A stretch of DNA of 63,542 nt, counting the filler, from an uncultured Methanosarcinales archaeon (GTDB lineage Archaea > Nanobdellota > Nanobdellia > Woesearchaeales > GW2011-AR9): assembly GCA_964434885.1 (NCBI GenBank). It is 3 parts of 3 records of this genome, joined end to end, with 100 filler letters (N's around TTAATTAATTAA, not from the genome) between each part and the next. Parts side by side here need not be neighbours in the genome. Positions count along the whole stretch, not along the records: positions 1 to 23,827 come from CAYSWQ010000009.1; positions 23,928 to 44,473 come from CAYSWQ010000011.1; 1 more part is not named here. One strand, 5' to 3'. The position numbers were made by a program, and so were the translations under genes. Below are positions 1 to 63,542 of this stretch, in pieces (position 1 is the stretch's first letter; each line of letters begins with the position of its first letter). The notes under the pieces were generated by a model that saw only the letters and a list, made by a program, of their open reading frames with translations, made no database searches and had not been told where the DNA came from.

Positions 1-607
1 ATAGATAACCAATTAATATTAATAAAAAACTAGTCATTACTAATAATGCATTATGTCTTCGATTAGCATTTAAATAATTCTTATAATAATTTAATACTAC
101 AATTCCCAAAATAACCATACTTGTAAGATAAAATACAAAGTACTTGAAATTACTAACTACTGAAATTAAAATAACCAAATAAACAAATAAACCAATTTGA
201 CTTATTTCGTAATATTTCTTCAGACGACCTGATTTTTTTTGAGAAATGAAAAAAATCAATAACCAAGCTCCCAACATAGTCATCATATATAGTAAAAATC
301 CTCCTCGAAAAAATAATTCAGAGTATTTTATTCCACTAGCTGCCATTCCTACTACCGGTATCAACACCACCTGAGCAGTATTTCTCAATGTTGAATAGTA
401 AACTAATCCTTGAGTCAGCATCTTAAAAACAAATCCCAACCCAACTAAAACAAAAGCTAATGAAAAATAAGCATATTTGTTTTCAGAACTAATTTTATAA
501 ACTCTCCAACTATAAGCTGCTATCAGCAAAGCAATAATTAAGCCAATACCATCAAACAGGATGTCCCATCCTTGAAACCATGTTGGAATGTAAAACGGTT
601 GATACAT
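1..607 (-). CDS. Multi-pass membrane protein, 3' end truncated by window edge
   Basis: Not in ORF track. Manual translation from ATG 607 gives MYQPFYIPTWFQGWDILFDGIGLIIALLIAAYSW..., open to position 1, with several hydrophobic helices and a GGTGA RBS upstream. Confidence 0.8.
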   Translation of the reverse strand, partial: MYQPFYIPTWFQGWDILFDGIGLIIALLIAAYSWRVYKISSENKYAYFSLAFVLVGLGFVFKMLTQGLVYYSTLRNTAQVVLIPVVGMAASGIKYSELFFRGGFLLYMMTMLGAWLLIFFISQKKSGRLKKYYEISQIGLFVYLVILISVVSNFKYFVFYLTSMVILGIVVLNYYKNYLNANRRHNALLVMTSFLLILIGYL

Positions 608-837
608 TAATATTCACCAAATAAATTATAACTTTTTACTACTTGATAATAAAATCTAGTTTACCCATTTAAAAACTTTATGGATTTTTTTATCATATTT
701 CAATTCTTGACCCAATATTCACAACCGATTAATAAGTACACATTATTCTACTAAATACACACCTCAAATACAATTAATTACTACCTTCCCCTTCAGGAAA
801 AATCACCTTCTTTCCTGGAGGTTTTTTCTTAAAAGAA

Positions 838-2970
838 TTATTCCATCCCCACTCCACTCCAAAGTGTCCAATCTTCTGAAGGAGAATACCCTCCAAAAGT
901 AAAATAAGGGGGTTGGGTTTGACCAAAATAACTATATTGAACGTCTCCCCATCTTTTTTGTGCTGGGGCACCACCAACACCAGTACCATAAACAGGACTA
1001 CCAAATAATTGCCAAGTCTTCATCACACTATGAAATCCTGAAACATCAGTACTATAATCTGCCCCAGGTTCAACAGTTAATGGACCTTTATACCCATGCT
1101 TTTTCAAAATATGTACTGCTTCCTTTACCGGAGTATTTCCTTGTCCAGGAGCAAGATGATCATCTTGATAACCATAATTATCAACTAAATGAACATTACC
1201 AATAATTCCTTTTTTAGCCATCTCATCAACTTTATCTAAAAACCACTTATTAAAATCTTGATCTACTTGCTCAGGGGTTTGACCTTCTTTCCCTTTCCAA
1301 TACTTTCTCCACATATTCATATGTCCTGTATCTAAAGTTGCTTTAATGTGGTCTTTCGCTTCCTGTTTAGCTTGACTTTCAGAATATCCTTTTTGTTGAA
1401 GGGAGTGTATCATTTGTTGCCTAGAACCTTCCACCAAATTAATCAATTCGTCTGGGTGTGCCCCATAGCTTTCTGGAAATAAATTTTCCATAGCAATAAA
1501 TAATGGATTTTTCAATTTCCCAGCCTTTTCCAATTTATCACTTTCTTGCATAGCTTTGATTGCTGCATCAGCATAAGCTCCACAACTTTGATTGAAAGCA
1601 TAAGTTTCCGCACTCTCAACATGTTTAATATTTTCCATTTGCTCGTGAGCTTGCGCCCATTGTGAAGCAGCTCCCTCTTGTGCATAAGACATGCTTTGTT
1701 TAATATCTCTAATTCCTTTCTTGATAATATCAGAAGTAAGTTCCATATCTGGAGGAATTAAATCTGAAGGTACATAACGCGCTAAATCACCAGCTTGTCT
1801 CTTTAACCTCCATAATTCATCTGGATCAGTTTCTTTCTCAATTTTTTCATATACTTCTTTAGCCTTAATCAACTTTTTAAGATTTTTAACACTTACATCA
1901 AAAGTTCCTCCATAATAATGAGCGAAACCTTTAGCTTGAGAGGCACTAGTTTCCATCGAAGAAATAACATATGCTTCTTCTGGTTTTACTCTAATTTGAT
2001 TTACAGATTCAATTTTATCATTAAGAAACCTAAACCATATTGAATCATTTACTTCTTTTTCAGTCATCTTACCTGCTTTCCATTTTTTCCAATCTGCTCT
2101 TGCTCTTTCAGTCATTTCATCAGCTTCTTTTTCCATAATGTCCCAAGTCATCAATTGAGTTTCAAAAGCTTCTTTTTCTTTGTTAAATTTAGGCAATCTA
2201 TCTTTAGGATCAATTCTTTCACCCATATAATTCAAATAATCCCCTGGCCTAACTACTTCACCATTTTTATCTCGATAAGTATTTCCACCATGTTCATCCC
2301 AATATTCATTTCCTTCTTCATAACGATTCCAAATAGGTCTAGCTACAGGTCTATTCTTCCTAGCTTCCACTAAAGCTTGTCCTGTTCGGTTATCAATAAC
2401 TTTAAAAGTTGCCATATCTGGTTCTTCTTTGTAAGATTCAAATCTTCCAGCATATTCTCCTTCTTGATTCCATTCCGCCTCACTCAAAGGTCTTTGAAAT
2501 TCCCCAGTATGAACTACAACATTCCCTCCTCGCGCAACATCAGCTGCAAACTCTATTGCCCTTTTAATTTCATCTACTGCAAACTTCCGATTAGCTTTAG
2601 AAAAATTCCCTTGTTGATCCATTCCTGCTAAACCCATAATTCCAACCGTAGCGTGAGTAGTAAAATCAACTTCTGTAGCCCTACTCATTTCTTCTAAAGC
2701 TTGTCTTTGTAATTTACCATAATATTCTGGAGTATGTTGTTGACCTTGACCTTTTCCCGTACCTGTAAATCCTAATTCTACACTTTTAACTCCTGCTCTT
2801 AACTTTCCTTGTACTGCAGAAACATTTGGCACTGGACCTAGCCCCATACTCATTCCAATATCTTTTACTCCTACCCCTACATCATTAGTACTATTATCTG
2901 ACGGCTTTGATTCTCCATATGCCCGATCCATTGGATGTGAGTAAGTAGTGCTTGAACTTCCAAATTTCAT
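838..2970 (-). CDS. Xylose isomerase/AP endonuclease 2-like TIM-barrel metalloprotein with large helical insertion
   Basis: Motifs VELG, TTHA, VVVHTG, IAMEN, LDTGH, VHLVD, DDHL.PG.G, TVE match the metal-ligand pattern of this fold. Confidence 0.75.
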   Translation of the reverse strand: MKFGSSSTTYSHPMDRAYGESKPSDNSTNDVGVGVKDIGMSMGLGPVPNVSAVQGKLRAGVKSVELGFTGTGKGQGQQHTPEYYGKLQRQALEEMSRATEVDFTTHATVGIMGLAGMDQQGNFSKANRKFAVDEIKRAIEFAADVARGGNVVVHTGEFQRPLSEAEWNQEGEYAGRFESYKEEPDMATFKVIDNRTGQALVEARKNRPVARPIWNRYEEGNEYWDEHGGNTYRDKNGEVVRPGDYLNYMGERIDPKDRLPKFNKEKEAFETQLMTWDIMEKEADEMTERARADWKKWKAGKMTEKEVNDSIWFRFLNDKIESVNQIRVKPEEAYVISSMETSASQAKGFAHYYGGTFDVSVKNLKKLIKAKEVYEKIEKETDPDELWRLKRQAGDLARYVPSDLIPPDMELTSDIIKKGIRDIKQSMSYAQEGAASQWAQAHEQMENIKHVESAETYAFNQSCGAYADAAIKAMQESDKLEKAGKLKNPLFIAMENLFPESYGAHPDELINLVEGSRQQMIHSLQQKGYSESQAKQEAKDHIKATLDTGHMNMWRKYWKGKEGQTPEQVDQDFNKWFLDKVDEMAKKGIIGNVHLVDNYGYQDDHLAPGQGNTPVKEAVHILKKHGYKGPLTVEPGADYSTDVSGFHSVMKTWQLFGSPVYGTGVGGAPAQKRWGDVQYSYFGQTQPPYFTFGGYSPSEDWTLWSGVGME

Positions 2971-3063
2971 TCTATAACAATCTTACCTCTTTTCAACAAT
3001 AATCAAAGTATTAATGTTTATATAATTTACTGATTAATCAACAAAAAAGTATTCATAATAAAT

Positions 3064-3699
3064 TCAACTCTGATACTCAGTTCCTTTCCCACTACGATAA
3101 CTACTTTGTAAACTAGAACCAATTTGTTTAGTCAACATAGCCATATTTTCTAATTCTTCAGTTATAGAATAATTACCTGCTTCAATATCTTCTAATTTCT
3201 TTTCTGTCGCTGCACTTAGATATTCGATCTTTCGACCTTCAGCAGCAGAAATATATCCTTTCTCCCCTACAGATTGATGAATGTCTTTTAATTCTTGATA
3301 AATACTCTGAATCGGTTCTTGACTTAAAGCTGCCGCATAATCACTTTGCATCACTTCTGGAGCCATTACAATTCTCTCCCGAGCAGCGATCTCTTCCAAA
3401 TCTTCTTGTACTTCTTCTTTAATACTTTTATCGACAACCTCTCCTTTTTTCTCATCACTCTTTAAACCTTTATGTGATTCTAAAACTTCTTTTTCTGCTG
3501 CACTCAATTCAACAGAACCTTCTACTGCTACTTGAGGAATAGGTACTTTTCTTTGCCATTCTTCTTTAGCTGTTAATTCACTCTCACTTTCTTTTAACAT
3601 CTTTTGAGCTTCCGCTATCTCTTTTTTCTTCTTCTTTTCCAATTCCTTCAATTTCTTAATCTTCTCTTCTGGAGCAAGATTCTTTAAATCATCAGCCAT
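3064..3699 (-). CDS. Hypothetical charged/coiled-coil protein
   Basis: 211 aa ORF, K/E-rich N-terminus, co-oriented with neighbours. Confidence 0.75.
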   Translation of the reverse strand: MADDLKNLAPEEKIKKLKELEKKKKKEIAEAQKMLKESESELTAKEEWQRKVPIPQVAVEGSVELSAAEKEVLESHKGLKSDEKKGEVVDKSIKEEVQEDLEEIAARERIVMAPEVMQSDYAAALSQEPIQSIYQELKDIHQSVGEKGYISAAEGRKIEYLSAATEKKLEDIEAGNYSITEELENMAMLTKQIGSSLQSSYRSGKGTEYQS

Positions 3700-3735
3700 A
3701 CGACTAGAAAACCATCAAACCTTAAAAATTTATCC

Positions 3736-5160
3736 TCACCAATGAACCATCCGATGAGATTTCTTAAAAATTTTATAAATATTATAACAATGAAAAGTAA
3801 CAAAACCATTAGCTGCCCCAATATTATCTTTAGACATAGTTAATTTATCTTTAATTCCTTTCGGTTTAGCAACATTCTTTTTTTTACCAACAGTAATAAA
3901 ATCACCCAGCATTCTTTCTGTAAAACTTTTTTTCTGAGGGGTTTCCTTTTTCTTTTTATTTTTAACCTCTTCTCCTGCTTCTTCCAAATAACTAAATAAT
4001 TCATCACCTAGTGCTTCCATCGCTGCCTTAACAGAATCAGAAATAGTTTTTAATAATTCCAAACTTTCTCTTTGTTTCATTTCCCGATATTTTTTTATTT
4101 GGTGTTTATTCCAAAGATATCTTCGAATATTCAATTCTAATTGACCTACATGAACTGGTCCTCTTTGATAACCTTCTTGAACAAATTTCATACTTGGACT
4201 AGTTCGATAATTAAAAGTAACTATTAAAACTCCATGGTGCTTACCATACTTACGAGAAGCCAATAACTCAATGTCAACCATACTTCCCTCAAAAGCAGCT
4301 ATTAAATCAGGAGCAGAAGCATGCTTATCCTTGGGTGACATTCTTTGAATATTTTTTAAATATGGTTTAGACCATTCCATATACATTTTAATAATATCAA
4401 AATGTTGTCTTAAATACTGCAAAGTGAATCTTCTCCGATTAATCATTTCTGAATTTGTTCTTTTTTTCCATTCCATAAATTGTCGAGTATGTCTTTTCAA
4501 AACTTCTTTCACTTTTAAATTAAAATCTAAAGCATTAACATAATTTTCCATTTCAGCTGCATCTTTAAATGGAGGTGCATCAAAAAACAAATCTGGTAAG
4601 GTAGTAAATTCTAATTCTCTAGCCATCCCATAAACTGAAGCTGCATTTTTAGCTCCCCCCTGAACAAGATCAATAAACATTCCTTTCAAAGTAATTTCTG
4701 CCCCTTTCATTCTTTGATTCATAGGTTTATCTCCTTGCATTGCTGATTCACGATAATAAGTTAATCTTTCATCCAATATTCGTAACTCTCTAACTAATTG
4801 AAAAAGCTCTTTCACCATTTTGCCAATGGTTGCTAAAAATTGAGAAACCTTATCTTGCTGACCCCCTAATCTTTGTTGAGTAATTCCAAAAAAAGCACTA
4901 GTTTCAGCAGAAGCATAAGTGTCTTCAGTCTTTTCAATATGGGGAAATCCAGCATCATAACGTAAGTATTTCAAAATCCAGAAGTAAGGTTCTTCGATAT
5001 TCAAATCTGGAACTTCATACATAACTCGGAATCTTTTTTTCGGCTTAGGAAAACCAGTAGGCACAAAATATTCTCTAAAATCTTCTGCTACTTCTTCCTT
5101 TTCAAAACCATGTTCTTTCAATAATTCCGAACTAACCATCTGACACCTTCTTTTAATCAA
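3736..5160 (-). CDS. Conserved-looking hypothetical protein (true start probably ATG 5139)
   Basis: 474 aa ORF; AGGTG RBS precedes MVSSELL. Confidence 0.8.
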   Translation of the reverse strand: MIKRRCQMVSSELLKEHGFEKEEVAEDFREYFVPTGFPKPKKRFRVMYEVPDLNIEEPYFWILKYLRYDAGFPHIEKTEDTYASAETSAFFGITQQRLGGQQDKVSQFLATIGKMVKELFQLVRELRILDERLTYYRESAMQGDKPMNQRMKGAEITLKGMFIDLVQGGAKNAASVYGMARELEFTTLPDLFFDAPPFKDAAEMENYVNALDFNLKVKEVLKRHTRQFMEWKKRTNSEMINRRRFTLQYLRQHFDIIKMYMEWSKPYLKNIQRMSPKDKHASAPDLIAAFEGSMVDIELLASRKYGKHHGVLIVTFNYRTSPSMKFVQEGYQRGPVHVGQLELNIRRYLWNKHQIKKYREMKQRESLELLKTISDSVKAAMEALGDELFSYLEEAGEEVKNKKKKETPQKKSFTERMLGDFITVGKKKNVAKPKGIKDKLTMSKDNIGAANGFVTFHCYNIYKIFKKSHRMVHW

Positions 5161-5175
5161 TTAATATCTTGTGGT

Positions 5176-5814
5176 TTAAATAGTTTTCTGACATCTAAAA
5201 AAACCCAATCCTTCTTTCTCATAAAAATCAACTTTAAAACCAAATCCTTCCAAATATCTTTTCCACCCAATAAAACCAATATTATTAACAACATGTTGTC
5301 TTTGCCAAGAATTAACTTTCTCTTTTGATTGTACCACCACCAACTTCCCTTTTTCATCTAAAACTCTACCAACTTCTTGCAACAACCCTTCAAAATCATT
5401 AACATAATTCAATAAAAAAACCATTGTAACAGAACTAAATTGTCCATCAGGGAAAGGTAATTTCTTCTCAACATCACCCACAAATCTCTCAACTAAATTA
5501 TCATTCAGCTTCAACATTCTTTCAGAAATATCAAAACCTACAGAATTAACATAACTATAACTTCCACAACCAATATCTAAATTTTGATTTCCACTACTTT
5601 TCTCCAAAAAACTCAACTCTTGTTTAATCAATTCTCTTTTTTCAGAACTAATTTTGTTTCCCCACATAAAAGATTCTCCATTCCAAAAAGCTCCTCGAGA
5701 ATCAGGCCAACCTTTCAACCATTTAACCTTCTTAGAAAGCGCAATAATTTTTTCTTTAGCCCTATTATCTCCATAATCTAATTCCAATTTCCTCAAAAAA
5801 AAATCATCTTCCAT
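5176..5814 (-). CDS. Class I SAM-dependent methyltransferase
   Basis: LDIGCG motif I, GFDIS, GDVEKKLPF, RVL..GKLVV; start taken at MEDDFF. Confidence 0.85.
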   Translation of the reverse strand: MEDDFFLRKLELDYGDNRAKEKIIALSKKVKWLKGWPDSRGAFWNGESFMWGNKISSEKRELIKQELSFLEKSSGNQNLDIGCGSYSYVNSVGFDISERMLKLNDNLVERFVGDVEKKLPFPDGQFSSVTMVFLLNYVNDFEGLLQEVGRVLDEKGKLVVVQSKEKVNSWQRQHVVNNIGFIGWKRYLEGFGFKVDFYEKEGLGFFRCQKTI

Positions 5815-5815
5815 T

Positions 5816-6943
5816 TTAAAACAACAAAGCTGCAAAACTCATAAACCCATTAAAGATCATTCCTCCCATTAAACTATCGGTCAACAAAACTACTCCTAAA
5901 ACCAACATTCGACCTACACAAATATAAACTTCTCGACTAACAAAATAATAAGCCATCTGTCCTTCAACTTTATCGTACTCTAAAGCTCCTACTGGAGATT
6001 CAATCACTCCATGTACCAATGATCCAAAAATTGTAGCCCCAAAAACTCCTGCCACTGAAGAAATTAATGCCCGAATAAACCAAGACAAACTTTCAAAACC
6101 AACACTCCATCTAATAATTCTCCTTTTACTAGTATGGTCACTATATTCTCCCATTATCCAAATAAGAATAGCACTTACGCCTGCTGTTACTGAACCAACT
6201 ATTCCCAATGAAAAATAATCACCCAATATACCAAAAATAAACAAAGGCCAAATTACTCCTACTGCCATAACTCTAGAACCACGACTTACAAAAAAAACAG
6301 AATTCTCCCAATGTTTCCTAATAAAAATCTTTTTCAAAGAAAAGTGATACCTAATATGTTTGTCTCGACTTAAAAATAAAAAGAAAGCAGAAGAAAACAA
6401 TAAAACAGAAGCCAATAAAAAAACCAATTGAAAGCCTGCATATTTTATTAACACTCCTCCCAACAATGGACCTAACATAGTTCCAAAAATTGAAATACTA
6501 GTTCTCTTACCAACTTCAGCCCCACGATGACTATGGTGGCTAGCTTTATAAAAAACAGAATGCATACCTACCCAATAAAAAGACATCGAACATCCAATTA
6601 AAATCCCAGGAATAAAATAAGGTATATTAATTATCGGCATAAAATATAATCCCAAAACAAAAAACAAATACAGAGGTACACTCATTAAAATAGAATGTTT
6701 AATTCCGTATCGAGCTGAAAACTTAGCAGAAAGTGGACTAAAAATTGCAAAAGATAAAGAATAATAAACAAAAAAAAGTAATGTTTGAGTCATTGGATAA
6801 TTTAATTCTTTATGTAAATAAATCGGCACAAATAAACTAATCATAGAAATCGCAAATGATTTCAAGGCTACTGAAACATAAATTCGGTTCAACTCTTTTT
6901 TGGGAAAAAATCTCCACCAAAAATGTTCGTGATGATGATGCAT
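5816..6943 (-). CDS. MFS transporter with His-rich N-terminus
   Basis: About 12 hydrophobic segments, GTMLGPLLGG and G.YSD..SKR MFS-like motifs; starts MHHHHEH. Confidence 0.85.
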   Translation of the reverse strand: MHHHHEHFWWRFFPKKELNRIYVSVALKSFAISMISLFVPIYLHKELNYPMTQTLLFFVYYSLSFAIFSPLSAKFSARYGIKHSILMSVPLYLFFVLGLYFMPIINIPYFIPGILIGCSMSFYWVGMHSVFYKASHHSHRGAEVGKRTSISIFGTMLGPLLGGVLIKYAGFQLVFLLASVLLFSSAFFLFLSRDKHIRYHFSLKKIFIRKHWENSVFFVSRGSRVMAVGVIWPLFIFGILGDYFSLGIVGSVTAGVSAILIWIMGEYSDHTSKRRIIRWSVGFESLSWFIRALISSVAGVFGATIFGSLVHGVIESPVGALEYDKVEGQMAYYFVSREVYICVGRMLVLGVVLLTDSLMGGMIFNGFMSFAALLF

Positions 6944-7030
6944 ATATCATGTAAACTTCCAGTGTTTTTAACTTTTACTATTACCTCACAAAAAGATTAA
7001 TAAAGAATTACTTGATTCTATTTTAAAATA

Positions 7031-7120
7031 GGACCTGTGGTCTAGTAGCTATGACATCGCCTTGACTAATAATCTTATTCAAAACGGCGAAGATCCCCGG
7101 TGCGAGTCCGGGCAGGTCCA
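7031..7120 (+). tRNA. tRNA-Val(GAC) with 17-nt canonical 37/38 intron (7068-7084)
   Basis: Acceptor GGACCTG/CAGGTCC-A, anticodon stem TCGCC/GGCGA, BHB central helix TTGA/TCAA with 3-nt bulges. Confidence 0.85.
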
Positions 7121-7134
7121 TTAAAAAAGAGAAA

Positions 7135-7620
7135 ATGGATGGATCAACAATTATTGAAAAACCACTTTACACTTTACCTCAAGTAAAGAAAAGATTGATC
7201 ATTCCTAAACTTGTTAGTTTTTTTCTTTTAGGAATTATTTTTTATCTCGGAATAATATTAAATATGTCTTTATTGAACTTAACTGGAAAAACAAAAAATC
7301 TAGTTCTTGCAATCTCATTGATCTTGTTAGTGTTCTTAATTATTTTTGGAATTATCTATAATTTACTCAAAACAAAAAAAGAATACCTTTTCTATAAAAA
7401 CAAAATTATATTCTGGAAAAAAGAAATTCCTTACAAATTAATACTCAATATGGAAATAAAAAGAAATTTTTTAGATAAAATTTTCAAAACTTATTCTTTA
7501 CAACTAACAAAAAAATTTAGCATCAACAACATTCCCGAAACAATCCAAATAAAAGATTATTTACAAAAATTAATTAATTATAATAAAAAATACAACCAAT
7601 CTACTTCTACTCTTTCTTGA
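7135..7620 (+). CDS. Membrane protein with two TM helices and a probable bacterial PH-like soluble domain
   Basis: Two TMs followed by Y.FY..KII and ..RNFLDKIFKTYSL pattern. Confidence 0.6.
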   Translation: MDGSTIIEKPLYTLPQVKKRLIIPKLVSFFLLGIIFYLGIILNMSLLNLTGKTKNLVLAISLILLVFLIIFGIIYNLLKTKKEYLFYKNKIIFWKKEIPYKLILNMEIKRNFLDKIFKTYSLQLTKKFSINNIPETIQIKDYLQKLINYNKKYNQSTSTLS

Positions 7621-8608
7621 AACTAATATATTCTTTAATAATTATTGCCGTTAAAGATAAAATTAAAGGGCCAATAATCAAACCAACTGGGCCAACCAAC
7701 AATATTCCACCAAAAATACCCACCATTATTATTGCCGGGTGAATTTTAGCTTTATCTCCAATCATTTTTGGACGAATAAAATTATCTAAGCTACTTACAA
7801 AAATAAAACAAAAGACAAATAAACCAATTCCTTTATAGATTAAAATATTAGAATTTTGAAAAATTCCTTCTAATAAGATAAAGATTGCTGCTGGTACCCA
7901 AATCAACCCTGTTCCAATAAATGGAACTAATGCCAAAATTGCCATCATCGCTCCCCAAAATAAAGGGGAACTAACACCAAAAATTAAAAAACCAATTGTT
8001 CCGAAAAAACCCTGCATTAATGCAACTAACACATACCCATAAATAATTGAATGAATGACTTCTTGTAATCTACCAATAATTTTAAGATATTTTTTCTTTC
8101 TCATCCCAATATATTTGAAAATTTGATTGGTAAAAAATTTTCCTTCTCTTAAAAAATAGAATAAAGTAAAAAACATTACAAATAAATTTAGTAAAATTGC
8201 TGGAATACTTACTAAAACAGCAGAACCTTTTTGAATCACCCAACTAGTTATTGATTTAAAAACTTCTTGAAACTGAAAATTTATCTGGGGATCATTACTA
8301 AAACTTCTGACCATATTACAAAATGAATTTTGACAATTCTCAAAAAAACCAGTAGATAATTTTTGCTTACTTAAAATAAACAAAGAATATGATTCTTGAA
8401 TCATCCCATTAACAAAGAAGATAGAAGGGATAATAATCACAACAAACACTGCAACACAAACGAGTAAAGCGGCAACCATTCCTTTACTCCTTACTTTTAA
8501 CCATTTATACACTGGATAACTAATATATGCTAATAAAGCTCCTAAAAAAATAGAGATTAAAAAAGGTTCAAGCACTAAATAAGATAAAACCACTAACAAT
8601 AAAAACAA
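7607..8608 (-). CDS. AI-2E family transporter
   Basis: FFTLFYFLREG, ALVPFIGTGLIWVP, DNFIRPKMIG, IHPAIIMVGIFGG, GLIIGP motifs. Confidence 0.92.
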   Translation of the reverse strand: MFLLLVVLSYLVLEPFLISIFLGALLAYISYPVYKWLKVRSKGMVAALLVCVAVFVVIIIPSIFFVNGMIQESYSLFILSKQKLSTGFFENCQNSFCNMVRSFSNDPQINFQFQEVFKSITSWVIQKGSAVLVSIPAILLNLFVMFFTLFYFLREGKFFTNQIFKYIGMRKKKYLKIIGRLQEVIHSIIYGYVLVALMQGFFGTIGFLIFGVSSPLFWGAMMAILALVPFIGTGLIWVPAAIFILLEGIFQNSNILIYKGIGLFVFCFIFVSSLDNFIRPKMIGDKAKIHPAIIMVGIFGGILLVGPVGLIIGPLILSLTAIIIKEYISFKKE

Positions 8609-8870
8609 AGCAACCGGAATATAATCTCTAAACCCTATTTTTATTCACCTCTGACAAAAAGATATTTTATTTATTTATTAATCTATCTATTACATACAAC
8701 CAATATGTCAGTTTTGCCAAAGGAGCCACATTTTTTGTCCGTAGGCAAAGCCAAGGATAAAAAATAACTGTGGTGTGCAAACTGACAGATTAATTCTCTA
8801 TTAAAAACCAATATTTTATATTTAAAAATTATCTCAAAAAAATTTCAGAAAAAGAAAAAAAGAAAAAATA

Positions 8871-8885
8871 AAGGCTAAAAGCCTT
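8871..8885 (-). terminator. Hairpin plus U-tract after S-layer gene
   Basis: AAGGC-TAAAA-GCCTT overlapping the stop codon, followed on the minus strand by T-tracts. Confidence 0.5.
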
Positions 8886-11433
8886 ATTTGGTTGTGGTTG
8901 CAGTTGTAGTTGTAGCTGCTGCTTTAACTACAGTAGGTGCTCCCAAAGTTGCGTCTGTGTAGGTTGTACCAGATACTTCTAACTCCATTCCCTTAAGTTC
9001 ACTGTATCTGTGAGCAATTACTTTACCTGCAAGTCGGGTATCTTTTCCGCTGTAACCAGCGACTAACATAGCCATCTTTTTGGTAGTTGCGTCTTCGTAC
9101 ATTTTAACTACAGCTTTTCCTGGACTAAATCCAGTAGTACAAACTTTTGGGTTACCCATCAACTTAGCTGACACACTGTTAACACATGGTCCACCAACTA
9201 CAATCATATTCTGAGCTCCGGTGCTCTTAACTTCAGAATCCAACTTAGTAGCGTCAACAACTTGTACTAATGCCAAGTCTCCACCACTTGTGGTTGTTGT
9301 TTTGGTTGCTCCACTTGTCACATATACTTGTGGTAATCTCTGGTTCTTAGGGTAGTTGTAAGTAAACAAGTTAGGTGCACTACTTGGTTCTTCATAAGTA
9401 ATCTTTCCACCCATACTTGTGTATCCATACTTAATGTTCTCTTCCCCTTCTGGTGTCAACAAGTTATCTTCTCCATCTACTTGGAAAGTATTTACAGTTA
9501 CTTCGTTTGTAGCTGTAGCATCAACTGCCAAAAAGATTATTGCTGGTTCAATATTATCGTAGTCATTACTATTTGTTGTATTTATGGTCATGTTAACGCC
9601 ATCTACTGTAGATAAACATCTTGTTGTTGGAACATTTGTAAGACCAATGCTAGCCCCATAATAATCTACAACATCTACATTAGCAGCTGAAGGAGAACTA
9701 CCTCCACCATTTTGATCCACTCGGATATCAAAATCTTTACCTGTTTTCGCTGAATTGTTCTCCACATTAAATGAAAAACCACCTACTTTAATAGTAGATA
9801 CAACGTTTCCAGTAGCTGTGTTCACTGAGTATTCCAATGTCTTTCCACTTCCTAAGTTCTTAAACTTAATCTTTGGACTGGTAGCTGTACTCTTATCTGC
9901 CCCTTTATACTGTAAGGTGTAAGTTTTAGCTGTTCCATCAGTAGAAGTTCCTCCAGTTATAACAAAGTAGTCATTTTTAGAAATGTTCAAATTCTCTCTA
10001 AAACTAACACACTTCTCACCAGATTCTTCACTCATTGTTAAGTTTTCACTATTGGTTGCATAGAACAAAGGCATACTTACTTTGTTTCCATCTCCATCAT
10101 AATAGATTAACTTATACTTTCGATCAGTAGTTGAATCCAACTTGATATCATGGTTATCTTCAGTAGTTAATCCTTTGTATTCAATGTCCCAGTTGTTAGT
10201 GAATAAAATTTCTTTTTCATCTCCAACAGCTTTAATGGTGTCACTTAATTTCTTTCCAGCACCAACATAGTAGTCATCTTGTGCAGTCATGTTTATTTGA
10301 ATAGTAGACAGACTAAATGTAGTGTTATCATCAGAACCTGTGATAATTACGTCTGCACCATCAATTGTTTCTCCACCAACTGCCATTTCATTACTAGATA
10401 CTGCATCTGTGATGTCGTTATCTCGTAATTCCACTTTACTAGCTCCAACAAAGAAGTCAGCACTGTGAACTCCACCAGCATAAGCTTGGTATAACAACTC
10501 ACTAACACCAATTTCATTACCATCTTTCAGCTTATAAGTATCTCCTACTTGTAGCTTATCGGTTGATTCACCGTTAACAGTAAACTTAGCATTAGTTTCA
10601 TCAGTATACACTAACTTAACTTTGTATGAAGAAGTTCCAACTTTGTAAGTTTTTTCTTCTCCTTCTTTCAAAGATCCACTAGTTGAACCACCCATCAAAG
10701 TTAGCTTAATACTATCTTCTGGTGTTGATTCTGGTCTTCGAGCTAATACAATAGTGTATTCTTTTCCTAGCATAGTAATCTTGGTGTCTTCAAAGTCCTG
10801 CAATACAGTTCCAGAAGTACTAGCTGACCCAGTAGTTGCATATACATCACTTTCTGCATTAGAATTAAATTCTAACTTATATTCACCAATATTCATTCCA
10901 CTATCAACGAAGAAAAAGACGTCTGTAACATCATCATCACTTTCTGCATACTTAACAATTTCGTTTGTATTGGTGTTACCAGTATCAAAGTATAAATACT
11001 GACTAAATGTATAACTTGCTTCTCCAGTTTTATATGTTCCATCAGCCAAAGCTTTTAACTCATCTTTACTCAAATAAGTTAACATATCATATAATTGCTC
11101 TCCAGAAATACTTCCTGCAGCTGCACTAGAGTTTGCCATTTCTAAACTTTTAGATGAAGTTGCTGCTTTCCAAGCATCTCCACTGACAGTTGTTGTTTTA
11201 CTGGTGCTTGCTTTCTTATACCACATTGCTGTTGCAATATCAGTCATAGCTAAGTTATCGATAGGCTTTGCAGATTCCCCTACAACGAAAATTCCGTTAA
11301 AAACTCCGTCTGTCTGGAAAGAATTCGGATAAGAACTCAAATCTGCAGCCATAGCTCCCATGACTGTAGCTCCCAACATTGTGGCTCCGGCTCCTAATGC
11401 AACCAGTCTTTTAACCACTTTTTTTATTCGCAT
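8884..11433 (-). CDS. S-layer protein
   Basis: Signal peptide, ADLS.YP..F...VVGE.A...D N-terminal motif and C-terminal KLDSEV...NMIVVGGPCVN...MLVAGYSG.DT motif; GGAGGTG RBS. Confidence 0.92.
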   Translation of the reverse strand: MRIKKVVKRLVALGAGATMLGATVMGAMAADLSSYPNSFQTDGVFNGIFVVGESAKPIDNLAMTDIATAMWYKKASTSKTTTVSGDAWKAATSSKSLEMANSSAAAGSISGEQLYDMLTYLSKDELKALADGTYKTGEASYTFSQYLYFDTGNTNTNEIVKYAESDDDVTDVFFFVDSGMNIGEYKLEFNSNAESDVYATTGSASTSGTVLQDFEDTKITMLGKEYTIVLARRPESTPEDSIKLTLMGGSTSGSLKEGEEKTYKVGTSSYKVKLVYTDETNAKFTVNGESTDKLQVGDTYKLKDGNEIGVSELLYQAYAGGVHSADFFVGASKVELRDNDITDAVSSNEMAVGGETIDGADVIITGSDDNTTFSLSTIQINMTAQDDYYVGAGKKLSDTIKAVGDEKEILFTNNWDIEYKGLTTEDNHDIKLDSTTDRKYKLIYYDGDGNKVSMPLFYATNSENLTMSEESGEKCVSFRENLNISKNDYFVITGGTSTDGTAKTYTLQYKGADKSTATSPKIKFKNLGSGKTLEYSVNTATGNVVSTIKVGGFSFNVENNSAKTGKDFDIRVDQNGGGSSPSAANVDVVDYYGASIGLTNVPTTRCLSTVDGVNMTINTTNSNDYDNIEPAIIFLAVDATATNEVTVNTFQVDGEDNLLTPEGEENIKYGYTSMGGKITYEEPSSAPNLFTYNYPKNQRLPQVYVTSGATKTTTTSGGDLALVQVVDATKLDSEVKSTGAQNMIVVGGPCVNSVSAKLMGNPKVCTTGFSPGKAVVKMYEDATTKKMAMLVAGYSGKDTRLAGKVIAHRYSELKGMELEVSGTTYTDATLGAPTVVKAAATTTTATTTK

Positions 11434-11818
11434 TTTGTATAACACACCTCCGTGTTAAATCTCTTTTTCTTGTTTTTTCCACCCGCCTAAACAACATCAA
11501 CAAAATTTTCGAAAGAAATGCCTTGATTGAGTACCTTTAATCTGACACATCTTTTCGATTTTATCGACGAGGTTCTTAACGGATTAAGAGATTAGACTCT
11601 GATTTGATTTATAAGCTTTTCGCAATTCTACCCCTACAAAAGAATTTAATTCTGTAGTGAACCTCTCAAACCCAAAAATTTTGGACTTTCAAGAGTTCAC
11701 TATTATCGAATAATGAAACTTAAAAAAAGAACATAGTTCTAGTTTTTTGTTAAATTTGAGTTCAAATAATAAAAAAATAAGAGGAAAACAATTTAAATAC
11801 TTCTTCTTTCAAAATCAA

Positions 11819-12469
11819 ATGAAACTAAAAAATCTAAACCTACCTGAATATTTCAAAGAATTCTATCAAAAATTCGAAAAACTAAACCCTATTCAAGAAA
11901 AAGCAATCAAAGCAGGTTTATTAGGAAAAAAATCACAACTCATTTGTGCACCAACTGCTTCTGGAAAAACATTAGTTGCAACGATGGCCATAGCCAATAC
12001 TTTAGACAAAGGTAAAGCAATTTATATTGTTCCATTAAAAGCATTAGCAAATGAAAAGCACAAAGAGTACCAAGAATTACTCAAAAACACTTCTTATCAA
12101 GCAATTATGAGTACTGGAGATATTGATTCTCCTTCTCCCCATTTATCAAAATATGATTTGCTTATTTTAACTTCAGAAAAATTTGATTCTCTAATCAGAC
12201 ATCGAGTTTCTTGGCTCAATGAAATTAAAACAGTAATTATCGACGAGATTCATCTTCTAAATGATCCAACAAGAGGGCCAACTTTGGAAATCATCATCAC
12301 TTTACTTAAATCCCTAATAAAACCTCAAATTATTGGATTATCTGCCACCATTGGAAACCCCAAAGAACTTGCCAACTGGCTAGAAGCTGAATTAGTCATT
12401 GACACTTGGAGACCAGTAGAACTAAAACAAGGTATTTATCATAATGAAGAAACAGAATTTTATGATTAA
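11819..12469 (+). CDS. hel308: Hel308/Ski2-like helicase, N-terminal RecA1 half only (split gene)
   Basis: Q motif LNPIQ, APTASGKT, VPLKALANEK, TSEKFDSL.R, IIDEIH, GLSATIGN, WRPVEL, then stop. Confidence 0.88.
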   Translation: MKLKNLNLPEYFKEFYQKFEKLNPIQEKAIKAGLLGKKSQLICAPTASGKTLVATMAIANTLDKGKAIYIVPLKALANEKHKEYQELLKNTSYQAIMSTGDIDSPSPHLSKYDLLILTSEKFDSLIRHRVSWLNEIKTVIIDEIHLLNDPTRGPTLEIIITLLKSLIKPQIIGLSATIGNPKELANWLEAELVIDTWRPVELKQGIYHNEETEFYD

Positions 12470-12822
12470 ATTTCAGTCTGTTTTAATCTTTCATATACTT
12501 CAACAGGAAATGTCTGTTCTCCAGGAAATTTTGGAAAATTTTCATAACTTCTGTGAACTTCAAATGTCCAATGTTCTACTCCAAAAAATTGCATCCACAC
12601 ACCACCAGGATTAAGATCAAATTTAACCCTTTTTAATCTGTATAATGATCCTTGACGATTGCAATCTAATTCCAATGTTAATGATTTGTGTTTTTCGGGA
12701 CCAACAAACATGCAACCTGCTTCTACTGCATAAACTAGATTTATGCTTCCTTCTATTGGTTTAATAATGGCATCAGAATTTGCCAAATACCTCATTAAAT
12801 CACATATTGAAGTTTCTGGCAT
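12466..12822 (-). CDS. Hypothetical protein
   Basis: 118 aa ORF with TATA-like element upstream. Confidence 0.6.
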   Translation of the reverse strand: MPETSICDLMRYLANSDAIIKPIEGSINLVYAVEAGCMFVGPEKHKSLTLELDCNRQGSLYRLKRVKFDLNPGGVWMQFFGVEHWTFEVHRSYENFPKFPGEQTFPVEVYERLKQTEI

Positions 12823-12878
12823 GTGTTAAATTCAGTTAAAACATATTTAAATATTTATATCTTTTAAAATATAATAAA

Positions 12879-14078
12879 TCACATTAATAATCCAACAACC
12901 TTCTCAAAATTATCATTACTCTGATCTTTCTTATACTCTTTCAACAACTCAATCATCTCTTCTTTATCCACTAATTTATTCCTTATTAAAAATTCTCCAA
13001 ACTGAGTAACATTATGTGGTTTTTTACTTTGATAACATCTTTCAAAATCAATCTGTACTGGTCCATCTTTACCAACAATAATATGTTTAAACGGACGATG
13101 CATTTCTTCTTTATTAATTTCTAATTTATCCATCTGATAACATTGCTTCAAAACATTAACAACTACTTCATTAACTTTCTTGCCTTTTAAAACAAAATTA
13201 AGAATATCTTCACCTTCAATAAATTCTTCAATCAAAAAATCTTTTCCATAAAAATACAACTTTGGTCCAATATCATATTTATTCAAAACCCGAAGATATT
13301 GTACTTCATTCTTAATCCTCTCTACTGCCTTACTTTTCTTCCGAGTTACCTTAATTGCTACTTTCACAGGTTTTGGCTTAGCAAAATGACTTTTTACCAA
13401 AGTAGATATATCAAACTTACCTGTAAAAACATCTCCTCTTTTACCATGTGTAAAATACTTAATTTCATAAACGTTCTTCTTCTCCAAATCCCGCAAAACT
13501 TTTGATTTAACAACTTCATAAACAAACAACTCTTCAAAAAAAGGTAAATTGATCTTTTCCAATTGTTTATATTCAAATAAGTTCTGTTCAATAATTTCTT
13601 CAACTTTCTCTTTTTTAGTTAACGAAGAAAACAACAACAATATTTTCCCTTCAGCCAACAAATGATTAGTAACTTCATTAAAAAATCTTTCAATTAACTC
13701 CCACCCTTTCTTTCCCCCATATAATGCAGGATCTTCAATTAATTCTCCAGCCACTTTATCTTGAGGCAAATAAGGTGGATTAAAAACAATAGTACTAAAT
13801 TTTCCTTCCACTTGAGAAAAAAGATCACTTTTCTTAACTTTAAGTTTCTTATTATTTAATTTTTCTAATTTCTTAACTTCTTTCTTCAATTCTTTGACTG
13901 CAACAGAATTAATATCGACAGCCAAAACGTCTCTCACTTCAATTTTTTTTACTGCTTCTAAAGCCAAAATTCCAGAACCAGTACCCATATCCAAAACCCT
14001 ACCTACTGCTAACTTCTTAACATATTTTTGCAGTAATTTGGAATCTTCTCGCGGTTCATAAATTTCCATAAAACCCAT
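12879..14078 (-). CDS. HemK2/PrmC-like methyltransferase fused to RIO/Bud32-like kinase domain
   Basis: IYEPREDS, LDMGTGSG, FNPPYLP; then GKRGDVF, VAIK, NE..YL, GPKLY, EEFIEG, IDFER. Confidence 0.85.
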   Translation of the reverse strand: MGFMEIYEPREDSKLLQKYVKKLAVGRVLDMGTGSGILALEAVKKIEVRDVLAVDINSVAVKELKKEVKKLEKLNNKKLKVKKSDLFSQVEGKFSTIVFNPPYLPQDKVAGELIEDPALYGGKKGWELIERFFNEVTNHLLAEGKILLLFSSLTKKEKVEEIIEQNLFEYKQLEKINLPFFEELFVYEVVKSKVLRDLEKKNVYEIKYFTHGKRGDVFTGKFDISTLVKSHFAKPKPVKVAIKVTRKKSKAVERIKNEVQYLRVLNKYDIGPKLYFYGKDFLIEEFIEGEDILNFVLKGKKVNEVVVNVLKQCYQMDKLEINKEEMHRPFKHIIVGKDGPVQIDFERCYQSKKPHNVTQFGEFLIRNKLVDKEEMIELLKEYKKDQSNDNFEKVVGLLM

Positions 14079-14154
14079 AAAACAAAATATTTATATAAAA
14101 CTTTTTAAATCAAAAGCAAATCATAGTTTAAATGGGTAGTCCCATTAATCTAAT

Positions 14155-14230
14155 GGGCCTGTGGTCTAGTGGCTATGACAGTGCCCTTACAAGGCATTGA
14201 TCCCCGGTTCGAGTCCGGGCAGGCCCACCA
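14155..14230 (+). tRNA. tRNA-Val(TAC), CCA encoded, no intron
   Basis: GGGCCTG/CAGGCCC-ACCA, anticodon arm GTGCC-CTTACAA-GGCAT, TTCGAGT T-loop. Confidence 0.95.
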
Positions 14231-14301
14231 TTTTTTCTTACTTTGTTATTTTTCCAATTGTTGACGAGAGAGGGTCACGAACAAAGCGTAAGCGAAGTGA
14301 C

Positions 14302-14337
14302 TTGATCCGGTTCAAGTCCGGGCAGGCCCACCATTTT
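14302..14337 (+). repeat. Duplicated 3' end of tRNA-Val(TAC) (att-like scar)
   Basis: ttgatcc--ggttcaagtccgggcaggcccaccatttt versus tRNA ttgatccccggttcgagtccgggcaggcccaccatttt. Confidence 0.85.
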
Positions 14338-15187
14338 ACATAAAAACAGTTGTTTCCAAATCCATTAATCTATCGACAAAGCCCCCTCTATAAGACTCAA
14401 ATCTCTGATCAAATTCACTTCTTAAATTATCTCTATTCTCCTGACTAGCTAAATAATTACCCACAACTCCTCCACCAACAAATCCTAAGTAAAAACCAAT
14501 TGCTCCAATAAGATAATTGCATACTTCCATTTCTTCGGGGAAAAATTGGGCACCTAAAAAATATCCTCCTATTCCCAAAACTGTTCCCCCAATTGTTCGA
14601 CCCCAAGTACGATTTCCAGACTCATTATCTTTAAACTGTTCAAACAAATTCATTTCAGAATTAACTTCATGATAAGCTTCTAAATTTCTTAACACAGACA
14701 TAGATTTATCAATTATTTCTTTATAAATTTCAAGTTCTACCTCTGGCCGAAAACCCAATCTTGATAAAATTGTATTTTTATAAGCATTCTGACAAATTAC
14801 TATTGATTTCAAAAAAGAATCATCCCAATTTTCTCCTAACTTAGGTACTGCTAAATCAACAAAAGATTGATAATCATAACATGGGCTTTCCATTCCTTTA
14901 ATTTTACTAATCAAATTACCTGTAAACGAACGTCGGTCTCTATCCCATTCTTCACCATCGTAAGTATAAGTGTCTTCCTCACTTTCTTTTATTTTCCACA
15001 AAACTGGCAAATAACCAATAGTTAAAGTACAAATATCATCAATTACATCCTCATAAAACTGCTCAGCTATTCTTTTTTTAGCAAACTCGGTTTTCCACCT
15101 AGGAATTCTTATTTTTTTACGCTATCCAAGTTCACTCTGTAATTCTAATACTGCTTCATCTAAAGTCATATCTTCTCTACAAACCAT
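14336..15187 (-). pseudogene. Membrane-anchored hypothetical protein with in-frame TAG at codon 22
   Basis: ATG 15187 is in frame with the 14336..15010 ORF; the only interruption is TAG at 15122-15124. Confidence 0.6.
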
Positions 15188-15276
15188 TTATTTTAAAAAA
15201 CTTTCTAAAATAACTATTTAATAGTAATTAAAAACAAAACCAAAACCTTAAAAACCATAACATTTTCTCTCTATTA

Positions 15277-16026
15277 ATGCAAGAACAAATCTTTGATTTA
15301 ATTGTAGAAAAAGACGATGTTACTTGGAAAACAATTCTTTATGATTTAGTAAAAACTGAACAGATGAATCCTTGGGATGTAGATTTAAGAATTCTAACCA
15401 AAAAATACGTTACTACAATTAAAAAAATGAAAGAAACTGACTTGAAAGTTTCTGGAAAAGTCCTTCTTGCTGCAGCTATTATGCTTAAAATGAAGTCACA
15501 TAAACTTCTTCACGAAGATATCGAAGAATTAGATCGTTTAATTGCTTCAACCGAAGAACACGAAGAAGATGAATTTTTCTCAGAATTCACTGAAGATTTA
15601 TTTGAAAAAAATCAAAAAGATTTGGAAAAGAAATATCAATTACTTCCTCGACAACCACAACCAAGATCGAGAAAGGTTTCTATCTATGATTTAGTTGATG
15701 CTCTACAAAAAGCCATGGAAACTAAAAAAAGAAAATTAGCTAAAATAAAACCACAAAAATTTGTCATCCCTAAAAAAACATTTGATATTGTCGAAACCAT
15801 TAGAGATGTTTATGCCAGAATTAGACATGGTTTTCAATCTGATCAAAGCAAAAAAATGACTTTTACTCAATTATTACCAAAAGGAGCTCAGAAAAGAGAT
15901 AAAGTACATACATTTATTCCTTTACTTCATCTAGAAAATCAAAAAAGAATTGAAACCAAACAACCAAAACACTTTGGTGATATTTTCATAAAACTTAATA
16001 AGAAAAAGAATGGTCATGTTAGATGA
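15277..16026 (+). CDS. scpA: Segregation/condensation protein A (kleisin)
   Basis: LYDLV...MNPWDVDL, SGKVLLAAAIMLKMKS, RKVS..DLVDAL, FIPLLHL...Q..HFGDI. Confidence 0.9.
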   Translation: MQEQIFDLIVEKDDVTWKTILYDLVKTEQMNPWDVDLRILTKKYVTTIKKMKETDLKVSGKVLLAAAIMLKMKSHKLLHEDIEELDRLIASTEEHEEDEFFSEFTEDLFEKNQKDLEKKYQLLPRQPQPRSRKVSIYDLVDALQKAMETKKRKLAKIKPQKFVIPKKTFDIVETIRDVYARIRHGFQSDQSKKMTFTQLLPKGAQKRDKVHTFIPLLHLENQKRIETKQPKHFGDIFIKLNKKKNGHVR

Positions 16027-16787
16027 TGGAAAAAATATTCTTTGTTGATCAACACAATAATAAATTATGTGGAGTTCTTTCCAATCCCTCACAAGACCTT
16101 GACAAACCAATAATTATCCTATGTCATGGATTTAGTTCTAGCAAAGACAGTTCCACCTATGTTAGATTACAAGAAGAACTCAACCAAAAAAACATCTCCA
16201 CTTTCAGATTTGATTTTTTTGGTCATGGAGAAAGTGCTGGTGATTTTGCCGAACTTACTATCAGTAAAGCAGTAAATAACCTTTTAGGGGCCATAAAATT
16301 TCTAAAAGAAAAAAATTATTCAAAAATTGGATTAATCAGTTCTAGTTTTGGAGGAATGGTTAGTCTTGTTACTGCCACTCAAACTCAAGACCTCTTTGTC
16401 CTAGGTCTGAAATGTCCAGTCTCAGATTATCTTGGCAAATTGATTGCTCAACACACCAAAAATAAAATCAAAGAGTGGGAAGAAAAAGGATTCCTTTTTT
16501 ATCACAATAAAAAATTAGGTAAATTAAAACTGAATTATTCCTTCTTCGAAGATTCTAAAAATTATGATAATTATTATGAACAATACAAAAATATTACCAT
16601 CCCTACTTTAATTGTTCATGGAGACAAAGATGTTACAGTCCCAATTGAACAAAGCCATAAAGCAAAAGAAGCCATTCTTAATTGTGAATTGGAAGTGATT
16701 CCGGGAGCAGACCATTATTTTAGAGAAAAAGACTATTTTGAAAGAGTAATTAATCACTTAACAGAATTTATAATAAAAAATATTTAA
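16023..16787 (+). CDS. Alpha/beta hydrolase
   Basis: LCHGF, FDFFGHGES, SSFGG nucleophile elbow, VHGDKD, GADH. Confidence 0.9.
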   Translation: MMEKIFFVDQHNNKLCGVLSNPSQDLDKPIIILCHGFSSSKDSSTYVRLQEELNQKNISTFRFDFFGHGESAGDFAELTISKAVNNLLGAIKFLKEKNYSKIGLISSSFGGMVSLVTATQTQDLFVLGLKCPVSDYLGKLIAQHTKNKIKEWEEKGFLFYHNKKLGKLKLNYSFFEDSKNYDNYYEQYKNITIPTLIVHGDKDVTVPIEQSHKAKEAILNCELEVIPGADHYFREKDYFERVINHLTEFIIKNI

Positions 16788-16792
16788 AAAAA

Positions 16793-17173
16793 TTATTCAA
16801 TTAATTCTTCTTTAGCTCTATGAATCTGAGCAAAATAAGGAACAGCTACAATATAGTCTTCTCCAAAACCAGCAATATCTCCTTCGATAGCATCGCAAGT
16901 TTTTCTTAACTTATTAATAGCTCTTTTTAACTCAATTAAATCTTTATCTTTTAAAGGTTTAATATTAATCAAAGCAATAGTAGCTCCTTCTCTTAAACAA
17001 TCTAAAATTCCTTTGATGTCTTCAAATTCTTCCATCACATAAGGGCGGACAATAATTCTAGATTTCTCTTCTTTGCCATGATCTAACTCAACATATTCCT
17101 CAAATGGTTCTTCTACAACCTCTTCTTTAGGCTGACTTAGTTTGTCTTTTAATTGTAAAAAAAAGTCTTTCAT
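16793..17173 (-). CDS. sepF: Cell division protein SepF
   Basis: ILDCLREG.TIALINIKPL...ELKRAINKL...EGDIAG archaeal SepF pattern. Confidence 0.85.
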   Translation of the reverse strand: MKDFFLQLKDKLSQPKEEVVEEPFEEYVELDHGKEEKSRIIVRPYVMEEFEDIKGILDCLREGATIALINIKPLKDKDLIELKRAINKLRKTCDAIEGDIAGFGEDYIVAVPYFAQIHRAKEELIE

Positions 17174-17252
17174 TTTGATTAAACCTCACTCTTCTTGTTT
17201 TTGTTTTTAGGAGAGAATACTTATATATAAATGTTTTTATAGTGTAGTATCA

Positions 17253-18668
17253 CTAACTCTGACCACTAATTTTGAAAACATTGGAATAAGCTGTTTTTCT
17301 CTTTCCTTTTTTACCAAAAAGTACTTTCGCCCTCGGTAGTTTAAGTGTTCCCAAGATCTTAAGTTTTGATTTTATTTGATAACTTATCAAACGATCTTCA
17401 TGTCCGTCTATCTCTGCTAGTTTCCACTTCACTAAGGTTCCTTTTTTAGTATGTTTGATTTCATGAGGTTTCAATGTTCCTAAATCTAAACTTTTCTCAA
17501 TATCTGCAATTCCTGGAACTAAATCTACTACCTCAATGTTTTTCAATGTTTTTTTAGTTACGTTTTTTAATTGTAAAGTAATTTTTAAATCTGATAATGT
17601 TGAATCTTTTTTAACTGTAGTTGATGTTTTAGATAATGTTACTGGTGATTTTGTGTATAAGTAAACAAAGAATAATAACAATAAAACCATTATTCCATAA
17701 AATGGAAATCGGTAATTATGGATATAAGTTAAAGTGACTGTCTCATTTGGACTTAATGTAACTTTCCACATCAAATTCTTTTGACCATTTTTGAATGCCA
17801 ATTTTGCTTGTGATTTAGTAAAAACATTCTTCCAGAAAGAAATTGGTACTAATACTTCCTGCGTATTTTTAACATTACCTGTGTTCCTAACTAAAAGTTT
17901 CTTAGTAGTTTTCAAAAAACTATCTGTTGTTGTTGTCTTAGTTGAAAACTTTGGTGTTAATGACACAATTTCAATCTCTTCAGATAAAACCTTAACTATT
18001 TCTTTATTTCTTTCAAAAGTAAAAAACAAGAAATGTTTTCCTGGCTTTTGCATCGAATTTGGAGAAACAGTAAATTCAACAGTTTTAGTTCCTAATGGTT
18101 CTAAACCAATAGTTGTCTGCTTATTAAATTCTTTCATATCACTCTGTAATCTAATATTCATCTTAGAAATATTCAAAGGGTTCTTATTTTCCAAAGACAA
18201 TTTAATAGTTTGTGTTTTCTGAGGATCTACTTTCTTAACCATATCTAAACTAACTTTAATAGAAGGTAAGTAATCTAATGGTTTATCTGGATCAATATAA
18301 ACAACCAATGTTTTAACATGTTTTTCTCCCAAGTCTGTTTCAATATTCATTCCTAATTTATATATTCCAGGGTTGAATTTTTCTGTCGGACTAGCTTTAA
18401 TAATTGTTTGCTTCTTTTGATTTGGCTGAATCTCCATAATTTTATCTTTCAATGGAGAAGGTTCAATATCCCATCCTTGTACAAATGAAAACAAAGAATA
18501 TCTTTGTGTCTTATCTTCATTATTAGAAATTGTTACTTTAAATGAAGCTGTTTCAGAAACTATAATAGAATTTTTAATCGGCTCAATTTTAATTTCAGAT
18601 TTAGCTCCAAAAGCAAAAGCTGATAAAAGAACCATTACAAATACCACAGATAATATTCTCCACCTCAT
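17253..18668 (-). CDS. Exported Ig-like/CARDB-type protein with a TM segment and further beta-rich domain
   Basis: Signal peptide, beta-rich repeats (VRNTGNV, LKNIEVVDLVP), one TM at about residue 325. Confidence 0.7.
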   Translation of the reverse strand: MRWRILSVVFVMVLLSAFAFGAKSEIKIEPIKNSIIVSETASFKVTISNNEDKTQRYSLFSFVQGWDIEPSPLKDKIMEIQPNQKKQTIIKASPTEKFNPGIYKLGMNIETDLGEKHVKTLVVYIDPDKPLDYLPSIKVSLDMVKKVDPQKTQTIKLSLENKNPLNISKMNIRLQSDMKEFNKQTTIGLEPLGTKTVEFTVSPNSMQKPGKHFLFFTFERNKEIVKVLSEEIEIVSLTPKFSTKTTTTDSFLKTTKKLLVRNTGNVKNTQEVLVPISFWKNVFTKSQAKLAFKNGQKNLMWKVTLSPNETVTLTYIHNYRFPFYGIMVLLLLFFVYLYTKSPVTLSKTSTTVKKDSTLSDLKITLQLKNVTKKTLKNIEVVDLVPGIADIEKSLDLGTLKPHEIKHTKKGTLVKWKLAEIDGHEDRLISYQIKSKLKILGTLKLPRAKVLFGKKGKRKTAYSNVFKISGQS

Positions 18669-18770
18669 TTTATAACTAGAATAAAAATAAACTAATATTT
18701 AAACTCTTCGTTTTTAAATCTTAGAATACCTAACGCCAACATATATAAACACCAAAACTTTCCTTCTCAC

Positions 18771-19709
18771 ATGAAACACAATCTTAAAATTACCCTAGTT
18801 CTTTTATTCATCTTTCTAGCTGCCCAATTCATTGGCATCGCCGTCATATATAATTACATTGATCTAGAAAAAACAAAAGCTACTGGTAAAACAACCTTCC
18901 AAGACTTACCAATTGGAGAAAGACCCCCTGTAGATGAAAAATTTAGCTTTATTCCAGTAATTATTGCTGTATTAATTGGTACTGGGATTCTATTCTTATT
19001 AATCAAATATAAAGTATATTTCCTCTGGAAATTATGGTTTCTAATCGCTATTATCTTGGCCTTAACAATCAGTTGGGCCGCTTTCCTAAAACCAGCTTAT
19101 GCTCTTTTCCTAGCTCTTCTTTTCGGCCTCTGGAAAATATTCCGACCAAATGTTTTAATTCACAACTTTACAGAAATATTCATCTACGGAGGTTTAGCTG
19201 CTATTTTCGTTCCTTTATTCAATCTTCTTTCTGTAAGTATTTTACTAGTTGTAATTTCTATTTATGACATGTATGCGGTCTGGAAAAGCAAACATATGAT
19301 CACTTTAGCAAAATCCCAAGCCAAAGCCAAAGTATTTGCTGGATTGTTAATTCCTTATTCTATCAAAGGAAAGTTAACTAAAACAATAAAATCGCGTAAA
19401 AAAACCAAACGTAAATCAAGTATAAAAAATATTTTTGAAAAAAAGAAAATTCCTAAAAAACAATTAAAAAACATCAGAACTGCTGTTTTAGGAGGAGGAG
19501 ATATTGGGTTCCCTTTAATTTTTACCGGAGTTATCTTAGCTAAGTTTGGTTTATGGCAAAGTCTAATAATTCCTATCTTCACTGGAATAGCTTTACTCTT
19601 CTTATTATTAAAAGGAAAATCCAAAAAATTCTACCCTGCCATGCCATTCATCAGCGCTGGTTGTTTCGCAGGATTGTTGGTTGTTTGGTTGCTTGAGTTA
19701 ATAATATAA
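18771..19709 (+). CDS. Presenilin-family intramembrane aspartyl protease (PSH)
   Basis: YDMYAVW, LGGGD and PAMPF catalytic motifs; multiple TMs. Confidence 0.9.
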   Translation: MKHNLKITLVLLFIFLAAQFIGIAVIYNYIDLEKTKATGKTTFQDLPIGERPPVDEKFSFIPVIIAVLIGTGILFLLIKYKVYFLWKLWFLIAIILALTISWAAFLKPAYALFLALLFGLWKIFRPNVLIHNFTEIFIYGGLAAIFVPLFNLLSVSILLVVISIYDMYAVWKSKHMITLAKSQAKAKVFAGLLIPYSIKGKLTKTIKSRKKTKRKSSIKNIFEKKKIPKKQLKNIRTAVLGGGDIGFPLIFTGVILAKFGLWQSLIIPIFTGIALLFLLLKGKSKKFYPAMPFISAGCFAGLLVVWLLELII

Positions 19710-19712
19710 AAA

Positions 19713-20540
19713 TCACTGTCCCAACTTATAAAATTTGCTCAACCTATGCTGTGGACTTCTAGCTGCATAAGCTTCTGGTGAAATAACCAATCCATCTTTC
19801 GCAGCAATTGTTTGTACTCCTGTCTGTTTCTGTATCTCTCTAGCTTCAACAAGCGGATCTGCTTTTAACATCTCAAAACCAAAATGAGTAATCACTGCTA
19901 ACCGAGGTTTAACTTTCTCAATAATCTTAATTGCCGATTCTGTATCTAAATTAAATTTGTTTGCCTGATCACTTGGAAAAACTACATTCAAAATTAAAAT
20001 ATCGGACCCCCTCATTTCTTCCACTAATTCCTTACTATATTTTGTATCTGAAGTATAACTTAATGTGAATCGAGGACAAAACAACTTAAACCCAATCGCA
20101 TTGGGATCACTATGTTCCACTGATAAAGCATGAATTTCCACTAGCTCTATCGCCACTTTCTGCCCTTTATCTAAAGTAATAACTTTTTCCAACAAATCTT
20201 TATGATACTTAGTCAAATATGGTCGTTGTTCTTTCAAACCTTCCACAATTGTTTTATTTGTTACTAAAACTCCCCGTTTATCTAAACCAGATAAAGTCAT
20301 CGCTTCAATCACTGCATTCATATCATTACAATGATTAAGGTGATTATGAGAAACTAAAATTGCTGTATTAGCTCGTAATGTAACTGAATATTCTTTAGCT
20401 TGAGTTAAAGAACCAGGACCAGGATCTAAATGGAATTGAAAATCATCAACCTTTAATAAAATCCCTCCAGAAGCTCTTAATTGCCGAGAAGTAACTGAAC
20501 CTCCTCCTGCCGTACCTAAAAAAATAATTTGTGATGTCAC
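19713..20540 (-). CDS. MBL-fold metallo-hydrolase
   Basis: IIFLGTAG, LDPGPG, SHNHLNHCND, YTSDT, ITHFG; probable GTG start. Confidence 0.88.
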   Translation of the reverse strand: MTSQIIFLGTAGGGSVTSRQLRASGGILLKVDDFQFHLDPGPGSLTQAKEYSVTLRANTAILVSHNHLNHCNDMNAVIEAMTLSGLDKRGVLVTNKTIVEGLKEQRPYLTKYHKDLLEKVITLDKGQKVAIELVEIHALSVEHSDPNAIGFKLFCPRFTLSYTSDTKYSKELVEEMRGSDILILNVVFPSDQANKFNLDTESAIKIIEKVKPRLAVITHFGFEMLKADPLVEAREIQKQTGVQTIAAKDGLVISPEAYAARSPQHRLSKFYKLGQ

Positions 20541-20748
20541 TCTTGAATCTTCAACGAAAAGCAAGTTAATAAAGATTATTGTAATACACTAGTTAATTTT
20601 CATAATCTTTATAAACAAATCACCATAAAAAGTAATGAAAAAAGAGCTAGTTTTAAGATATAGTGTAGGACGCAAAAAATTAAAGATTTTTTGTGGACAA
20701 ACTACATTAGAAAGATAAACAATATGTTTAGTCTTTCTTTATGGATTT

Positions 20749-22398
20749 ATGGAGGAAAATCAAATGACTAATCAAAACGTACAACCTATTTTCATATTAC
20801 CAGAAGACACCAAAAGAACTACTGGTAAAGACGCTCAAAAAAACAACATCGCTGCTGCTAAGGCAGTTGCTCAAGCAGTAAGAACGACTTTAGGACCTAA
20901 AGGAATGGATAAAATGATTGTTGATTCCTTAAATGATGTTACCATCACTAATGATGGAGTTACCATTCTTAATGAAATGAACATCGAACACCCTGCTGCT
21001 AAAATGGTAGTTGAAGTAGCTAAAACACAAGAAGATGCAGTTGGAGATGGTACTACTACTGCCGTAGTCTTGGCTGGTGAACTAATGAAACAAGCAGAAG
21101 ACTTACTAGATAAAGAAATTCATCCTACTGTCTTGGCTAAAGGCTATCGTTTAGCTGAAGTGGAAGCTCAAAGACTATTAAAAATCATGGCTGAAAATGT
21201 AACTGTCAATGATGACTCAATCTTAAAAAATATTGCCATCACTGCTATGACTGGTAAAGGTGCTGAAGCAAATAAAGAAAAACTAGCTGACTTAATTGTT
21301 CGAGCAGTTAAAGGGGTTTCTAATCAAACTCCTGAAGGAATACAAGTTGATATCAACAACATCAAAGTAGAAAAAAGAGTAGGAGAAGCTACCCAACAAA
21401 GTACTTTGATTGAAGGTCTTTTAATTGATAAAGAAAGAGTTCATCCTTCTATGCCAAATAAAATTGAACAAGCAAAAATTGCTTTATTAGACCGAGCATT
21501 AGAAATAAAAAATACTGAAATTGATTCTAAAATTCAAATCAATGATCCTAATCAATTACAAGCTTTTCTGGATCAAGAAGAAAAAAGTCTTAAAGAAATG
21601 GTTGATAAAATAAAATCTTCTGGAGCTAATGTAGTAATTTGTCAAAAAGGAATCGATGATTTAGTTCAACACTTTTTAGCAAAAGAAAAAATATTAGCAG
21701 TAAGAAGAGTTAAGAAAAGCGATATGGAAGCATTGGTTAAAGCTACTGGTGGAAAAATAATTACTAGTTTAAAAGAATTAATTCCTCAAGACCTTGGTTT
21801 TGCTGGTTTAGTTAAAGAAGAAAAAGTTGGAGATGAAGAAATGATTTTCATCGAAAAATGTCAAAATCCTAAAGCTATGACTCTCTTAGTTAGAGGTGGA
21901 ACAGAACATGTTGTTGAAGAAATCAAAAGAGCAGTAACCGATGGAATTGGAGATATTGCTGCCACCTTAAGAGATGGAAAAGCAGTTGGGGGAGCTGGTG
22001 CTCCGGAGATGAAATTAGCAAAAGGCCTAAAAGAATATTCTTCACGTTTAAGTGGCCGAGAACAATTAGCAGTAAAAGCTTTTGCTGAAGCATTAGAAAT
22101 AATTCCAAGAACTCTTGCTGAAAATGCTGGTTTAGATCCAATTGATGTCTTAACAGAACTAAGAAGCAGTCAAGAAAAATGGGCTGGAATTAATGTCTTT
22201 ACCGGACGTCCAATGAATTCTTGGATGCAAGGAGTAATTGAACCATTAAAGATAAAAACCCAAGCCATTAGCTCTGCTGCTGAAGTAGCTGAAATGATTC
22301 TCAGAATTGATGATGTAGTTATGGGTAGTAAAAATACTGGTCCGTCTCCTGGAGCAATGCCTCCTGGAATGGGTGGTGGAATGCCAGGTATGATGTAA
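20749..22398 (+). CDS. ths: Thermosome (group II chaperonin) subunit
   Basis: [35 protein letters not shown]-rich tail. Confidence 0.98.
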
Positions 22399-22421
22399 TT
22401 AGTTTACCCAAATAAATAAGA

Positions 22422-22462
22422 TTAGCTGTAGGGAAAGAGGTGTGAGGAAACCCTACAGCTAA
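22422..22462. terminator. 12-bp perfect inverted repeat between convergent genes
   Basis: TTAGCTGTAGGG ... CCCTACAGCTAA downstream of the thermosome gene. Confidence 0.55.
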
Positions 22463-22597
22463 CCAAGAAATTCTTTTTGTCTTTTCATCATGTTTTTTTG
22501 TTGTTTTTCTACAACATTATATTGATCAAAAGTTCCTTTAAATCCATCTTGAACTGCAAAATCAGTTTTTCCATTAACTAAAGTACATTTTCCAAAT

Positions 22598-22849
22598 TCA
22601 CAAATAATTTGTTTCATTTTTCATTTGTTGTAAAGCTATTTCCATAGCGTTTTGATTAAAACCAACTATCATCATTCCCCCAATCTCAATCACAGGAACA
22701 TCAAGTTGTCCACTTTTTTTTAACATTTCTTCTCTTGCTTTATCACTTAATGAAATGTCATATTCTTTAAATTTAATTTTATTTAAAACAAAAAAATTCT
22801 TAGCTTCCTGACACCAAGAACAACCCAAATGAGAATATACTTTTATCAT
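22598..22849 (-). CDS. Glutaredoxin/NrdH-like redoxin
   Basis: CSWC, SGQLDVPVI, IVGF motifs. Confidence 0.88.
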   Translation of the reverse strand: MIKVYSHLGCSWCQEAKNFFVLNKIKFKEYDISLSDKAREEMLKKSGQLDVPVIEIGGMMIVGFNQNAMEIALQQMKNETNYL

Positions 22850-22913
22850 AAAATATAAACTGGCAATCAAAATTTAAGTATCTTGTCTCTAACCCTAAAA
22901 CAAAAAACAAACA

Positions 22914-22934
22914 TATTAAACACAGTGTTTAATA
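22914..22934. promoter_or_regulatory. Palindromic operator candidate
   Basis: TATTAAACAC-A-GTGTTTAATA perfect inverted repeat between divergent glutaredoxin and regulator genes. Confidence 0.55.
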
Positions 22935-22979
22935 ATTAAAAGTAAATTAGTTAAATACAAAGAACTATTAAAACATAAA

Positions 22980-23609
22980 ATGGAAAAGAAAATTATTGTC
23001 GCTCCTGTTGGAGATTATATGGAGGAATTATATATTGGAATAAAAAATATTCCTACTGAAAAAGTTTTTCTAATTTGTCCCAAAGATAGATTAACTGATG
23101 CACAAGAAGCACAAAAAAACTTAGAAATGTTTAAAATCCCCACTAAAATAAAAATGATTGAAGGCAATATTTGGGAAGAAGTTTTCAAAGAAGTTGCCTT
23201 AGTAAAAAAATATGAAAATCAAGAAGTAATTGTTAATGTTTCTACTGGAGATCGTGAATCTCGTTGTGCTGCTACTTCTGCTGCATTTATCAATGGTCTA
23301 AAAGCATTTGGTGTTGAAGGAGACGAAATAATGATGCTTCCAGTTTTAAAATTCTCTTACTATTCTATGTTAACTGATAAAAAAATGGCTTTGTTAAAAA
23401 CAATTAACCAAGATTGTTGTGCTTCATTAGAAGAATTAGGTAAAAAATCCAACATGTCTTTACCCCTTGTTTCTTATCATATCAATGGAAATCTTAAATC
23501 AGAAGGTTTGAAAAGCATGGGTTTAGTAGAAACTGAAGAAGCAAAAGGGAAAGTAAAAATCAAACTTAGTTCTCTAGGTAAAATGCTTCTGAAAGGTTAT
23601 GTTAATTAA
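22980..23609 (+). CDS. Transcriptional regulator: Rossmann/CARF-like N-domain plus winged HTH (DUF6293/HFX_2341-like)
   Basis: IIVAPVG, VIVNVSTG, then SLEELGKKSNMSLPLVSYHI..GLKSMGLV wHTH. Confidence 0.75.
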   Translation: MEKKIIVAPVGDYMEELYIGIKNIPTEKVFLICPKDRLTDAQEAQKNLEMFKIPTKIKMIEGNIWEEVFKEVALVKKYENQEVIVNVSTGDRESRCAATSAAFINGLKAFGVEGDEIMMLPVLKFSYYSMLTDKKMALLKTINQDCCASLEELGKKSNMSLPLVSYHINGNLKSEGLKSMGLVETEEAKGKVKIKLSSLGKMLLKGYVN

Positions 23610-23699
23610 TTTCTCACTAAAATTAAATTATTTCTTTAATCATTAAAGATTAATATTATATTATCAAAAATTAAAAATACAAAAGTTGGAGGTATAAAA

Positions 23700-23827
23700 A
23701 TGGGTTGTGAAACAAACAGTTGTGAAACAAAAAAAGAAAGTAAAAAAAGTTGTTGTTCCAGTGGTTGTGAAATGACTGATGGAATACTTAAAATGGCTGA
23801 GGATGCGTGGGCAATGGCAGTAAAAGA
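23700..23827 (+). CDS. Small Cys-rich protein, truncated by gap
   Basis: GGAGGT RBS; MGCETNSCETKKESKKSCCSSGCEMTDGILKMAEDAWAMAVK runs into Ns. Confidence 0.6.
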
Positions 23828-23927
23828 NNNNNNNNNNNNNNNNNNNNNNNNNNNNNNNNNNNNNNNNNNNNTTAATTAATTAANNNNNNNNNNNNNNNNN
23901 NNNNNNNNNNNNNNNNNNNNNNNNNNN
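23828..23927. other. Artificial contig linker
   Basis: N-run, TTAATTAATTAA (stops in all frames), N-run. Confidence 0.95.
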
Positions 23928-24001
23928 CTTCTTAGCCCATCTTCTATTTCCATCTAAAATTAATCCAACATGAATATCTTTAATCATTTAGAAAACCTAA
24001 C

Positions 24002-24517
24002 TTAACCAGCAACAACTTTACAACCACATGGAAATTTCTTAGCTGCTCTTTTTAATGCTTCTTTAGCTACTTTCACATCATCTTTATTTACTCTTACTTC
24101 AATCAAAGTTTGCCCTTCTTTTACTCGCGCTGCACAACCAATAACTTTTCCAAAACTTTTCTTCATTCCTGTACTCATCCGGTCAGCTCCTGCTCCAGCT
24201 GCTAATGGATTTTCACGTAAAACATGAAAAGGATAAACTTTGATTTTCATATGGTAAGCCTTAAGTAAAGTCTTTTCCAATAATCGATTAGAAGTCATTC
24301 TTGCTGATTCCAAAGCATTATGGCGAATATTCATACTCTTCTTAGAATTTAACTTAACTATTGAATCAAATTTTCCTTTGGTATTACCCATATCAAACTT
24401 AATAATTTTCATATTAGGGCGACCACCACGCACAAAATTCTTCTTAGTAAACTTACTAATTCTAGTATAAGGTCTTTCTAAATTCTGGTATGCTTTAAAT
24501 TTTCTAATTCTAGCCAT
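24002..24517 (-). CDS. rpl10e: 50S ribosomal protein uL16 (L10e)
   Basis: RPYTR, ALESAR, YPFHVLREN, GADRMSTGMKKSFGK, EALKRA..KFP. Confidence 0.97.
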   Translation of the reverse strand: MARIRKFKAYQNLERPYTRISKFTKKNFVRGGRPNMKIIKFDMGNTKGKFDSIVKLNSKKSMNIRHNALESARMTSNRLLEKTLLKAYHMKIKVYPFHVLRENPLAAGAGADRMSTGMKKSFGKVIGCAARVKEGQTLIEVRVNKDDVKVAKEALKRAAKKFPCGCKVVAG

Positions 24518-24579
24518 TATAAATCACTTCTTTATATCTAGAATAAATGCCATTTATAAATATTTCGTGTTCCAATCAC

Positions 24580-25707
24580 TTACCTTAAAGGCAAAGATAA
24601 ATTAAAAGTAGTTCCTTCTTCTGGTGTAGAATAAAGTGTCAACTTTCCTCGGTGACCAGTAGCCACTGCCTCCGCTACTGCTAAACCTATTCCTTGACCT
24701 TCTTGACAATTTCCTCGAGGAATTGTAGTTCCTATTTTAAACACCTTTGGTTGCTCATGTTCCGGAATATGTGAACCTGTATTACTCACTGTCAAATTAT
24801 ATTTATTGCCCATTACTGAACTAATTACACATATTCTTCCTCCTTCATCTACATGATTAAAAGCATTGTTAATCAAATTCATTGCTGCCCTAGTCACTAA
24901 TCCTTCGTCCACTAAAAATTTGCTGCCATTAGACGTATTACTCAAACAAAATTCAATTCCTTTTTGTTTTGCTTTTTCCTGATACATACTAAAAAGATCA
25001 GTTATCCAAGGTCCAATTTCATAAACCTCTCTCTTTACTTCTTCTCCCTTAGCTATGCCTCGTAAATCTGAAGAACTTTTCAAATAAGTATTAACTCTTT
25101 TAGCGCATTTAGTAACACTATTAATCAAAGGCACTAATTGATCCAAAGTTTGATCTGCATCCTCATACTTTTCAACTACTTGTCCCATCAAATCTCCTAC
25201 CCCACACAACACAGTTAAAGGAGTTTTCAAATCATGACTCTCAATTTCATATTGTTCTACTCTTTTATTACTTTGATTAACTGCAATTTTAGCCCCCGCA
25301 TAACCAGCCACCATTTCCGCCAAAACAACATCATGATAATTATACAAATTTTTTTCTGAATGTAAAATTTCCATTACTCCTACATCTTTCTTTTCTGCCG
25401 GTAAAGGTACATATAACCCTGAACCATTCATTTGATTACCTACTCCAGGTAATACTGCCCATACAACAGAGTTCTGACCTTCCCAACAATAATCCATCAA
25501 TTCTCCAAAAACTTTTGATTCAACTCTCAAATTTCCTTTACCAAGTAACCAATTATATCGATTATCAGAACCTCTAACATAAAAATTAATTGTCTCCTGT
25601 GGAACATTATCTTCCAAAAATTCAATACAAGAATCTAAAAAACCACCTAGATTTTTTCGCTGATCTTTAGCCAACTGATTCCAATATTCCAAATCTTCTC
25701 TTCTCAT
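24580..25707 (-). CDS. Soluble sensor histidine kinase
   Basis: H-box SHDLKTPL, N-box NLINNA, SNTGSHI, GQGIGLA, GTTFNLSLP. Confidence 0.9.
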   Translation of the reverse strand: MRREDLEYWNQLAKDQRKNLGGFLDSCIEFLEDNVPQETINFYVRGSDNRYNWLLGKGNLRVESKVFGELMDYCWEGQNSVVWAVLPGVGNQMNGSGLYVPLPAEKKDVGVMEILHSEKNLYNYHDVVLAEMVAGYAGAKIAVNQSNKRVEQYEIESHDLKTPLTVLCGVGDLMGQVVEKYEDADQTLDQLVPLINSVTKCAKRVNTYLKSSSDLRGIAKGEEVKREVYEIGPWITDLFSMYQEKAKQKGIEFCLSNTSNGSKFLVDEGLVTRAAMNLINNAFNHVDEGGRICVISSVMGNKYNLTVSNTGSHIPEHEQPKVFKIGTTIPRGNCQEGQGIGLAVAEAVATGHRGKLTLYSTPEEGTTFNLSLPLR

Positions 25708-25769
25708 ACTCGCACAACAAAACCACCTCTTTAAAAAAGTATCGATTCATTTATTGAACTAATCTCCAA

Positions 25770-26636
25770 TTACTTCGCATGCAAACTAGAATAATCCAAC
25801 AAAGGAGAACTAGCCAAATAAATATTCCTAATAAAAAAGTAAATAAAAGAATCTGAATTTTCGTTTTTGAGATGGCCAAGATATATCTTTCTTTGTTTAT
25901 TTTCCATCTTGTGTAAATTATAAAAATGTTCATTCTTTTTAGTCATATAAAGCTGGTGTAATTCTTCAAATGCTTCTTTAGCTGCATTCAATTTTCCCTT
26001 AACTGAATCTTTAGATTCATTCATAAACAACAAATATCTTGTTGAATGAGTTAACAATGTTAAAAAAGTGTAAAACAAACCCACTTCTTGATACCCTCTT
26101 TTATTCAAAATCCTTTTTGAAAAATTATCATATTTTTTAATTTCATCGAGATATTCTTCTACACTTTCTGAATCTTCATCAACATCCAGTAAATTCAAGA
26201 TTTCTTTAACAATAAAAAACTGCCTCCCAATAATTCTTTCCATTTTTTGGGTAGCTGGTTCTGTTAAACTTTCAATCACACAAGAATTCTTTGCTTTTTT
26301 GACTATTTGAAAACCCAATGTATGTTCTGCTACCGTCTTCTTGATAGTTGCAAAAGTTTCCGGATGAAAATACTTAACTCTAATCAAATCGTAACCAGAA
26401 CGATAAAGATTAGTAATAATGACTCTTGTAACTGAAGGATATTCTTCATCCAATTTGATACTAATTTCTTTTTTAAAATCTGAGGTCTCACTATCTAACT
26501 CTAATTTTCCATCTTTTTCCTGGATTTTGATTTCATCTCCGGGCTTTAGATTTCTAGCTTCAACCCATTTCTTAGGTAAATAAATAGTGCAACCTCCTAT
26601 CCCTTGCTTAACAATTTTTCTTCTCATGATTAACAA
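25770..26636 (-). CDS. AbrB-type DNA-binding/PhoU-like regulator
   Basis: RRKIVKQG...IYLPKKWV...LKPGDEI N-terminal AbrB domain followed by helical PhoU-like region. Confidence 0.8.
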   Translation of the reverse strand: MLIMRRKIVKQGIGGCTIYLPKKWVEARNLKPGDEIKIQEKDGKLELDSETSDFKKEISIKLDEEYPSVTRVIITNLYRSGYDLIRVKYFHPETFATIKKTVAEHTLGFQIVKKAKNSCVIESLTEPATQKMERIIGRQFFIVKEILNLLDVDEDSESVEEYLDEIKKYDNFSKRILNKRGYQEVGLFYTFLTLLTHSTRYLLFMNESKDSVKGKLNAAKEAFEELHQLYMTKKNEHFYNLHKMENKQRKIYLGHLKNENSDSFIYFFIRNIYLASSPLLDYSSLHAK

Positions 26637-26962
26637 AAAAACTGCTTTTTTTATAAATTTTTCTGAATAATATTAATAATATTAAATCATCAAATAACTC
26701 TATTTCTNNNNNNNNNNAATTATCTTTAATCATCAATATTTACTTATATTCTTCAAAAAATTAATACATAACAGTAATTAACTTTGATTAACGATCGATT
26801 ATTTACTATCAATAAATTTTTTTATTATGCTTTGAATCAATAATATGTGAATTATACTCATATTATAATTATTTGGTGTAGAAAATTCTCCAACAAAACA
26901 ATATAATCTATTCCAAAGTAACAAAAACAAAAATCTAAATCAAGCCCAGGAAGAATAAAAAC

Positions 26963-26994
26963 CCATATTAATATCTTTAATATTAATAATATGG
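26963..26994. promoter_or_regulatory. Operator candidate upstream of the Ubl operon
   Basis: CCATATTA...TAATATGG inverted repeat; core TAATATTAATAATAT also occurs at 26668-26682 upstream of the divergent regulator. Confidence 0.5.
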
Positions 26995-27061
26995 AAAAAA
27001 TATTAAAAAACCATAAGTCTCACCAAGAAGTAGTAAACAAAAAAATGGAAGGTAAACTAAA

Positions 27062-28534
27062 ATGAATCGACATGAAAGTTTGGCTGATGCCAAAAGAACA
27101 ATCTTATTATTACAAGAAGAATTGGAAAGACTAACTCAACCCCCTTACTTATCAGGAACAGTTTTAGAAATTGGTAAAAAAACTACCAGAGTAGCTATCG
27201 ATGGTCAAGGTCTCTGCGAAGTTCTTTCCAATCCTGAACTCAATGGGGCCGGAGAACCGGGTGGTCGTGTCACCTTGAACCCTCAAACTATGGCCATCAT
27301 CGGCGCTTCTGATTTCACTGTCAAAGGTGGCTCAGTCGCTACCATCGAAGAAGTGGACACCGATCGAATTAAAGTTCAAAACAAAGGGGAATCTTATTTT
27401 ATCCTTAATGCTCTAGAAGATGTCAAAGTAGGGGATGAAGTATTACTAGATCCTTCTGGCAGTATTGCCATTGAAAAATTTGATCGCAAGCAAACTAAAT
27501 ACAACTTACAACAAATCCCCACCATGCCTTGGGATAAGATTGGTGGCTTAGATGATATCATTACTCAAATCCGTGATGAAGTCGAAGCTCCTTTTTTGAA
27601 TCAAGAAATCTTCGCCCGCTATGGTCGTAAACCAGCTAAGGGCATCTTACTCTATGGTCCACCTGGCTGCGGAAAAACCATGATTGGAAAAGGGATTGCT
27701 TACAACCTTTCAAAATTAGTAGACGATTGTGGAGCTGGCCATTTCATTGAAATCAAAGGCCCAGAAATCCTAGAAAAATGGGTTGGTAATTCCGAAGCCA
27801 ATGTCCGTCGGATTTACGAAGCTGCTCGGGATGCTACTCAAGATACAGAAAAACCAGTGGTTATCTTCATTGACGAAGCTGAATCCATTTTGAAAACCAG
27901 AGGAACTGGAGTTTCCTCAGATGTCTATGATTCCATCGTCCCTCAGTTTCTAGCCGAAATGGATGGATTAAATGGTCAAGACAACGTCATTACCGTCTTA
28001 GCTACTAACCGGGAAGACATCATTGATCCTGCTATCTTAAGAGATGGCCGAGTAGACCGAAGAATTAAAGTTCCTCGTCCCAACGAAACTGGAGCTACGG
28101 AAATTTTCAATATCTACTTACAGGACAAACCATTACAAGATGATGTTCCGGCTCGTGAACTAGCTGAGCAAATGGCAGCTGTCATCTACGACCCAGAGAA
28201 TGTTGTCTACAATGTTATCGATCCTAAAGCAGAAGTTGTTGGCAGTTTTACTTATGCCAACTTAACCAGTGGAGCCATGCTGAAAGGAATTGTTGATCGC
28301 GCCTGTTCTTACGCCATTAAAAGAGAAATGGCCCATGGCCGGCCAGGATTAGCTAAAGATGACCTAGAATCAGCTTTCACTGATGAAATTAGAGACTCTT
28401 CTGGATTCGCTCAATCCCTAGTCAAGGAAGATTGGGATGATGTTTTTGGTGATCGCGGTCGCCAATATCAACAAGCTCAACGCCAAGGCTACTTGGTTTT
28501 AGAGAAGGTGTTAGATGATGGAGGAATAAAATGA
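27062..28534 (+). CDS. ARC/Mpa-type proteasome-associated AAA+ ATPase
   Basis: N-terminal coiled coil LQEELERLTQPP, two OB-like segments, GPPGCGKT, IKGPEIL, FIDEAE, RGTGVSSDV, NREDIIDPAILR, SGAMLKGIVDRA. Confidence 0.88.
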   Translation: MNRHESLADAKRTILLLQEELERLTQPPYLSGTVLEIGKKTTRVAIDGQGLCEVLSNPELNGAGEPGGRVTLNPQTMAIIGASDFTVKGGSVATIEEVDTDRIKVQNKGESYFILNALEDVKVGDEVLLDPSGSIAIEKFDRKQTKYNLQQIPTMPWDKIGGLDDIITQIRDEVEAPFLNQEIFARYGRKPAKGILLYGPPGCGKTMIGKGIAYNLSKLVDDCGAGHFIEIKGPEILEKWVGNSEANVRRIYEAARDATQDTEKPVVIFIDEAESILKTRGTGVSSDVYDSIVPQFLAEMDGLNGQDNVITVLATNREDIIDPAILRDGRVDRRIKVPRPNETGATEIFNIYLQDKPLQDDVPARELAEQMAAVIYDPENVVYNVIDPKAEVVGSFTYANLTSGAMLKGIVDRACSYAIKREMAHGRPGLAKDDLESAFTDEIRDSSGFAQSLVKEDWDDVFGDRGRQYQQAQRQGYLVLEKVLDDGGIK

Positions 28535-28947
28535 AACAAGATATGAAAGACAAACAAACTGAACAAAAACCCTACCAAACTGATAGTCCAGCTCTAGAAC
28601 AGCAATTACCAATTGTAATTTCCGCTCGTACTGGATTAGCCAGTCAAGACGATGCCATTATGCGAAGAATTCCCACCGAATACGGTGGAAAATCTGTCCG
28701 TGAAGCCTTAGAATATGTTACTGGTGGAGCTGCTACTGATGAAGAACTTCCTTTTGTAGATAGTATCAAAAGAGAATTATCTGCTCGCGGTAGCGTAGTT
28801 GTCGCTAATGGAAAAACTTCTGATCTTACTGATCGAGTTGAGAAGTACCTAGTCGAAAAATCCCATGAACTACCAAACGGAGAAGTTTCCAAATATCATG
28901 CTTTGGAAATCGAAGTCTCTGCTGTTCAACAAGGAGGATATTTTTGA
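28531..28947 (+). CDS. Putative ubiquitin-like (beta-grasp) protein with C-terminal GG-YF
   Basis: SVREALEYV helix, VVVANGK (MoaD/SAMP-like VxVNG), terminal strand LEIEVSAVQQGG plus YF; operon context. Confidence 0.7.
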   Translation: MKQDMKDKQTEQKPYQTDSPALEQQLPIVISARTGLASQDDAIMRRIPTEYGGKSVREALEYVTGGAATDEELPFVDSIKRELSARGSVVVANGKTSDLTDRVEKYLVEKSHELPNGEVSKYHALEIEVSAVQQGGYF

Positions 28948-28962
28948 TTTTTTTTTCTTAAA

Positions 28963-30813
28963 ATGGAAATCAAACGCGGTTTAGAATTAATCTTGGAAAA
29001 GAACCTCGGCTTAGAACATGGTCGAGGTAGAGATGAATTCTATTATGAAGGGGAATTAGATCATTATAAATTAGGTCAACGCGTGGAAGTTATTGAACAA
29101 GTAGCTGAAGATAAATTGGTTGTCCGCGCCGAAAAAAATTGTGGCAGTTGTACTTGTCACAAAGCAATCGCCGTCCATCCCGAAGAAGTTGGTTTAGGAC
29201 AACCTAAAAAAATTGCTCTCCAACAAATGCCTGGTTTAGCTGAAGTTGATCAACACCCTTTGTTTGAATTTGCGGAAAGCAACCCCCTCTTCATTGTTGG
29301 TGGTGAAGTATATACTCCTACCAAAGGCAAAGCTACTGGATCTTTTTATCGCCCCAACCAATGGAGACAACCTTTAGTAGTCTTAGGTACTCTCACCTCT
29401 CTAGATGAATTAGCTAGTCACCGTCAGCATTTCCAAATTCAAGAAGTACAAACCGCTTATGCTTTAGAACAAATTAAAAAAATTACTAACTCTGATGCTC
29501 ATGGAGGTAATTTAGATTTACCGCAACGAATCTACAAATTAGTTTTCCCCCATTTACGTTCAGAAAATTACGAGAACAAATTGGCCTTACTAATTCATGG
29601 CAAAGCCCCATCACCTCAAAAAGCCAAGGGTGAAGTCAAAAGCAATGGTGAAGTGCAGAGAATTGCCCAAACATTGTACAACCAAGTACAAGAAATGATT
29701 ACCCAGATTGAGCAAGAAGGTAATGTTCCTAAACAAGAACGGACTAAAATAAAATCAAAATTAGATGGATTACTAGATTACCAAGAACCTGAAATTGTAG
29801 CTGATTCTCCCTTGACCAGAGCTCTTAAGGGAACTTCTGTTGCTTTAATTAGAGGAGAGATTTATGATCTCCACCCTACCGACGAAACCACTCAATTACA
29901 AATCAACAATCAAAATTACAAATTAGTTCTTCGTAAAACCGAACCAAAACAAAAAGCAGAATTTGAAGTCGGCGATCAAATCGTAATGAATAAACGAGCT
30001 ACTAAAAAATACAGATATACTCATGAAGGTAGCAGAGGGAAGATTATTGCAGAAACGGGAAATGGAAAATACCGGGTTAGATTCACCCTACAAACAGGGG
30101 ATCCACAAGGTGGAACTACTACTTGGAAAGTCCATGAAGATTACATGACCAACGTTACTCCAAATGAACCATTCATTGAAACTATTGAAACTCTTGAAAA
30201 CCAAGTCTTATTAGAACAAAGCAGAGACTTAAGAATCAGCGCTCTCCGAGAACACATCACTCCTCAAGATATTGCTTCTCTAATCAAAGATGAACACACT
30301 GCTTTGTTAACATTAAAAGACAAAAAAGAATACGCTGAAGATAACTTTGGTTTCCTCACTCGTAGTAGAGATACTTATGTCTATTTAGAAGTTCCTGCTT
30401 TCGCGATTAAAAGTCAATTTGATGGTAATTATTATCTCTTTGACAAAGCTAGAATTGGCTTCCAAGTTTATTCTGATGGTTCCAGTATCAACTATTCTGA
30501 GAGACTAGTAATGATTGACAACAACAATCATCCTTTTAATCATAATGAACGTGGAAGTTGGGTAAAAATATGTATAGGTAGACAAAGTTTTCCCACTTCC
30601 GGCAAAGATCGAGGGGAAGTAATTGCCAAAAGATTACGTCGGGGACAAGAAATGCTGATGTATGGTTATACCAGCCGAGATTATCAGCGTTGTTACGAGT
30701 TAAGAAAAGAATGTTATAGTTGCGGAAGAAATCATTTCTCCCAAAACCTAACCACAGAAGCCAAAGTAAAGAGCCTAGGTGTACCAATAATCAATGGAGG
30801 ACCCAGACGATGA
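28963..30813 (+). CDS. Large protein with SH3-like insert and C-terminal putative E2 (UBC-like) domain
   Basis: HPF(N)...ICIG motif (His523, Cys537) after a beta-meander; FEVGDQIV...GKI...YRVRF SH3-like segment; context between Ubl and JAB. Confidence 0.6.
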   Translation: MEIKRGLELILEKNLGLEHGRGRDEFYYEGELDHYKLGQRVEVIEQVAEDKLVVRAEKNCGSCTCHKAIAVHPEEVGLGQPKKIALQQMPGLAEVDQHPLFEFAESNPLFIVGGEVYTPTKGKATGSFYRPNQWRQPLVVLGTLTSLDELASHRQHFQIQEVQTAYALEQIKKITNSDAHGGNLDLPQRIYKLVFPHLRSENYENKLALLIHGKAPSPQKAKGEVKSNGEVQRIAQTLYNQVQEMITQIEQEGNVPKQERTKIKSKLDGLLDYQEPEIVADSPLTRALKGTSVALIRGEIYDLHPTDETTQLQINNQNYKLVLRKTEPKQKAEFEVGDQIVMNKRATKKYRYTHEGSRGKIIAETGNGKYRVRFTLQTGDPQGGTTTWKVHEDYMTNVTPNEPFIETIETLENQVLLEQSRDLRISALREHITPQDIASLIKDEHTALLTLKDKKEYAEDNFGFLTRSRDTYVYLEVPAFAIKSQFDGNYYLFDKARIGFQVYSDGSSINYSERLVMIDNNNHPFNHNERGSWVKICIGRQSFPTSGKDRGEVIAKRLRRGQEMLMYGYTSRDYQRCYELRKECYSCGRNHFSQNLTTEAKVKSLGVPIINGGPRR

Positions 30814-31856
30814 AAAATTTAAATGATTTATTAGGACAAACTGAACCAGAAGTAAAACCAACTGAAGAACCTACAATATTAAACACTATTCATGTTACTA
30901 GACACGCCTATCAAAAAGCTTATGCCTACGCCCACTTAGCTTGTAAAATTGCTAGAAGAAGTATTGAATGTGGAGGGTATCTAATTGCTCCTAAAGACTC
31001 TGGTGATCGTATCGCCACAGATGCCTACCTAGCCAGAGATCAAAAAGTAGCTGCCGGTCTTTTCACTGTTGAAGCGGAAGATGTTATCAAAGCCGGTAGA
31101 GAAGTTGATCAACTCGGTTACCGAGTTCTAGGTTGGTGGCATAGTCATGGAAAACTAAACACTTTCTTTTCCCAACTAGATGACCGGGGCCAGATGACTG
31201 TGCTTAATGAAATCTGTGCCTTCAATTATATCACTAAACCCTCTACCAAACCAGTCCACAATTTAGAAACCGAAATAGAGGATGGCAAAATTATCCTGTT
31301 CGATAAACAAAACCCCAATACTCGGTACGAGATAACTGGTACTGGCAACATTGACATTGCTAGTTTACAAATTACTGAAGAAAAGAAAATTGGCTTTGCT
31401 TATGGCTTAGTTGTTAATGCTGGACTTGATAAAACCCCTTATGCCGAAATGGCTACCCGAGAGTATTGTTACTCATGCCGTGATTCTGTCAGTCAAAGTG
31501 ATCCCTGCAATATTAGTGTTTTTGGTCCACCAACCGAAAAAATGGACTTAAAACAACTCCGTAAAGATATTCGTGAAAGAGTCAAATGGCAGAAGAAATT
31601 TTTGAGTTATTTCAAGAAAAAAACAAGGATTGGAACCCAACCCTATGTTCCTGGTTCTTTTCCTGAAGATCCTGTAGCTACTTTTCCATCCAACCCTTAT
31701 GTCCCTCCTGCCAGACCCACGAAACCAGTTACACCTACACCTCTAGTCCCGGCACCTCGACCCCCACAACAAACAGACATGGTGTTTCCAACGATGCCAA
31801 AACCCGAAAACAAAAAGCCAAAAAGAACCAGAACTAAAAAGAAACCAAAAAAATGA
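30810..31856 (+). CDS. JAB/MPN+ (JAMM) metalloprotease with Pro/Lys-rich tail
   Basis: ECGGYL and WWHSHG...FFSQLD JAMM motif; ATG 30810 overlaps upstream TGA, GGAGG RBS. Confidence 0.88.
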   Translation: MKNLNDLLGQTEPEVKPTEEPTILNTIHVTRHAYQKAYAYAHLACKIARRSIECGGYLIAPKDSGDRIATDAYLARDQKVAAGLFTVEAEDVIKAGREVDQLGYRVLGWWHSHGKLNTFFSQLDDRGQMTVLNEICAFNYITKPSTKPVHNLETEIEDGKIILFDKQNPNTRYEITGTGNIDIASLQITEEKKIGFAYGLVVNAGLDKTPYAEMATREYCYSCRDSVSQSDPCNISVFGPPTEKMDLKQLRKDIRERVKWQKKFLSYFKKKTRIGTQPYVPGSFPEDPVATFPSNPYVPPARPTKPVTPTPLVPAPRPPQQTDMVFPTMPKPENKKPKRTRTKKKPKK

Positions 31857-33238
31857 TTGACCGATACAACAGACAAGAACTAATTGAAAACTGGGACCAA
31901 ACTCAACTAGAGCAAACTAGAATTGCCTTGATTGGTTCTGGCCCTTTAGCTAATTTCACTGCTGTCTGTTTAACTGCATTAGGAATAGGAAATTTAGAAA
32001 TCTACTCTCCCGATAAAGTTAATCAACCAAATTCAGCAGAATTTTTGCAATCTGGTGAACCTGGACAGCCTAAAGTCCAAGGCTTAGAAACCCTTCTTAG
32101 AAAAATCAACACCTCTTCCCGAATCAAAGGTCTAGCAATTCCTTTAGACCAAAACCTAGTTCAATTATTAAGTCAACCAGATTTAATTATTGACACCACT
32201 AATTCACCTGATTCCAAAAAAACAATCCTTAAATATGGCAATGTCGAAGAAATCCCTGTTATCTCCGCCGTAGCTAATTCAACCACTGCCGAAATGCGGT
32301 TAGGTGGTAAAGAATCTTTGTTTAAAGATTATCAAAACCAACCACAAGGGGCCGTACCTAGTGGTATTCTCGGTGGAATCATTACCGAAGAAGTTAGAAA
32401 AATAGTCATGCCCTTAGATGATTACGATCGCCCTTTAACCCACTTAACTTACTCTTTAGCCGCAGATAATCGTTTTTCTCCCAACCAAGACACAGAACTA
32501 GGAGAATTTAATCTCGAAAACAAAAAAGTCTTAATGGTTGGTGCTGGAGCTTTAGGTAATTTCGCAGGTCTTGGTTTGGCTTTACAAGGCCTTGGCCGTC
32601 TCGACATCATGGACTTTGATGAAGTTGATTCTACTAACTTAAATCGACAAGTTCTCTTCTACGGTGCCGTTGGTGAACTAAAAGCCCCTGCCTTAGCCGA
32701 AAGACTAACTGAAATAGTACCCACTCTAAAAGCTCGTGCTTTAGTAGAGAAATTAGACACTGATTCCAAATACTTCTGGCACAATAAACCAGATTTAATT
32801 GTTGATTGTGTTGATAGTTTTGCCGTCCGCGCCATCATTAATTATTATGCTGTTCGTTACCAAATTCCTTTAGTTAGTGGTGGTACTAATCCAAAATCTG
32901 GACAGATTGTTGCCTATCAACCAGGAAAAAGTTCTTGTTTAGATTGTCAATTACATGTTGAAAAGGCACTAGCCGAACAAAGACAAGCAGCCAGTTGTAA
33001 ATACACACCAGATCCTAGTGTTATTATGACTAATCAAATCTTAGGTAATATGTTAGTTGGAGAAGCTACAAAAGTATTAGACTCACATTATGGAGAAGCT
33101 GTAACTAAAATCCTAAAATATGATTCTAACCATCCGAGAAGAGGAGGACTAGTTCATCTTGGGGATCCTTGTGATTGCACTAAACCGAAAGATGTTAACA
33201 CTTGGTTACAACAAGTAGACAAATTATTAGAAAAATAA
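31853..33238 (+). CDS. E1-like enzyme with two tandem ThiF/MoeB adenylation domains
   Basis: Domain 1: RYNRQ, IGSGPLA (degenerate). Domain 2: VGAGALG, DFDEVDSTNLNRQVLF, DCVD, CLDC, ASC, CDC. Confidence 0.9.
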   Translation: MIDRYNRQELIENWDQTQLEQTRIALIGSGPLANFTAVCLTALGIGNLEIYSPDKVNQPNSAEFLQSGEPGQPKVQGLETLLRKINTSSRIKGLAIPLDQNLVQLLSQPDLIIDTTNSPDSKKTILKYGNVEEIPVISAVANSTTAEMRLGGKESLFKDYQNQPQGAVPSGILGGIITEEVRKIVMPLDDYDRPLTHLTYSLAADNRFSPNQDTELGEFNLENKKVLMVGAGALGNFAGLGLALQGLGRLDIMDFDEVDSTNLNRQVLFYGAVGELKAPALAERLTEIVPTLKARALVEKLDTDSKYFWHNKPDLIVDCVDSFAVRAIINYYAVRYQIPLVSGGTNPKSGQIVAYQPGKSSCLDCQLHVEKALAEQRQAASCKYTPDPSVIMTNQILGNMLVGEATKVLDSHYGEAVTKILKYDSNHPRRGGLVHLGDPCDCTKPKDVNTWLQQVDKLLEK

Positions 33239-35068
33239 TTATTTTTTAGCTACTGCTGACCGAGTAGCTCTGTACAATCCATTAATTAATTCTTTATGCA
33301 CTTTCCCTTCATTATCTGTGATATAATAATAAGCTAAAGCACGATCTACTAAGTTCCTTCTAGTATGACTCATAAATTCTCGGTATCCTTTATACATTGT
33401 GCCTCTCTCAGATATCCTTGGGAAATAATTTGGATTTTTGGATCTCACTCTTGCCGAAAATATTTCTTCCATAGAATCGGAAAAATAAAGTGCGTAAACA
33501 TCACTTAAATTTTTATGATTTCCAATACATCTTTTTAGATATTGTAATCCTGAGGAAATATCTTGTCCTGTCCCCATTAAATGTACAGGGGTTCTTAACC
33601 CTGCTGCCTGTGATATTCTATGGGCAAACATTTTTGGTGCAGCTAAAATATCTAATCTATTTTCAGCAAATTTTTTATAACCACTAGAATCTTCTTCTTT
33701 AGTCATTTCAATACTTCTAAGCAAAGAATACATCATTCTCTTGCTCATTCGATGATATTCAGCTATTTGTCCAATTTTATGATTAAGCACAGGATCTAGC
33801 TCTTTATCATGGTTTTTAATTTCTCGAAAAACAGGTCTCAATTGCTCCAAAGTTTTTCTATTAGCATGTTTAATCAGTACATCAATACTGGAATCTTCAA
33901 ATAATGGATTGGCACTCAATGTTTGAAAAATACTGGGTTCTGCTTTTCTTGCTTTCGCTTCTTCTAACCGAGCCAACTTTCCTCCCCAGATTGCCCCAGT
34001 TAAAATTCCTGTAGTTACTGCAAATATACCCATATATTTTACAGCTTGTTTCCAATAAGTAAATCTTCTTGGTTCAGTTGCAGCCAATAAATCCTGCCTA
34101 AATGAATCATGAACAACCCACCCACTATTTCCAGAATATTTTCTCTCATACGAAGACAAACAATTACTAATTAATCTCCTATACTGTCTAGGAACCTTCT
34201 TCAATTTTCGCTTTAACAATCGCTCTTGTTTATCTGATTCTATTCGAGTAATTGGTTTTCCTTCTTGTGTTAATATCATTCCTAAATCTCTTCCTGCAAC
34301 CTGGATCTTTTTATCTGAATCCCCTACACTCAATTTTATTTCAGATAAAGGTTCTCCGGTTAATACATAATATAAAGTCATTCCTAAAGCATAAAATTCA
34401 CTTCCAATTGTGGCATTAGTTTCCTTCCCTTTCATCAAAGCATTCAATATATAAGGGTCAGTATAATTTGTTCCTCCACGAGTTGGCAACAAAGAACAAT
34501 CTATTTCTTCCATTTCTCCTACATTTTGCAAATCAGTAATCTTAACATGGTTATTTTTCTTTCCAATTAATATATTAGAAGGTTTAATATCTCGATGCAA
34601 TAATTTCTCATCCAAATGCAAATGTTTTAAACCTGAAGCTATTTGTAAAAACATTTCCCTAATTTTTTCAGGATCAGTTATTGGTCCACTTAATTCAACT
34701 AATTCTTCCAAAGAAACTGCATCATAATGTTCTTCTACACTAAGTGTTTTTCCTTCTTTTTGAAAAGCATCATGGAATTCTATAATATTGGGATGGGAAA
34801 TACTATTCAAAGCCATTACTTCTCTTTCATTCATATCTCCTTTTGATAAATTAATAATTGTAGTTAAAGAATTCGAATCAATTTCATTCTTAGGAACCTT
34901 AGCAACTCTTCTTTTTTCCAAGCACCCATTTGAATACTGTACTTCATATACCTTACTAGTACATCCTTCCCCAATCTGCCTAATTAAAGTATATCCTTTT
35001 TGTTTTAGAAAACACTCTGCTCTTTGTTCCCAATCTACTTCCTTCTCAGCTTCAATATCTTCACTCAT
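33239..35068 (-). CDS. Hanks-type Ser/Thr protein kinase with TM helix and C-terminal domain
   Basis: IGEGCTSKVY, VAK, HPNII, LHRDIKPSNIL, DLQ at the DFG position, GTNYTDP; TM YMGIFAVTTGILTGAIWG. Confidence 0.88.
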   Translation of the reverse strand: MSEDIEAEKEVDWEQRAECFLKQKGYTLIRQIGEGCTSKVYEVQYSNGCLEKRRVAKVPKNEIDSNSLTTIINLSKGDMNEREVMALNSISHPNIIEFHDAFQKEGKTLSVEEHYDAVSLEELVELSGPITDPEKIREMFLQIASGLKHLHLDEKLLHRDIKPSNILIGKKNNHVKITDLQNVGEMEEIDCSLLPTRGGTNYTDPYILNALMKGKETNATIGSEFYALGMTLYYVLTGEPLSEIKLSVGDSDKKIQVAGRDLGMILTQEGKPITRIESDKQERLLKRKLKKVPRQYRRLISNCLSSYERKYSGNSGWVVHDSFRQDLLAATEPRRFTYWKQAVKYMGIFAVTTGILTGAIWGGKLARLEEAKARKAEPSIFQTLSANPLFEDSSIDVLIKHANRKTLEQLRPVFREIKNHDKELDPVLNHKIGQIAEYHRMSKRMMYSLLRSIEMTKEEDSSGYKKFAENRLDILAAPKMFAHRISQAAGLRTPVHLMGTGQDISSGLQYLKRCIGNHKNLSDVYALYFSDSMEEIFSARVRSKNPNYFPRISERGTMYKGYREFMSHTRRNLVDRALAYYYITDNEGKVHKELINGLYRATRSAVAKK

Positions 35069-35155
35069 TTTAATATAAAATTGCCGAATTCATTTATAAA
35101 TCTTTCGGTTATTTATTACTTATTAATAGTAACATAAATAAAGAATTTAACTTAC

Positions 35156-36751
35156 TCAAAACTTCTCCAAACTCATTTGTCCTTTCCTTCGACCCCTAGG
35201 AATTTCTTTAACTTCCACACCTAATTGCTTCTTAACATCAACTGCAACTCGTTGACCCAATAACTTAACCAAATCACTCAGTTCTGCTTTCTTCAAATCT
35301 CCCAAATCCACCAAACCATTCTTATACAACTTCCGAGCCCGTTTCCGACCAATCCCTTTCAATTTCAATAAAGGTAACAATTCCTCCTTAACTCCTTTCT
35401 TAACCCTAATTCTTAACTTAGTTATCTCTTTCAAAAGTGGTTGAAACTGCAACAATCGAGCTAACTCAGAACTTGCATATAACAACCAATCTCCAATCGC
35501 TAGTTTAACAAATATTTCTCCCGGTCGAATTCCATATTTCTCCATCAAATAATCTTCTCCCATTTCTTCAATCCAATCAGAAAAAAACAATGCGGTCTTA
35601 ATCGAATTAATAAAATCTTCATAATTAGGATCATATAATGTTGGTTCCGCTTGTAACAATTGATCATACTTCTCAACCAATTTTTCCTGCACCCAATCTT
35701 GCTCCCTCATCTTCACCCTTAATGGGGGAACCATCTCTAAAGTATTAGAAAACATCTGCAAAAAAGAAAACGAAGTAACTTCTACTTTCCCACTAGTACA
35801 ATTCCTCAAACACTGAATCAAATAATTAGCTGTAAAAGGGTCCAAATATAATTCAGAAACTCTTTTTCCAATCAAAGTTGGTCTTAAAAAAACATTTTCT
35901 TCACTTTTAACTTTATCACCACCAACCAAATTACTAGCCGTGACAAAACCCAACATTCCTTTCTTTTTCTCGCCACTATTCAAACCAATATTTCCAATAT
36001 CTTGAATCTTAATAAATTCATACTCTTCCAATAATCCCAACATATCATCAATTATTTGTCTAATCTTATTCATATCTTTAAATTGATAAGCCCAAAAAGT
36101 TTTCGAAAAAAAATCAATCAACTTTTTCTTAGTTGGAGTTATTCCAGAAGCAATCAAAGATAATAAATATGTTCTAAACACTGGTTCTACTGCTAATTTA
36201 GAATAAATTTCTTCTGGACTACCACGAACATACTTTTCATAAATTTCATCCCTTTCTCCATCACTCTTAGCAATACAAATTGCTTCACCAAATTTCTCAT
36301 ACTCTGGACGACCAGCCCTACCTGCCATCTGCTGGTATTCCAATACTGGAATCCAATTCATTCCCCATCTTCCAGAATATCTTTTCAATGATTTAATAAT
36401 AACTCGAAAAGCAGGAAGCGACATTCCGGCAGCAAGTGTTGGTGTACAACAAACAATTTTAATATTCCCTGCCCTAAATTCATCTTCAATTAAAGTCTTC
36501 TGGGTAGTCGTTAAACCAGCGTGATGAAAAGCAACACCTTTCTTCACACACTTAGCCAAACGATGACATTGTTTAGTTGGCGCCGAAACCCCTTTAAAAA
36601 CACTCTCACTTTGCTCCAATAAAATTATTTTAGTTTGCTTAGAAATATCTTCTGCTGTCTTCTCCGCCGAAGCTCGACTCGGAACAAAAACTAATGCTTG
36701 TTTCTTACACATTATCGTTTCCAAAGCCAAACTCAGAGTTTCATCTAACAT
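35156..36751 (-). CDS. hel308: Hel308/Ski2-like helicase, C-terminal half (RecA2, WH, ratchet, HhH)
   Basis: QALVFVPSR, GVAFHHAGL, TPTLAAG.SLPA, QMAGRAGRP, SELYLDP, RVKKGVKEELLPL..LKGIGRKRARKLY; no Walker A/B. Confidence 0.88.
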   Translation of the reverse strand: MLDETLSLALETIMCKKQALVFVPSRASAEKTAEDISKQTKIILLEQSESVFKGVSAPTKQCHRLAKCVKKGVAFHHAGLTTTQKTLIEDEFRAGNIKIVCCTPTLAAGMSLPAFRVIIKSLKRYSGRWGMNWIPVLEYQQMAGRAGRPEYEKFGEAICIAKSDGERDEIYEKYVRGSPEEIYSKLAVEPVFRTYLLSLIASGITPTKKKLIDFFSKTFWAYQFKDMNKIRQIIDDMLGLLEEYEFIKIQDIGNIGLNSGEKKKGMLGFVTASNLVGGDKVKSEENVFLRPTLIGKRVSELYLDPFTANYLIQCLRNCTSGKVEVTSFSFLQMFSNTLEMVPPLRVKMREQDWVQEKLVEKYDQLLQAEPTLYDPNYEDFINSIKTALFFSDWIEEMGEDYLMEKYGIRPGEIFVKLAIGDWLLYASSELARLLQFQPLLKEITKLRIRVKKGVKEELLPLLKLKGIGRKRARKLYKNGLVDLGDLKKAELSDLVKLLGQRVAVDVKKQLGVEVKEIPRGRRKGQMSLEKF

Positions 36752-36823
36752 ATTTATTCAGAACAGAACAAAGTTAAATACTTTTTGATATTCTAGTATT
36801 TAACAATATCAAATTAATTCTCA

Positions 36824-37093
36824 TTAAGAAAACTTTTGAACTAATTCAACAGCACCATAAATAACAACTAAATACCCAATTCCTTTTGTGATTTCTATTC
36901 CAATCGAATCAGATAACCAGTAATTTTCAGAAGGTAAATTAAATCTTTTCCTAATTTCATTTGTTTCTTTATGTAATTTGTAAGTATAACCTGGAATTAA
37001 AATACCTTTTATAATTCCACAAATACCTACTTCCTTAGAATGTTTTTTTAATGCTTCACCATAATTATCCATTAAATTGTCTAATTCTTCCAT
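36824..37093 (-). CDS. Small hypothetical membrane protein
   Basis: 89 aa ORF with C-terminal hydrophobic segment. Confidence 0.55.
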   Translation of the reverse strand: MEELDNLMDNYGEALKKHSKEVGICGIIKGILIPGYTYKLHKETNEIRKRFNLPSENYWLSDSIGIEITKGIGYLVVIYGAVELVQKFS

Positions 37094-37141
37094 AACAATA
37101 ATTAACCAAATGCATTATATAAAATTAATGAAACAAATGTT

Positions 37142-39895
37142 TCAGTGTTCAATAATATAACTCGCAAACTGAGATTCTCCTTGAACAACTGGCTCAGTAA
37201 CGACTTGCACAGGGACAACCGGTTCAGCAATTACTTTGATCGGATTATCTGCTGGAACATCAATTACATATTGTTTATAGTTGTTCTGTGTTTCAGGTAC
37301 TTTCTCAACCACTGGCTGCACTAATTCTGGACTCACCACTGCTTGACTAACTTCTGATTCAGCTGGCACATCAATAACATACTGAGTATAAGTATCATAT
37401 TGTTCTGCTTGTTGTTCAACTTGTTTCACCACCGCCACTCTCTCTTCAGTTTTCTTCACTTCAACTTTTTCTTCTTTCACTTCCGAAACAACCTTCTTTT
37501 CTACTTGAACACTCTCTTTTACCACTGGTTTAATTTCTTCAACTTTTTTAACTGGTTCTGTTTTAGTCTCTGCTAAAGCCAAAGGAATACTTTTCTCCAC
37601 TACTGGTGCTGAAATCCTTACTCTCCATTCTTGTTCAGTAAAATAAGTTCCATCTCCTACTTTAACTCTCACCAATTTAACTCCTGGTTCTACAAAAGTT
37701 CTACCAATTTCTGAACCATCAACCAAACCTTCATCCCAAACTCCAAAATCCCATTCATAAGTCAACTTATCTCCATCTGGATCAGAAACATTAGCCCGAA
37801 ATACAATTTCTTCTCCCACCAAACCACTCAAACTAATGGCTGGAAAATAACTATTCATCTTAGGTGGTCGATTAACATTCTTCACCGTCAATAATACTGG
37901 ATGAACTACTTTGAATTCCCCATCAGAAGCAATAAAATTTATTCCAAATTGTTTATATTCATCATTAAAACGACGATTTAAAAAATCAGATTTAGCATAA
38001 ATATTATTCAAAAACCCAGGCTTTCTCTCCGAAACAATATCATAATCTGGAGTCCAAGAAAAAACTTGGTTCTTAAAAGAAGCTCCCCGAGGTAATTCTG
38101 CTACAGAAATATTCAATTTATCTCCATCTGGATCAGTAGCATCTACATACATTCCAAATTTTTGATTTTCATTAATTTTAAAATAATCTTTCTTAATCTT
38201 AAATGTCGGCCGCCGATTCTTATTCTTCACCACCACATTAACAAATTTAGTATCGCTAGTTTTCCCATCAGAAGCCATCACTTTCACAGTATAATTTCCA
38301 GCATCTCCAAAACTTGTTTTCCAAACTCCTTTTGAATTAAAAGGTTGCTCAAATCGATATTTAACGATATCTTTATCTGCATCATTAGCTATTGGTTTTA
38401 AACTCACCACTTTTGTTTCACCTACCACAATATTATTCATCTGTGATAAAAGAGGTTTTTGATTTTTATTAACAACTTTCAAAACCAATGATTTGTTACT
38501 ACAGACTTTTTTACCACACACAACAATAGGTACAGAAACTTTCTTCGACTGAGCAAAAATAAATTTTTCTAATTTAATACGATTCAAGAAATTAGTAAAA
38601 AAATTAACTTTTCTTTGTACAACATTATAAGAAGGAATCCATTCTAAAATACCATTATTCAATTTCGCTCCAGTTGGTAAATTAGTAGCAGTAATCGACA
38701 AGTTATCTTTGTCAGGATCAGCTACTAATTTATTCAAATTAAGAACTAATCTCTGTCCTTCATTCACTTTAATTTCTTGAAAATTAATTGTCGGAGCCCG
38801 ATCAACATCTTCAACAACTAAAATAATAGTTTGGCCAATTACAAACTTACCATCAGTAAAATTAACTGACACAGTATAATTACCTGCATCATTATAACCT
38901 GCCTTCCAAACTCCTTTTTCCAATGGGGAAGAAAAAGTATATTTTAGTTTATCTCCATCCAAATCAACAACAGGTAATTTCAAAGTTATTTTTTCTCCTT
39001 CCTTAACCGTAATCAAACTAGGCAATCTCAAAACTGGAGCCCGATTAGTATTATTAACCAAAACATTCCAAGATTTAAAAATCTCATCTTGTCCATCTGA
39101 AACTTTAACCAAGACTTTATGTTTTCCCGCACTAGAATAATTAAAAACATGTTCAAAAGATTTTTCTTGAGAATAATTAATTCCATCTACTTGCCACAAA
39201 ACATTGACTTTATCATTATCTACATCCTTAACATCTACTTTAAAATTAATTTTTTGTCCTTCTTTAACAACCACGTCAGTTTTAGGAGAAAAAGAAGTTA
39301 TTCCAGGAGGTGCATTTTTATTTTTAATTACTAAATTAATATTTTCTTTAATCAAAAATTCACCATCGCTAACCACTACTTTAGTTGAATATTTTCCTGC
39401 ATCAAAATAAGAAGTATCCCAAACACCTTGTTGATTAAATGGTTTTTCATAAGTAATTTTTAAATCATCTTTGTCTGGATCAGAAATTAATTTTTTCAAA
39501 TCAATTTTATCTCCTTCTTGATTTACTAAACTAGTATCTTTAATCTTAGGTGGTTGATTTTTATTCTTAACTATTAAAGTAATCTTTTCTTCCACTTCAT
39601 TACGGCCATCAGAAACCAAAATTTTAGTCTTATATGTTCCTGCATCATTTAAAGTTGTTTGCCATTCTCCACTCTTATTTAATGGGGAGAAATAATAAAC
39701 AAATACTTTATCTTGATCTAAATCAGAAACAGAAGGTTTCAATTTAACCAAATCCCCTTCAACAAATGTGAAAGTAGTAGTTGAAGTTTTCGCAATTAAT
39801 GTATTATTTGTAACTGCTTCTACAACCAGAACAGCAGAAAATAGTGAAACTAAAAAAAGAAAAAATACAAAAATTAAGCTATTTTTTGACGGCAT
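37142..39895 (-). CDS. Secreted cadherin/Ig-like repeat protein with PKD-like domain
   Basis: Signal peptide; repeated D.D.D...G.W.T...DAG.Y...V.VSDG...N.N.PP units. Confidence 0.85.
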   Translation of the reverse strand: MPSKNSLIFVFFLFLVSLFSAVLVVEAVTNNTLIAKTSTTTFTFVEGDLVKLKPSVSDLDQDKVFVYYFSPLNKSGEWQTTLNDAGTYKTKILVSDGRNEVEEKITLIVKNKNQPPKIKDTSLVNQEGDKIDLKKLISDPDKDDLKITYEKPFNQQGVWDTSYFDAGKYSTKVVVSDGEFLIKENINLVIKNKNAPPGITSFSPKTDVVVKEGQKINFKVDVKDVDNDKVNVLWQVDGINYSQEKSFEHVFNYSSAGKHKVLVKVSDGQDEIFKSWNVLVNNTNRAPVLRLPSLITVKEGEKITLKLPVVDLDGDKLKYTFSSPLEKGVWKAGYNDAGNYTVSVNFTDGKFVIGQTIILVVEDVDRAPTINFQEIKVNEGQRLVLNLNKLVADPDKDNLSITATNLPTGAKLNNGILEWIPSYNVVQRKVNFFTNFLNRIKLEKFIFAQSKKVSVPIVVCGKKVCSNKSLVLKVVNKNQKPLLSQMNNIVVGETKVVSLKPIANDADKDIVKYRFEQPFNSKGVWKTSFGDAGNYTVKVMASDGKTSDTKFVNVVVKNKNRRPTFKIKKDYFKINENQKFGMYVDATDPDGDKLNISVAELPRGASFKNQVFSWTPDYDIVSERKPGFLNNIYAKSDFLNRRFNDEYKQFGINFIASDGEFKVVHPVLLTVKNVNRPPKMNSYFPAISLSGLVGEEIVFRANVSDPDGDKLTYEWDFGVWDEGLVDGSEIGRTFVEPGVKLVRVKVGDGTYFTEQEWRVRISAPVVEKSIPLALAETKTEPVKKVEEIKPVVKESVQVEKKVVSEVKEEKVEVKKTEERVAVVKQVEQQAEQYDTYTQYVIDVPAESEVSQAVVSPELVQPVVEKVPETQNNYKQYVIDVPADNPIKVIAEPVVPVQVVTEPVVQGESQFASYIIEH

Positions 39896-39908
39896 TGTTC
39901 ATTCTGCC

Positions 39909-41036
39909 CTAACCTAATTTGATTTCACCAATAGTTGGTGGTCTGTTTTGATCAGTAATAGTCAAAGCAGAGGTTTTGGTTATTTTCTCTTTTCCATCAT
40001 CTACAGTCACCACTACACTATATACTCCGTGATCTGTATAACTTGTCTGCCAAGCACATTTATCTGAGCAAGACTTAGCTACTTCTCCAGATTTCAAAAA
40101 CTGACATCCAGTTGAACAAGAGATAACAATGGAAACATTTAGAGGATCTTTATCCAAATCACTTACTGTTGGAGCAATTTCTAATTTTTCTCCTTCTTTA
40201 ACAGTTAAATCTTTTAAACCACTAACTTTTGGTAAAACATTAACATCTTTAACTGTCAACAAAAATTTCTCTTTGCTTTCTAATTCTCCGTCTGAAGCAC
40301 TAATCACCACTTCATATTCACCAGCACTTGTATGATCAGTAGCCCAAAGTCCTTTTGATACAGGTTCAGATAATTTAACAGTTACTGAATCTCCGTTTGG
40401 ATCAATTACTTGTGGTTCTACTTTTACTGTTTCTCCTTCTTTAACAATTCTATCTTTAATTGTCTTGATTACTGGAGGTACATTAACTCTTTCCACTACA
40501 AGTAAAACATCTTTTTTACTTGTCAATTTTCCATCAGTAGCTGTAATAGTCACTACATATTCTCCTGCATCTCCATAGTTGGTTTTCCATTTTCCCTGTT
40601 GGTTCAAAGGTAATGAAAAACTATAAGTTATTTTATCTTTGTCTGGATCATCAATTTTAACATTCAAATTAACCAATTCACTTTCTTTTACAGAAATTTT
40701 TTGTAATTTAGAAGTATCAGTTTTTTGATTTAAAGGAACTTTAATCGCATCTTTCTTAGTATCAGCAGTTTTATTTGTGGCATCTTTAGTACCTACTACT
40801 GCCCCAGTTATTTTACTGGTGTCTTTTGTTGTATCTTTCGTTCCAGCAGTTTTATTATCTGCCAATCCCAATTCTTTTTCAATCTCTGCAATTTCCTTAA
40901 TCAAATCAGTATCACTACTGCTTGTTTTAGTTGGCTGATAAGATTTATAATTTAAACAACCAGTTAACATAACTACAGAAACTAACATAACTAACAATAA
41001 AATTCCACTCTTTTTCATTATTCTCATAATACACAC
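39909..41036 (-). CDS. Lipoprotein with cadherin/Ig-like repeats
   Basis: Lipobox MLTGC; same repeat unit as the downstream gene. Confidence 0.85.
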   Translation of the reverse strand: MCIMRIMKKSGILLLVMLVSVVMLTGCLNYKSYQPTKTSSSDTDLIKEIAEIEKELGLADNKTAGTKDTTKDTSKITGAVVGTKDATNKTADTKKDAIKVPLNQKTDTSKLQKISVKESELVNLNVKIDDPDKDKITYSFSLPLNQQGKWKTNYGDAGEYVVTITATDGKLTSKKDVLLVVERVNVPPVIKTIKDRIVKEGETVKVEPQVIDPNGDSVTVKLSEPVSKGLWATDHTSAGEYEVVISASDGELESKEKFLLTVKDVNVLPKVSGLKDLTVKEGEKLEIAPTVSDLDKDPLNVSIVISCSTGCQFLKSGEVAKSCSDKCAWQTSYTDHGVYSVVVTVDDGKEKITKTSALTITDQNRPPTIGEIKLG

Positions 41037-41235
41037 CCCTCGTGATATACTTTTTTTAAATTAATTTAGCATTCCAAAATGATAACTGGTATTTAAAGAT
41101 TTAGACACAAGAGAGTATATACTAAAAAAGTTATTTCATGGAGAATAAAAATATGGCCCCGTCCAACATTATTCAACAAGTAAACAATTGGACAAAGTAT
41201 ATTAATAAGTTCATCTTTATTAAATCAGTGAAAAG

Positions 41236-41889
41236 ATGAAATTACCAAAATACATGAACCCAAATTTAGCTGAAGAGATTGGTCTGCATCTGGGAGATGG
41301 TAGTATGAATTATTACAACAATAAAGGATTATATCAATTAAGAGGACATTTACATGATGATAAAAAACATTATAACCAAAGAATTAAATTTCTCTATAAA
41401 GAATTGTTTGATTTAGAATTAAGTTTACGAGAAATGCCTTCTTGCGGAGTTTATGGTTTCCAAATATGGTCTAATGAACTAGTTAAATTTAAAGAAAGTT
41501 TAGGTTTGCCGAAAGGCAAAAAGATTGATTTTTCAATTCCTGAAAGCATAATAAACAATTTAGAGTTTTGTAAACATTTTCTACGTGGCTTCTTTGATAC
41601 TGATGGCTGCCTATATATCGAAAACAAAAATGGTAAACCTTACCCAAGAATAGAAATAACTAGTATCTCAATTAATTTTTCTAAACAACTCAAAGAAATA
41701 TTAATTAAATTAGGATTTAAATTGTCACTTTACACAGAAAAACGCAAAAAACATGGTTGGAAAGATTTACATAGAATAATTATCAGAGGAAATAAAATGG
41801 CCAATAAATGGTTTTCTGAGATAAATCCAAAAAATCCTAAACATATAAAAAAGTTCATTAAAATAAATGGTGGCCCCGCGGAGATTTGA
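41236..41889 (+). CDS. Free-standing double-motif LAGLIDADG homing endonuclease-like protein
   Basis: LAEEIGLHLGDGS and FLRGFFDTDGC motifs; no intein splice motifs. Confidence 0.9.
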   Translation: MKLPKYMNPNLAEEIGLHLGDGSMNYYNNKGLYQLRGHLHDDKKHYNQRIKFLYKELFDLELSLREMPSCGVYGFQIWSNELVKFKESLGLPKGKKIDFSIPESIINNLEFCKHFLRGFFDTDGCLYIENKNGKPYPRIEITSISINFSKQLKEILIKLGFKLSLYTEKRKKHGWKDLHRIIIRGNKMANKWFSEINPKNPKHIKKFIKINGGPAEI

Positions 41890-41991
41890 ACTCCGGACCT
41901 TTATCGGGATTTCTCCTCACGATATCCGCTAACTTAGTATCAGTTTCGCAACAAGTTGCTCGTGCGCTCTACCAAGCTAAGCCACGGGGCC
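41868..41991 (-). tRNA. tRNA-Ile(GAT) with three introns (30/31, 37/38, 43/44), CCA encoded
   Basis: Removing 41945-41960, 41924-41937 and 41901-41917 gives GGCCCCG...CACGA-CTGATAA-TCGTG-AGGTC-CGGAG-TTCAAAT-CTCCG-CGGGGCC-ACCA. Confidence 0.85.
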
Positions 41992-42114
41992 GTGAATTCC
42001 TAAAATAAGTCCCTATTTTTAAATATTTTGGAGAATTGGTACTCAGATAACTTTATCAATAAAAAATAAAGAAGTTAATAAAATTTATATAATGGGGTGG
42101 TTTCTATTTCAATC

Positions 42115-42534
42115 ATGAGTGAAACTCCAAAAGTTGGCATCGGCGTAATTATTATTAAAGACGAAAAAGTATTAATTGGTAAAAGAATTGGTAGTCATGC
42201 TCAAAAATATTCTATTCCCGGAGGACATGTTGATATTGGTGAAACCTTTGAAACTGCAGCAATTAGAGAAATTAAAGAAGAAACTAATTTAAATATCATT
42301 AATCCTAAGGTAATCGCCATAACTAATAACCTACATACTTTTGATCAAGAAGGCAAACATTATGTTTCAATTATTTTAGTAGCTGAAAGTTTTTCTGGAG
42401 AATTACAAAGAACAGAACCTCATCGTTGTGCAGAATGGCTTTGGTGTAATCCTAATGAATTACCAACACCACATTTTGATGCCAGTCAAAAAGCCATATC
42501 TTGTTGGTTAAAAAAAACCCATTACGTTGGATAA
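42115..42534 (+). CDS. NUDIX hydrolase
   Basis: PGGHVDIGETFETAAIREIKEETNL Nudix box. Confidence 0.92.
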   Translation: MSETPKVGIGVIIIKDEKVLIGKRIGSHAQKYSIPGGHVDIGETFETAAIREIKEETNLNIINPKVIAITNNLHTFDQEGKHYVSIILVAESFSGELQRTEPHRCAEWLWCNPNELPTPHFDASQKAISCWLKKTHYVG

Positions 42535-42568
42535 ATTTTTAAATCAATTCTTTTATTATTATCTTATT

Positions 42569-42688
42569 GGGGCCGTAGTGTAGCTTGGAAGAGTAAATTC
42601 AATTTGCTCTGAGTTACTATCACTGACGGCTGGGGTAGCATTCGCTTACAGAAGTCGTCTAACCGGGGTTCAAATCCTCGCGGCCCCA
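42569..42688 (+). tRNA. tRNA-Pro(GGG) with D-loop intron (42589-42616) and 37/38 intron (42636-42653)
   Basis: GGGGCCG/CGGCCCC-A, stem GACGG/TCGTC, loop CTGGGG|G; BHB-like junctions. Confidence 0.85.
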
Positions 42689-42689
42689 A

Positions 42690-43181
42690 TCAAATATAAT
42701 CTTTAATCCTCTTATGCATTTCTTCATGTACTAACCAAATAACCAATATTACAGCATCTATATGAGGAGCAAAATTAGCTATTCCAAATTGTGGACAAAA
42801 ATTATTAATAAACAAAGGCCAAATATATTCTTTAGCTCCACCAAAAGTGCAATCCAACACTAAATGTAAAAACCAACCAGCAGAAATAACTCCAAAAATC
42901 CCAGCCCACTTTTTGTTCTTCCCCCAATAGAATAACAAACCAAATAATAAAAACAATAGTGGAAATAACAATGAGTGGGTAAACATGCCATGAATATCAA
43001 TTGTTGTACCTTTAAAAAAATTATATATCCATCCAATAACAAAATCAATATCTGGAAACAATCCTGCAATACCTCCCACTATTAACAAATATCTACGAAA
43101 CTTTCTCCTTCCAAAAACATAATGACGAAATAAATCCAAAATCACAATTGTCAATATTATATGAGTTACTGCTAAAGCCAT
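42690..43181 (-). CDS. YdjM-like membrane metal-dependent hydrolase
   Basis: TH, LFPDID, H..FTHSL, HLVLD motifs. Confidence 0.85.
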   Translation of the reverse strand: MALAVTHIILTIVILDLFRHYVFGRRKFRRYLLIVGGIAGLFPDIDFVIGWIYNFFKGTTIDIHGMFTHSLLFPLLFLLFGLLFYWGKNKKWAGIFGVISAGWFLHLVLDCTFGGAKEYIWPLFINNFCPQFGIANFAPHIDAVILVIWLVHEEMHKRIKDYI

Positions 43182-43223
43182 AAAAAAAGTAAATTCTCAA
43201 AGAATATAAACTTGTTGGTTAAA

Positions 43224-43625
43224 CTAATCTAAACAAATATTCCCTTGACTCAATTCTAAAAACAAATTTTTCATATTTGGAGACAACAAACAAGAACTAA
43301 GTTTGTTAATAGAAATATATTCAAAATGGTCAAAAGTTTCTGGTTCTTCAATTCGAGGAAACTGATTCTTTTTTATTTTGGCCAAAAACCAAATATAATT
43401 AAGTTCACGACCTTCATGTTCAAATTCTTTGGCACCAATCTTTTTCACAATTTCAACATCACATCCTAATTCTTCTTTTAATTCTCTTATCGCTGCTACT
43501 TCTGGTGTTTCATGATCATCTATTTTTCCACCAGGCAATTCATACCAAGAAGTTTTTTTTCTATTTAATAAAAGAATTTTATTTTCTTTAATGATTACGC
43601 ATCCTGCTAGATTAACATCATTCAT
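43224..43625 (-). CDS. NUDIX hydrolase
   Basis: LPGGKIDDHETPEVAAIRELKEELG. Confidence 0.92.
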   Translation of the reverse strand: MNDVNLAGCVIIKENKILLLNRKKTSWYELPGGKIDDHETPEVAAIRELKEELGCDVEIVKKIGAKEFEHEGRELNYIWFLAKIKKNQFPRIEEPETFDHFEYISINKLSSCLLSPNMKNLFLELSQGNICLD

Positions 43626-43635
43626 ATTAAAAGTA

Positions 43636-43755
43636 TGGACCAGCCGAGACTTTCAAATTAATTTTTGAACTCGGGATCACCCGATCTTTAGATCAAAAAG
43701 CCGTTGACTTAATTGCATGCCAACCGGGCATTCTACCAGACTGAACTACTGGCCC
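43636..43755 (-). tRNA. tRNA-Ala(GGC) with 37/38 intron (43686-43717) and T-loop 59/60 intron (43650-43663)
   Basis: GGGCCAG/CTGGTCC-A with G3:U70 pair; TTGG/CTAA and TTCA/TGAA BHB helices. Confidence 0.85.
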
Positions 43756-43839
43756 ATCCAAATGAGTCTTTCTTGTTTTTTTAAAAAACTTTTGTCATTT
43801 AAACAATAAACTTATAAAATATAAAATAATCCTCAAAAC

Positions 43840-44403
43840 ATGAAAGAGGTTGTTAAAAAAGAGATTTTAAATTTGTTATCTCAAGCTTTTGCAATTCTAA
43901 AAGAAAGAAAAGAAGAAGATTCGGAAAGATTAAAAAAATTAAGTAACAAAGGAATTGAAAGTATTGCTTTATACAAAGATATGGATCTTATTTCAGTAAC
44001 TGTAATGATTTATTCTTTATCTAAAATTGTCTCTTGTATTTCTCCCACCGATTATCAATATTTAATTAAGGATGTGGAAAAAGCAAACAATTCTCTACAA
44101 AAAAATAAATTTACATTATATAATAAAAGTATCAGACTAATTTACAAAATCATCCACAAATGTGATGCTCAAGTAAAAGTTCATTTAGGAGATGTTATGC
44201 ATGCTGCTAGAGTTAAGAAAAGTGCAGTTCTTCTAAGCAAAGGATTATCCATTGGACAAGCTGCCGGATTGATGGGATTATCCAACTGGGATCTACAAAA
44301 ATATGCTGGAAAAACTACTGCTTATGAATCCCACCATGAAGCTATTCGTGCTGATCAACGCTTAATGAATTCACTAAAAATGTTTGGGGTAATTTCAAAA
44401 TGA
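43840..44403 (+). CDS. Hypothetical protein with C-terminal HTH-like motif
   Basis: GLSIGQAAGLMGLSNWDL..Y.GKT. Confidence 0.7.
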   Translation: MKEVVKKEILNLLSQAFAILKERKEEDSERLKKLSNKGIESIALYKDMDLISVTVMIYSLSKIVSCISPTDYQYLIKDVEKANNSLQKNKFTLYNKSIRLIYKIIHKCDAQVKVHLGDVMHAARVKKSAVLLSKGLSIGQAAGLMGLSNWDLQKYAGKTTAYESHHEAIRADQRLMNSLKMFGVISK

Positions 44404-44473
44404 AATCTTTTCCAAATAACAAGCCCGAAAAAAAGGAGGATAGAAAATGGTAAAATCTCTTTTTTTAGATGTT

Positions 44474-44573
44474 NNNNNNNNNNNNNNNNNNNNNNNNNNN
44501 NNNNNNNNNNNNNNNNNTTAATTAATTAANNNNNNNNNNNNNNNNNNNNNNNNNNNNNNNNNNNNNNNNNNNN
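44474..44573. other. Artificial contig linker
   Basis: N-run, TTAATTAATTAA, N-run. Confidence 0.95.
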
Positions 44574-44902
44574 ACTCTAGCAATTGAAATATCCTTCCCA
44601 TGACCATTAAGCTCTCTTTTGTTTACATCATAAGAAATGCCTGCGCCGATATTATCATTTATTAATTTTCTTATATCTTCTTCAGATAAATTACTAGGTA
44701 AGTAAAGAATGTGTTCTGTACCATTCAAATAAACATTAGTCCCCTGCCCGCGAATTTTATCAACAAGAGAACTAGAAGCTCGGAAAGTATTGCTTGCACC
44801 AGAACCAACACCATTTAGACTAATTTCCCAAACTTGGCTAGAAATTTCACCAGTAGAAACTTTTCTTAACGGTCCAGATTTCTTTCTTTTTTTTCTCCCC
44901 AT
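44574..44902 (-). CDS. Hypothetical protein, truncated by gap
   Basis: ORF runs into Ns. Confidence 0.5.
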
Positions 44903-44998
44903 CTTATGATTACTCTATAATAGTTACAACAAGATATATTTTTGAGAATATATTTAAAAAACTTTCGTAAAATAGAGGAAGAAACAAAGAATTCGTCC

Positions 44999-45820
44999 TC
45001 AATTAGTGTCAACTTCAACGGCCCTTTTCTTCTCAATAATTAAATCAGCAACTTCAGCAAAGATTTCTGTTTCTTCCCCTTCTTCCCAAGGACCATAATC
45101 TTTAAGATCAGTCCAAACAAAACTGGGAACGGCATGAATGAATTTAATCTTTTTCATTTTTGGTGTGGTTTCATCTTTTTGATTTGTTTCTGTGTTGTTA
45201 GTGTTGTTGGTAGTGTTGTTAGTTTTGTTGGTAGTGTTGTTAGTGTTGTTGGTAGTGTTGTTAGTTTTGTTAATGGGAGTTTCCATGTTTTGAGATGTAT
45301 TTTTTGTTATTTCAAGTGGTTCTTCTTCTGGTAATTCAGTAGACTGATTGTGTTCTTTTGGTTTTTCAAAATCACCTGAATCTTCTAAGCCTAAATTTGG
45401 GATTTTGCCTTGGAACAAGTTCATTAAGATTCCCTTGCGATATGTATCTAATAGTCCTAGAAGTAATTTGTAAAACTCTTTTTCTTCTCTGAGTAATGAA
45501 CTAGTATCTACAATATCTGAGCCAGTACGGCTCTTATTCATAGTAATATCAATAATCTTTTTTTCTCTTTTTTCATAAATCTCTTTCAGAATTCTTTTGA
45601 TACTCCTTAATTCATATTCTAGTTTTTCTTGTTCACCAGCTGCAAAAAGATCATCTTCATCTTTCTTAAATTCTAATAATTTCTTCTTTTCCTTCAGATA
45701 ATGGACTACGTCGTGGTAGAAGGTAGGAGTTAATTGTTGTAAATCTTCTCTCTGTTTTTCATTCCTTAAAATGTCGTACAAAGTTTCCAATGTTATTTTG
45801 ATTTCTTCCATTGCCCCCAC
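44999..45820 (-). CDS. DNA replication factor GINS subunit
   Basis: ITLETLYDILRNEK...LQ.L...FY, REKKII, LL.EEKEFY A-domain; C-terminal B-domain IKFI..VP.F...D...YGP. Confidence 0.8.
   Translation of the reverse strand: MGAMEEIKITLETLYDILRNEKQREDLQQLTPTFYHDVVHYLKEKKKLLEFKKDEDDLFAAGEQEKLEYELRSIKRILKEIYEKREKKIIDITMNKSRTGSDIVDTSSLLREEKEFYKLLLGLLDTYRKGILMNLFQGKIPNLGLEDSGDFEKPKEHNQSTELPEEEPLEITKNTSQNMETPINKTNNTTNNTNNTTNKTNNTTNNTNNTETNQKDETTPKMKKIKFIHAVPSFVWTDLKDYGPWEEGEETEIFAEVADLIIEKKRAVEVDTN
45192..45271. repeat. 21-bp tandem repeat (~3.8 copies) encoding an Asn/Thr linker
   Basis: Unit gtgttgttagt(g/t)ttgttggta. Confidence 0.9.
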
Positions 45821-45913
45821 AAATTAAGAGATTATCTGTTTTATTAAGATTTATCTACTACAAAGTTTATTTTAGAGAAGTTTTATAAATTAGTAGCAAA
45901 ATTCGGTCTAATA

Positions 45914-46957
45914 ATGAGTGAAGAAAGGAAATTGAGTGAGGAAGTGTTGGTTGAGGCTGATTTTTTAGAAGAAATAGATATAGGTAAATTTGCATTAAAT
46001 TTAGTACAGCCTGGAGATTTAGTATTAAATTACCTTGTTAGAGACGGTAGAACAGAAGGAAATTTTGCTTTTGTTTTTGATGTTTATGATATGGAAAAAG
46101 AAGAAGATATTGTTCTCAAAACTACTGCTTTATGCACAGAAAATTTTAGGAACATCGGACGGGCTAAAGCAAATTTAAGAGAAGAAAATCGAATGCTACA
46201 TTTAATGAATGATTGCCAGAATATTGTTAACTCTAAAGGTTATATGGAATACAAAGGGGTTGGGTATTTAGTCCTGGAAAAATTGCCTTTTTCTTTAGAA
46301 GAAGCAGTTGCCGAAGTAAGAGATAGTGGAAAACCACATGCCCAGATTAGGGCGGTTTTGAATCCAGCTGATAGCTTAGCTCGATCATTAATTTGTATGG
46401 AAAGTTATGGTATAGTGAATGGAGATATTGCTCCAATGAATTTTAGGGCTGCTGAAAAAGATGATACTTATGTGTGTAAAATCATTGATTTCAATGGTGC
46501 TTATGACCAACATAAATTTTATTTTATTGATCAACCTCGTCCTCATCATCGGAAGAAATACTCTGCACCGGAAGCCCAAGAGGCATTTAAAAGATCAAGA
46601 ATATTAGATCAGTTTCTTTTAGAACCTTCACTAGATATGTATAGTTCTGGGATTACATTAGCAGCTACATGTTTAATGGCCCAAGGACTAGATTTTGAAG
46701 AAATGGGATCACAGTATATTCATCATCGAAAAGATGATGAGTCATTATTACAGGACATGGAAGATAAAGGTGTTAGTGTTTCTTTCTTGTCTTTGATTAA
46801 TTCGATGATTAAACCAAATCCTGATGAAAGAATAAAACCTAAAGAGATGCTTTCTGCAGTTAGAGCTATTGCTAATTTGTATGGTATTCCTTTAGAGAAA
46901 AAAATCTGCTCGCCAGATTTGAGTATTGTTAGAAAAGTACCAACTTTTTATCAGTAA
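45914..46957 (+). CDS. Divergent protein kinase
   Basis: EGNFAFVF, VLK, EE, NGDIAPMN, IIDFN, YSAPE, DMYSSG, PDER. Confidence 0.8.
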   Translation: MSEERKLSEEVLVEADFLEEIDIGKFALNLVQPGDLVLNYLVRDGRTEGNFAFVFDVYDMEKEEDIVLKTTALCTENFRNIGRAKANLREENRMLHLMNDCQNIVNSKGYMEYKGVGYLVLEKLPFSLEEAVAEVRDSGKPHAQIRAVLNPADSLARSLICMESYGIVNGDIAPMNFRAAEKDDTYVCKIIDFNGAYDQHKFYFIDQPRPHHRKKYSAPEAQEAFKRSRILDQFLLEPSLDMYSSGITLAATCLMAQGLDFEEMGSQYIHHRKDDESLLQDMEDKGVSVSFLSLINSMIKPNPDERIKPKEMLSAVRAIANLYGIPLEKKICSPDLSIVRKVPTFYQ

Positions 46958-47032
46958 GAATTATTAAAAGTAGCAAGAAGATCTTTTAAATAGTACCGTT
47001 AATTATATAAAACTACTTCTTTATTTCAATTT

Positions 47033-48253
47033 ATGGCAGAATTAAGCTTTGAGACTTTGTCTTTTACTGAAGAGAAGGAATTAGTTAAGGTTAATTTATT
47101 GAGGCAGTTTTATTTTTATCTAGAGAAGATTGAATTGGAGAGAATTGGTGAATTTAAGCTTTTTAGAAACAGAATTGTTTTTCCAAATGTTACTCAAGAC
47201 AAAGTGGAAAAGAAGTTTGGTTTTTTATTGGAAAAAGGAATGAAGAAATTAAAAAACTCTGTTAATGATAATAAAGTTGTATATGTGCATCAAAATTCAG
47301 GCATTCCTTTAATTGGAAATGTGGCTTTTGGGTTAGTATATCGCAATACTTCATTGATTGAAATTAAACCACAGACATCATGTAATTTGAATTGTATATA
47401 TTGTTCTATCGGAGAGGGAATTCATTCAGACAAAAATGATTTTGTGGTGGAGAAAGAATATTTAGTTGAAGAGTTTAGGAAATTGGTTAAGTTTGTTGGT
47501 GAAGATGAGATAGAAGCACATATTGGCACACATGGAGAAGCTTTTTTGTATGGAGATATTATCAATTTAGTAAAAGATTTGAATAGATTGAAAGAAGTAA
47601 ATAAAATTTCTATTGATACTAATGGAACTTTACTTAATGAGAAAATTATTGAAGATTTGAGTAGGTATGAGAAAGTAGTTTTGAATATTTCTTTGAATAC
47701 TTTGAATCCGGAAACAGCAAAAACTATCTCGGGAATTAAGCATTATAATTTAGAACGAATTTTAGAATTGATAAAGTTTTGTAAGGGAAAAGTAAAAGTA
47801 TTTTTGACTCCTTTAATTGTACCTAGTTATAATGATCAAGAAATTGAAGAGTTAGTTAAATTTGCTAAAGAAAACAAATTAGGAGTGGGAATTCAGAATT
47901 TTTTGAAATATAAAACTGGTCGGAATCCAGCAAAGCCATGGGGATGGGATACGTTTTATGGTTTGTTGAAAGAATTAAGTGAGAAATATGCTATGAAATT
48001 AGTTTATGGTCCGGAGGATTTTAAGATTCGTTATACTAAAAAATTAGAGAAGCCATTTAAAACAGGAGATGTTGTTGTTGGAGAAATAGTTTGTTTTGAT
48101 CGATTTCCTGGTTCTAAGTTAGCAGTGGTTGATGGAGATTGGAAAAAAGCAAGAATGATTTCTTTGCCTAATTGTAAAATTTCTGTGGGGAAGAAAGTGA
48201 AGATTAAGATTATGCGTGATAAACACAATATTTTTATTGGAAAGTTAATTTAA
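47033..48253 (+). CDS. Radical SAM protein with C-terminal TRAM-like domain
   Basis: CNLNCIYC motif, GEA, DTNGTLL, ISLN; C-terminal GKKVKIKI.RDKHNIF.G. Confidence 0.9.
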   Translation: MAELSFETLSFTEEKELVKVNLLRQFYFYLEKIELERIGEFKLFRNRIVFPNVTQDKVEKKFGFLLEKGMKKLKNSVNDNKVVYVHQNSGIPLIGNVAFGLVYRNTSLIEIKPQTSCNLNCIYCSIGEGIHSDKNDFVVEKEYLVEEFRKLVKFVGEDEIEAHIGTHGEAFLYGDIINLVKDLNRLKEVNKISIDTNGTLLNEKIIEDLSRYEKVVLNISLNTLNPETAKTISGIKHYNLERILELIKFCKGKVKVFLTPLIVPSYNDQEIEELVKFAKENKLGVGIQNFLKYKTGRNPAKPWGWDTFYGLLKELSEKYAMKLVYGPEDFKIRYTKKLEKPFKTGDVVVGEIVCFDRFPGSKLAVVDGDWKKARMISLPNCKISVGKKVKIKIMRDKHNIFIGKLI

Positions 48254-48319
48254 TAGTTACTTTTTAAAAGTAGTAATTATTTTCAAAATATTTATATATA
48301 ACCTCCAAATTTATACTAC

Positions 48320-49114
48320 ATGAAGATTGCTGTTTTTGGTGACGTCCATGGTCGTATTGATTTAGTTTATCAATCTTGCAAGGCTTGGCAAATAAAAAAC
48401 GAAGATTTCATTGATCTGATTTTACAAGTAGGAGATTTAGGAATATACACTAATCTAAACTCAATAAATAATGGAGATCGCAAAAAAATAGCCACCAACC
48501 CAGAAGAATTGAATTTATATCACTGTCTTAGAGATATAAAAAAATATAAAGCCCTGTAAAAAAATGGTCAAAAATATGGTACTGTTAATGCTAAATTAAT
48601 TTTTGTGGATGGTAATCACGATGATCAAACATATTTAGAAAATTTAGTAAGTAAAAAACCAAATGAAGGAATTATCCCGATTAATGACTATTTGTGGTAT
48701 TTAAATAATTCCATCCCCGTTGGTCTTTATAATGAAAAAGGGTCTCGATTTAATATAGCAGGAATTGGGGGAATTGATCAAAACCATCGGGCAAAAAAAG
48801 TGGAGAAAGATCCAAGAATAGCTTTCACTGAACAAGAAGTCAATAAAGCATTAGATTGTACAAATGTAGATATTTTCTTAACTCATATGTATCCAGAATA
48901 CAATATGAATGACGGTTCAGTAGAATTAAAAGAATTGATAGAAATAATTCAACCACAATATTATTTTTTTGGACATCACCATAGATATGTCAACTTTAAG
49001 ATAGGTGAAACAGAATGTTATGGTTTAACTAAAATCCAAAATGGAAATTTAAAAGACGATGGTTCATCAATGTTAGTGTTAGAAAAAAAAGGTAAACAAA
49101 TAACAGTTTATTAA
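48320..49114 (+). pseudogene. Metallophosphoesterase interrupted by one in-frame TAA (48557-48559)
   Basis: GDVHG, VGDLG, stop, then GNHD, FLTH, GHHH in the same frame. Confidence 0.75.
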
Positions 49115-49116
49115 TT

Positions 49117-50025
49117 TCAATTTTGATAAGTAATTCTCAAATTCTTTGGTTGTATTCTAGAAACATAACCGCTTCTATTTTTGTGAACTAAAACACTATC
49201 TATTGAAATCTCAGAGACTGGTAATTGATGGGTCTGAGGGACTTCAATTTCTCCGGTTTTAAGCTCAGCACTTTCCAATGACTCAACAAAACAACTTAGA
49301 TTTGCTAAATTTTCTTCAGGAGAAATGTAAATGCCTTGTTTTTTTTGATCTTGAGTAATTCCTGAATCTAGTTGCAACCTTCGAATCCTCGATCTCCATA
49401 AATCAGCACTATTTTCCAACGTTTCCGAAGATAATTGATAACCTTGAGCACATTCTAACATTTTTACTGCCATATCTGATAATTCCGTATCTCCTACTTT
49501 NNNNNNNNNNATTATATATAATTCTTCCAAAGCCCGATTCATATCTTTTTCTACCTGTTCTAATTTATCAGTAAGTTGAATAACATATTCTAATTGTTCT
49601 TCAGTTTCAATTTCACTAGAATCTAAGATATTTTTATAGCTTTCAACAGCTATTCTAATTTGATCATAACCAAATCTCATTATATCTCTATGATGCACTT
49701 CTGATGTTTTATCCCAAAAACAACTCCAATATCCTTCAGAGTTCTGGAAATTTTTTAAAGTAGCAGTATACTGTTCTTGAATACCTTCTATAATTTCCTC
49801 ATTTAAATCATATTCTTGAACTAAATAATTTGTTAGTGCATCCATATTTAATACTACTGCCTTAGTACCAAGAATTTTCTTTCCATCTAAAGTATATTCT
49901 TTTAGTAATTCATTAAAGTTAGAACCAGATTCACTAGATGAACCACGTAGTCTTCCATCTAGGACAATCTTTTTTCCTTTTTCTCCAGGATCTGTTTGTA
50001 CAACTAATTCTAACATTTTAATCAC
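49117..50025 (-). CDS. Hypothetical protein spanning a 10-N gap
   Basis: Long ORF; frame across Ns uncertain. Confidence 0.55.
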   Translation of the reverse strand: MIKMLELVVQTDPGEKGKKIVLDGRLRGSSSESGSNFNELLKEYTLDGKKILGTKAVVLNMDALTNYLVQEYDLNEEIIEGIQEQYTATLKNFQNSEGYWSCFWDKTSEVHHRDIMRFGYDQIRIAVESYKNILDSSEIETEEQLEYVIQLTDKLEQVEKDMNRALEELYIXXXXKVGDTELSDMAVKMLECAQGYQLSSETLENSADLWRSRIRRLQLDSGITQDQKKQGIYISPEENLANLSCFVESLESAELKTGEIEVPQTHQLPVSEISIDSVLVHKNRSGYVSRIQPKNLRITYQN

Positions 50026-50167
50026 TTTATAGTAATTATTTATTATATTTTTAAACTTTTTGGTATTTTTACTACTTATATATAACTACAACATTATAGA
50101 ATGAAATTATTTGGTAATTAGAACACAAAAACGACAACTTTAAATCTAAGTTGGATTTTTTAGAAGT

Positions 50168-50677
50168 ATGGATTACTTTTCACATGGGGTTTGGAGTTAT
50201 ATTTTTTTTCATAAAACTAAGAAGCCGTGGTTGGCAGTGTTATTTGGTTTATTGCCAGATAGTACTTCCTGGTTGATATATTTCTTTTATCGTTTATTTA
50301 CTTGGGATTTACAATTTGGAAAACCAGGAATTTTTTCGGTTCCAGATTGGGTGATGACATTATATGGGTTGAGCCATAGTTTAGTTATTTGTGGGGCGGT
50401 ATTTTTGGTAGTGTATTTAGTTTTGAAGAGAATCCCAATTTATATGTATGCTTGGCCAATAGTGATTGTCATGGACATATTGACCCATACCAGGGAATTT
50501 TTACCTACTCCTTTTTTATATCCAATTAGTAGTTGGCCATTTCCAGGAATCAGTTGGGGAAATGCTTGGTTTATGTTGTTAAATTGGGGATTGATAATTG
50601 TGGTATTGAGTTACATCATTGTTAGAAAGAAATGGTATAGTAAGTTGGGAGAGAAAGGTAATAATAAAAATAATTAA
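50168..50677 (+). CDS. Membrane protein, YdjM-like hydrolase superfamily
   Basis: SH, LLPD, SHSL, MDILTH, P.LYP motifs. Confidence 0.7.
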   Translation: MDYFSHGVWSYIFFHKTKKPWLAVLFGLLPDSTSWLIYFFYRLFTWDLQFGKPGIFSVPDWVMTLYGLSHSLVICGAVFLVVYLVLKRIPIYMYAWPIVIVMDILTHTREFLPTPFLYPISSWPFPGISWGNAWFMLLNWGLIIVVLSYIIVRKKWYSKLGEKGNNKNN

Positions 50678-50679
50678 AT

Positions 50680-51195
50680 TTATTTTATAGTGATTTTTTT
50701 AATCACTACTTTGTCAATTGGTTTATCATTAACTCCTGTCTTAACGCTGCCAATTTTCTTTAAAACATCCATCCCTTTGGTTACTTTACCAAAAACAGAA
50801 TGTCTATTGTCTAACCAAGGTGTTGCAATTAAAGTAATAAAAAATTGGGAACCGCCTGTATTGGGGCCGGCATTTGCCATACTTAAAATGCCTGCAGAAT
50901 CGTGTTTTAGATCTTTATGAAATTCATCTTTGATGGTGTAACCAGGTCCACCTGTTCCAGTACCCAAAGGATCTCCTCCTTGAATCATAAAATCTTTGAT
51001 AACACGATGGAAAATTAATGTGTCGTAGAAATTTTTATTGGCTAAATCAATAAAATTCTTAGTAGTAATTGGTGCTTTTTCTGTGTATAATTCTATTTCC
51101 ATGGTTCCCATATTGGTTTCAATAACTGCAGTTTTCATATTAGAACACCCCATCAGCATAATACTGATAATTAAAATTAATATTGTGTATTTCAT
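50680..51195 (-). CDS. ppiA: Cyclophilin-type peptidyl-prolyl isomerase with lipoprotein-like signal
   Basis: [41 protein letters not shown] lipobox. Confidence 0.93.
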
Positions 51196-51452
51196 GGTTA
51201 GGAAGATTGATGAATAGTATAAAAATATTTCGGATTGATTTATATTCTTAATTACAATAATAATTAAAAGCAAATTGAAAAAAATAGCAATTATGGGTGA
51301 AAGATTAGAAGTGAGAACTCAATTAACTTATTGTGGAAATCATTCTCAAACTTGTGAAGAACAAAAAGATATTTTGGAAATGAAAAAATGTAAGTATCAA
51401 CCACGTTCTCATTATTAGAAAGATTTAAAACCATCAAAAGTTTACTTTTTGT

Positions 51453-52064
51453 ATGGTGGAGTTGATAAATGTTAGTGGGGCAATAATGCCAACTAAAGAA
51501 AATCTTACTTTGGTTTTTAAACCATTGGTGATGTTTATCATTGGGATTGTAATTTATTCTGTTTTTATCTTTAAGTTTTATCGTTTTGTGGCGAAGAAAA
51601 ACATTTTTCAATTAGAATTAGGCAAGTATAAATCTGATAAATCCATATTTACTAAATTCATGGGGGGTGTTCTTTATTTTTTTGAATATATCTTATTGTT
51701 TCCAGTCTTCACTTTTTTTTGGTTTGTAGTCTTTGCTTTATTATTAAGTTTTCTTGTGAAACAACAATCTGTACAAACCCTATTGTTAATTTCAATGGCA
51801 ATTATTGCAGCTATTCGTATGTGTGCATATTATAACGAAAATTTAGCACAAGATTTAGCAAAAATGTTGCCTTTTGCATTGTTAGGTGTTTTTATTGTAG
51901 AATTAAACTTTTTTTCTCTAGGGCAACAATTAACAACTTTTAAAGAGATGATGGGATTGTGGGACCTGATGATTTATTATCTTTTATTTATTGTTTTGTT
52001 AGAAGGTTGTTTAAGAATTTTTCATGGAGTTGTTAGATTGTTTGTTAAAGAGAAAGAAGATTAA
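51453..52064 (+). CDS. Hypothetical multi-pass membrane protein
   Basis: Five hydrophobic segments. Confidence 0.75.
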   Translation: MVELINVSGAIMPTKENLTLVFKPLVMFIIGIVIYSVFIFKFYRFVAKKNIFQLELGKYKSDKSIFTKFMGGVLYFFEYILLFPVFTFFWFVVFALLLSFLVKQQSVQTLLLISMAIIAAIRMCAYYNENLAQDLAKMLPFALLGVFIVELNFFSLGQQLTTFKEMMGLWDLMIYYLLFIVLLEGCLRIFHGVVRLFVKEKED

Positions 52065-53992
52065 AGCACTTCGATTTCTTCCATTGATTTTAGAACTACT
52101 TTAGTAATACTATCCATCATGTCAACTAATCTTTCATTATCAGTTGCTTTTCTGATTTGACCAATTCGGTCTAAAATTTGTCTTAGGAAACGAATGACAT
52201 CCCCCTCTTGTAAGTTAGTATTCTTCATAATATCAAAAATGGTTTTTCCATTGTAGATTGGGTCAATCATTGCAGTTAATTGTTTTAATTTCAGAAATCT
52301 TTTTTCTTTATGTAAAAATTCACTTTTTCCAATTTTGGTTTTAAGATCAGTTATTTTTTCAGAAGGATAAAGTTGGTAAAATTGAGTTCTTTCTTTAGCT
52401 TCATAACTTAAACAAGCTAATAACATCAAAATTTGATATTCATCTAAATATTTAAAAAAATCAGTAGCAAATATTTCTCCTAGAACTATTTCATCAGCAT
52501 AAATTCTGGCAGAAAAATTTCCTTTCTTAGTTAAGGTGTTATCTTTTTCTATGTATTTCATCTTTAACAATTTCTTTCTAATATTGTTAAAAGTAAAATA
52601 AATTCTATTTTTCTTAGCTTGCTCAAAATCAACCCCATATTTTTGAAAAGTGAAAAAATTCATCTTTAAAATAATATCAATTTCTTTTTCATCGTGCTGA
52701 TCAATGAGATTTAAGACCGTGTTTACAGATAATCGGAATTGAGATTTAATTGGATCCAAATCAGCATCAGTCATTTTTTTAAGAACACCATAATCAAAAT
52801 CTCTTCGGTCTACCATAGCATAAGCAAAACCTTCTTTATCAATTCCTCTTCTTCCAGCTCGACCAGCCATCTGGAAGTATTCTTTGCTATTGAGGAAGCG
52901 AAAATTAATCCCATCAAATTTTCTTAGGCCTTCAAAACAAACTGTTTTGGCTGGCATGTTAATCCCTACAGCAAATGTTTCAGTAGTATATAGGACTTTG
53001 ATTAAACCTTGGCCAAACAATTCTTCTACTAGTTCTTTAATAATTGGTAATAATCCTGCATGATGAAAACCAATTCCAAAAGGGAGAGTTTGTCTTAAGG
53101 TTTGAGTTGATTTTAATTTTTGTATTTCGGGAGAGGCTTCAGATAATTTTTGACTCATAATGGAAGTTATTTTTGGATTTTTAGGAAATAGATTAGCTTT
53201 AGATAAAGCCAAAGCACTAGTTTGACATTTATGACGAGAAAATGTGAAAAAAAAGCAAGGGAGTTTGTCTTTGATTTCTTTAACTAAATCAATATGGTTT
53301 GGAGCTTTGACTTTTTGTCTTCGTCTTCTGCCTCTTTTTCTACCGCGATAATAATCATAATCAGGAATCTGATCAGCTTCTTTAATTTTTTTTAATTCAG
53401 TAATGCCTAATTCAGTATCATAAAAAGCTCGGTGTAAAGGAACATTTCTTTTGTGATTTTCAACTACAACAACTTCATGTTTTTTGATAGCTCTAATCCA
53501 ATCAGCGAATTCAACAGCATTAGGTATTGTAGCAGAGAGGGCAAGGAATCTTACTTTTTCTTTGGAGAAGATGATTGATTCCTCCCAAACATAACCTCTT
53601 TCAATATCATTGATATAATGAACTTCGTCAAAGATTACATAGAAGATTTGTTTAAGGAAAGGATCATCAGCTAAAACCATGTTTCTATATATCTCGGTAG
53701 TCATAATTAAAATGGGGGCTTGAGGGTTAATGACAATATCTCCTGTTAATAAGCCAATGTTTTCCTTGCCATATTCTTCTGAGAAATCTTTGAATTTTTG
53801 GTTGGAGAGAGCTTTAATTGGAGCAGTGTAAATTACTTTAGCCCCTTTTTTTAGGTATTTGTCAATAATATAATCAGCAATTAGAGTTTTTCCAGAACCA
53901 GTAGGAGCAGAAACAACAACAGAAGATCCGTTATCCACAGCTTTAATAGCTTGTTCTTGAAATGGATCTAGAGTAAATTGTTTGTATTGCAT
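52061..53992 (-). CDS. Ski2/HelY-like DEAD/DEAH RNA helicase
   Basis: APTGSGKT, PIKALSNQK, DEVH, LSATIPN, HHAGL, TETFAVGINMPA, QMAGRAGRRG, EGDVIR. Confidence 0.93.
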   Translation of the reverse strand: MQYKQFTLDPFQEQAIKAVDNGSSVVVSAPTGSGKTLIADYIIDKYLKKGAKVIYTAPIKALSNQKFKDFSEEYGKENIGLLTGDIVINPQAPILIMTTEIYRNMVLADDPFLKQIFYVIFDEVHYINDIERGYVWEESIIFSKEKVRFLALSATIPNAVEFADWIRAIKKHEVVVVENHKRNVPLHRAFYDTELGITELKKIKEADQIPDYDYYRGRKRGRRRRQKVKAPNHIDLVKEIKDKLPCFFFTFSRHKCQTSALALSKANLFPKNPKITSIMSQKLSEASPEIQKLKSTQTLRQTLPFGIGFHHAGLLPIIKELVEELFGQGLIKVLYTTETFAVGINMPAKTVCFEGLRKFDGINFRFLNSKEYFQMAGRAGRRGIDKEGFAYAMVDRRDFDYGVLKKMTDADLDPIKSQFRLSVNTVLNLIDQHDEKEIDIILKMNFFTFQKYGVDFEQAKKNRIYFTFNNIRKKLLKMKYIEKDNTLTKKGNFSARIYADEIVLGEIFATDFFKYLDEYQILMLLACLSYEAKERTQFYQLYPSEKITDLKTKIGKSEFLHKEKRFLKLKQLTAMIDPIYNGKTIFDIMKNTNLQEGDVIRFLRQILDRIGQIRKATDNERLVDMMDSITKVVLKSMEEIEVL

Positions 53993-54034
53993 GGGAGAAG
54001 GAAATTTTTGAGGTTTATATGGTTTACTGAATTA

Positions 54035-55060
54035 TCAAATTGAAAAATCATCAGAAATTGGTGGTTTTGGTATTAAATCTTGCGACATACGTTTGTATAT
54101 GGATCGAACTTCATCTGTAATGGCCTCTTGTACTTCCGGTCCTAAGTGAGTAACTTTATCTTTCTTGACAATAACCATATCAACTAAACCTCCTGAGTTG
54201 GGGTCCTGGATAATTGCGTCGGTTACCGCACCATATGCTAACCAAAAAGCGGCATTGATGTTGATTTGATCGAAACTAATCTTGGATTTGGGAAAAGCAG
54301 AATCTGGGATGTTGGGATCTTTCTCATATTTTGTATCTTCAAAATATTCTTCTACATGATCTTGTCCACTACCTAGGCAAATGTACTCTAATTCTTTGGA
54401 ACTTGGAATTGCAATTAAATTTCCAGCAACATCTACTTGAAATAAATCAATTCTTGGTTTATTAGAGGCAAGAATTAATTGAGGGGTATTTTCTTCATCA
54501 TACTCTCCTGCGAGACTGGATCTACGCGCATAGAATCTGTTGTGCAAAGCAAATTCCTCAAAATGTTTGGTACGGATTGCCTCTTGCACAGGATCATCTT
54601 TCATTTCTGTTAATTTGGCGAACACCCGATATAGAAAATTTTCTATTTCTGTCTGAGGTTTTTCTTCTCCGGAAGAATATTTAAGTAATTGTTGTTCTAA
54701 AAGTGATGTGGGGGTGTCGGTAGGGGCAATTGACTTACCTCTTTTGATGACATCTCTGGGAACAACGGCAACAGTTTCAGGTAAACTAAAGCGATCCTCT
54801 CTTTTAATCCCTGAGATAAATTTGAGGAACCCTTCATAAGTACGATGTTTGTGTAGATAACTGAAGAAACTATCTAAGTATTTGTCAGAACTACCAGAAA
54901 AAGCAATAGCCCAAGATTTTTCCTGACGATCAGTATATAATTTAAACATCCCTTTTTTCTTGGTGTGAGTATTGCCTTCATAGAAATTTAATTGTGTATC
55001 GGCGGCTAAGATTACCCCTTCTTCCCCATCATTTGTTTTTATACCCAGGATTGTGGTCAT
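54035..55060 (-). CDS. Divergent proteasome beta/HslV-like Ntn-hydrolase
   Basis: M-TTILGI...VILAADTQ, K33-equivalent FKL, AFSG, LGSG, DPNSGGLVDMVIV; large central insertion. Confidence 0.75.
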   Translation of the reverse strand: MTTILGIKTNDGEEGVILAADTQLNFYEGNTHTKKKGMFKLYTDRQEKSWAIAFSGSSDKYLDSFFSYLHKHRTYEGFLKFISGIKREDRFSLPETVAVVPRDVIKRGKSIAPTDTPTSLLEQQLLKYSSGEEKPQTEIENFLYRVFAKLTEMKDDPVQEAIRTKHFEEFALHNRFYARRSSLAGEYDEENTPQLILASNKPRIDLFQVDVAGNLIAIPSSKELEYICLGSGQDHVEEYFEDTKYEKDPNIPDSAFPKSKISFDQININAAFWLAYGAVTDAIIQDPNSGGLVDMVIVKKDKVTHLGPEVQEAITDEVRSIYKRMSQDLIPKPPISDDFSI

Positions 55061-55140
55061 AATTGTATTTTTAGTGAGTAGTTTATATTTTTTGTTATTC
55101 TATAATAGTATAATAAATAAACCACAACATTTATATATTA

Positions 55141-55162
55141 CATATGAAAATGTATTCATATG
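55141..55162. promoter_or_regulatory. ArsR-type operator candidate
   Basis: CATATGAA-AATGTA-TTCATATG inverted repeat overlapping the regulator start codon. Confidence 0.65.
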
Positions 55163-55462
55163 AGATGTAAATCATTTGATTTGTTTTTCCAGAACTTTGC
55201 TAACAAGACTAAACTAGATATTATCTTAGTTTTGAAAGATACTTCTTTGAGTGTAAATGAGATTGCCACTAAATTAGGAGAAGAACAAAGTAAGATTTCT
55301 CATAGTTTGAAAAAATTAATTCAATGTAATATTTTACGAGTAGAACAACAAGGTAAACAAAGGATTTATTCTTTGAATAAAGATACTGTTTTGCCAATGT
55401 TGAAATTAGTAGAGAAACATGTTAAAAATCATTGTCCTCAATGTACTAAGGAGTTGATATAA
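55160..55462 (+). CDS. ArsR-family transcriptional regulator
   Basis: LSVNEIA..LG.EQSKISHSL..L...GKQRIYSL; C-terminal HCPQC. Confidence 0.9.
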   Translation: MRCKSFDLFFQNFANKTKLDIILVLKDTSLSVNEIATKLGEEQSKISHSLKKLIQCNILRVEQQGKQRIYSLNKDTVLPMLKLVEKHVKNHCPQCTKELI

Positions 55463-56668
55463 ATGAGATTAAAAGAAATATATTTAGATAATGGAGCAAC
55501 AACTAAAGTTGATCCAAAAGTAATGGAAAAGATGAACAAATATGCTTTAGAGAGCTATGGTAATGCTTCATCTAATCATAGTTTTGGTCAAGATGCTAAA
55601 GAAGCTTTGGAAGAAGCTCGCAGCGTGATTGCTAAGTCTATTGGAGCTCGTGCTGAAGAAGTAATTTTTACTTCGGGAGGAACTGAATCTAATAATTTGG
55701 CTTTGAAAGGGTTAGCTTGGGCTCAAAAAACAGCTGGGACCGGTAAAAATCAAATCATTACTACTAAGATTGAACATGATTGTGTGTTGGAAAGTTGTAA
55801 GTGGTTGGAGAAACAAGGGTTTGAAATTGTGTATTTGGATGTTGATCAGAATGGATTTGTTGATCCAGCTGGATTAGAAAAAGAGATTAGTGATAAGACT
55901 TTTGTGGTTTCGATAATTCATGGGAATAATGAAATTGGAACAATTCAAAATTTAGAAGAATTGGGAGCAGTTTGTAATGAGAAAGGAGTTGTATTTCACA
56001 CAGATGCTTGTCAAAGTTATACTAAAACCGAAATCGATGTAGAAAAACAACATTTAAATTTGGTTACTTTAAATGCCCATAAGATTCATGGTCCGAAAGG
56101 AATTGGGGCTTTGTATGTTCGTAAAGACGTTAAGTTAATTCCTTGGCAACATGGTGGAGGACATGAATTTGGAAAACGATCTGGAACTGAGAATATTCCT
56201 GGAATTGTTGGTTTTGCCGAAGCAGTTAAATTGAGTAGTGGCAAACATGTTGAATATATGGCTAAATTAAGAGATAAGTTAGTAAAAGGGGTTTTAGAGA
56301 TTGAAGGAAGTAAATTGAATGGTCCAAGTGTTGATGGAAAAAGATTATGTAACAATACTAATTTTTCTTTTACTCGAATAGAAGGGGAAGCACTAGGAGG
56401 TTATTTGGATCAACATTGGATTTGTAGTTCTACTGGTTCAGCTTGTTCTTCAAAATCATTAGAAGCAAGTCATGTGTTAAAAGCAATTGGGTTATCAGAT
56501 GAACAAGCCCATGGTTCATTAAGGTTAACTTTGTCTCGCTTTAATACAGAAGAAGAAATTGATTATGCTTTGAAAATGATTCCTAAGTATGTTGAGAAGT
56601 TGAGGAAAATTTCACCATTAGGTCGGATTGTTGGAGCTGCTAAAAAATTAGTTGGGGGTTCAGAATGA
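55463..56668 (+). CDS. iscS: Cysteine desulfurase
   Basis: YLDNGATT, FTSGGTES, NNEIG, HTDA.Q, AHKIHGPKG, RSGTEN, STGSACSS. Confidence 0.96.
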   Translation: MRLKEIYLDNGATTKVDPKVMEKMNKYALESYGNASSNHSFGQDAKEALEEARSVIAKSIGARAEEVIFTSGGTESNNLALKGLAWAQKTAGTGKNQIITTKIEHDCVLESCKWLEKQGFEIVYLDVDQNGFVDPAGLEKEISDKTFVVSIIHGNNEIGTIQNLEELGAVCNEKGVVFHTDACQSYTKTEIDVEKQHLNLVTLNAHKIHGPKGIGALYVRKDVKLIPWQHGGGHEFGKRSGTENIPGIVGFAEAVKLSSGKHVEYMAKLRDKLVKGVLEIEGSKLNGPSVDGKRLCNNTNFSFTRIEGEALGGYLDQHWICSSTGSACSSKSLEASHVLKAIGLSDEQAHGSLRLTLSRFNTEEEIDYALKMIPKYVEKLRKISPLGRIVGAAKKLVGGSE

Positions 56669-57039
56669 GTTATACTCAAAAAGCAGTTGAGTATTTTAAA
56701 AATCCCAAATATGCAGGAGAGATGAAAGACTTTGATGCGGTTGGTGAAGTAGGGAATATTTCTTGTGGAGACATAATGCGGATTTATTTGAAGATTGAAA
56801 ATGGTGTGGTAAAAGATATTCGATTTTTAACTTATGGTTGTGTAGGGGCAATATCTGCTTCTGAAGCAATGTGTAGGCTTGTTGTTGGTAAGAAATTAGA
56901 TGATGCTTTAAAGGTAACTCATAAAGATATTGTTGAGGAGTTGGGTGGCTTGCCACAAATGAAAGTCCATTGTTCTGTTTTAGGTAGGGAAGCATTGCAT
57001 AAAGCAGTTGAGAATTATAGGAAAAAAGAAAAACCATAA
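56665..57039 (+). CDS. iscU: Fe-S scaffold protein
   Basis: CGD, GC, LP..KVHCS motifs. Confidence 0.95.
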   Translation: MSYTQKAVEYFKNPKYAGEMKDFDAVGEVGNISCGDIMRIYLKIENGVVKDIRFLTYGCVGAISASEAMCRLVVGKKLDDALKVTHKDIVEELGGLPQMKVHCSVLGREALHKAVENYRKKEKP

Positions 57040-57088
57040 ATTTCTTAGAAAAATTCATATAGTTCTAATCTATAACACAAGTTATAAA

Positions 57089-57394
57089 ATGAAAACAATC
57101 TATATAACTTGTAAAGATGAAAAAGAATGTAAGGAAATTAGTCGAGAATTAGTTAATGGGAGATTAGCTGCTTGTGTTAATTATTTTCCGATTGATTCTG
57201 TTTTTCGTTGGAAAGGAAAGGTTAATGAATGTTCTGAGTTTGGAATGTTGATTAAAACTAAAAATTCATTGGTTGATGAAGTTGTTGATAAAATCAAAGA
57301 ACTACATTCTTATGATGTTCCTTGTATTGAAGTGTTAGATGTTGTGGGAGGTAATTCTGACTTTTTAGATTGGGTGGAGAAAGAGACGAAATGA
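57089..57394 (+). CDS. cutA: Divalent cation tolerance protein CutA
   Basis: LAACVN, S.FRWKG, IKT, HSYDVPCI. Confidence 0.93.
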   Translation: MKTIYITCKDEKECKEISRELVNGRLAACVNYFPIDSVFRWKGKVNECSEFGMLIKTKNSLVDEVVDKIKELHSYDVPCIEVLDVVGGNSDFLDWVEKETK

Positions 57395-57726
57395 TTTTGA
57401 ATAATGGTGAATTGATTAGTCGGGAAGAGAAGTATTGTTATAATATTTTTTCTCAAGGTTTAGGATTAATGTTTTCGGGGAAGAGAAATTTGGTGATGGT
57501 GTTTGATAAGCCAAGAAAGATTAGTTTGCATAATTGCTTTGTATTTTTTCCGATTGATGTTTTGGTTTTGGATGTGGAGAAGAGAATTGTGGAGATTAAA
57601 AGAAATTTTAGGCCATTTACTTTTTGGAATTCTATTCATGAAGGAAAGTATGTGGTTGAGTTGGGTTTTAGTTCTGATTATAAAGAAGGAGATGTGTTGG
57701 AGTTTAATCATAAACTTCACTTTTAA
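57391..57726 (+). CDS. DUF192-family protein
   Basis: GLMF, H..FVFFPIDVL.LD, YVVEL. Confidence 0.8.
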   Translation: MILNNGELISREEKYCYNIFSQGLGLMFSGKRNLVMVFDKPRKISLHNCFVFFPIDVLVLDVEKRIVEIKRNFRPFTFWNSIHEGKYVVELGFSSDYKEGDVLEFNHKLHF

Positions 57727-58225
57727 TGAATCTAGTCAAAGCAAAGATTACTCCTCTTTCGAAAGCTTCAGTTCTAGGAACATGGTTGTTAGTTAGAAAA
57801 CCAATGGCTCCACTTTTTTGTTTAGTGTTATGATCTCCGATTATTTCATCCATTACAGGACCTAGTTCTTTGCCTTTTCTAATTTCTTTAGCTACTTTTT
57901 CAGGTAGTAAAGTTCCACCGCTGTTGCCTAACCCTATGTTTCCGTGTTTATCTATTGCAGATACCCAACCAGTTAGGAACATTCCATGATCCATTTCTTG
58001 ACAATTACCTTCTAAACCAATTCCTAAATCTGCTTTGACTAATTCTAATGCATTTTTGGCTCTGGTGTTGGCTCCAATGATTGCTTCTTGATCTGATTTT
58101 GGCATTTCACTAATTCCAGAAGGAACGTTAACTGAAACCATTTCTGCTTCTGGCCATATTTTAGAAACAATGTTCTCAACCGCTTTTATCTTAACTGGAT
58201 TTTTAGAACCAATGGCTATCTTCAT
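57704..58225 (-). CDS. yjjX: Inosine/xanthosine triphosphatase
   Basis: GSKNPVKI.AV, GA..RA, GLEG, ELGPVMD, GAIGFLT. Confidence 0.92.
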   Translation of the reverse strand: MKIAIGSKNPVKIKAVENIVSKIWPEAEMVSVNVPSGISEMPKSDQEAIIGANTRAKNALELVKADLGIGLEGNCQEMDHGMFLTGWVSAIDKHGNIGLGNSGGTLLPEKVAKEIRKGKELGPVMDEIIGDHNTKQKSGAIGFLTNNHVPRTEAFERGVIFALTRFIKSEVYD

Positions 58226-58273
58226 ACTATCAAAAAAGTAAAATTGTATTTAAAGATTTGGGGTTTGAAGAAA

Positions 58274-58522
58274 TTATTTGTAAATTTTCTTACGATGACC
58301 AATCTTTACAACTAAAATTTTAATTTCTTTGTTATAAATTTTAATAATAATTCTATAATTGCCAGTCCGTAGTGCAAAACAAGAGGTTCCTACTATTTTT
58401 TTGGCGAAATAATGAGGCCGAATACGACATCTTTCAATTGTAGTTATAATTCTTTCTTGAATTTCTATCTCTAGTTTTTTCAATTGTTTTTTAGCTAGAT
58501 CAGAAAAACTTATTGCATACAT
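58274..58522 (-). CDS. relE: RelE/ParE-family toxin
   Basis: A.KQLKKL, LRTGNYRII, KIGHRKKIY. Confidence 0.9.
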   Translation of the reverse strand: MYAISFSDLAKKQLKKLEIEIQERIITTIERCRIRPHYFAKKIVGTSCFALRTGNYRIIIKIYNKEIKILVVKIGHRKKIYK

Positions 58523-58528
58523 TGGGTG

Positions 58529-58753
58529 TCACCTATTTAAACCCAACTCTTTTTTTACTTCTTCTAATGTATGGAATTTACCTTCTTTGTATTCTTTCTC
58601 AGCTTGCTCAATTTCTTTTTTTGTTTCTTCAGATAATTCCATGGTATCTTCTATTAAATCCCAAATAACCTCTTCATAACTTTCATTATCAAACATCTTT
58701 CTGTTCTTTAATTCTTGTACTAATTCCGGACTAACTTGGATTGTTGTTGCCAT
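58529..58753 (-). CDS. Cognate antitoxin
   Basis: MATTIQVS...ESYEEVI..L...G.F.TLEEVKKELG directly upstream of RelE. Confidence 0.85.
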   Translation of the reverse strand: MATTIQVSPELVQELKNRKMFDNESYEEVIWDLIEDTMELSEETKKEIEQAEKEYKEGKFHTLEEVKKELGLNR

Positions 58754-58776
58754 AGTTAACTATAGAATGCTATAGT
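58752..58776. promoter_or_regulatory. TA operator candidate
   Basis: ATAGTTAACTAT palindrome and ACTATAG-AATG-CTATAGT inverted repeat between TATA box and antitoxin start. Confidence 0.55.
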
Positions 58777-58835
58777 ATATAAATATTTCGGTAATAAACC
58801 ATGAATAAAATAAATAATAAAAAAAGAATAAGTTT

Positions 58836-59108
58836 AGGGGCACACCCGCAGTCGAAACAACCAAGCCTTACTAGTTTAACCTTAAGCACTTCTCGGATTT
58901 GCGACCCTCTGAACATGAAGATTGAACATTATGGCTGCTGCCGTCAGGCCCTGACCAGATTCTGAACAAGTCCATCCCAAAGGACAAACCGTCAGCAAAG
59001 ATACTTAAGACCAGCAAAACAAGATTATCCCTTAATTGGGCTTCGGCTCCATCGTAAAGCTCGTTGATGGTCACAAGGGAGAGCTAACCCCCCAGCCTAG
59101 CTGGCCCT
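58836..59108 (-). ncRNA. ffs: Archaeal SRP (7S) RNA
   Basis: 5' GGGCCAGCTAGGCTGGGGGGTT...GCCGAAGCC Alu-like domain; helix 8 GGTCAGGGCC-TGAC-GGCAGCAGCC; 5' and 3' ends pair. Confidence 0.85.
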
Positions 59109-59291
59109 GCTTATTTAAGATTATATTTGAGTTGAGGGTTTTTAAATGTTTCTAAAACTTTTTTAAAATTTTTTAAACACAAAAAAATTGAAAATTTCTT
59201 GTGTCCAAGAAAAATCTTTGTTTTTCTCCGGACCCTAAAAATTTTTTATTTTTGTAGGGTTTTGGTTGTTTTTGTGAAGAAGAGGGAGATT

Positions 59292-60104
59292 TTATTTACT
59301 CTTTAAAGCAAAAATCTTGTAAATTAGTTTAGCCAAAGTATAAGCTTCTACGCGATAATTATTGGTAGGTGCAAATTCAACTACGTCTGCCCCAATTACT
59401 TCTTTGTTTTTAAAAATAATTTGTAGAATTTCAATTAGTTGGTTCCAATTTAATCCTCCTGGTTCTGGAGTACCAGTATTGTTGATAAAATCAAAAGCAT
59501 CAACATCGATTGAAAGATAAACTTTTGATGAAAGGGAATCTAGTTTTTCAACCAAAATTTCTTTGTTGTAATCATAAGCTTTAATCAAATCAATATTTTG
59601 ATTTTGATCAATTATATTTTTTTCATCGATATCCATTGAACGAATTCCAATTTCTAAGATTTGGTGTTTTCCAACTAATTTTTGAGCCACACAACGATGA
59701 TTCAATTGAGAACCATTCCAAGAAAAAAACATATCTGGGTGGGCATCTAAGACAATTATAGAAACATCTTCTTCTAAATCAGTAGTCAAACCAATAGTAA
59801 CGGCATGGTCTCCACCAATACCAAGAACAAATTTGTTTTTATTTTCTTTAACTACTTGGGAAACTTTTTGAATCATTTCTTCTGGTTCAATAGCCTGGAT
59901 GGTTTCTAATTGTTCGATTCCATTTAAGAAAGGTTCAATATTAAATTGTTCATCATAATATTCTAGTTGGATTGATGCATCAATGATTTTTTCTGGGCCC
60001 AATTTTGCTCCTGATCCAGAAGTGACATTTTTTTCGTAAGCGATTGGTAGTATGATAAATTTTCCCTTTTTGTATTCTTCAGGTAGGTTCATCCAATAAT
60101 TCAT
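59292..60104 (-). CDS. speB: Agmatinase (ureohydrolase)
   Basis: GGDHAVT, LDAHPD, SIDVDAFD, GTPEPGG, DVVE. Confidence 0.9.
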   Translation of the reverse strand: MNYWMNLPEEYKKGKFIILPIAYEKNVTSGSGAKLGPEKIIDASIQLEYYDEQFNIEPFLNGIEQLETIQAIEPEEMIQKVSQVVKENKNKFVLGIGGDHAVTIGLTTDLEEDVSIIVLDAHPDMFFSWNGSQLNHRCVAQKLVGKHQILEIGIRSMDIDEKNIIDQNQNIDLIKAYDYNKEILVEKLDSLSSKVYLSIDVDAFDFINNTGTPEPGGLNWNQLIEILQIIFKNKEVIGADVVEFAPTNNYRVEAYTLAKLIYKIFALKSK

Positions 60105-60610
60105 TTTGATAACCTCTCCAAGACCCCATATAATATTTTATCAAACTCTTGGGTAATTTTTACCTTTTCTTCAAAGCCTTGATCTAAGTATTCTTTAACT
60201 AATTCATACATCTTCGTTAAATTCACTTCACCAATTTTATTCTTAATTTCATCAGAGCAAGGGCCATATTCATCTATTACATTTTCCAAAGTATACAAAA
60301 CAGCAGTAAATTTTGCTGTACGTAACCTACTTTTTTTCTCAATCCAACGATAAAGTGGTTCATCTTCTTTTTGAAGTTTTCTTCTAAAAGGTCTTCTTCC
60401 TTTAAGGTGATCTTTGTCAAATGAATCTTTAATAAAGTATGTGTCTGTAAGAAGAGTAAGCAAGTAGTCAATTTTGTCAACCCCTATTTCCTCAACATAT
60501 TCTTTTTTTACATTTGGAACAGAAGAATAAGAAGGCCCTGTAACTTCCCAACCATAATCTTGCTCTAATTTTAAGATAGCTTCTTCATTTGTCAACGAAT
60601 CAAGACTCAT
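60101..60610 (-). CDS. Hypothetical protein embedded in polyamine operon
   Basis: ATGA overlaps with both neighbours. Confidence 0.7.
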   Translation of the reverse strand: MSLDSLTNEEAILKLEQDYGWEVTGPSYSSVPNVKKEYVEEIGVDKIDYLLTLLTDTYFIKDSFDKDHLKGRRPFRRKLQKEDEPLYRWIEKKSRLRTAKFTAVLYTLENVIDEYGPCSDEIKNKIGEVNLTKMYELVKEYLDQGFEEKVKITQEFDKILYGVLERLSK

Positions 60611-61632
60611 TCTACAACCTCTGTTTCTAATTTTGTTAAATCGCAGAAATCACTAGAGAAATTATACGCTCCGGCATTAAGAAAAACTAATTGGTCTCCA
60701 ACTTGAGGATTATCTAAATAAGCCCGATACCGAAATAGATCCATAGAACAAGGAGTAATGCCTTTAACTACATAAGGAGTTCCATTTTTTAATTCATTTT
60801 CAATCTTCAGTTTAACTGGAACAACTAAAGCGTCTAGGTCAGAATTATAAACTGAAGCATTGATAACAATGTTGTAATTGTCAATTCCAATTATTGTTGT
60901 TATTAATTTTCCTGAAGGAGCAGCAATAAACCGACCAGGTTCAATCATCAATTTAATATTTTGATTATTTAACCAAGTTCTAAATTCTTTAATTTTATCA
61001 TAAATATTAGAAAAAACCTTGGTGTTAGTATTGGCGTATTCTGAAGGAAGACCACCACCAATATTAACTAAATCAAGATATTGAAAATTGTGTTCTTCGA
61101 TAATTTCTTGAAAATCATAAATTAAATTCCATTCGCTGAGATTTTGGGTTTTTCGATGAAAGTGAATCCCCAATTGATTAATTTTAGGATGTTTAGAAAG
61201 AGTTTTTATTTTTTGATTGACTACTTCTGAACTCATTCCAAAAACAAAATACCTCTCAGTACGAATCGAGTGTTCTTGGAGTTTTATTCTTAAAAATAAA
61301 TTAATTTTGTGGTCGTGTTTTTCTAAATAATTTAACAAAGTGTTTAAATCAGATTCATTATCAACAATGAAGGTATTAATCTTTTGATCAATTAGTTTTT
61401 GAATTTCTGTTTCTTGCCAAGCTTGAGCTAAGAAGATTACTCTAGATAAATCATGAATATGTTTTAATTCATTTTGAAAATGGACGGAAAAAAAACAATT
61501 CGTGATAGGTTCTAATAATTTGGTTACTTCTTGGTTTGTTTTGGAACTATAAGATACAAAATCAGAAATTTGTTTAACTTGTTCATACTGTCGAAGAACT
61601 TTACTTTTACTAATTACAAATTTTGGTTTCAT
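60607..61632 (-). CDS. PLP-dependent Orn/Lys/Arg/DAP decarboxylase family (fold III)
   Basis: YSSKTN, FG, HFH, NIGGG, EPGR, G.TPCSMD, AGAY. Confidence 0.88.
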   Translation of the reverse strand: MKPKFVISKSKVLRQYEQVKQISDFVSYSSKTNQEVTKLLEPITNCFFSVHFQNELKHIHDLSRVIFLAQAWQETEIQKLIDQKINTFIVDNESDLNTLLNYLEKHDHKINLFLRIKLQEHSIRTERYFVFGMSSEVVNQKIKTLSKHPKINQLGIHFHRKTQNLSEWNLIYDFQEIIEEHNFQYLDLVNIGGGLPSEYANTNTKVFSNIYDKIKEFRTWLNNQNIKLMIEPGRFIAAPSGKLITTIIGIDNYNIVINASVYNSDLDALVVPVKLKIENELKNGTPYVVKGITPCSMDLFRYRAYLDNPQVGDQLVFLNAGAYNFSSDFCDLTKLETEVVE

Positions 61633-62561
61633 ATGATTCCATCCGCAGTTAATTCTTCTAAAGCCTTAATCATTGCTAGGGGAAACATAATTGTAACATC
61701 TCCAATTACAGTAGCAATATCAGAATCTTCTTTTACTTTGCCCCAAGATTTAGCTTCGTTAGTGGTTGCTCCAGACATTGACCCTGAGGTTTTATGGGCA
61801 GTAGTCATATACACTGCATATTCAGCCCCTCCAGTTAAAAGAGTGCAAAGAATAGCATGGTGTTTACTAATAGATCCACCCAAAGCAATAACTGCTTTCT
61901 TATCATCATGAGTTGTGGTAAATAAAATATTACCAAAATCTTTCACTACATCCACAATAAAATCAGGGTGTTTTTGTTGAAACAAATATAAGTGAAATCC
62001 AAAAGAACCATCAGTAATTGCTGGACAAAAAATAGGTGTGTTGTTTTTGGCAGCTTGATAGAGAATTGAATTTTCGTCATTTAATAATAAACCAATTTCT
62101 CTTAGTAATTCGGAAACAGCCCAACGTTTTTGTTTTTGGTAAAGTTGTTTTAATATGGGCCCAATAAAATCTTCAAAATTCATATAGGCTTCATTGTTAA
62201 TATTTAAATTTCCTACTCGATTAATTCCCTGTTCATTTAATTCTACATCATCAGCTTCAAAATTACTAATTTTGAATTGTTCTCCGCGGGCTTTCATAAT
62301 ATCTTCTTCAATACCACCAACAGTAGTAACGATGATGTCTGCCATTTTTAATTTAATTAGTTGGGCAAAAAAACCTCTTAAGCCAGAAGTAACCATGTTA
62401 GAAGTAAAAGTTAAGAATATTTTAGCAGAATTTTTTTTCATCTTAATAATAACATCGGCAGCTTTAGCTAATTCTACACTTTGAAAACCAACTTGTTGGT
62501 ACTGAGTAATTAACTCTTGAACACTCATTCCTTTTTTCCAATTAAGATCTTTAACTTTCAT
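61629..62561 (-). CDS. dys: Deoxyhypusine synthase
   Basis: TSNMVTSGLR, GGIEED, NRVGN, PAITDGSFG, GG.ISKHH, GS.SGA...EAKSWGK. Confidence 0.95.
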   Translation of the reverse strand: MKVKDLNWKKGMSVQELITQYQQVGFQSVELAKAADVIIKMKKNSAKIFLTFTSNMVTSGLRGFFAQLIKLKMADIIVTTVGGIEEDIMKARGEQFKISNFEADDVELNEQGINRVGNLNINNEAYMNFEDFIGPILKQLYQKQKRWAVSELLREIGLLLNDENSILYQAAKNNTPIFCPAITDGSFGFHLYLFQQKHPDFIVDVVKDFGNILFTTTHDDKKAVIALGGSISKHHAILCTLLTGGAEYAVYMTTAHKTSGSMSGATTNEAKSWGKVKEDSDIATVIGDVTIMFPLAMIKALEELTADGII

Positions 62562-62674
62562 TTTAAAAATTTGATAACAAAATAACTACTAGAACAAAAC
62601 AATTAACTTCCACGTTTACGAACTAAAGACATGTTTAACTTAAAAAGAGGTGTTTTTTTAAAGGTTTTGTTAAT

Positions 62675-62944
62675 TTATTTGAATTTAGAGATGTTTTTTT
62701 CTATACTGGTAAAAGGGAAAGGTCTTTTATTGGATACAAAGTTTAAATATCTTAAGAAAACATACATTTGAGTATTCCAGATCTCACAAAAATAAGCTAG
62801 ATCTTTGTTTCTTTGATTGGTAAAAATAGTGATGATGAAATTTAATAAAGCCACAATTTGGATTGCTGCTTTCCAAATCCCCAATATAATTCCAGTAACA
62901 ATTCCAACAATGATTCTCATAAAAGCTTCTTTTCGTTCTGACAT
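62675..62944 (-). CDS. DUF4389-like small membrane protein
   Basis: Two TMs, RY..F....RPFPF C-terminal motif. Confidence 0.7.
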   Translation of the reverse strand: MSERKEAFMRIIVGIVTGIILGIWKAAIQIVALLNFIITIFTNQRNKDLAYFCEIWNTQMYVFLRYLNFVSNKRPFPFTSIEKNISKFK

Positions 62945-62950
62945 TTTTGA

Positions 62951-63538
62951 TCACCTTTTTTTCAAATTAAACTTTTTAATCTTACGATGTAAAGTTTCAG
63001 TTCTTATTTTTATTTTTTTAGCTGTTTGGGAGATGTTCCAAGAGTTTTCTTGTAAGGCATTATAAAGAAATTGTTTTTCAAATTCTCGTTCTGCTTCTTT
63101 CCAAGTGAATTCTTCTTTAGGAATAAATTTGGCAATGTTTTTAGAAAGATTTTTTACTTGTTCATAAATTTTCTCCATCTTTTTAGGTTGAATTATTTCT
63201 TCGTAATGTCCTAATGTTGTTCTTATTTGTTGACCAATAAAATCTTCTTGTTGTTTTTTTGGTTCAGAAGGTTTAGTTCTTAATTCTTTGATTTTAATTC
63301 CAAGATCTTTGATTGTTCGATGAATACTTCTACGATCAATGTTTAAGGTTTTGGCTAATTGAGAAATGTTGCCTTGATTAGCTTTTATTTCTTTTTTGAA
63401 AAATTCTTTTTTGAAGATTTTTTTAGCTTTAGGAAAATCAAGGTGTAAAGGAATGTAAATATTTAATCCTGGTTGTCTAAGTTTATCAGTGATATCTGCT
63501 TCGATTCTGGGAATGGAAATCCCTAAATGTCTTTCCAT
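62951..63538 (-). CDS. Protein with two Fis-type HTH domains (start may lie beyond window)
   Basis: NQGNISQLAKTLNIDRRSIHR and NSWNISQTAKKIKIRTETLHRKIKK, each preceded by an AxxxFE(K/R)-like helix. Confidence 0.8.
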   Translation of the reverse strand: MERHLGISIPRIEADITDKLRQPGLNIYIPLHLDFPKAKKIFKKEFFKKEIKANQGNISQLAKTLNIDRRSIHRTIKDLGIKIKELRTKPSEPKKQQEDFIGQQIRTTLGHYEEIIQPKKMEKIYEQVKNLSKNIAKFIPKEEFTWKEAEREFEKQFLYNALQENSWNISQTAKKIKIRTETLHRKIKKFNLKKR

Positions 63539-63542
63539 AGTT

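What the first reader, a model, noticed from the sequence alone, without database searches (positions are those of the whole stretch)
11819..36751. Hel308 helicase split into two independent genes at the RecA1/RecA2 linker
Seen: 11819-12469(+) holds motifs Q, I, Ia, II and III and stops just after WRPVEL. 36751-35156(-) starts right before QALVF..SR and holds motifs IV-VI plus all C-terminal domains. The halves are complementary with no overlap, each is internal to its contig, and each has its own TATA-like element about 25 nt upstream. Established: split informational genes are known in Nanoarchaeum equitans. Inference: a functional two-subunit Hel308. A contig linker lies between them, so distance and orientation are not meaningful.
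Basis: partly seen in the sequence, partly recalled or inferred. Interest (0 to 1): 0.7.

Follow-up and report, generated by a model that had tools for sequence, protein, structure and literature searches.

The report
Hel308 helicase encoded as two genes
This small marine DPANN archaeon, like every sampled member of its order, encodes the DNA-repair helicase Hel308 as two separate, unlinked genes that most likely come together as one working two-chain enzyme.

Summary
Window 11819-12469(+) encodes 216 aa matching positions 1-218 of a 739-position Hel308 profile. Window 35156-36751(-) encodes 531 aa matching positions 230-710. Each gene lies inside its own contig.

The split is old and not an artefact. 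In 58 genomes from 31 families of the same order, none has a one-piece Hel308 and 49 have both pieces. In single-contig genomes the pieces lie 37 to 333 kb apart. In other orders of the class, 56 of 65 genomes with a hit have a one-piece gene.

Both halves keep all their helicase motifs invariant. Non-synonymous change is far below saturated synonymous change. Each half has a positionally conserved TATA-like box.

The cut is not exactly at the RecA1/RecA2 linker. It lies about 20 residues inside RecA2, so the N chain carries RecA2's first strand. A complex model scores 0.81 against 0.01 for the best control, but this may reflect memory of solved one-chain structures.

I read it as a working two-subunit Hel308, a new variant of a known kind. 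I found no paper describing it. This scan noted the same split before in other genomes.

The parts
11819..12469 (+). hel308-N: 216-aa subunit holding RecA1 (motifs Q, I, Ia, Ib, II DEIH, III SAT), the WRPV linker and the first beta-strand of RecA2 (LKQGIY...EFYD)
   Evidence: ORF. Pfam DEAD and NF002654 positions 1-218 of 739. 60 invariant columns across 21 orthologues. Map to PfuHjm residues 20-210.
11790..11799 (+). TATA-like box (aatTTAAATA) 20-29 nt upstream of the N gene's ATG; implies its own promoter and a leaderless or near-leaderless mRNA
   Evidence: Sequence. A run of 7 or more A/T inside -36..-20 occurs in 18 of 21 orthologous upstream regions, against 5-8 of 21 in control windows.
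35156..36751 (-). hel308-C: 531-aa subunit holding the rest of RecA2 (motifs IV, IVa FHHAGL, V, VI QMAGRAGRP), a winged helix, the ratchet domain 4 and the HhH domain 5
   Evidence: ORF. Pfam Helicase_C, HTH_61, Helicase_dom4_arc and HHH_5, and NF002654 positions 230-710. 89 invariant columns across 21 orthologues. Map to PfuHjm residues 229-709.
36774..36785 (-). TATA-like box (aaaagTATTTAA) 23-34 nt upstream of the C gene's ATG
   Evidence: Sequence. A run of 7 or more A/T inside -36..-20 occurs in 18 of 21 orthologous upstream regions, against 4-7 of 21 in control windows.
23828..23927 (.). Artificial contig linker (two 44-N runs around TTAATTAATTAA) between contig C9 and contig C11. Distance and orientation of the two genes in the window carry no meaning.

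Best explanation
Hel308 (Hjm), the Ski2-like SF2 DNA helicase of archaeal replication-fork repair and recombination control, is encoded here by two unlinked genes. They arose from one gene fission at or before the root of this order. Sources name the closest homologues Woesearchaeota/Nanoarchaeota.

Each gene has its own TATA box, ATG and stop codon, and each is translated separately. The N chain supplies RecA1 (ATP binding, Walker A/B) plus the first strand of RecA2. The C chain supplies the rest of RecA2 (motif VI arginine finger, motifs IV-V), the winged helix, the ratchet and the HhH domain.

The two chains assemble non-covalently. In the model, the N tail strand LKQGIY (residues 202-207) adds in parallel to the C strand GEAICIA (residues 155-161), and RecA1 packs against RecA2 and the winged helix. 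This rebuilds the ATPase cleft and the ssDNA channel of a normal 3'-to-5' Hel308.

Shown: the gene anatomy, order-wide conservation, purifying selection and conserved promoter boxes. Inferred: assembly, ATPase and helicase activity, and the strand-addition clasp.
For: Anatomy: the profile ranges are complementary, 1-218 and 230-710 of 739. Aligned to 13 one-piece relatives, only a variable loop of roughly 10-15 residues is missing. All 21 of 21 N proteins end within a few residues of the conserved EF(Y), and all 21 of 21 C proteins begin in the same loop.

Distribution: among 58 genomes of the order (31 families), 0 have a one-piece gene, 49 have both halves, 5 have N only, 3 have C only and 1 has neither. 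On shared contigs the halves lie 37 kb (G040), 93 kb (G054), 333 kb (G093), 418 kb (G009) and 421 kb (G010) apart. None of 29 relatives' C loci (+/-1.5 kb) holds an N half, and none of 20 N loci (+/-3 kb) holds a C half. In other orders of the class, 56 of 65 genomes with a hit have one ORF covering the whole profile.

Single origin: on a tree of 21 concatenated split forms and 13 one-piece forms, the split forms are one side of a branch (SH-aLRT 87, one change).

Selection: Q26, PTASGKT, DEIH, SAT and WRPV are invariant in N. Q18, FHHAGL, TPTLAAG and QMAGRAGRP are invariant or nearly so in C. pN is 0.13-0.31 against pS 0.67-0.94 in both halves. Pairwise identities of N and C correlate with r = 0.81 over 210 pairs.

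Expression signals: AT fraction is 0.90-1.00 at columns -30..-24 upstream of both gene sets, and A/T runs are present in 18 of 21 regions for each.

Assembly: the complex model scores 0.81 (three runs, 0.80-0.82) against a best control of 0.01. That mark was reached by 116 of 157 solved complexes and 2 of 215 mismatched pairs. The runs agree in at least 91% of contacts and the partner's pLDDT is at least 86. Motifs I and II of N contact motifs V and VI of C.

Independent DNA: contigs from 4 runs of 2 studies bridge the N gene's start and stop with no joints.
Against: No experiment shows binding or activity. Because one-chain Hel308 structures are solved (2ZJ2, 2P6R, 2VA8, 9B15), the complex score may show likeness and not binding.

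In 8 of 58 genomes only one half was found, and in 1 neither. Two of these have 100% marker completeness: G017 (N only) and G109 (C only). Re-searching with the window's proteins did not find the missing halves. G146 was not re-searched. All of these are multi-contig drafts, and the number is about what 5-8% incompleteness predicts, but real loss of one half cannot be excluded.

No RNA data are available. Neither half, nor their summed score (about 698 bits), reaches the NCBIfam cut-off of 887 bits. The one-piece genes of sister orders (577-791 bits) do not reach it either. The window's own genome is 92% complete.
Confidence: 0.85

Rival explanations
1. Sub-functionalised halves. After the fission the two proteins act largely apart. 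For example, the C chain would act alone as an ATP-independent DNA-binding or annealing factor. The N chain would be a detachable or differently partnered ATPase module.
For: In 8 of 58 genomes only one half was found. The C chain keeps motif IVa, which a paper's abstract links to a strand-annealing function of Hel308 (PMC10484726, abstract seen in the listing). The halves are never adjacent and share no operon.
Against: Motif VI in C, and motifs Q, I and II in N, only make sense as one composite ATP site, and all are invariant. The identities of the two halves co-vary (r = 0.81). The one-half genomes are all drafts. The interface model is confident.
Confidence: 0.08
2. The halves are rejoined after transcription or translation, by a split intein as in N. 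equitans PolB or by RNA trans-splicing, giving a one-chain Hel308.
For: Split-intein PolB and trans-spliced tRNA halves exist in Nanoarchaeota (PMC3655853 Table 1; PMC3491384 abstract). Inteins do occur in Hel308 of this class, in single ORFs of 1233 and 1246 aa in G080 and G126.
Against: There is no room for intein halves. N ends, and C begins, in Hel308-homologous sequence with at most 12 extra residues, and Pfam finds no intein domain. Each half has its own conserved ATG, stop and TATA box. Rfam finds no RNA element at either border.
Confidence: 0.02
3. The halves are decaying fragments of a dead gene, and the function is carried by another helicase.
For: The genome has other SF2 helicases: an Mtr4-like 643-aa protein at 52061-53992 and a weaker helicase match in an 888-aa frame on contig C20.
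Against: Frames are intact and catalytic motifs invariant across 21 aligned genomes from 8 families. pN is far below pS. The split clade's branch lengths are no longer than those of one-piece forms.
Confidence: 0.02
4. An assembly or binning artefact: one gene broken by misassembly, or two contigs from different organisms.
For: The genome is a 66-contig draft, and some apparent splits elsewhere are such artefacts. The pieces in G047, G068 and G140 end at contig ends.
Against: Both genes are internal to their contigs and have their own stop or start. The same arrangement occurs in the single-contig genomes G040 and G093. Contigs from 4 runs of 2 studies bridge the N stop codon. The best holder may be the source sample, so this last point is only partly independent.
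Confidence: 0.01

Closest known systems
Archaeal Hel308/Hjm (P. furiosus Hjm 2ZJ2; A. fulgidus Hel308 2P6R; S. solfataricus 2VA8; 9B15)
   Same: It has the same five-domain Ski2-like architecture and the same motifs. N residues 18-209 align to Hjm 20-210 (E 8.6e-58). C residues 8-520 align to Hjm 229-709 (E 5.7e-87).
   Different: It is two polypeptides from unlinked genes, not one chain. The cut is about 20 residues into domain 2 (RecA2), and a short surface loop has been lost.
Split 'large helicase-related protein' (Lhr) of Nanoarchaeum equitans (NEQ003/NEQ409) and Nst1 (Nst172/239)
   Same: It is an SF2 DNA-repair helicase of a DPANN archaeon encoded as two unlinked genes without an intein (PMC3655853 Table 1, passage read).
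   Different: It belongs to a different helicase family (Lhr, not Hel308). The Lhr split sites differ between the two nanoarchaea, whereas the Hel308 cut is at one site across a whole order. I did not examine where Lhr is cut.
Other split informational genes of DPANN (reverse gyrase, AlaRS, RpoB, Dph1/2)
   Same: It is the same phenomenon: fission of conserved informational genes in reduced archaeal genomes. Dph1/2 is reported as split in Woesearchaeota (PMC6349945, passage read).
   Different: Hel308 is not on any list that I read.
Two-gene Hel308-type helicases of large phages, noted earlier in this scan (e1-5708567, e1-6032746, e1-5804166)
   Same: They are natural two-chain Hel308-like helicases kept under selection.
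   Different: By those notes the cut lies in or after motif V, the halves are neighbours with cargo genes between them, and the hosts are phages. I did not test these notes here.
Second Hel308 split found here in another order of the same class (G134, G163)
   Same: It is a clean fission of Hel308 inside RecA2 into two complete ORFs.
   Different: The cut is directly after motif VI (...GRAGRP* / M..YGEAI...), about 165 residues downstream of the window's site, and is therefore an independent event.

Membership tests
Hel308/Hjm (Ski2-like SF2 DNA helicase) | SF2 core motifs Q, I, Ia, Ib, II (DExH), III, IV, IVa (F/YHHAGL), V, VI. Motif names are recalled, except IVa, which comes from the PMC10484726 abstract. 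| tested here: met
   All are present, divided between the two chains, and invariant or nearly so in 21 orthologues.
Hel308/Hjm (Ski2-like SF2 DNA helicase) | Winged helix, ratchet domain 4 and C-terminal HhH domain 5 | tested here: met
   Pfam HTH_61 (155-248), Helicase_dom4_arc (329-453, E 7.5e-29) and HHH_5 (460-509) on the C chain.
Hel308/Hjm (Ski2-like SF2 DNA helicase) | Score above the curated NCBIfam equivalog cut-off (NF002654, 887 bits; NF040935, 1200 bits) | tested here: not met
   The scores are 251 and 447 bits. One-piece genes of sister orders score 577-791 bits and also miss the cut-off. The cut-off is therefore too strict for this class and does not discriminate here.
Hel308/Hjm (Ski2-like SF2 DNA helicase) | Single polypeptide carrying both RecA domains | tested here: not met
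   There are two genes on separate contigs, and 0 of 58 genomes of the order have a one-piece gene. This is the respect in which it is a variant.
Hel308/Hjm (Ski2-like SF2 DNA helicase) | DNA-dependent ATPase and 3'-to-5' DNA helicase activity | not testable with these tools
   This needs purified N+C complex.
Intein-less split protein genes of DPANN archaea | Two complete ORFs at unlinked loci that are complementary, non-overlapping and both conserved | tested here: met
Split-intein (protein trans-splicing) genes | Intein N- and C-fragments flanking the break | tested here: not met
   There is no extra sequence at the break and no intein or Hint Pfam hit.

The most novel reading that the evidence does not exclude
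The fission is not neutral but creates a switch. The C chain (DNA-binding ring with motif IVa) would act by itself as an ATP-independent DNA clamp or annealing factor. The separately expressed N chain would dock through its donated RecA2 strand to turn it into a translocating helicase. The cell could then set the balance between annealing and unwinding by the ratio of the two subunits. A second, independent cut next to the partner strand in another order would mean that this edge of RecA2 is a naturally permissive, and possibly regulatory, seam of Ski2-like helicases.
Probability: 0.1. Interest if true: 0.75.

Novelty: new variant of a known kind. Interest (0 to 1): 0.5.

Why it matters
Hel308/HELQ-type helicases are studied as single chains in which two RecA domains must communicate. 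Here a whole, widespread archaeal order has run for a long evolutionary time on a version cut inside RecA2. Among proteins of 118-378 aa, 3848 clusters match the N half at E <= 1e-30, though fragments of one-piece genes are included in that count. This gives a natural system for asking how the ATP site and the DNA channel are held together without a covalent link, and which seams of the fold tolerate cutting.

It also matters for annotation. The halves are labelled only 'DEAD/DEAH box helicase' or 'helicase' in public records. Surveys that require a full-length hit will therefore score these archaea as lacking Hel308. Finally, it adds a DNA-repair helicase to the list of informational genes split in DPANN, at order scale and not as a single-species oddity.

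Tried and rejected
(1) Expression: no RNA holder was listed among the public runs for window 11500-12900, so nothing can be said about expression.

(2) Small RNAs at the gene borders, as C/D-box sRNAs flank split genes in N. equitans (PMC3491384, passage): an Rfam gathering-threshold scan of the whole window found only a tRNA (14155-14227) and SRP RNA (58837-59107), and nothing at either border. C/D-box sRNAs are poorly covered by Rfam, so this is weak.

(3) A strict TATA match (at least 7 of 8 positions of TTTAWATA, a consensus recalled from memory) was too stringent. It gave 7 of 21 (N) and 5 of 21 (C) against 0-3 of 21 in controls. I replaced it with the A/T-run and per-column measure.

(4) dN/dS proper could not be computed for most pairs because synonymous sites are saturated (pS above 0.75 gives an infinite dS). 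I give pN and pS instead.

(5) Apparent splits near position 220 outside the order (G068, G140, G137), and at about 385 in G047, were rejected as contig-end artefacts. G068, G140 and G047 were checked against contig lengths. G137 was judged from its coordinates only.

(6) Conserved neighbours give no functional link. An S-layer-like protein (12 of 20 loci) and a methyltransferase/kinase-like fusion (12 of 20, one weak) flank N. An Ig/PKD-repeat protein (12 of 29 loci) lies upstream of C.

(7) Literature searches found no description of a split Hel308 in archaea: 'Hel308'+'split gene'+'DPANN', 'Hel308'+'Woesearchaeota' (0 papers), 'Woesearchaeota/split/helicase/RecA1', 'split helicase...' and 'Hel308'+'split into two'. 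I also searched passages of PMC10946056, PMC11237513, PMC6349945, PMC13623763, PMC8301817 and the 2026 Nanobdellota preprint. The one supplement of PMC10946056 held as text has no DPANN names. Supplements of the other papers were not seen, and subscription journals are not covered.
Full report
**1. What is in the window**

The window is three contigs of one draft genome (G000: 1.07 Mb, 66 contigs, 92% complete), glued together with N linkers. C9 is window 1-23827, C11 is 23928-44473 and C14 is 44574-63542.

The first gene, 11819-12469(+), encodes 216 aa. Pfam finds DEAD (E 1.2e-33). The NCBIfam Hel308-type equivalog NF002654 matches its positions 1-218 of 739 (E 1.9e-74).

The second gene, 35156-36751(-), encodes 531 aa. 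It carries Helicase_C, HTH_61 (winged helix), Helicase_dom4_arc (ratchet) and HHH_5, and matches positions 230-710 of the same profile (E 1.3e-133).

Both genes lie more than 7 kb from the ends of their contigs.

**2. Where exactly the cut lies**

I aligned the halves from 21 genomes with 13 one-piece relatives. All N proteins end within a few residues of a conserved ...WRPVxLxxGxxxxxxxEF(Y). All C proteins begin in the loop that follows, just before the helix and strand that carry motif IV (...LALETIxxxKQAxxF). Only a variable loop of about 10-15 residues has been lost.

Against P. furiosus Hjm, N residues 18-209 align to Hjm 20-210 and C residues 8-250 align to Hjm 229-472. Hjm domain 1 is residues 1-197 and domain 2 is 198-399 (PMC2636818, passage read). 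The cut therefore lies about 20 residues inside RecA2. The N chain carries RecA2's first strand.

**3. Not an artefact and not a remnant**

A six-frame profile search of G000 finds only the two halves, a 643-aa paralog and a weak match (70.5 bits) in an 888-aa frame.

I searched 41 genomes: G000, 24 of the same family and 16 from other families of the order. The class sample added 17 more genomes of the order. That gives 58 genomes in 31 families. The tally is:
- one-piece Hel308: 0
- both halves: 49
- N only: 5 (G003, G011, G017, G034, G146)
- C only: 3 (G019, G109, G185)
- neither: 1 (G030)

Re-searching seven of the eight one-half genomes, and G030, with the window's own proteins did not find the missing halves. 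G146 was not re-searched. All nine are multi-contig drafts. The number of misses (10 of 116 expected genes) is close to what their incompleteness predicts, but real loss cannot be excluded.

Where both halves share a contig they are far apart: 37 kb in the single-contig genome G040, 333 kb in the single-contig genome G093, 93 kb in G054, 418 kb in G009 and 421 kb in G010. No locus holds the two halves side by side.

Logan contigs from 4 public runs of 2 studies (marine or seawater metagenomes) run through the N gene's start and stop codons without joints. One of these runs may be the source sample.

**4. Phylogenetic extent**

In the other orders of the same class, 65 of 131 sampled genomes have a hit at E <= 1e-60. 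Of these:
- 54 have one match covering the whole profile.
- 2 (G080, G126) have one ORF of about 1240 aa with an insert that looks like an intein.
- 7 are cut by contig ends.
- 2 (G134, G163) have a different true split (see section 10).

On a maximum-likelihood tree (LG+G4, quick search), the 21 split forms (N and C concatenated) form one side of a branch. The SH-aLRT support is 87 and the tree needs one change. Their nearest neighbour is the one-piece G132, and the joint clade has support 99.

The simplest reading is one fission at or before the root of the order. Sources label the closest homologues 'Candidatus Woesearchaeota archaeon' or 'Nanoarchaeota archaeon'. That the order is GTDB's Woesearchaeales is my inference.

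**5. Selection**

Across 21 genomes from 8 families the N alignment has 70% mean column identity. Q26, P45-T51 (PTASGKT, with A47 nearly invariant), D142-E143-x-H145, S175-A176-T177 and W197-V200 are invariant.

The C alignment has 60% mean column identity. Q18, F22, F75-H76-H77-x-G79-L80, T103-P104-T105-L106, Q141-M142-x-G144-R145-A146-G147-R148-P149 and many ratchet and HhH positions are invariant.

Synonymous sites are saturated (pS 0.67-0.94), while pN is 0.13-0.31 in both halves. Where dS could be computed, the ratio is 0.08-0.24. Pairwise identities of the two halves co-vary, with r = 0.81 over 210 pairs. This is expected for co-inherited partners, although relatedness alone contributes to it.

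**6. Separate expression signals**

TTTAAATA lies at -27 to -20 of the N gene's ATG, and TATTTAA at -29 to -23 of the C gene's ATG.

In the 21 orthologous upstream regions of each gene, the A/T fraction is 0.90-1.00 at columns -30 to -24. A run of at least 7 A/T lies inside -36..-20 in 18 of 21 (N) and 18 of 21 (C). Control windows give 5-8 and 4-7 of 21.

This fits an archaeal TATA box with a leaderless or very short-leader mRNA for each half. The interpretation rests on general knowledge of archaeal promoters, and no transcript data exist.

**7. How it most likely works**

The N chain holds the nucleotide-binding half of the ATP site. The C chain holds motif VI and the entire DNA-handling ring. 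Neither can be a motor alone, which follows from established SF2 mechanism.

The complex model gives ipSAE 0.81 (three runs, 0.80-0.82) against a best control of 0.01. That mark was reached by 116 of 157 solved complexes and 2 of 215 mismatched pairs. The runs agree in at least 91% of contacts and the partner's pLDDT is at least 86.

The most confident contacts pair N residues 202-207 (LKQGIY) with C residues 155-161 (GEAICIA, the strand after motif VI). The register runs upward on both chains, which indicates parallel strand addition. N residues 157-161 and 187 contact the C winged helix at 214-222. N motifs I and II face C motifs V and VI.

Because one-chain Hel308 structures are solved, this pass shows that the pieces fit the known fold. 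It does not show that they bind.

**8. Rivals**

- A split intein or trans-splicing is excluded by the lack of any extra sequence at the break and by the conserved start and stop signals.
- Pseudogene decay is excluded by sections 3-5.
- Independent functions of the two chains cannot be excluded, and this carries the most novel reading.

**9. What is known**

Split protein genes are a recognised feature of DPANN archaea. For N. equitans and Nst1, Table 1 of PMC3655853 lists reverse gyrase, RpoB, AlaRS, PolB, topoisomerase I and a 'large helicase-related protein' (NEQ003/409), but not Hel308. PMC6349945 mentions split Dph1/2 in Woesearchaeota.

I found no paper describing a split Hel308. The searches and passages are listed under Tried and rejected.

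This scan has noted the same split twice before in other genomes. e1-982222 is the N subunit in DPANN. e1-1173016 is the C subunit with an intein in Woesearchaeota. My results agree with both.

**10. Verdict and things noticed in passing**

This is a real, ancient, order-wide two-gene Hel308. It is a new variant of a known kind, of moderate interest.

Three other things came up:
- A second, independent Hel308 fission directly after motif VI in G134 and G163.
- Inteins in some one-piece Hel308 genes of the class.
- The third helicase of the window (52061-53992) is a compact Mtr4/Ski2-type protein with a DSHCT domain. Its best solved relative is human MTR4 lacking the arch (6c90_A, E 1.5e-112). 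A survey of archaeal Ski2-like helicases found that group to be exclusively eukaryotic in its data set (PMC10946056, passage).

Noticed in passing
window 52061-53992 (-), contig C14: A 643-aa helicase with DEAD, Helicase_C and DSHCT domains. Its best solved relative is arch-less human MTR4 (6c90_A, E 1.5e-112, query 5-632 = chain 70-722), followed by yeast Mtr4, FRH and Ski2. Matches with the same profile range, in open frames of 634-671 aa, occur in 25 of the other 40 genomes. A 2024 survey found the Mtr4/Ski2 group exclusively eukaryotic in its data set (PMC10946056, passage). Its origin (archaeal, or transferred from bacteria with HelY-like proteins; that family name is recalled) deserves its own look.
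   Followed up: partly
L068 and L069 (G134, contig C4, 25 kb apart); L077 and L078 (G163): A second, independent clean fission of Hel308 in another order of the same class. The N piece ends exactly after motif VI (...GRAGRP*). The C piece starts M..(K)YGEAI..., which is the strand that partners the N tail in the window's complex model.
   Followed up: partly
G080:C3:14026-17652 (L076) and G126:C6:679-4314: One-piece Hel308 ORFs of 1233 and 1246 aa with an insert of about 500 aa between profile positions 340 and 342, presumably an intein. I did not check this with an intein profile.
   Followed up: no
window 12879-14078 (-): A 399-aa fusion of a small methyltransferase domain (MTS/PrmA-like, residues 13-114) with a C-terminal kinase-like region (weak Choline_kinase match, residues 228-325). 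It is a conserved neighbour of hel308-N in 12 of 20 relatives' loci.
   Followed up: no
window 8884-11445 (-) and 37142-39895 (-): An 853-aa S-layer-like protein (S_layer_C) lies divergent from hel308-N. A 917-aa surface protein with Ig, cadherin-like and PKD repeats lies upstream of hel308-C. Both are syntenic in 12 relatives' loci each.
   Followed up: no
window 12466-12822 (-): A 118-aa ORF antisense and immediately downstream of hel308-N, overlapping its stop by 4 nt. It has no Pfam hit and no homologue in 20 relatives' loci. It is probably spurious or lineage-specific, and it sits in a 410-nt convergent intergenic region.
   Followed up: partly
G008 contigs C86 and C87: Two N-half copies occur in one 77%-complete, 150-contig genome. 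This may be strain mixture or duplication.
   Followed up: no

Follow-up and report, generated by a model that had tools for sequence, protein, structure and literature searches.

A predicted E2-like protein family within a Bil-like ubiquitin-like conjugation cassette of DPANN-type archaea

We describe a 616-aa multidomain archaeal protein that is most likely the E2 of a self-contained ubiquitin-like tagging cassette, and we regard its Cys537, as judged from sequence conservation and a structural model, as the probable E2-type catalytic residue of a ubiquitin-like protein (Ubl) cascade. The presence of a UBC-like E2 core is supported by four independent computational lines, namely residue conservation, fold matches, language-model neighbours and a conserved Ubl-E2-JAB-E1 gene neighbourhood. 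The protein belongs to no filed E2 family, because no profile matches it, the HPN motif is not kept and its length is threefold that of a usual E2, and it probably constitutes a new family of E2s in an archaeal cassette that resembles Bil.

E2 enzymes are the defining components of ubiquitin-type signalling, and the earlier prokaryotic E2 families (CEHH/BilB, BubB and Cap2) each altered ideas on how and where such cascades evolved. The E2-like family reported here is invisible to current profiles, is spread over DPANN-type archaea, joins an E2 core and candidate target-binding modules in one chain, and lies repeatedly beside unfoldases of two AAA+ families. If its chemistry is confirmed, genome annotation would gain a missing E2, archaeal ubiquitin-like conjugation would reach the smallest known archaeal genomes, and a compact five-gene, E3-free system would become available for studying E2 target choice and handover to an unfoldase.

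Organization of the operon

The window, i.e., the whole stretch of 63,542 nucleotides that was analysed, derives from a genome of 1.07 Mb that is 92% complete. The operon is located on contig CAYSWQ010000011.1, of which position 5036 corresponds to window position 28963; window positions 1-23827 belong to another contig. The ORF at 28963-30813 on the plus strand runs for 616 codons without interruption, and its reverse strand is packed with stops. It is the third of five genes on one strand, which encode, in this order, an AAA ATPase resembling ARC/Mpa, a 138-aa protein whose tail carries a conserved GG, the 616-aa protein, a JAB peptidase with a long, low-complexity C-terminal tail, and a tandem-ThiF E1 (Table 1). 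A stop/start overlap is apparent at three of the four junctions, the remaining one being a 15-nt gap; ATGA overlaps were read directly at 28531-28534 and 30810-30813, and the overlap between the JAB and E1 genes is inferred from the ORF coordinates. No E3-like gene was found in the cassette, and neither a PafA/Dop ligase nor a Pup-like gene is present. A link between the cassette and the convergent Ser/Thr kinase gene that follows it is possible but unproven. Genes near the operon include archaeal markers, namely those for the thermosome, ribosomal protein L10e and a Hel308-type helicase.

Table 1. Coordinates, in the window, of the cassette genes and of the parts of the 616-aa protein
Feature	Position	Strand	Remark
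AAA+ ATPase of ARC/Mpa architecture, 490 aa, operon gene 1	27062..28534	+	Pfam AAA 5e-34
Candidate ubiquitin-like modifier precursor, 138 aa, end ...VQQGG-YF	28531..28947	+	
616-aa multidomain E2-like protein	28963..30813	+	
Residues 1-78, N-terminal SH3/KOW/Tudor-like barrel, variable module	28963..29196	+	
Residues 90-325, central region, conserved, mostly helical	29230..29937	+	In 123/152
Residues 330-400, inserted KOW/SH3-like barrel, rare module	29950..30162	+	
Residues 408-450, helical hairpin before the UBC-like core	30184..30312	+	DSSP helices 408-431 and 434-450
Residues 456-570, UBC-like core: beta-meander, HPF loop, Cys537, crossover helix 550-567	30328..30672	+	
H523-P524-F525, corresponding to the 'HPN' flap motif of E2s, Phe for Asn	30529..30537	+	
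Codon of Cys537, proposed thioester residue	30571..30573	+	
Residues 571-616, C-terminal extension with subfamily-specific C/C/C/H cluster, tail ...PIINGG-PRR	30673..30810	+	
JAB/MPN metallopeptidase, 348 aa from the overlapping ATG	30810..31856	+	Pfam Prok-JAB 7.9e-9
E1-like enzyme, 461 aa	31853..33238	+	Pfam ThiF 2.6e-61, two stretches
Ser/Thr protein kinase, 609 aa, convergent	33239..35068	-	Pfam Pkinase 1.7e-31

Distribution and domain architecture of the family

The 616-aa protein matched no Pfam family at E<=0.01 or at E<=10, and no entry of NCBIfam, PADLOC, PHROGs or the PDB sequences (phmmer). HMMER searches of all 1.84 billion cluster representatives retrieved 184 relatives at E<=1e-3, 50 of them at E<=1e-30. 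These relatives are equally poor in annotated domains: at E<=1e-3, 93 of 95 family members had no Pfam family and none had an E2 family, the two matching members being one with a sub-threshold Csm6 HEPN and a radical SAM protein that has only the insert in common. At E<=1, no E2 family was found among 101 members either; SH3_15 was the commonest family (8/101), and both UQ_con (PF00179) and PF14460 fell outside the 25 commonest. The best PDB match of the family profile, a DNA ligase (E 0.085), was judged to be a chance match. The family profile detected members in 40 of the 401 sampled genomes of the phylum (DPANN-type archaea), representing 37 of 281 genera, and in 2 of 41 genomes within the taxonomic family of the window organism itself.

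Segment profiles of four parts of the protein were searched among 152 family proteins, some of which are fragments. The C-terminal domain (residues 405-616) was detected in 144 and the central region (residues 90-325) in 123, compared to 43 for the N-terminal barrel (residues 1-85) and 9 for the insert (residues 330-400). The family core therefore consists of the central region and the C-terminal domain, and the small barrels are accessory. Within the central region, P196 is nearly invariant (at least 90% conserved). Fold searches with the full-length model gave SH3/KOW/Tudor matches over residues 1-78 and 330-400 alone; the SH3-like insert named in the original prediction is real, residues 330-400 matching KOW/SH3-like barrels.

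Active site and fold of the C-terminal domain

The original prediction derived an E2 active site from short sequence strings, all of which are present: FGFLTR (residues 462-467), TYVYLEVP (471-478), YYLF (490-493) and RIGFQV (497-502) in the beta-meander, followed by NHPFNHNERGSWVKICIG at residues 522-539, in which H523 through C537 correspond to window positions 30529-30573. In the 144-row profile alignment, 140 rows cover position 537 and 139 of these have a cysteine; Cys537 is also invariant in two further alignments of the family. G463 (135/138) and L558 (137/139) are kept to a similar extent, followed by P524 (124/134) and H523 (103/135). The expected resemblance to the HPN pattern of UBC domains holds for the His-Pro pair, which sits 14 residues before Cys537, but not for the Asn, which is gone, position 525 being Phe in 98 of 134 rows; an Asn that would match the canonical catalytic one, about 10 residues ahead of the Cys, was not found, the H-to-C spacing being 14.

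The potential zinc sites fared differently from Cys537. Both CGSCTCH (residues 60-66) and C577/C584/C587/H591 occur as strings, but their residues are poorly conserved: at the N-terminal site, C60 is kept in 2/8, C63 in 1/6, C65 in 4/6 and H66 in 4/6 sequences, and at the C-terminal C/C/C/H site conservation ranges from 15/133 to 31/110, the cluster being deleted in many members. Neither site is shared by the family at large.

An AlphaFold2 model of residues 400-616, built from a 138-sequence alignment, reached a pLDDT of 93.5, and the full-length model, built from 101 sequences, a pLDDT of 90.8 and a pTM of 0.78. The C-terminal model contains, in order, a hairpin (408-450), a meander (456-517), the loop with H523-P524-F525 and Cys537, a helix (550-567) that begins 13 residues after Cys537, and an extension (571-616), for which the full-length model predicts a strand (609-611) preceded by a short helix (599-605). 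The elements of the UBC fold, i.e., an N-terminal helix, an antiparallel beta-meander and a crossover helix, are all found in the C-terminal model. Hence, neither of the two outcomes named beforehand as speaking against an E2, a C-terminal domain without a UBC-like fold or a Cys537 that varies among homologues, was observed: the predicted fold is UBC-like and the cysteine is retained in all rows but one.

A Foldseek search with the C-terminal model gave no match at E<=1e-3. Its best two rows were the E2-E1 protein Cap2 (E 0.17-0.22), with UBE2N, UBE2S and UBE2D2 ranking lower, and the best structural matches of the C-terminal core are catalytic E2s, among which Cap2 is second best. The search against BFVD also returned none at E<=1e-3, a weak row (E 0.09) being a 'Type II CBASS E2 protein domain-containing protein'. 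Model positions 58-198 align structurally with residues 16-142 of Ubc13. Counted from the start of the aligned range, the His, the Cys and the crossover helix of the model lie at +66, +80 and +93, compared to what we take to be +61, +71 and about +85 in Ubc13. We infer from this topology that Cys537 in the model would be equivalent to the catalytic cysteine of E2 enzymes.

The language-model embedding of residues 445-616 points in the same direction. In the ESM Atlas, 17 of 30 neighbours belong to the PF14460 Prok-E2_D set, the best row of which scores 0.93, and 28 of 30 neighbours among the named clusters carry Prok-E2_D, the rows listed having scores of 0.92-0.94 and 185-201 of 256 shared features. 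One of these clusters, 'Prokaryotic E2 family D domain-containing protein', has the family in 55% of its members. The PF14460 model itself gave no match over its cut-off to the 616-aa protein, to its own genome or to the 401 genomes of the phylum, and the link to Prok-E2_D is therefore a resemblance in embedding, which serves as a lead and not as membership. Overall, the likeness to E2 enzymes that was originally proposed stands with regard to fold, conservation, embedding and gene neighbourhood, but does not extend to E2 sequence profiles, of which none matched. No other E2 was found in the same genome; a UQ_con match there (E 0.062) was an ORF without E2 features. A predicted complex of the E1 with residues 400-616 scored 0.03 against a mark of 0.32, which makes no call either way.

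Candidate modifier and E1

The 138-aa protein encoded directly before the 616-aa protein has no Pfam or PDB sequence match. Its family comprises 93 representatives, of which 91 have a GG located 1-15 residues before the C-terminus, as part of the tail pattern [Q/E]-x-G-G, and G135 and G136 are invariant in all seven operon-linked homologues. Such a GG-plus-tail is the sequence signature of a putative modifier precursor needing trimming. The source names of the homologues are Woesearchaeota, Pacearchaeota or Nanoarchaeota.

The E1 consists of a degenerate N-terminal ThiF-like half and a second half with intact adenylation residues. In an alignment of 19 sequences, G230, G232, G235, D254, D256, N262, R265, Q266, K277, D321 and C382 are invariant, the three glycines being those that bind the nucleotide; invariance of the active-site residues, C382 included, is confined to the second half. 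A separate helical CYS domain is absent from the E1, and Cys382 is located in the crossover loop. Its nearest solved relatives are MoeB, ThiF, SAE2 and UBA3.

Related loci

We compared 21 related loci, 20 fetched from the 40 genome matches plus one in a Candidatus Woesearchaeota MAG (L002). A gene for the C-terminal domain is present in all 21, with 22 such genes altogether, and an E1 gene lies in the same cluster at 19. The two loci without a clustered E1 both come from one genome, L034 being a tandem pair and L035 the other copy, which lies next to a JAB gene where its contig ends. JAB proteins could be detected in 16/21 loci. In all 20 loci with the upstream side in view, the E2-like gene is immediately preceded by an ORF of 123-225 aa on the same strand, and 12 of these 20 ORFs have a GG within their last 22 residues. 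Thirteen of 140 neighbouring proteins match PADLOC at E<=1e-8, all of them generic (kinase, NUDIX, helicase, cysteine desulfurase, methyltransferase, CARF/HTH), and the remaining neighbours of the cassettes are mostly housekeeping genes.

AAA+ unfoldases

The first gene of the operon encodes an AAA+ ATPase with a weak match to the proteasomal-ATPase OB domain in Pfam. It aligns over its full length with residues 43-468 of Mpa (5kwa_A; E 1.6e-76), and its residues 5-473 score 393.9 bits against the NCBIfam model TIGR03689 pup_AAA, under the cut-off of 504.75. Its C-terminus, ...DDGGIK, is presumably not a proteasome-docking tail of the HbYX/GQYL type. The genome itself contains two genes for proteasome-family subunits. 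An AAA+ unfoldase is found in or beside the cassette at 7 of 22 places, of the ARC/Mpa type in the window, L033 and L039, and of the ClpX/HslU type (AAA_2) in L035, L036, L037 and L048. That unfoldases from two unrelated families have been recruited suggests a functional coupling with the cassette.

Proposed mechanism and alternative explanations

Based on these observations, we propose a theoretical scheme in which the JAB peptidase would trim the 138-aa modifier behind its conserved Gly-Gly, and the tandem-ThiF E1 would adenylate the modifier glycine and then take the modifier onto Cys382. From there, the modifier would move to Cys537 as a thioester and subsequently onto lysines of target proteins. 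As the cassette has no E3-like gene, the central region and the variable barrels are the likeliest docking sites for partners or targets, and the 616-aa protein may be an E2/E3-type hybrid. The original prediction had the extra modules select the substrates in place of a separate E3, and we retain this as a conjecture with which both the missing E3-like gene and the variable SH3-like modules are compatible. The ARC/Mpa-type unfoldase in the operon and the ClpX-type unfoldases of its relatives suggest that an unfoldase receives the tagged proteins, and the outcome could be degradation, disassembly or defence.

Other functions can be envisaged for a cassette of this composition. Conjugation can proceed without any E2, as in the archaeal SAMP/UbaA system, and the C-terminal domain could accordingly be a non-catalytic UBC/RWD/UEV-like adaptor that recruits targets or the unfoldase for an E1 that conjugates directly. 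We consider this unlikely, as a cysteine kept at the E2 active-site position in 139 of 140 sequences is hard to explain in an adaptor, and the structures that match its fold best belong to catalytic E2s. Also very unlikely is a sulfur relay, in which the modifier would carry a thiocarboxylate and Cys537 would serve as a persulfide or acyl carrier for cofactor, tRNA or natural-product chemistry. MoeB and ThiF are indeed the solved structures nearest to the E1, a radical SAM enzyme shares the SH3-like insert, and genes for class-V aminotransferases of the cysteine-desulfurase type lie a few genes away in 3 of the 21 loci (L044, L046 and L049). However, those three loci appear interrelated, a desulfurase is missing from the window and from the other 18, and a JAB peptidase, a precursor with GG plus tail and an unfoldase suit protein conjugation better.

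The conserved H523 and C537 could also be read as the catalytic pair of a cysteine peptidase or transamidase, acting as a second deconjugating enzyme or as a ligase with other chemistry, and the chemistry is formally open insofar as sequence searches yield no family. We hold this to be highly improbable, since no peptidase fold occurs among the matches of the core, the operon already has a JAB peptidase, and a histidine kept in 103 of 135 sequences is low for a catalytic dyad. An E2 acting through Cys537 remains our preferred explanation.

Comparison with known systems

The cassette most closely recalls the bacterial BilABCD operons, of which types I and II are described, type II being the former 6C/CEHH (10.1101/2023.09.26.559546). 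Both systems have the order Ubl-E2-JAB-E1 in one operon, an E1 with an inactive and an active adenylation half, as in BilD, and a tail behind the reactive Gly of the Ubl precursor, which in the Bil system is removed by the JAB enzyme; both also lack an E3, and the Bil E2 has been proposed as the target selector (10.1101/2023.09.26.559546). The Bil E2 'CEHH' (BilB) was, according to section 5 of the same text, at first unrecognised by sequence, too (10.1101/2023.09.26.559546). On the other hand, the cassette described here is archaeal (DPANN), and its E2-like protein is 616 aa long, compared to about 200 aa for BilB (10.1101/2023.09.26.559546), and contains the conserved central region as well as SH3/KOW-like barrels. 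Unlike BilD as depicted there, the E1 lacks a large CYS domain, its conserved Cys being located in the crossover loop (10.1101/2023.09.26.559546). An AAA+ unfoldase also lies inside the operon described here, and its surroundings do not readily read as a defence island. BilB was absent among the fold-search rows listed, which does not imply its exclusion. We found no description of the cassette in open-access papers and bioRxiv; the supplementary tables on Bil and Bub might list archaeal operons.

Two other prokaryotic E2s differ more clearly. BubB, the E2 of the Bub/6E system (PDB 9eav), uses an invariant serine and an oxyester, whereas the E2-like protein here has a cysteine; BubB is also a Ubl-E2 fusion there, compared to a separate Ubl gene and an E1 that retains its cysteine in our cassette (PMC11601596). 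The E2 domain of Cap2 from type II CBASS (PDB 7to3/7tqd) is a prokaryotic minimal E2, as the C-terminal domain is predicted to be, and was the second-best structural match of that domain; unlike the 616-aa protein, Cap2 is an E2-E1 fusion and conjugates a cGAS-like enzyme instead of a Ubl, and no CD-NTase is encoded here.

Among eukaryotic E2/E3 hybrids, UBE2O is likewise a large chain with a UBC domain and extra modules, and it binds substrates through SH3-like domains. Foldseek returned UBE2O (7un6_A) as a weak match (E 0.17). Its domain order is different and no homology is detectable beyond generic folds, so the comparison is one of analogy only.

With the Pup-proteasome system, the cassette shares an operon ATPase that aligns end to end with Mpa/ARC, but it differs in having neither a PafA/Dop nor a Pup-like gene, and its ATPase stays under the pup_AAA cut-off. 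Tag-and-unfold pathways comprise the eukaryote-like ubiquitin system of Caldiarchaeum and Asgard archaea, and bacterial pupylation. We tentatively suggest, as a possibility we consider doubtful, that giant E2/E3 hybrids of DPANN archaea, together with a diglycine modifier, a two-domain E1 and a JAB peptidase, might channel tagged proteins into AAA+ unfoldases of their own, of the Mpa/ARC type in some lineages and of the ClpX type in others, via a third, independently assembled pathway of this kind, in which swappable SH3/KOW-like modules would set the targets.

Two further observations concern the related loci and genomes. At L041 and L045, kinase genes come after the cassette, as in the window, and the patchy spread of the family, found in 40/401 genomes, recalls that of accessory conflict systems.

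Gene neighbourhood of the Ubl cassette

The window is a concatenation in which positions 1-23827 derive from contig C9 and the operon from contig C11, with the join at 23828-23927; genes on either side of this join are therefore not genomic neighbours. An AAA+ unfoldase lies within or adjoins the Ubl cassette in seven of the 22 places (the window and six of the 21 related loci: L033, L035-L037, L039 and L048). These cassette unfoldases belong to two different families, ARC/Mpa-like (n = 3) and ClpX/HslU-like AAA_2 (n = 4). The window ATPase aligns to Mpa over its full length, although its pup_AAA score falls below the cut-off. PafA/Dop genes are absent.

A Ser/Thr protein kinase also adjoins the cassette, convergently in the window and on the same strand, 3' of E1, in two relatives. 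This proximity could hint at phospho-regulation, or else could be coincidence. Minus-strand neighbours in the window further include a Hel308-type helicase ORF, in which Helicase_C and the archaeal domain 4 are present and the N-terminal DEAD/ATP-binding domain was not found; this gene is possibly split or interrupted by a frameshift.

Directly after E1, several relatives encode large ORFs of 840-1069 aa, some of which share the N-terminal SH3/KOW-like module of the 616-aa E2-like protein. In some relatives, the position immediately 3' of E1 is occupied by proteins of ~250-290 aa from two small families, placed in L036 and L037 between E1 and a ClpX-like ATPase. No counterpart of these proteins occurs in the window. 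Cysteine-desulfurase-type class-V aminotransferase genes were observed a few genes away from the cassette in 3 of the 21 loci, within a subgroup also carrying the giant ORFs.

Coordinates of features in and near the cassette, in the window and in related loci (L handles)
Feature	Coordinates	Strand	Remark
AAA+ ATPase, window	27062-28534		
Ser/Thr protein kinase, window	33239-35068	-	
Ser/Thr protein kinases, relatives	L041:13073-14458; L045:13769-15424		
Hel308-type helicase ORF, window	35156-36751	-	531 aa
89-aa ORF, window	36824-37093	-	just upstream of helicase ORF
Large post-E1 ORFs	L046:1395-4292; L049:1492-4701; L044:2120-4642; L042:1788-4628		no Pfam match
~250-290-aa post-E1 proteins	L036:13156-13917, L037:4039-4791, L038:3065-3832; L041:12189-13076, L045:12941-13762		no Pfam match
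Class-V aminotransferase genes	L044:11936-13162; L046:12631-14166; L049:11893-13401		
Tandem E2-like paralogues	L034:2780-6325; L048:7257-9669		

Paralogues and C-terminal tail of the E2-like protein

Tandem paralogues of the E2-like gene occur at two loci, and one sampled genome (G337) carries three copies across two contigs. This multiplication suggests diversification of the putative target-selecting component. The C-terminus of the E2-like protein reads ...PIINGG-PRR (residues 611-616, window 30793-30810), which is reminiscent of the candidate modifier's own ...QQGG-tail. The first glycine (G612) is conserved in 31 of the 56 rows that have a residue at its position and the second (G613) in 29 of 39, in both cases mostly in the closer subfamily.
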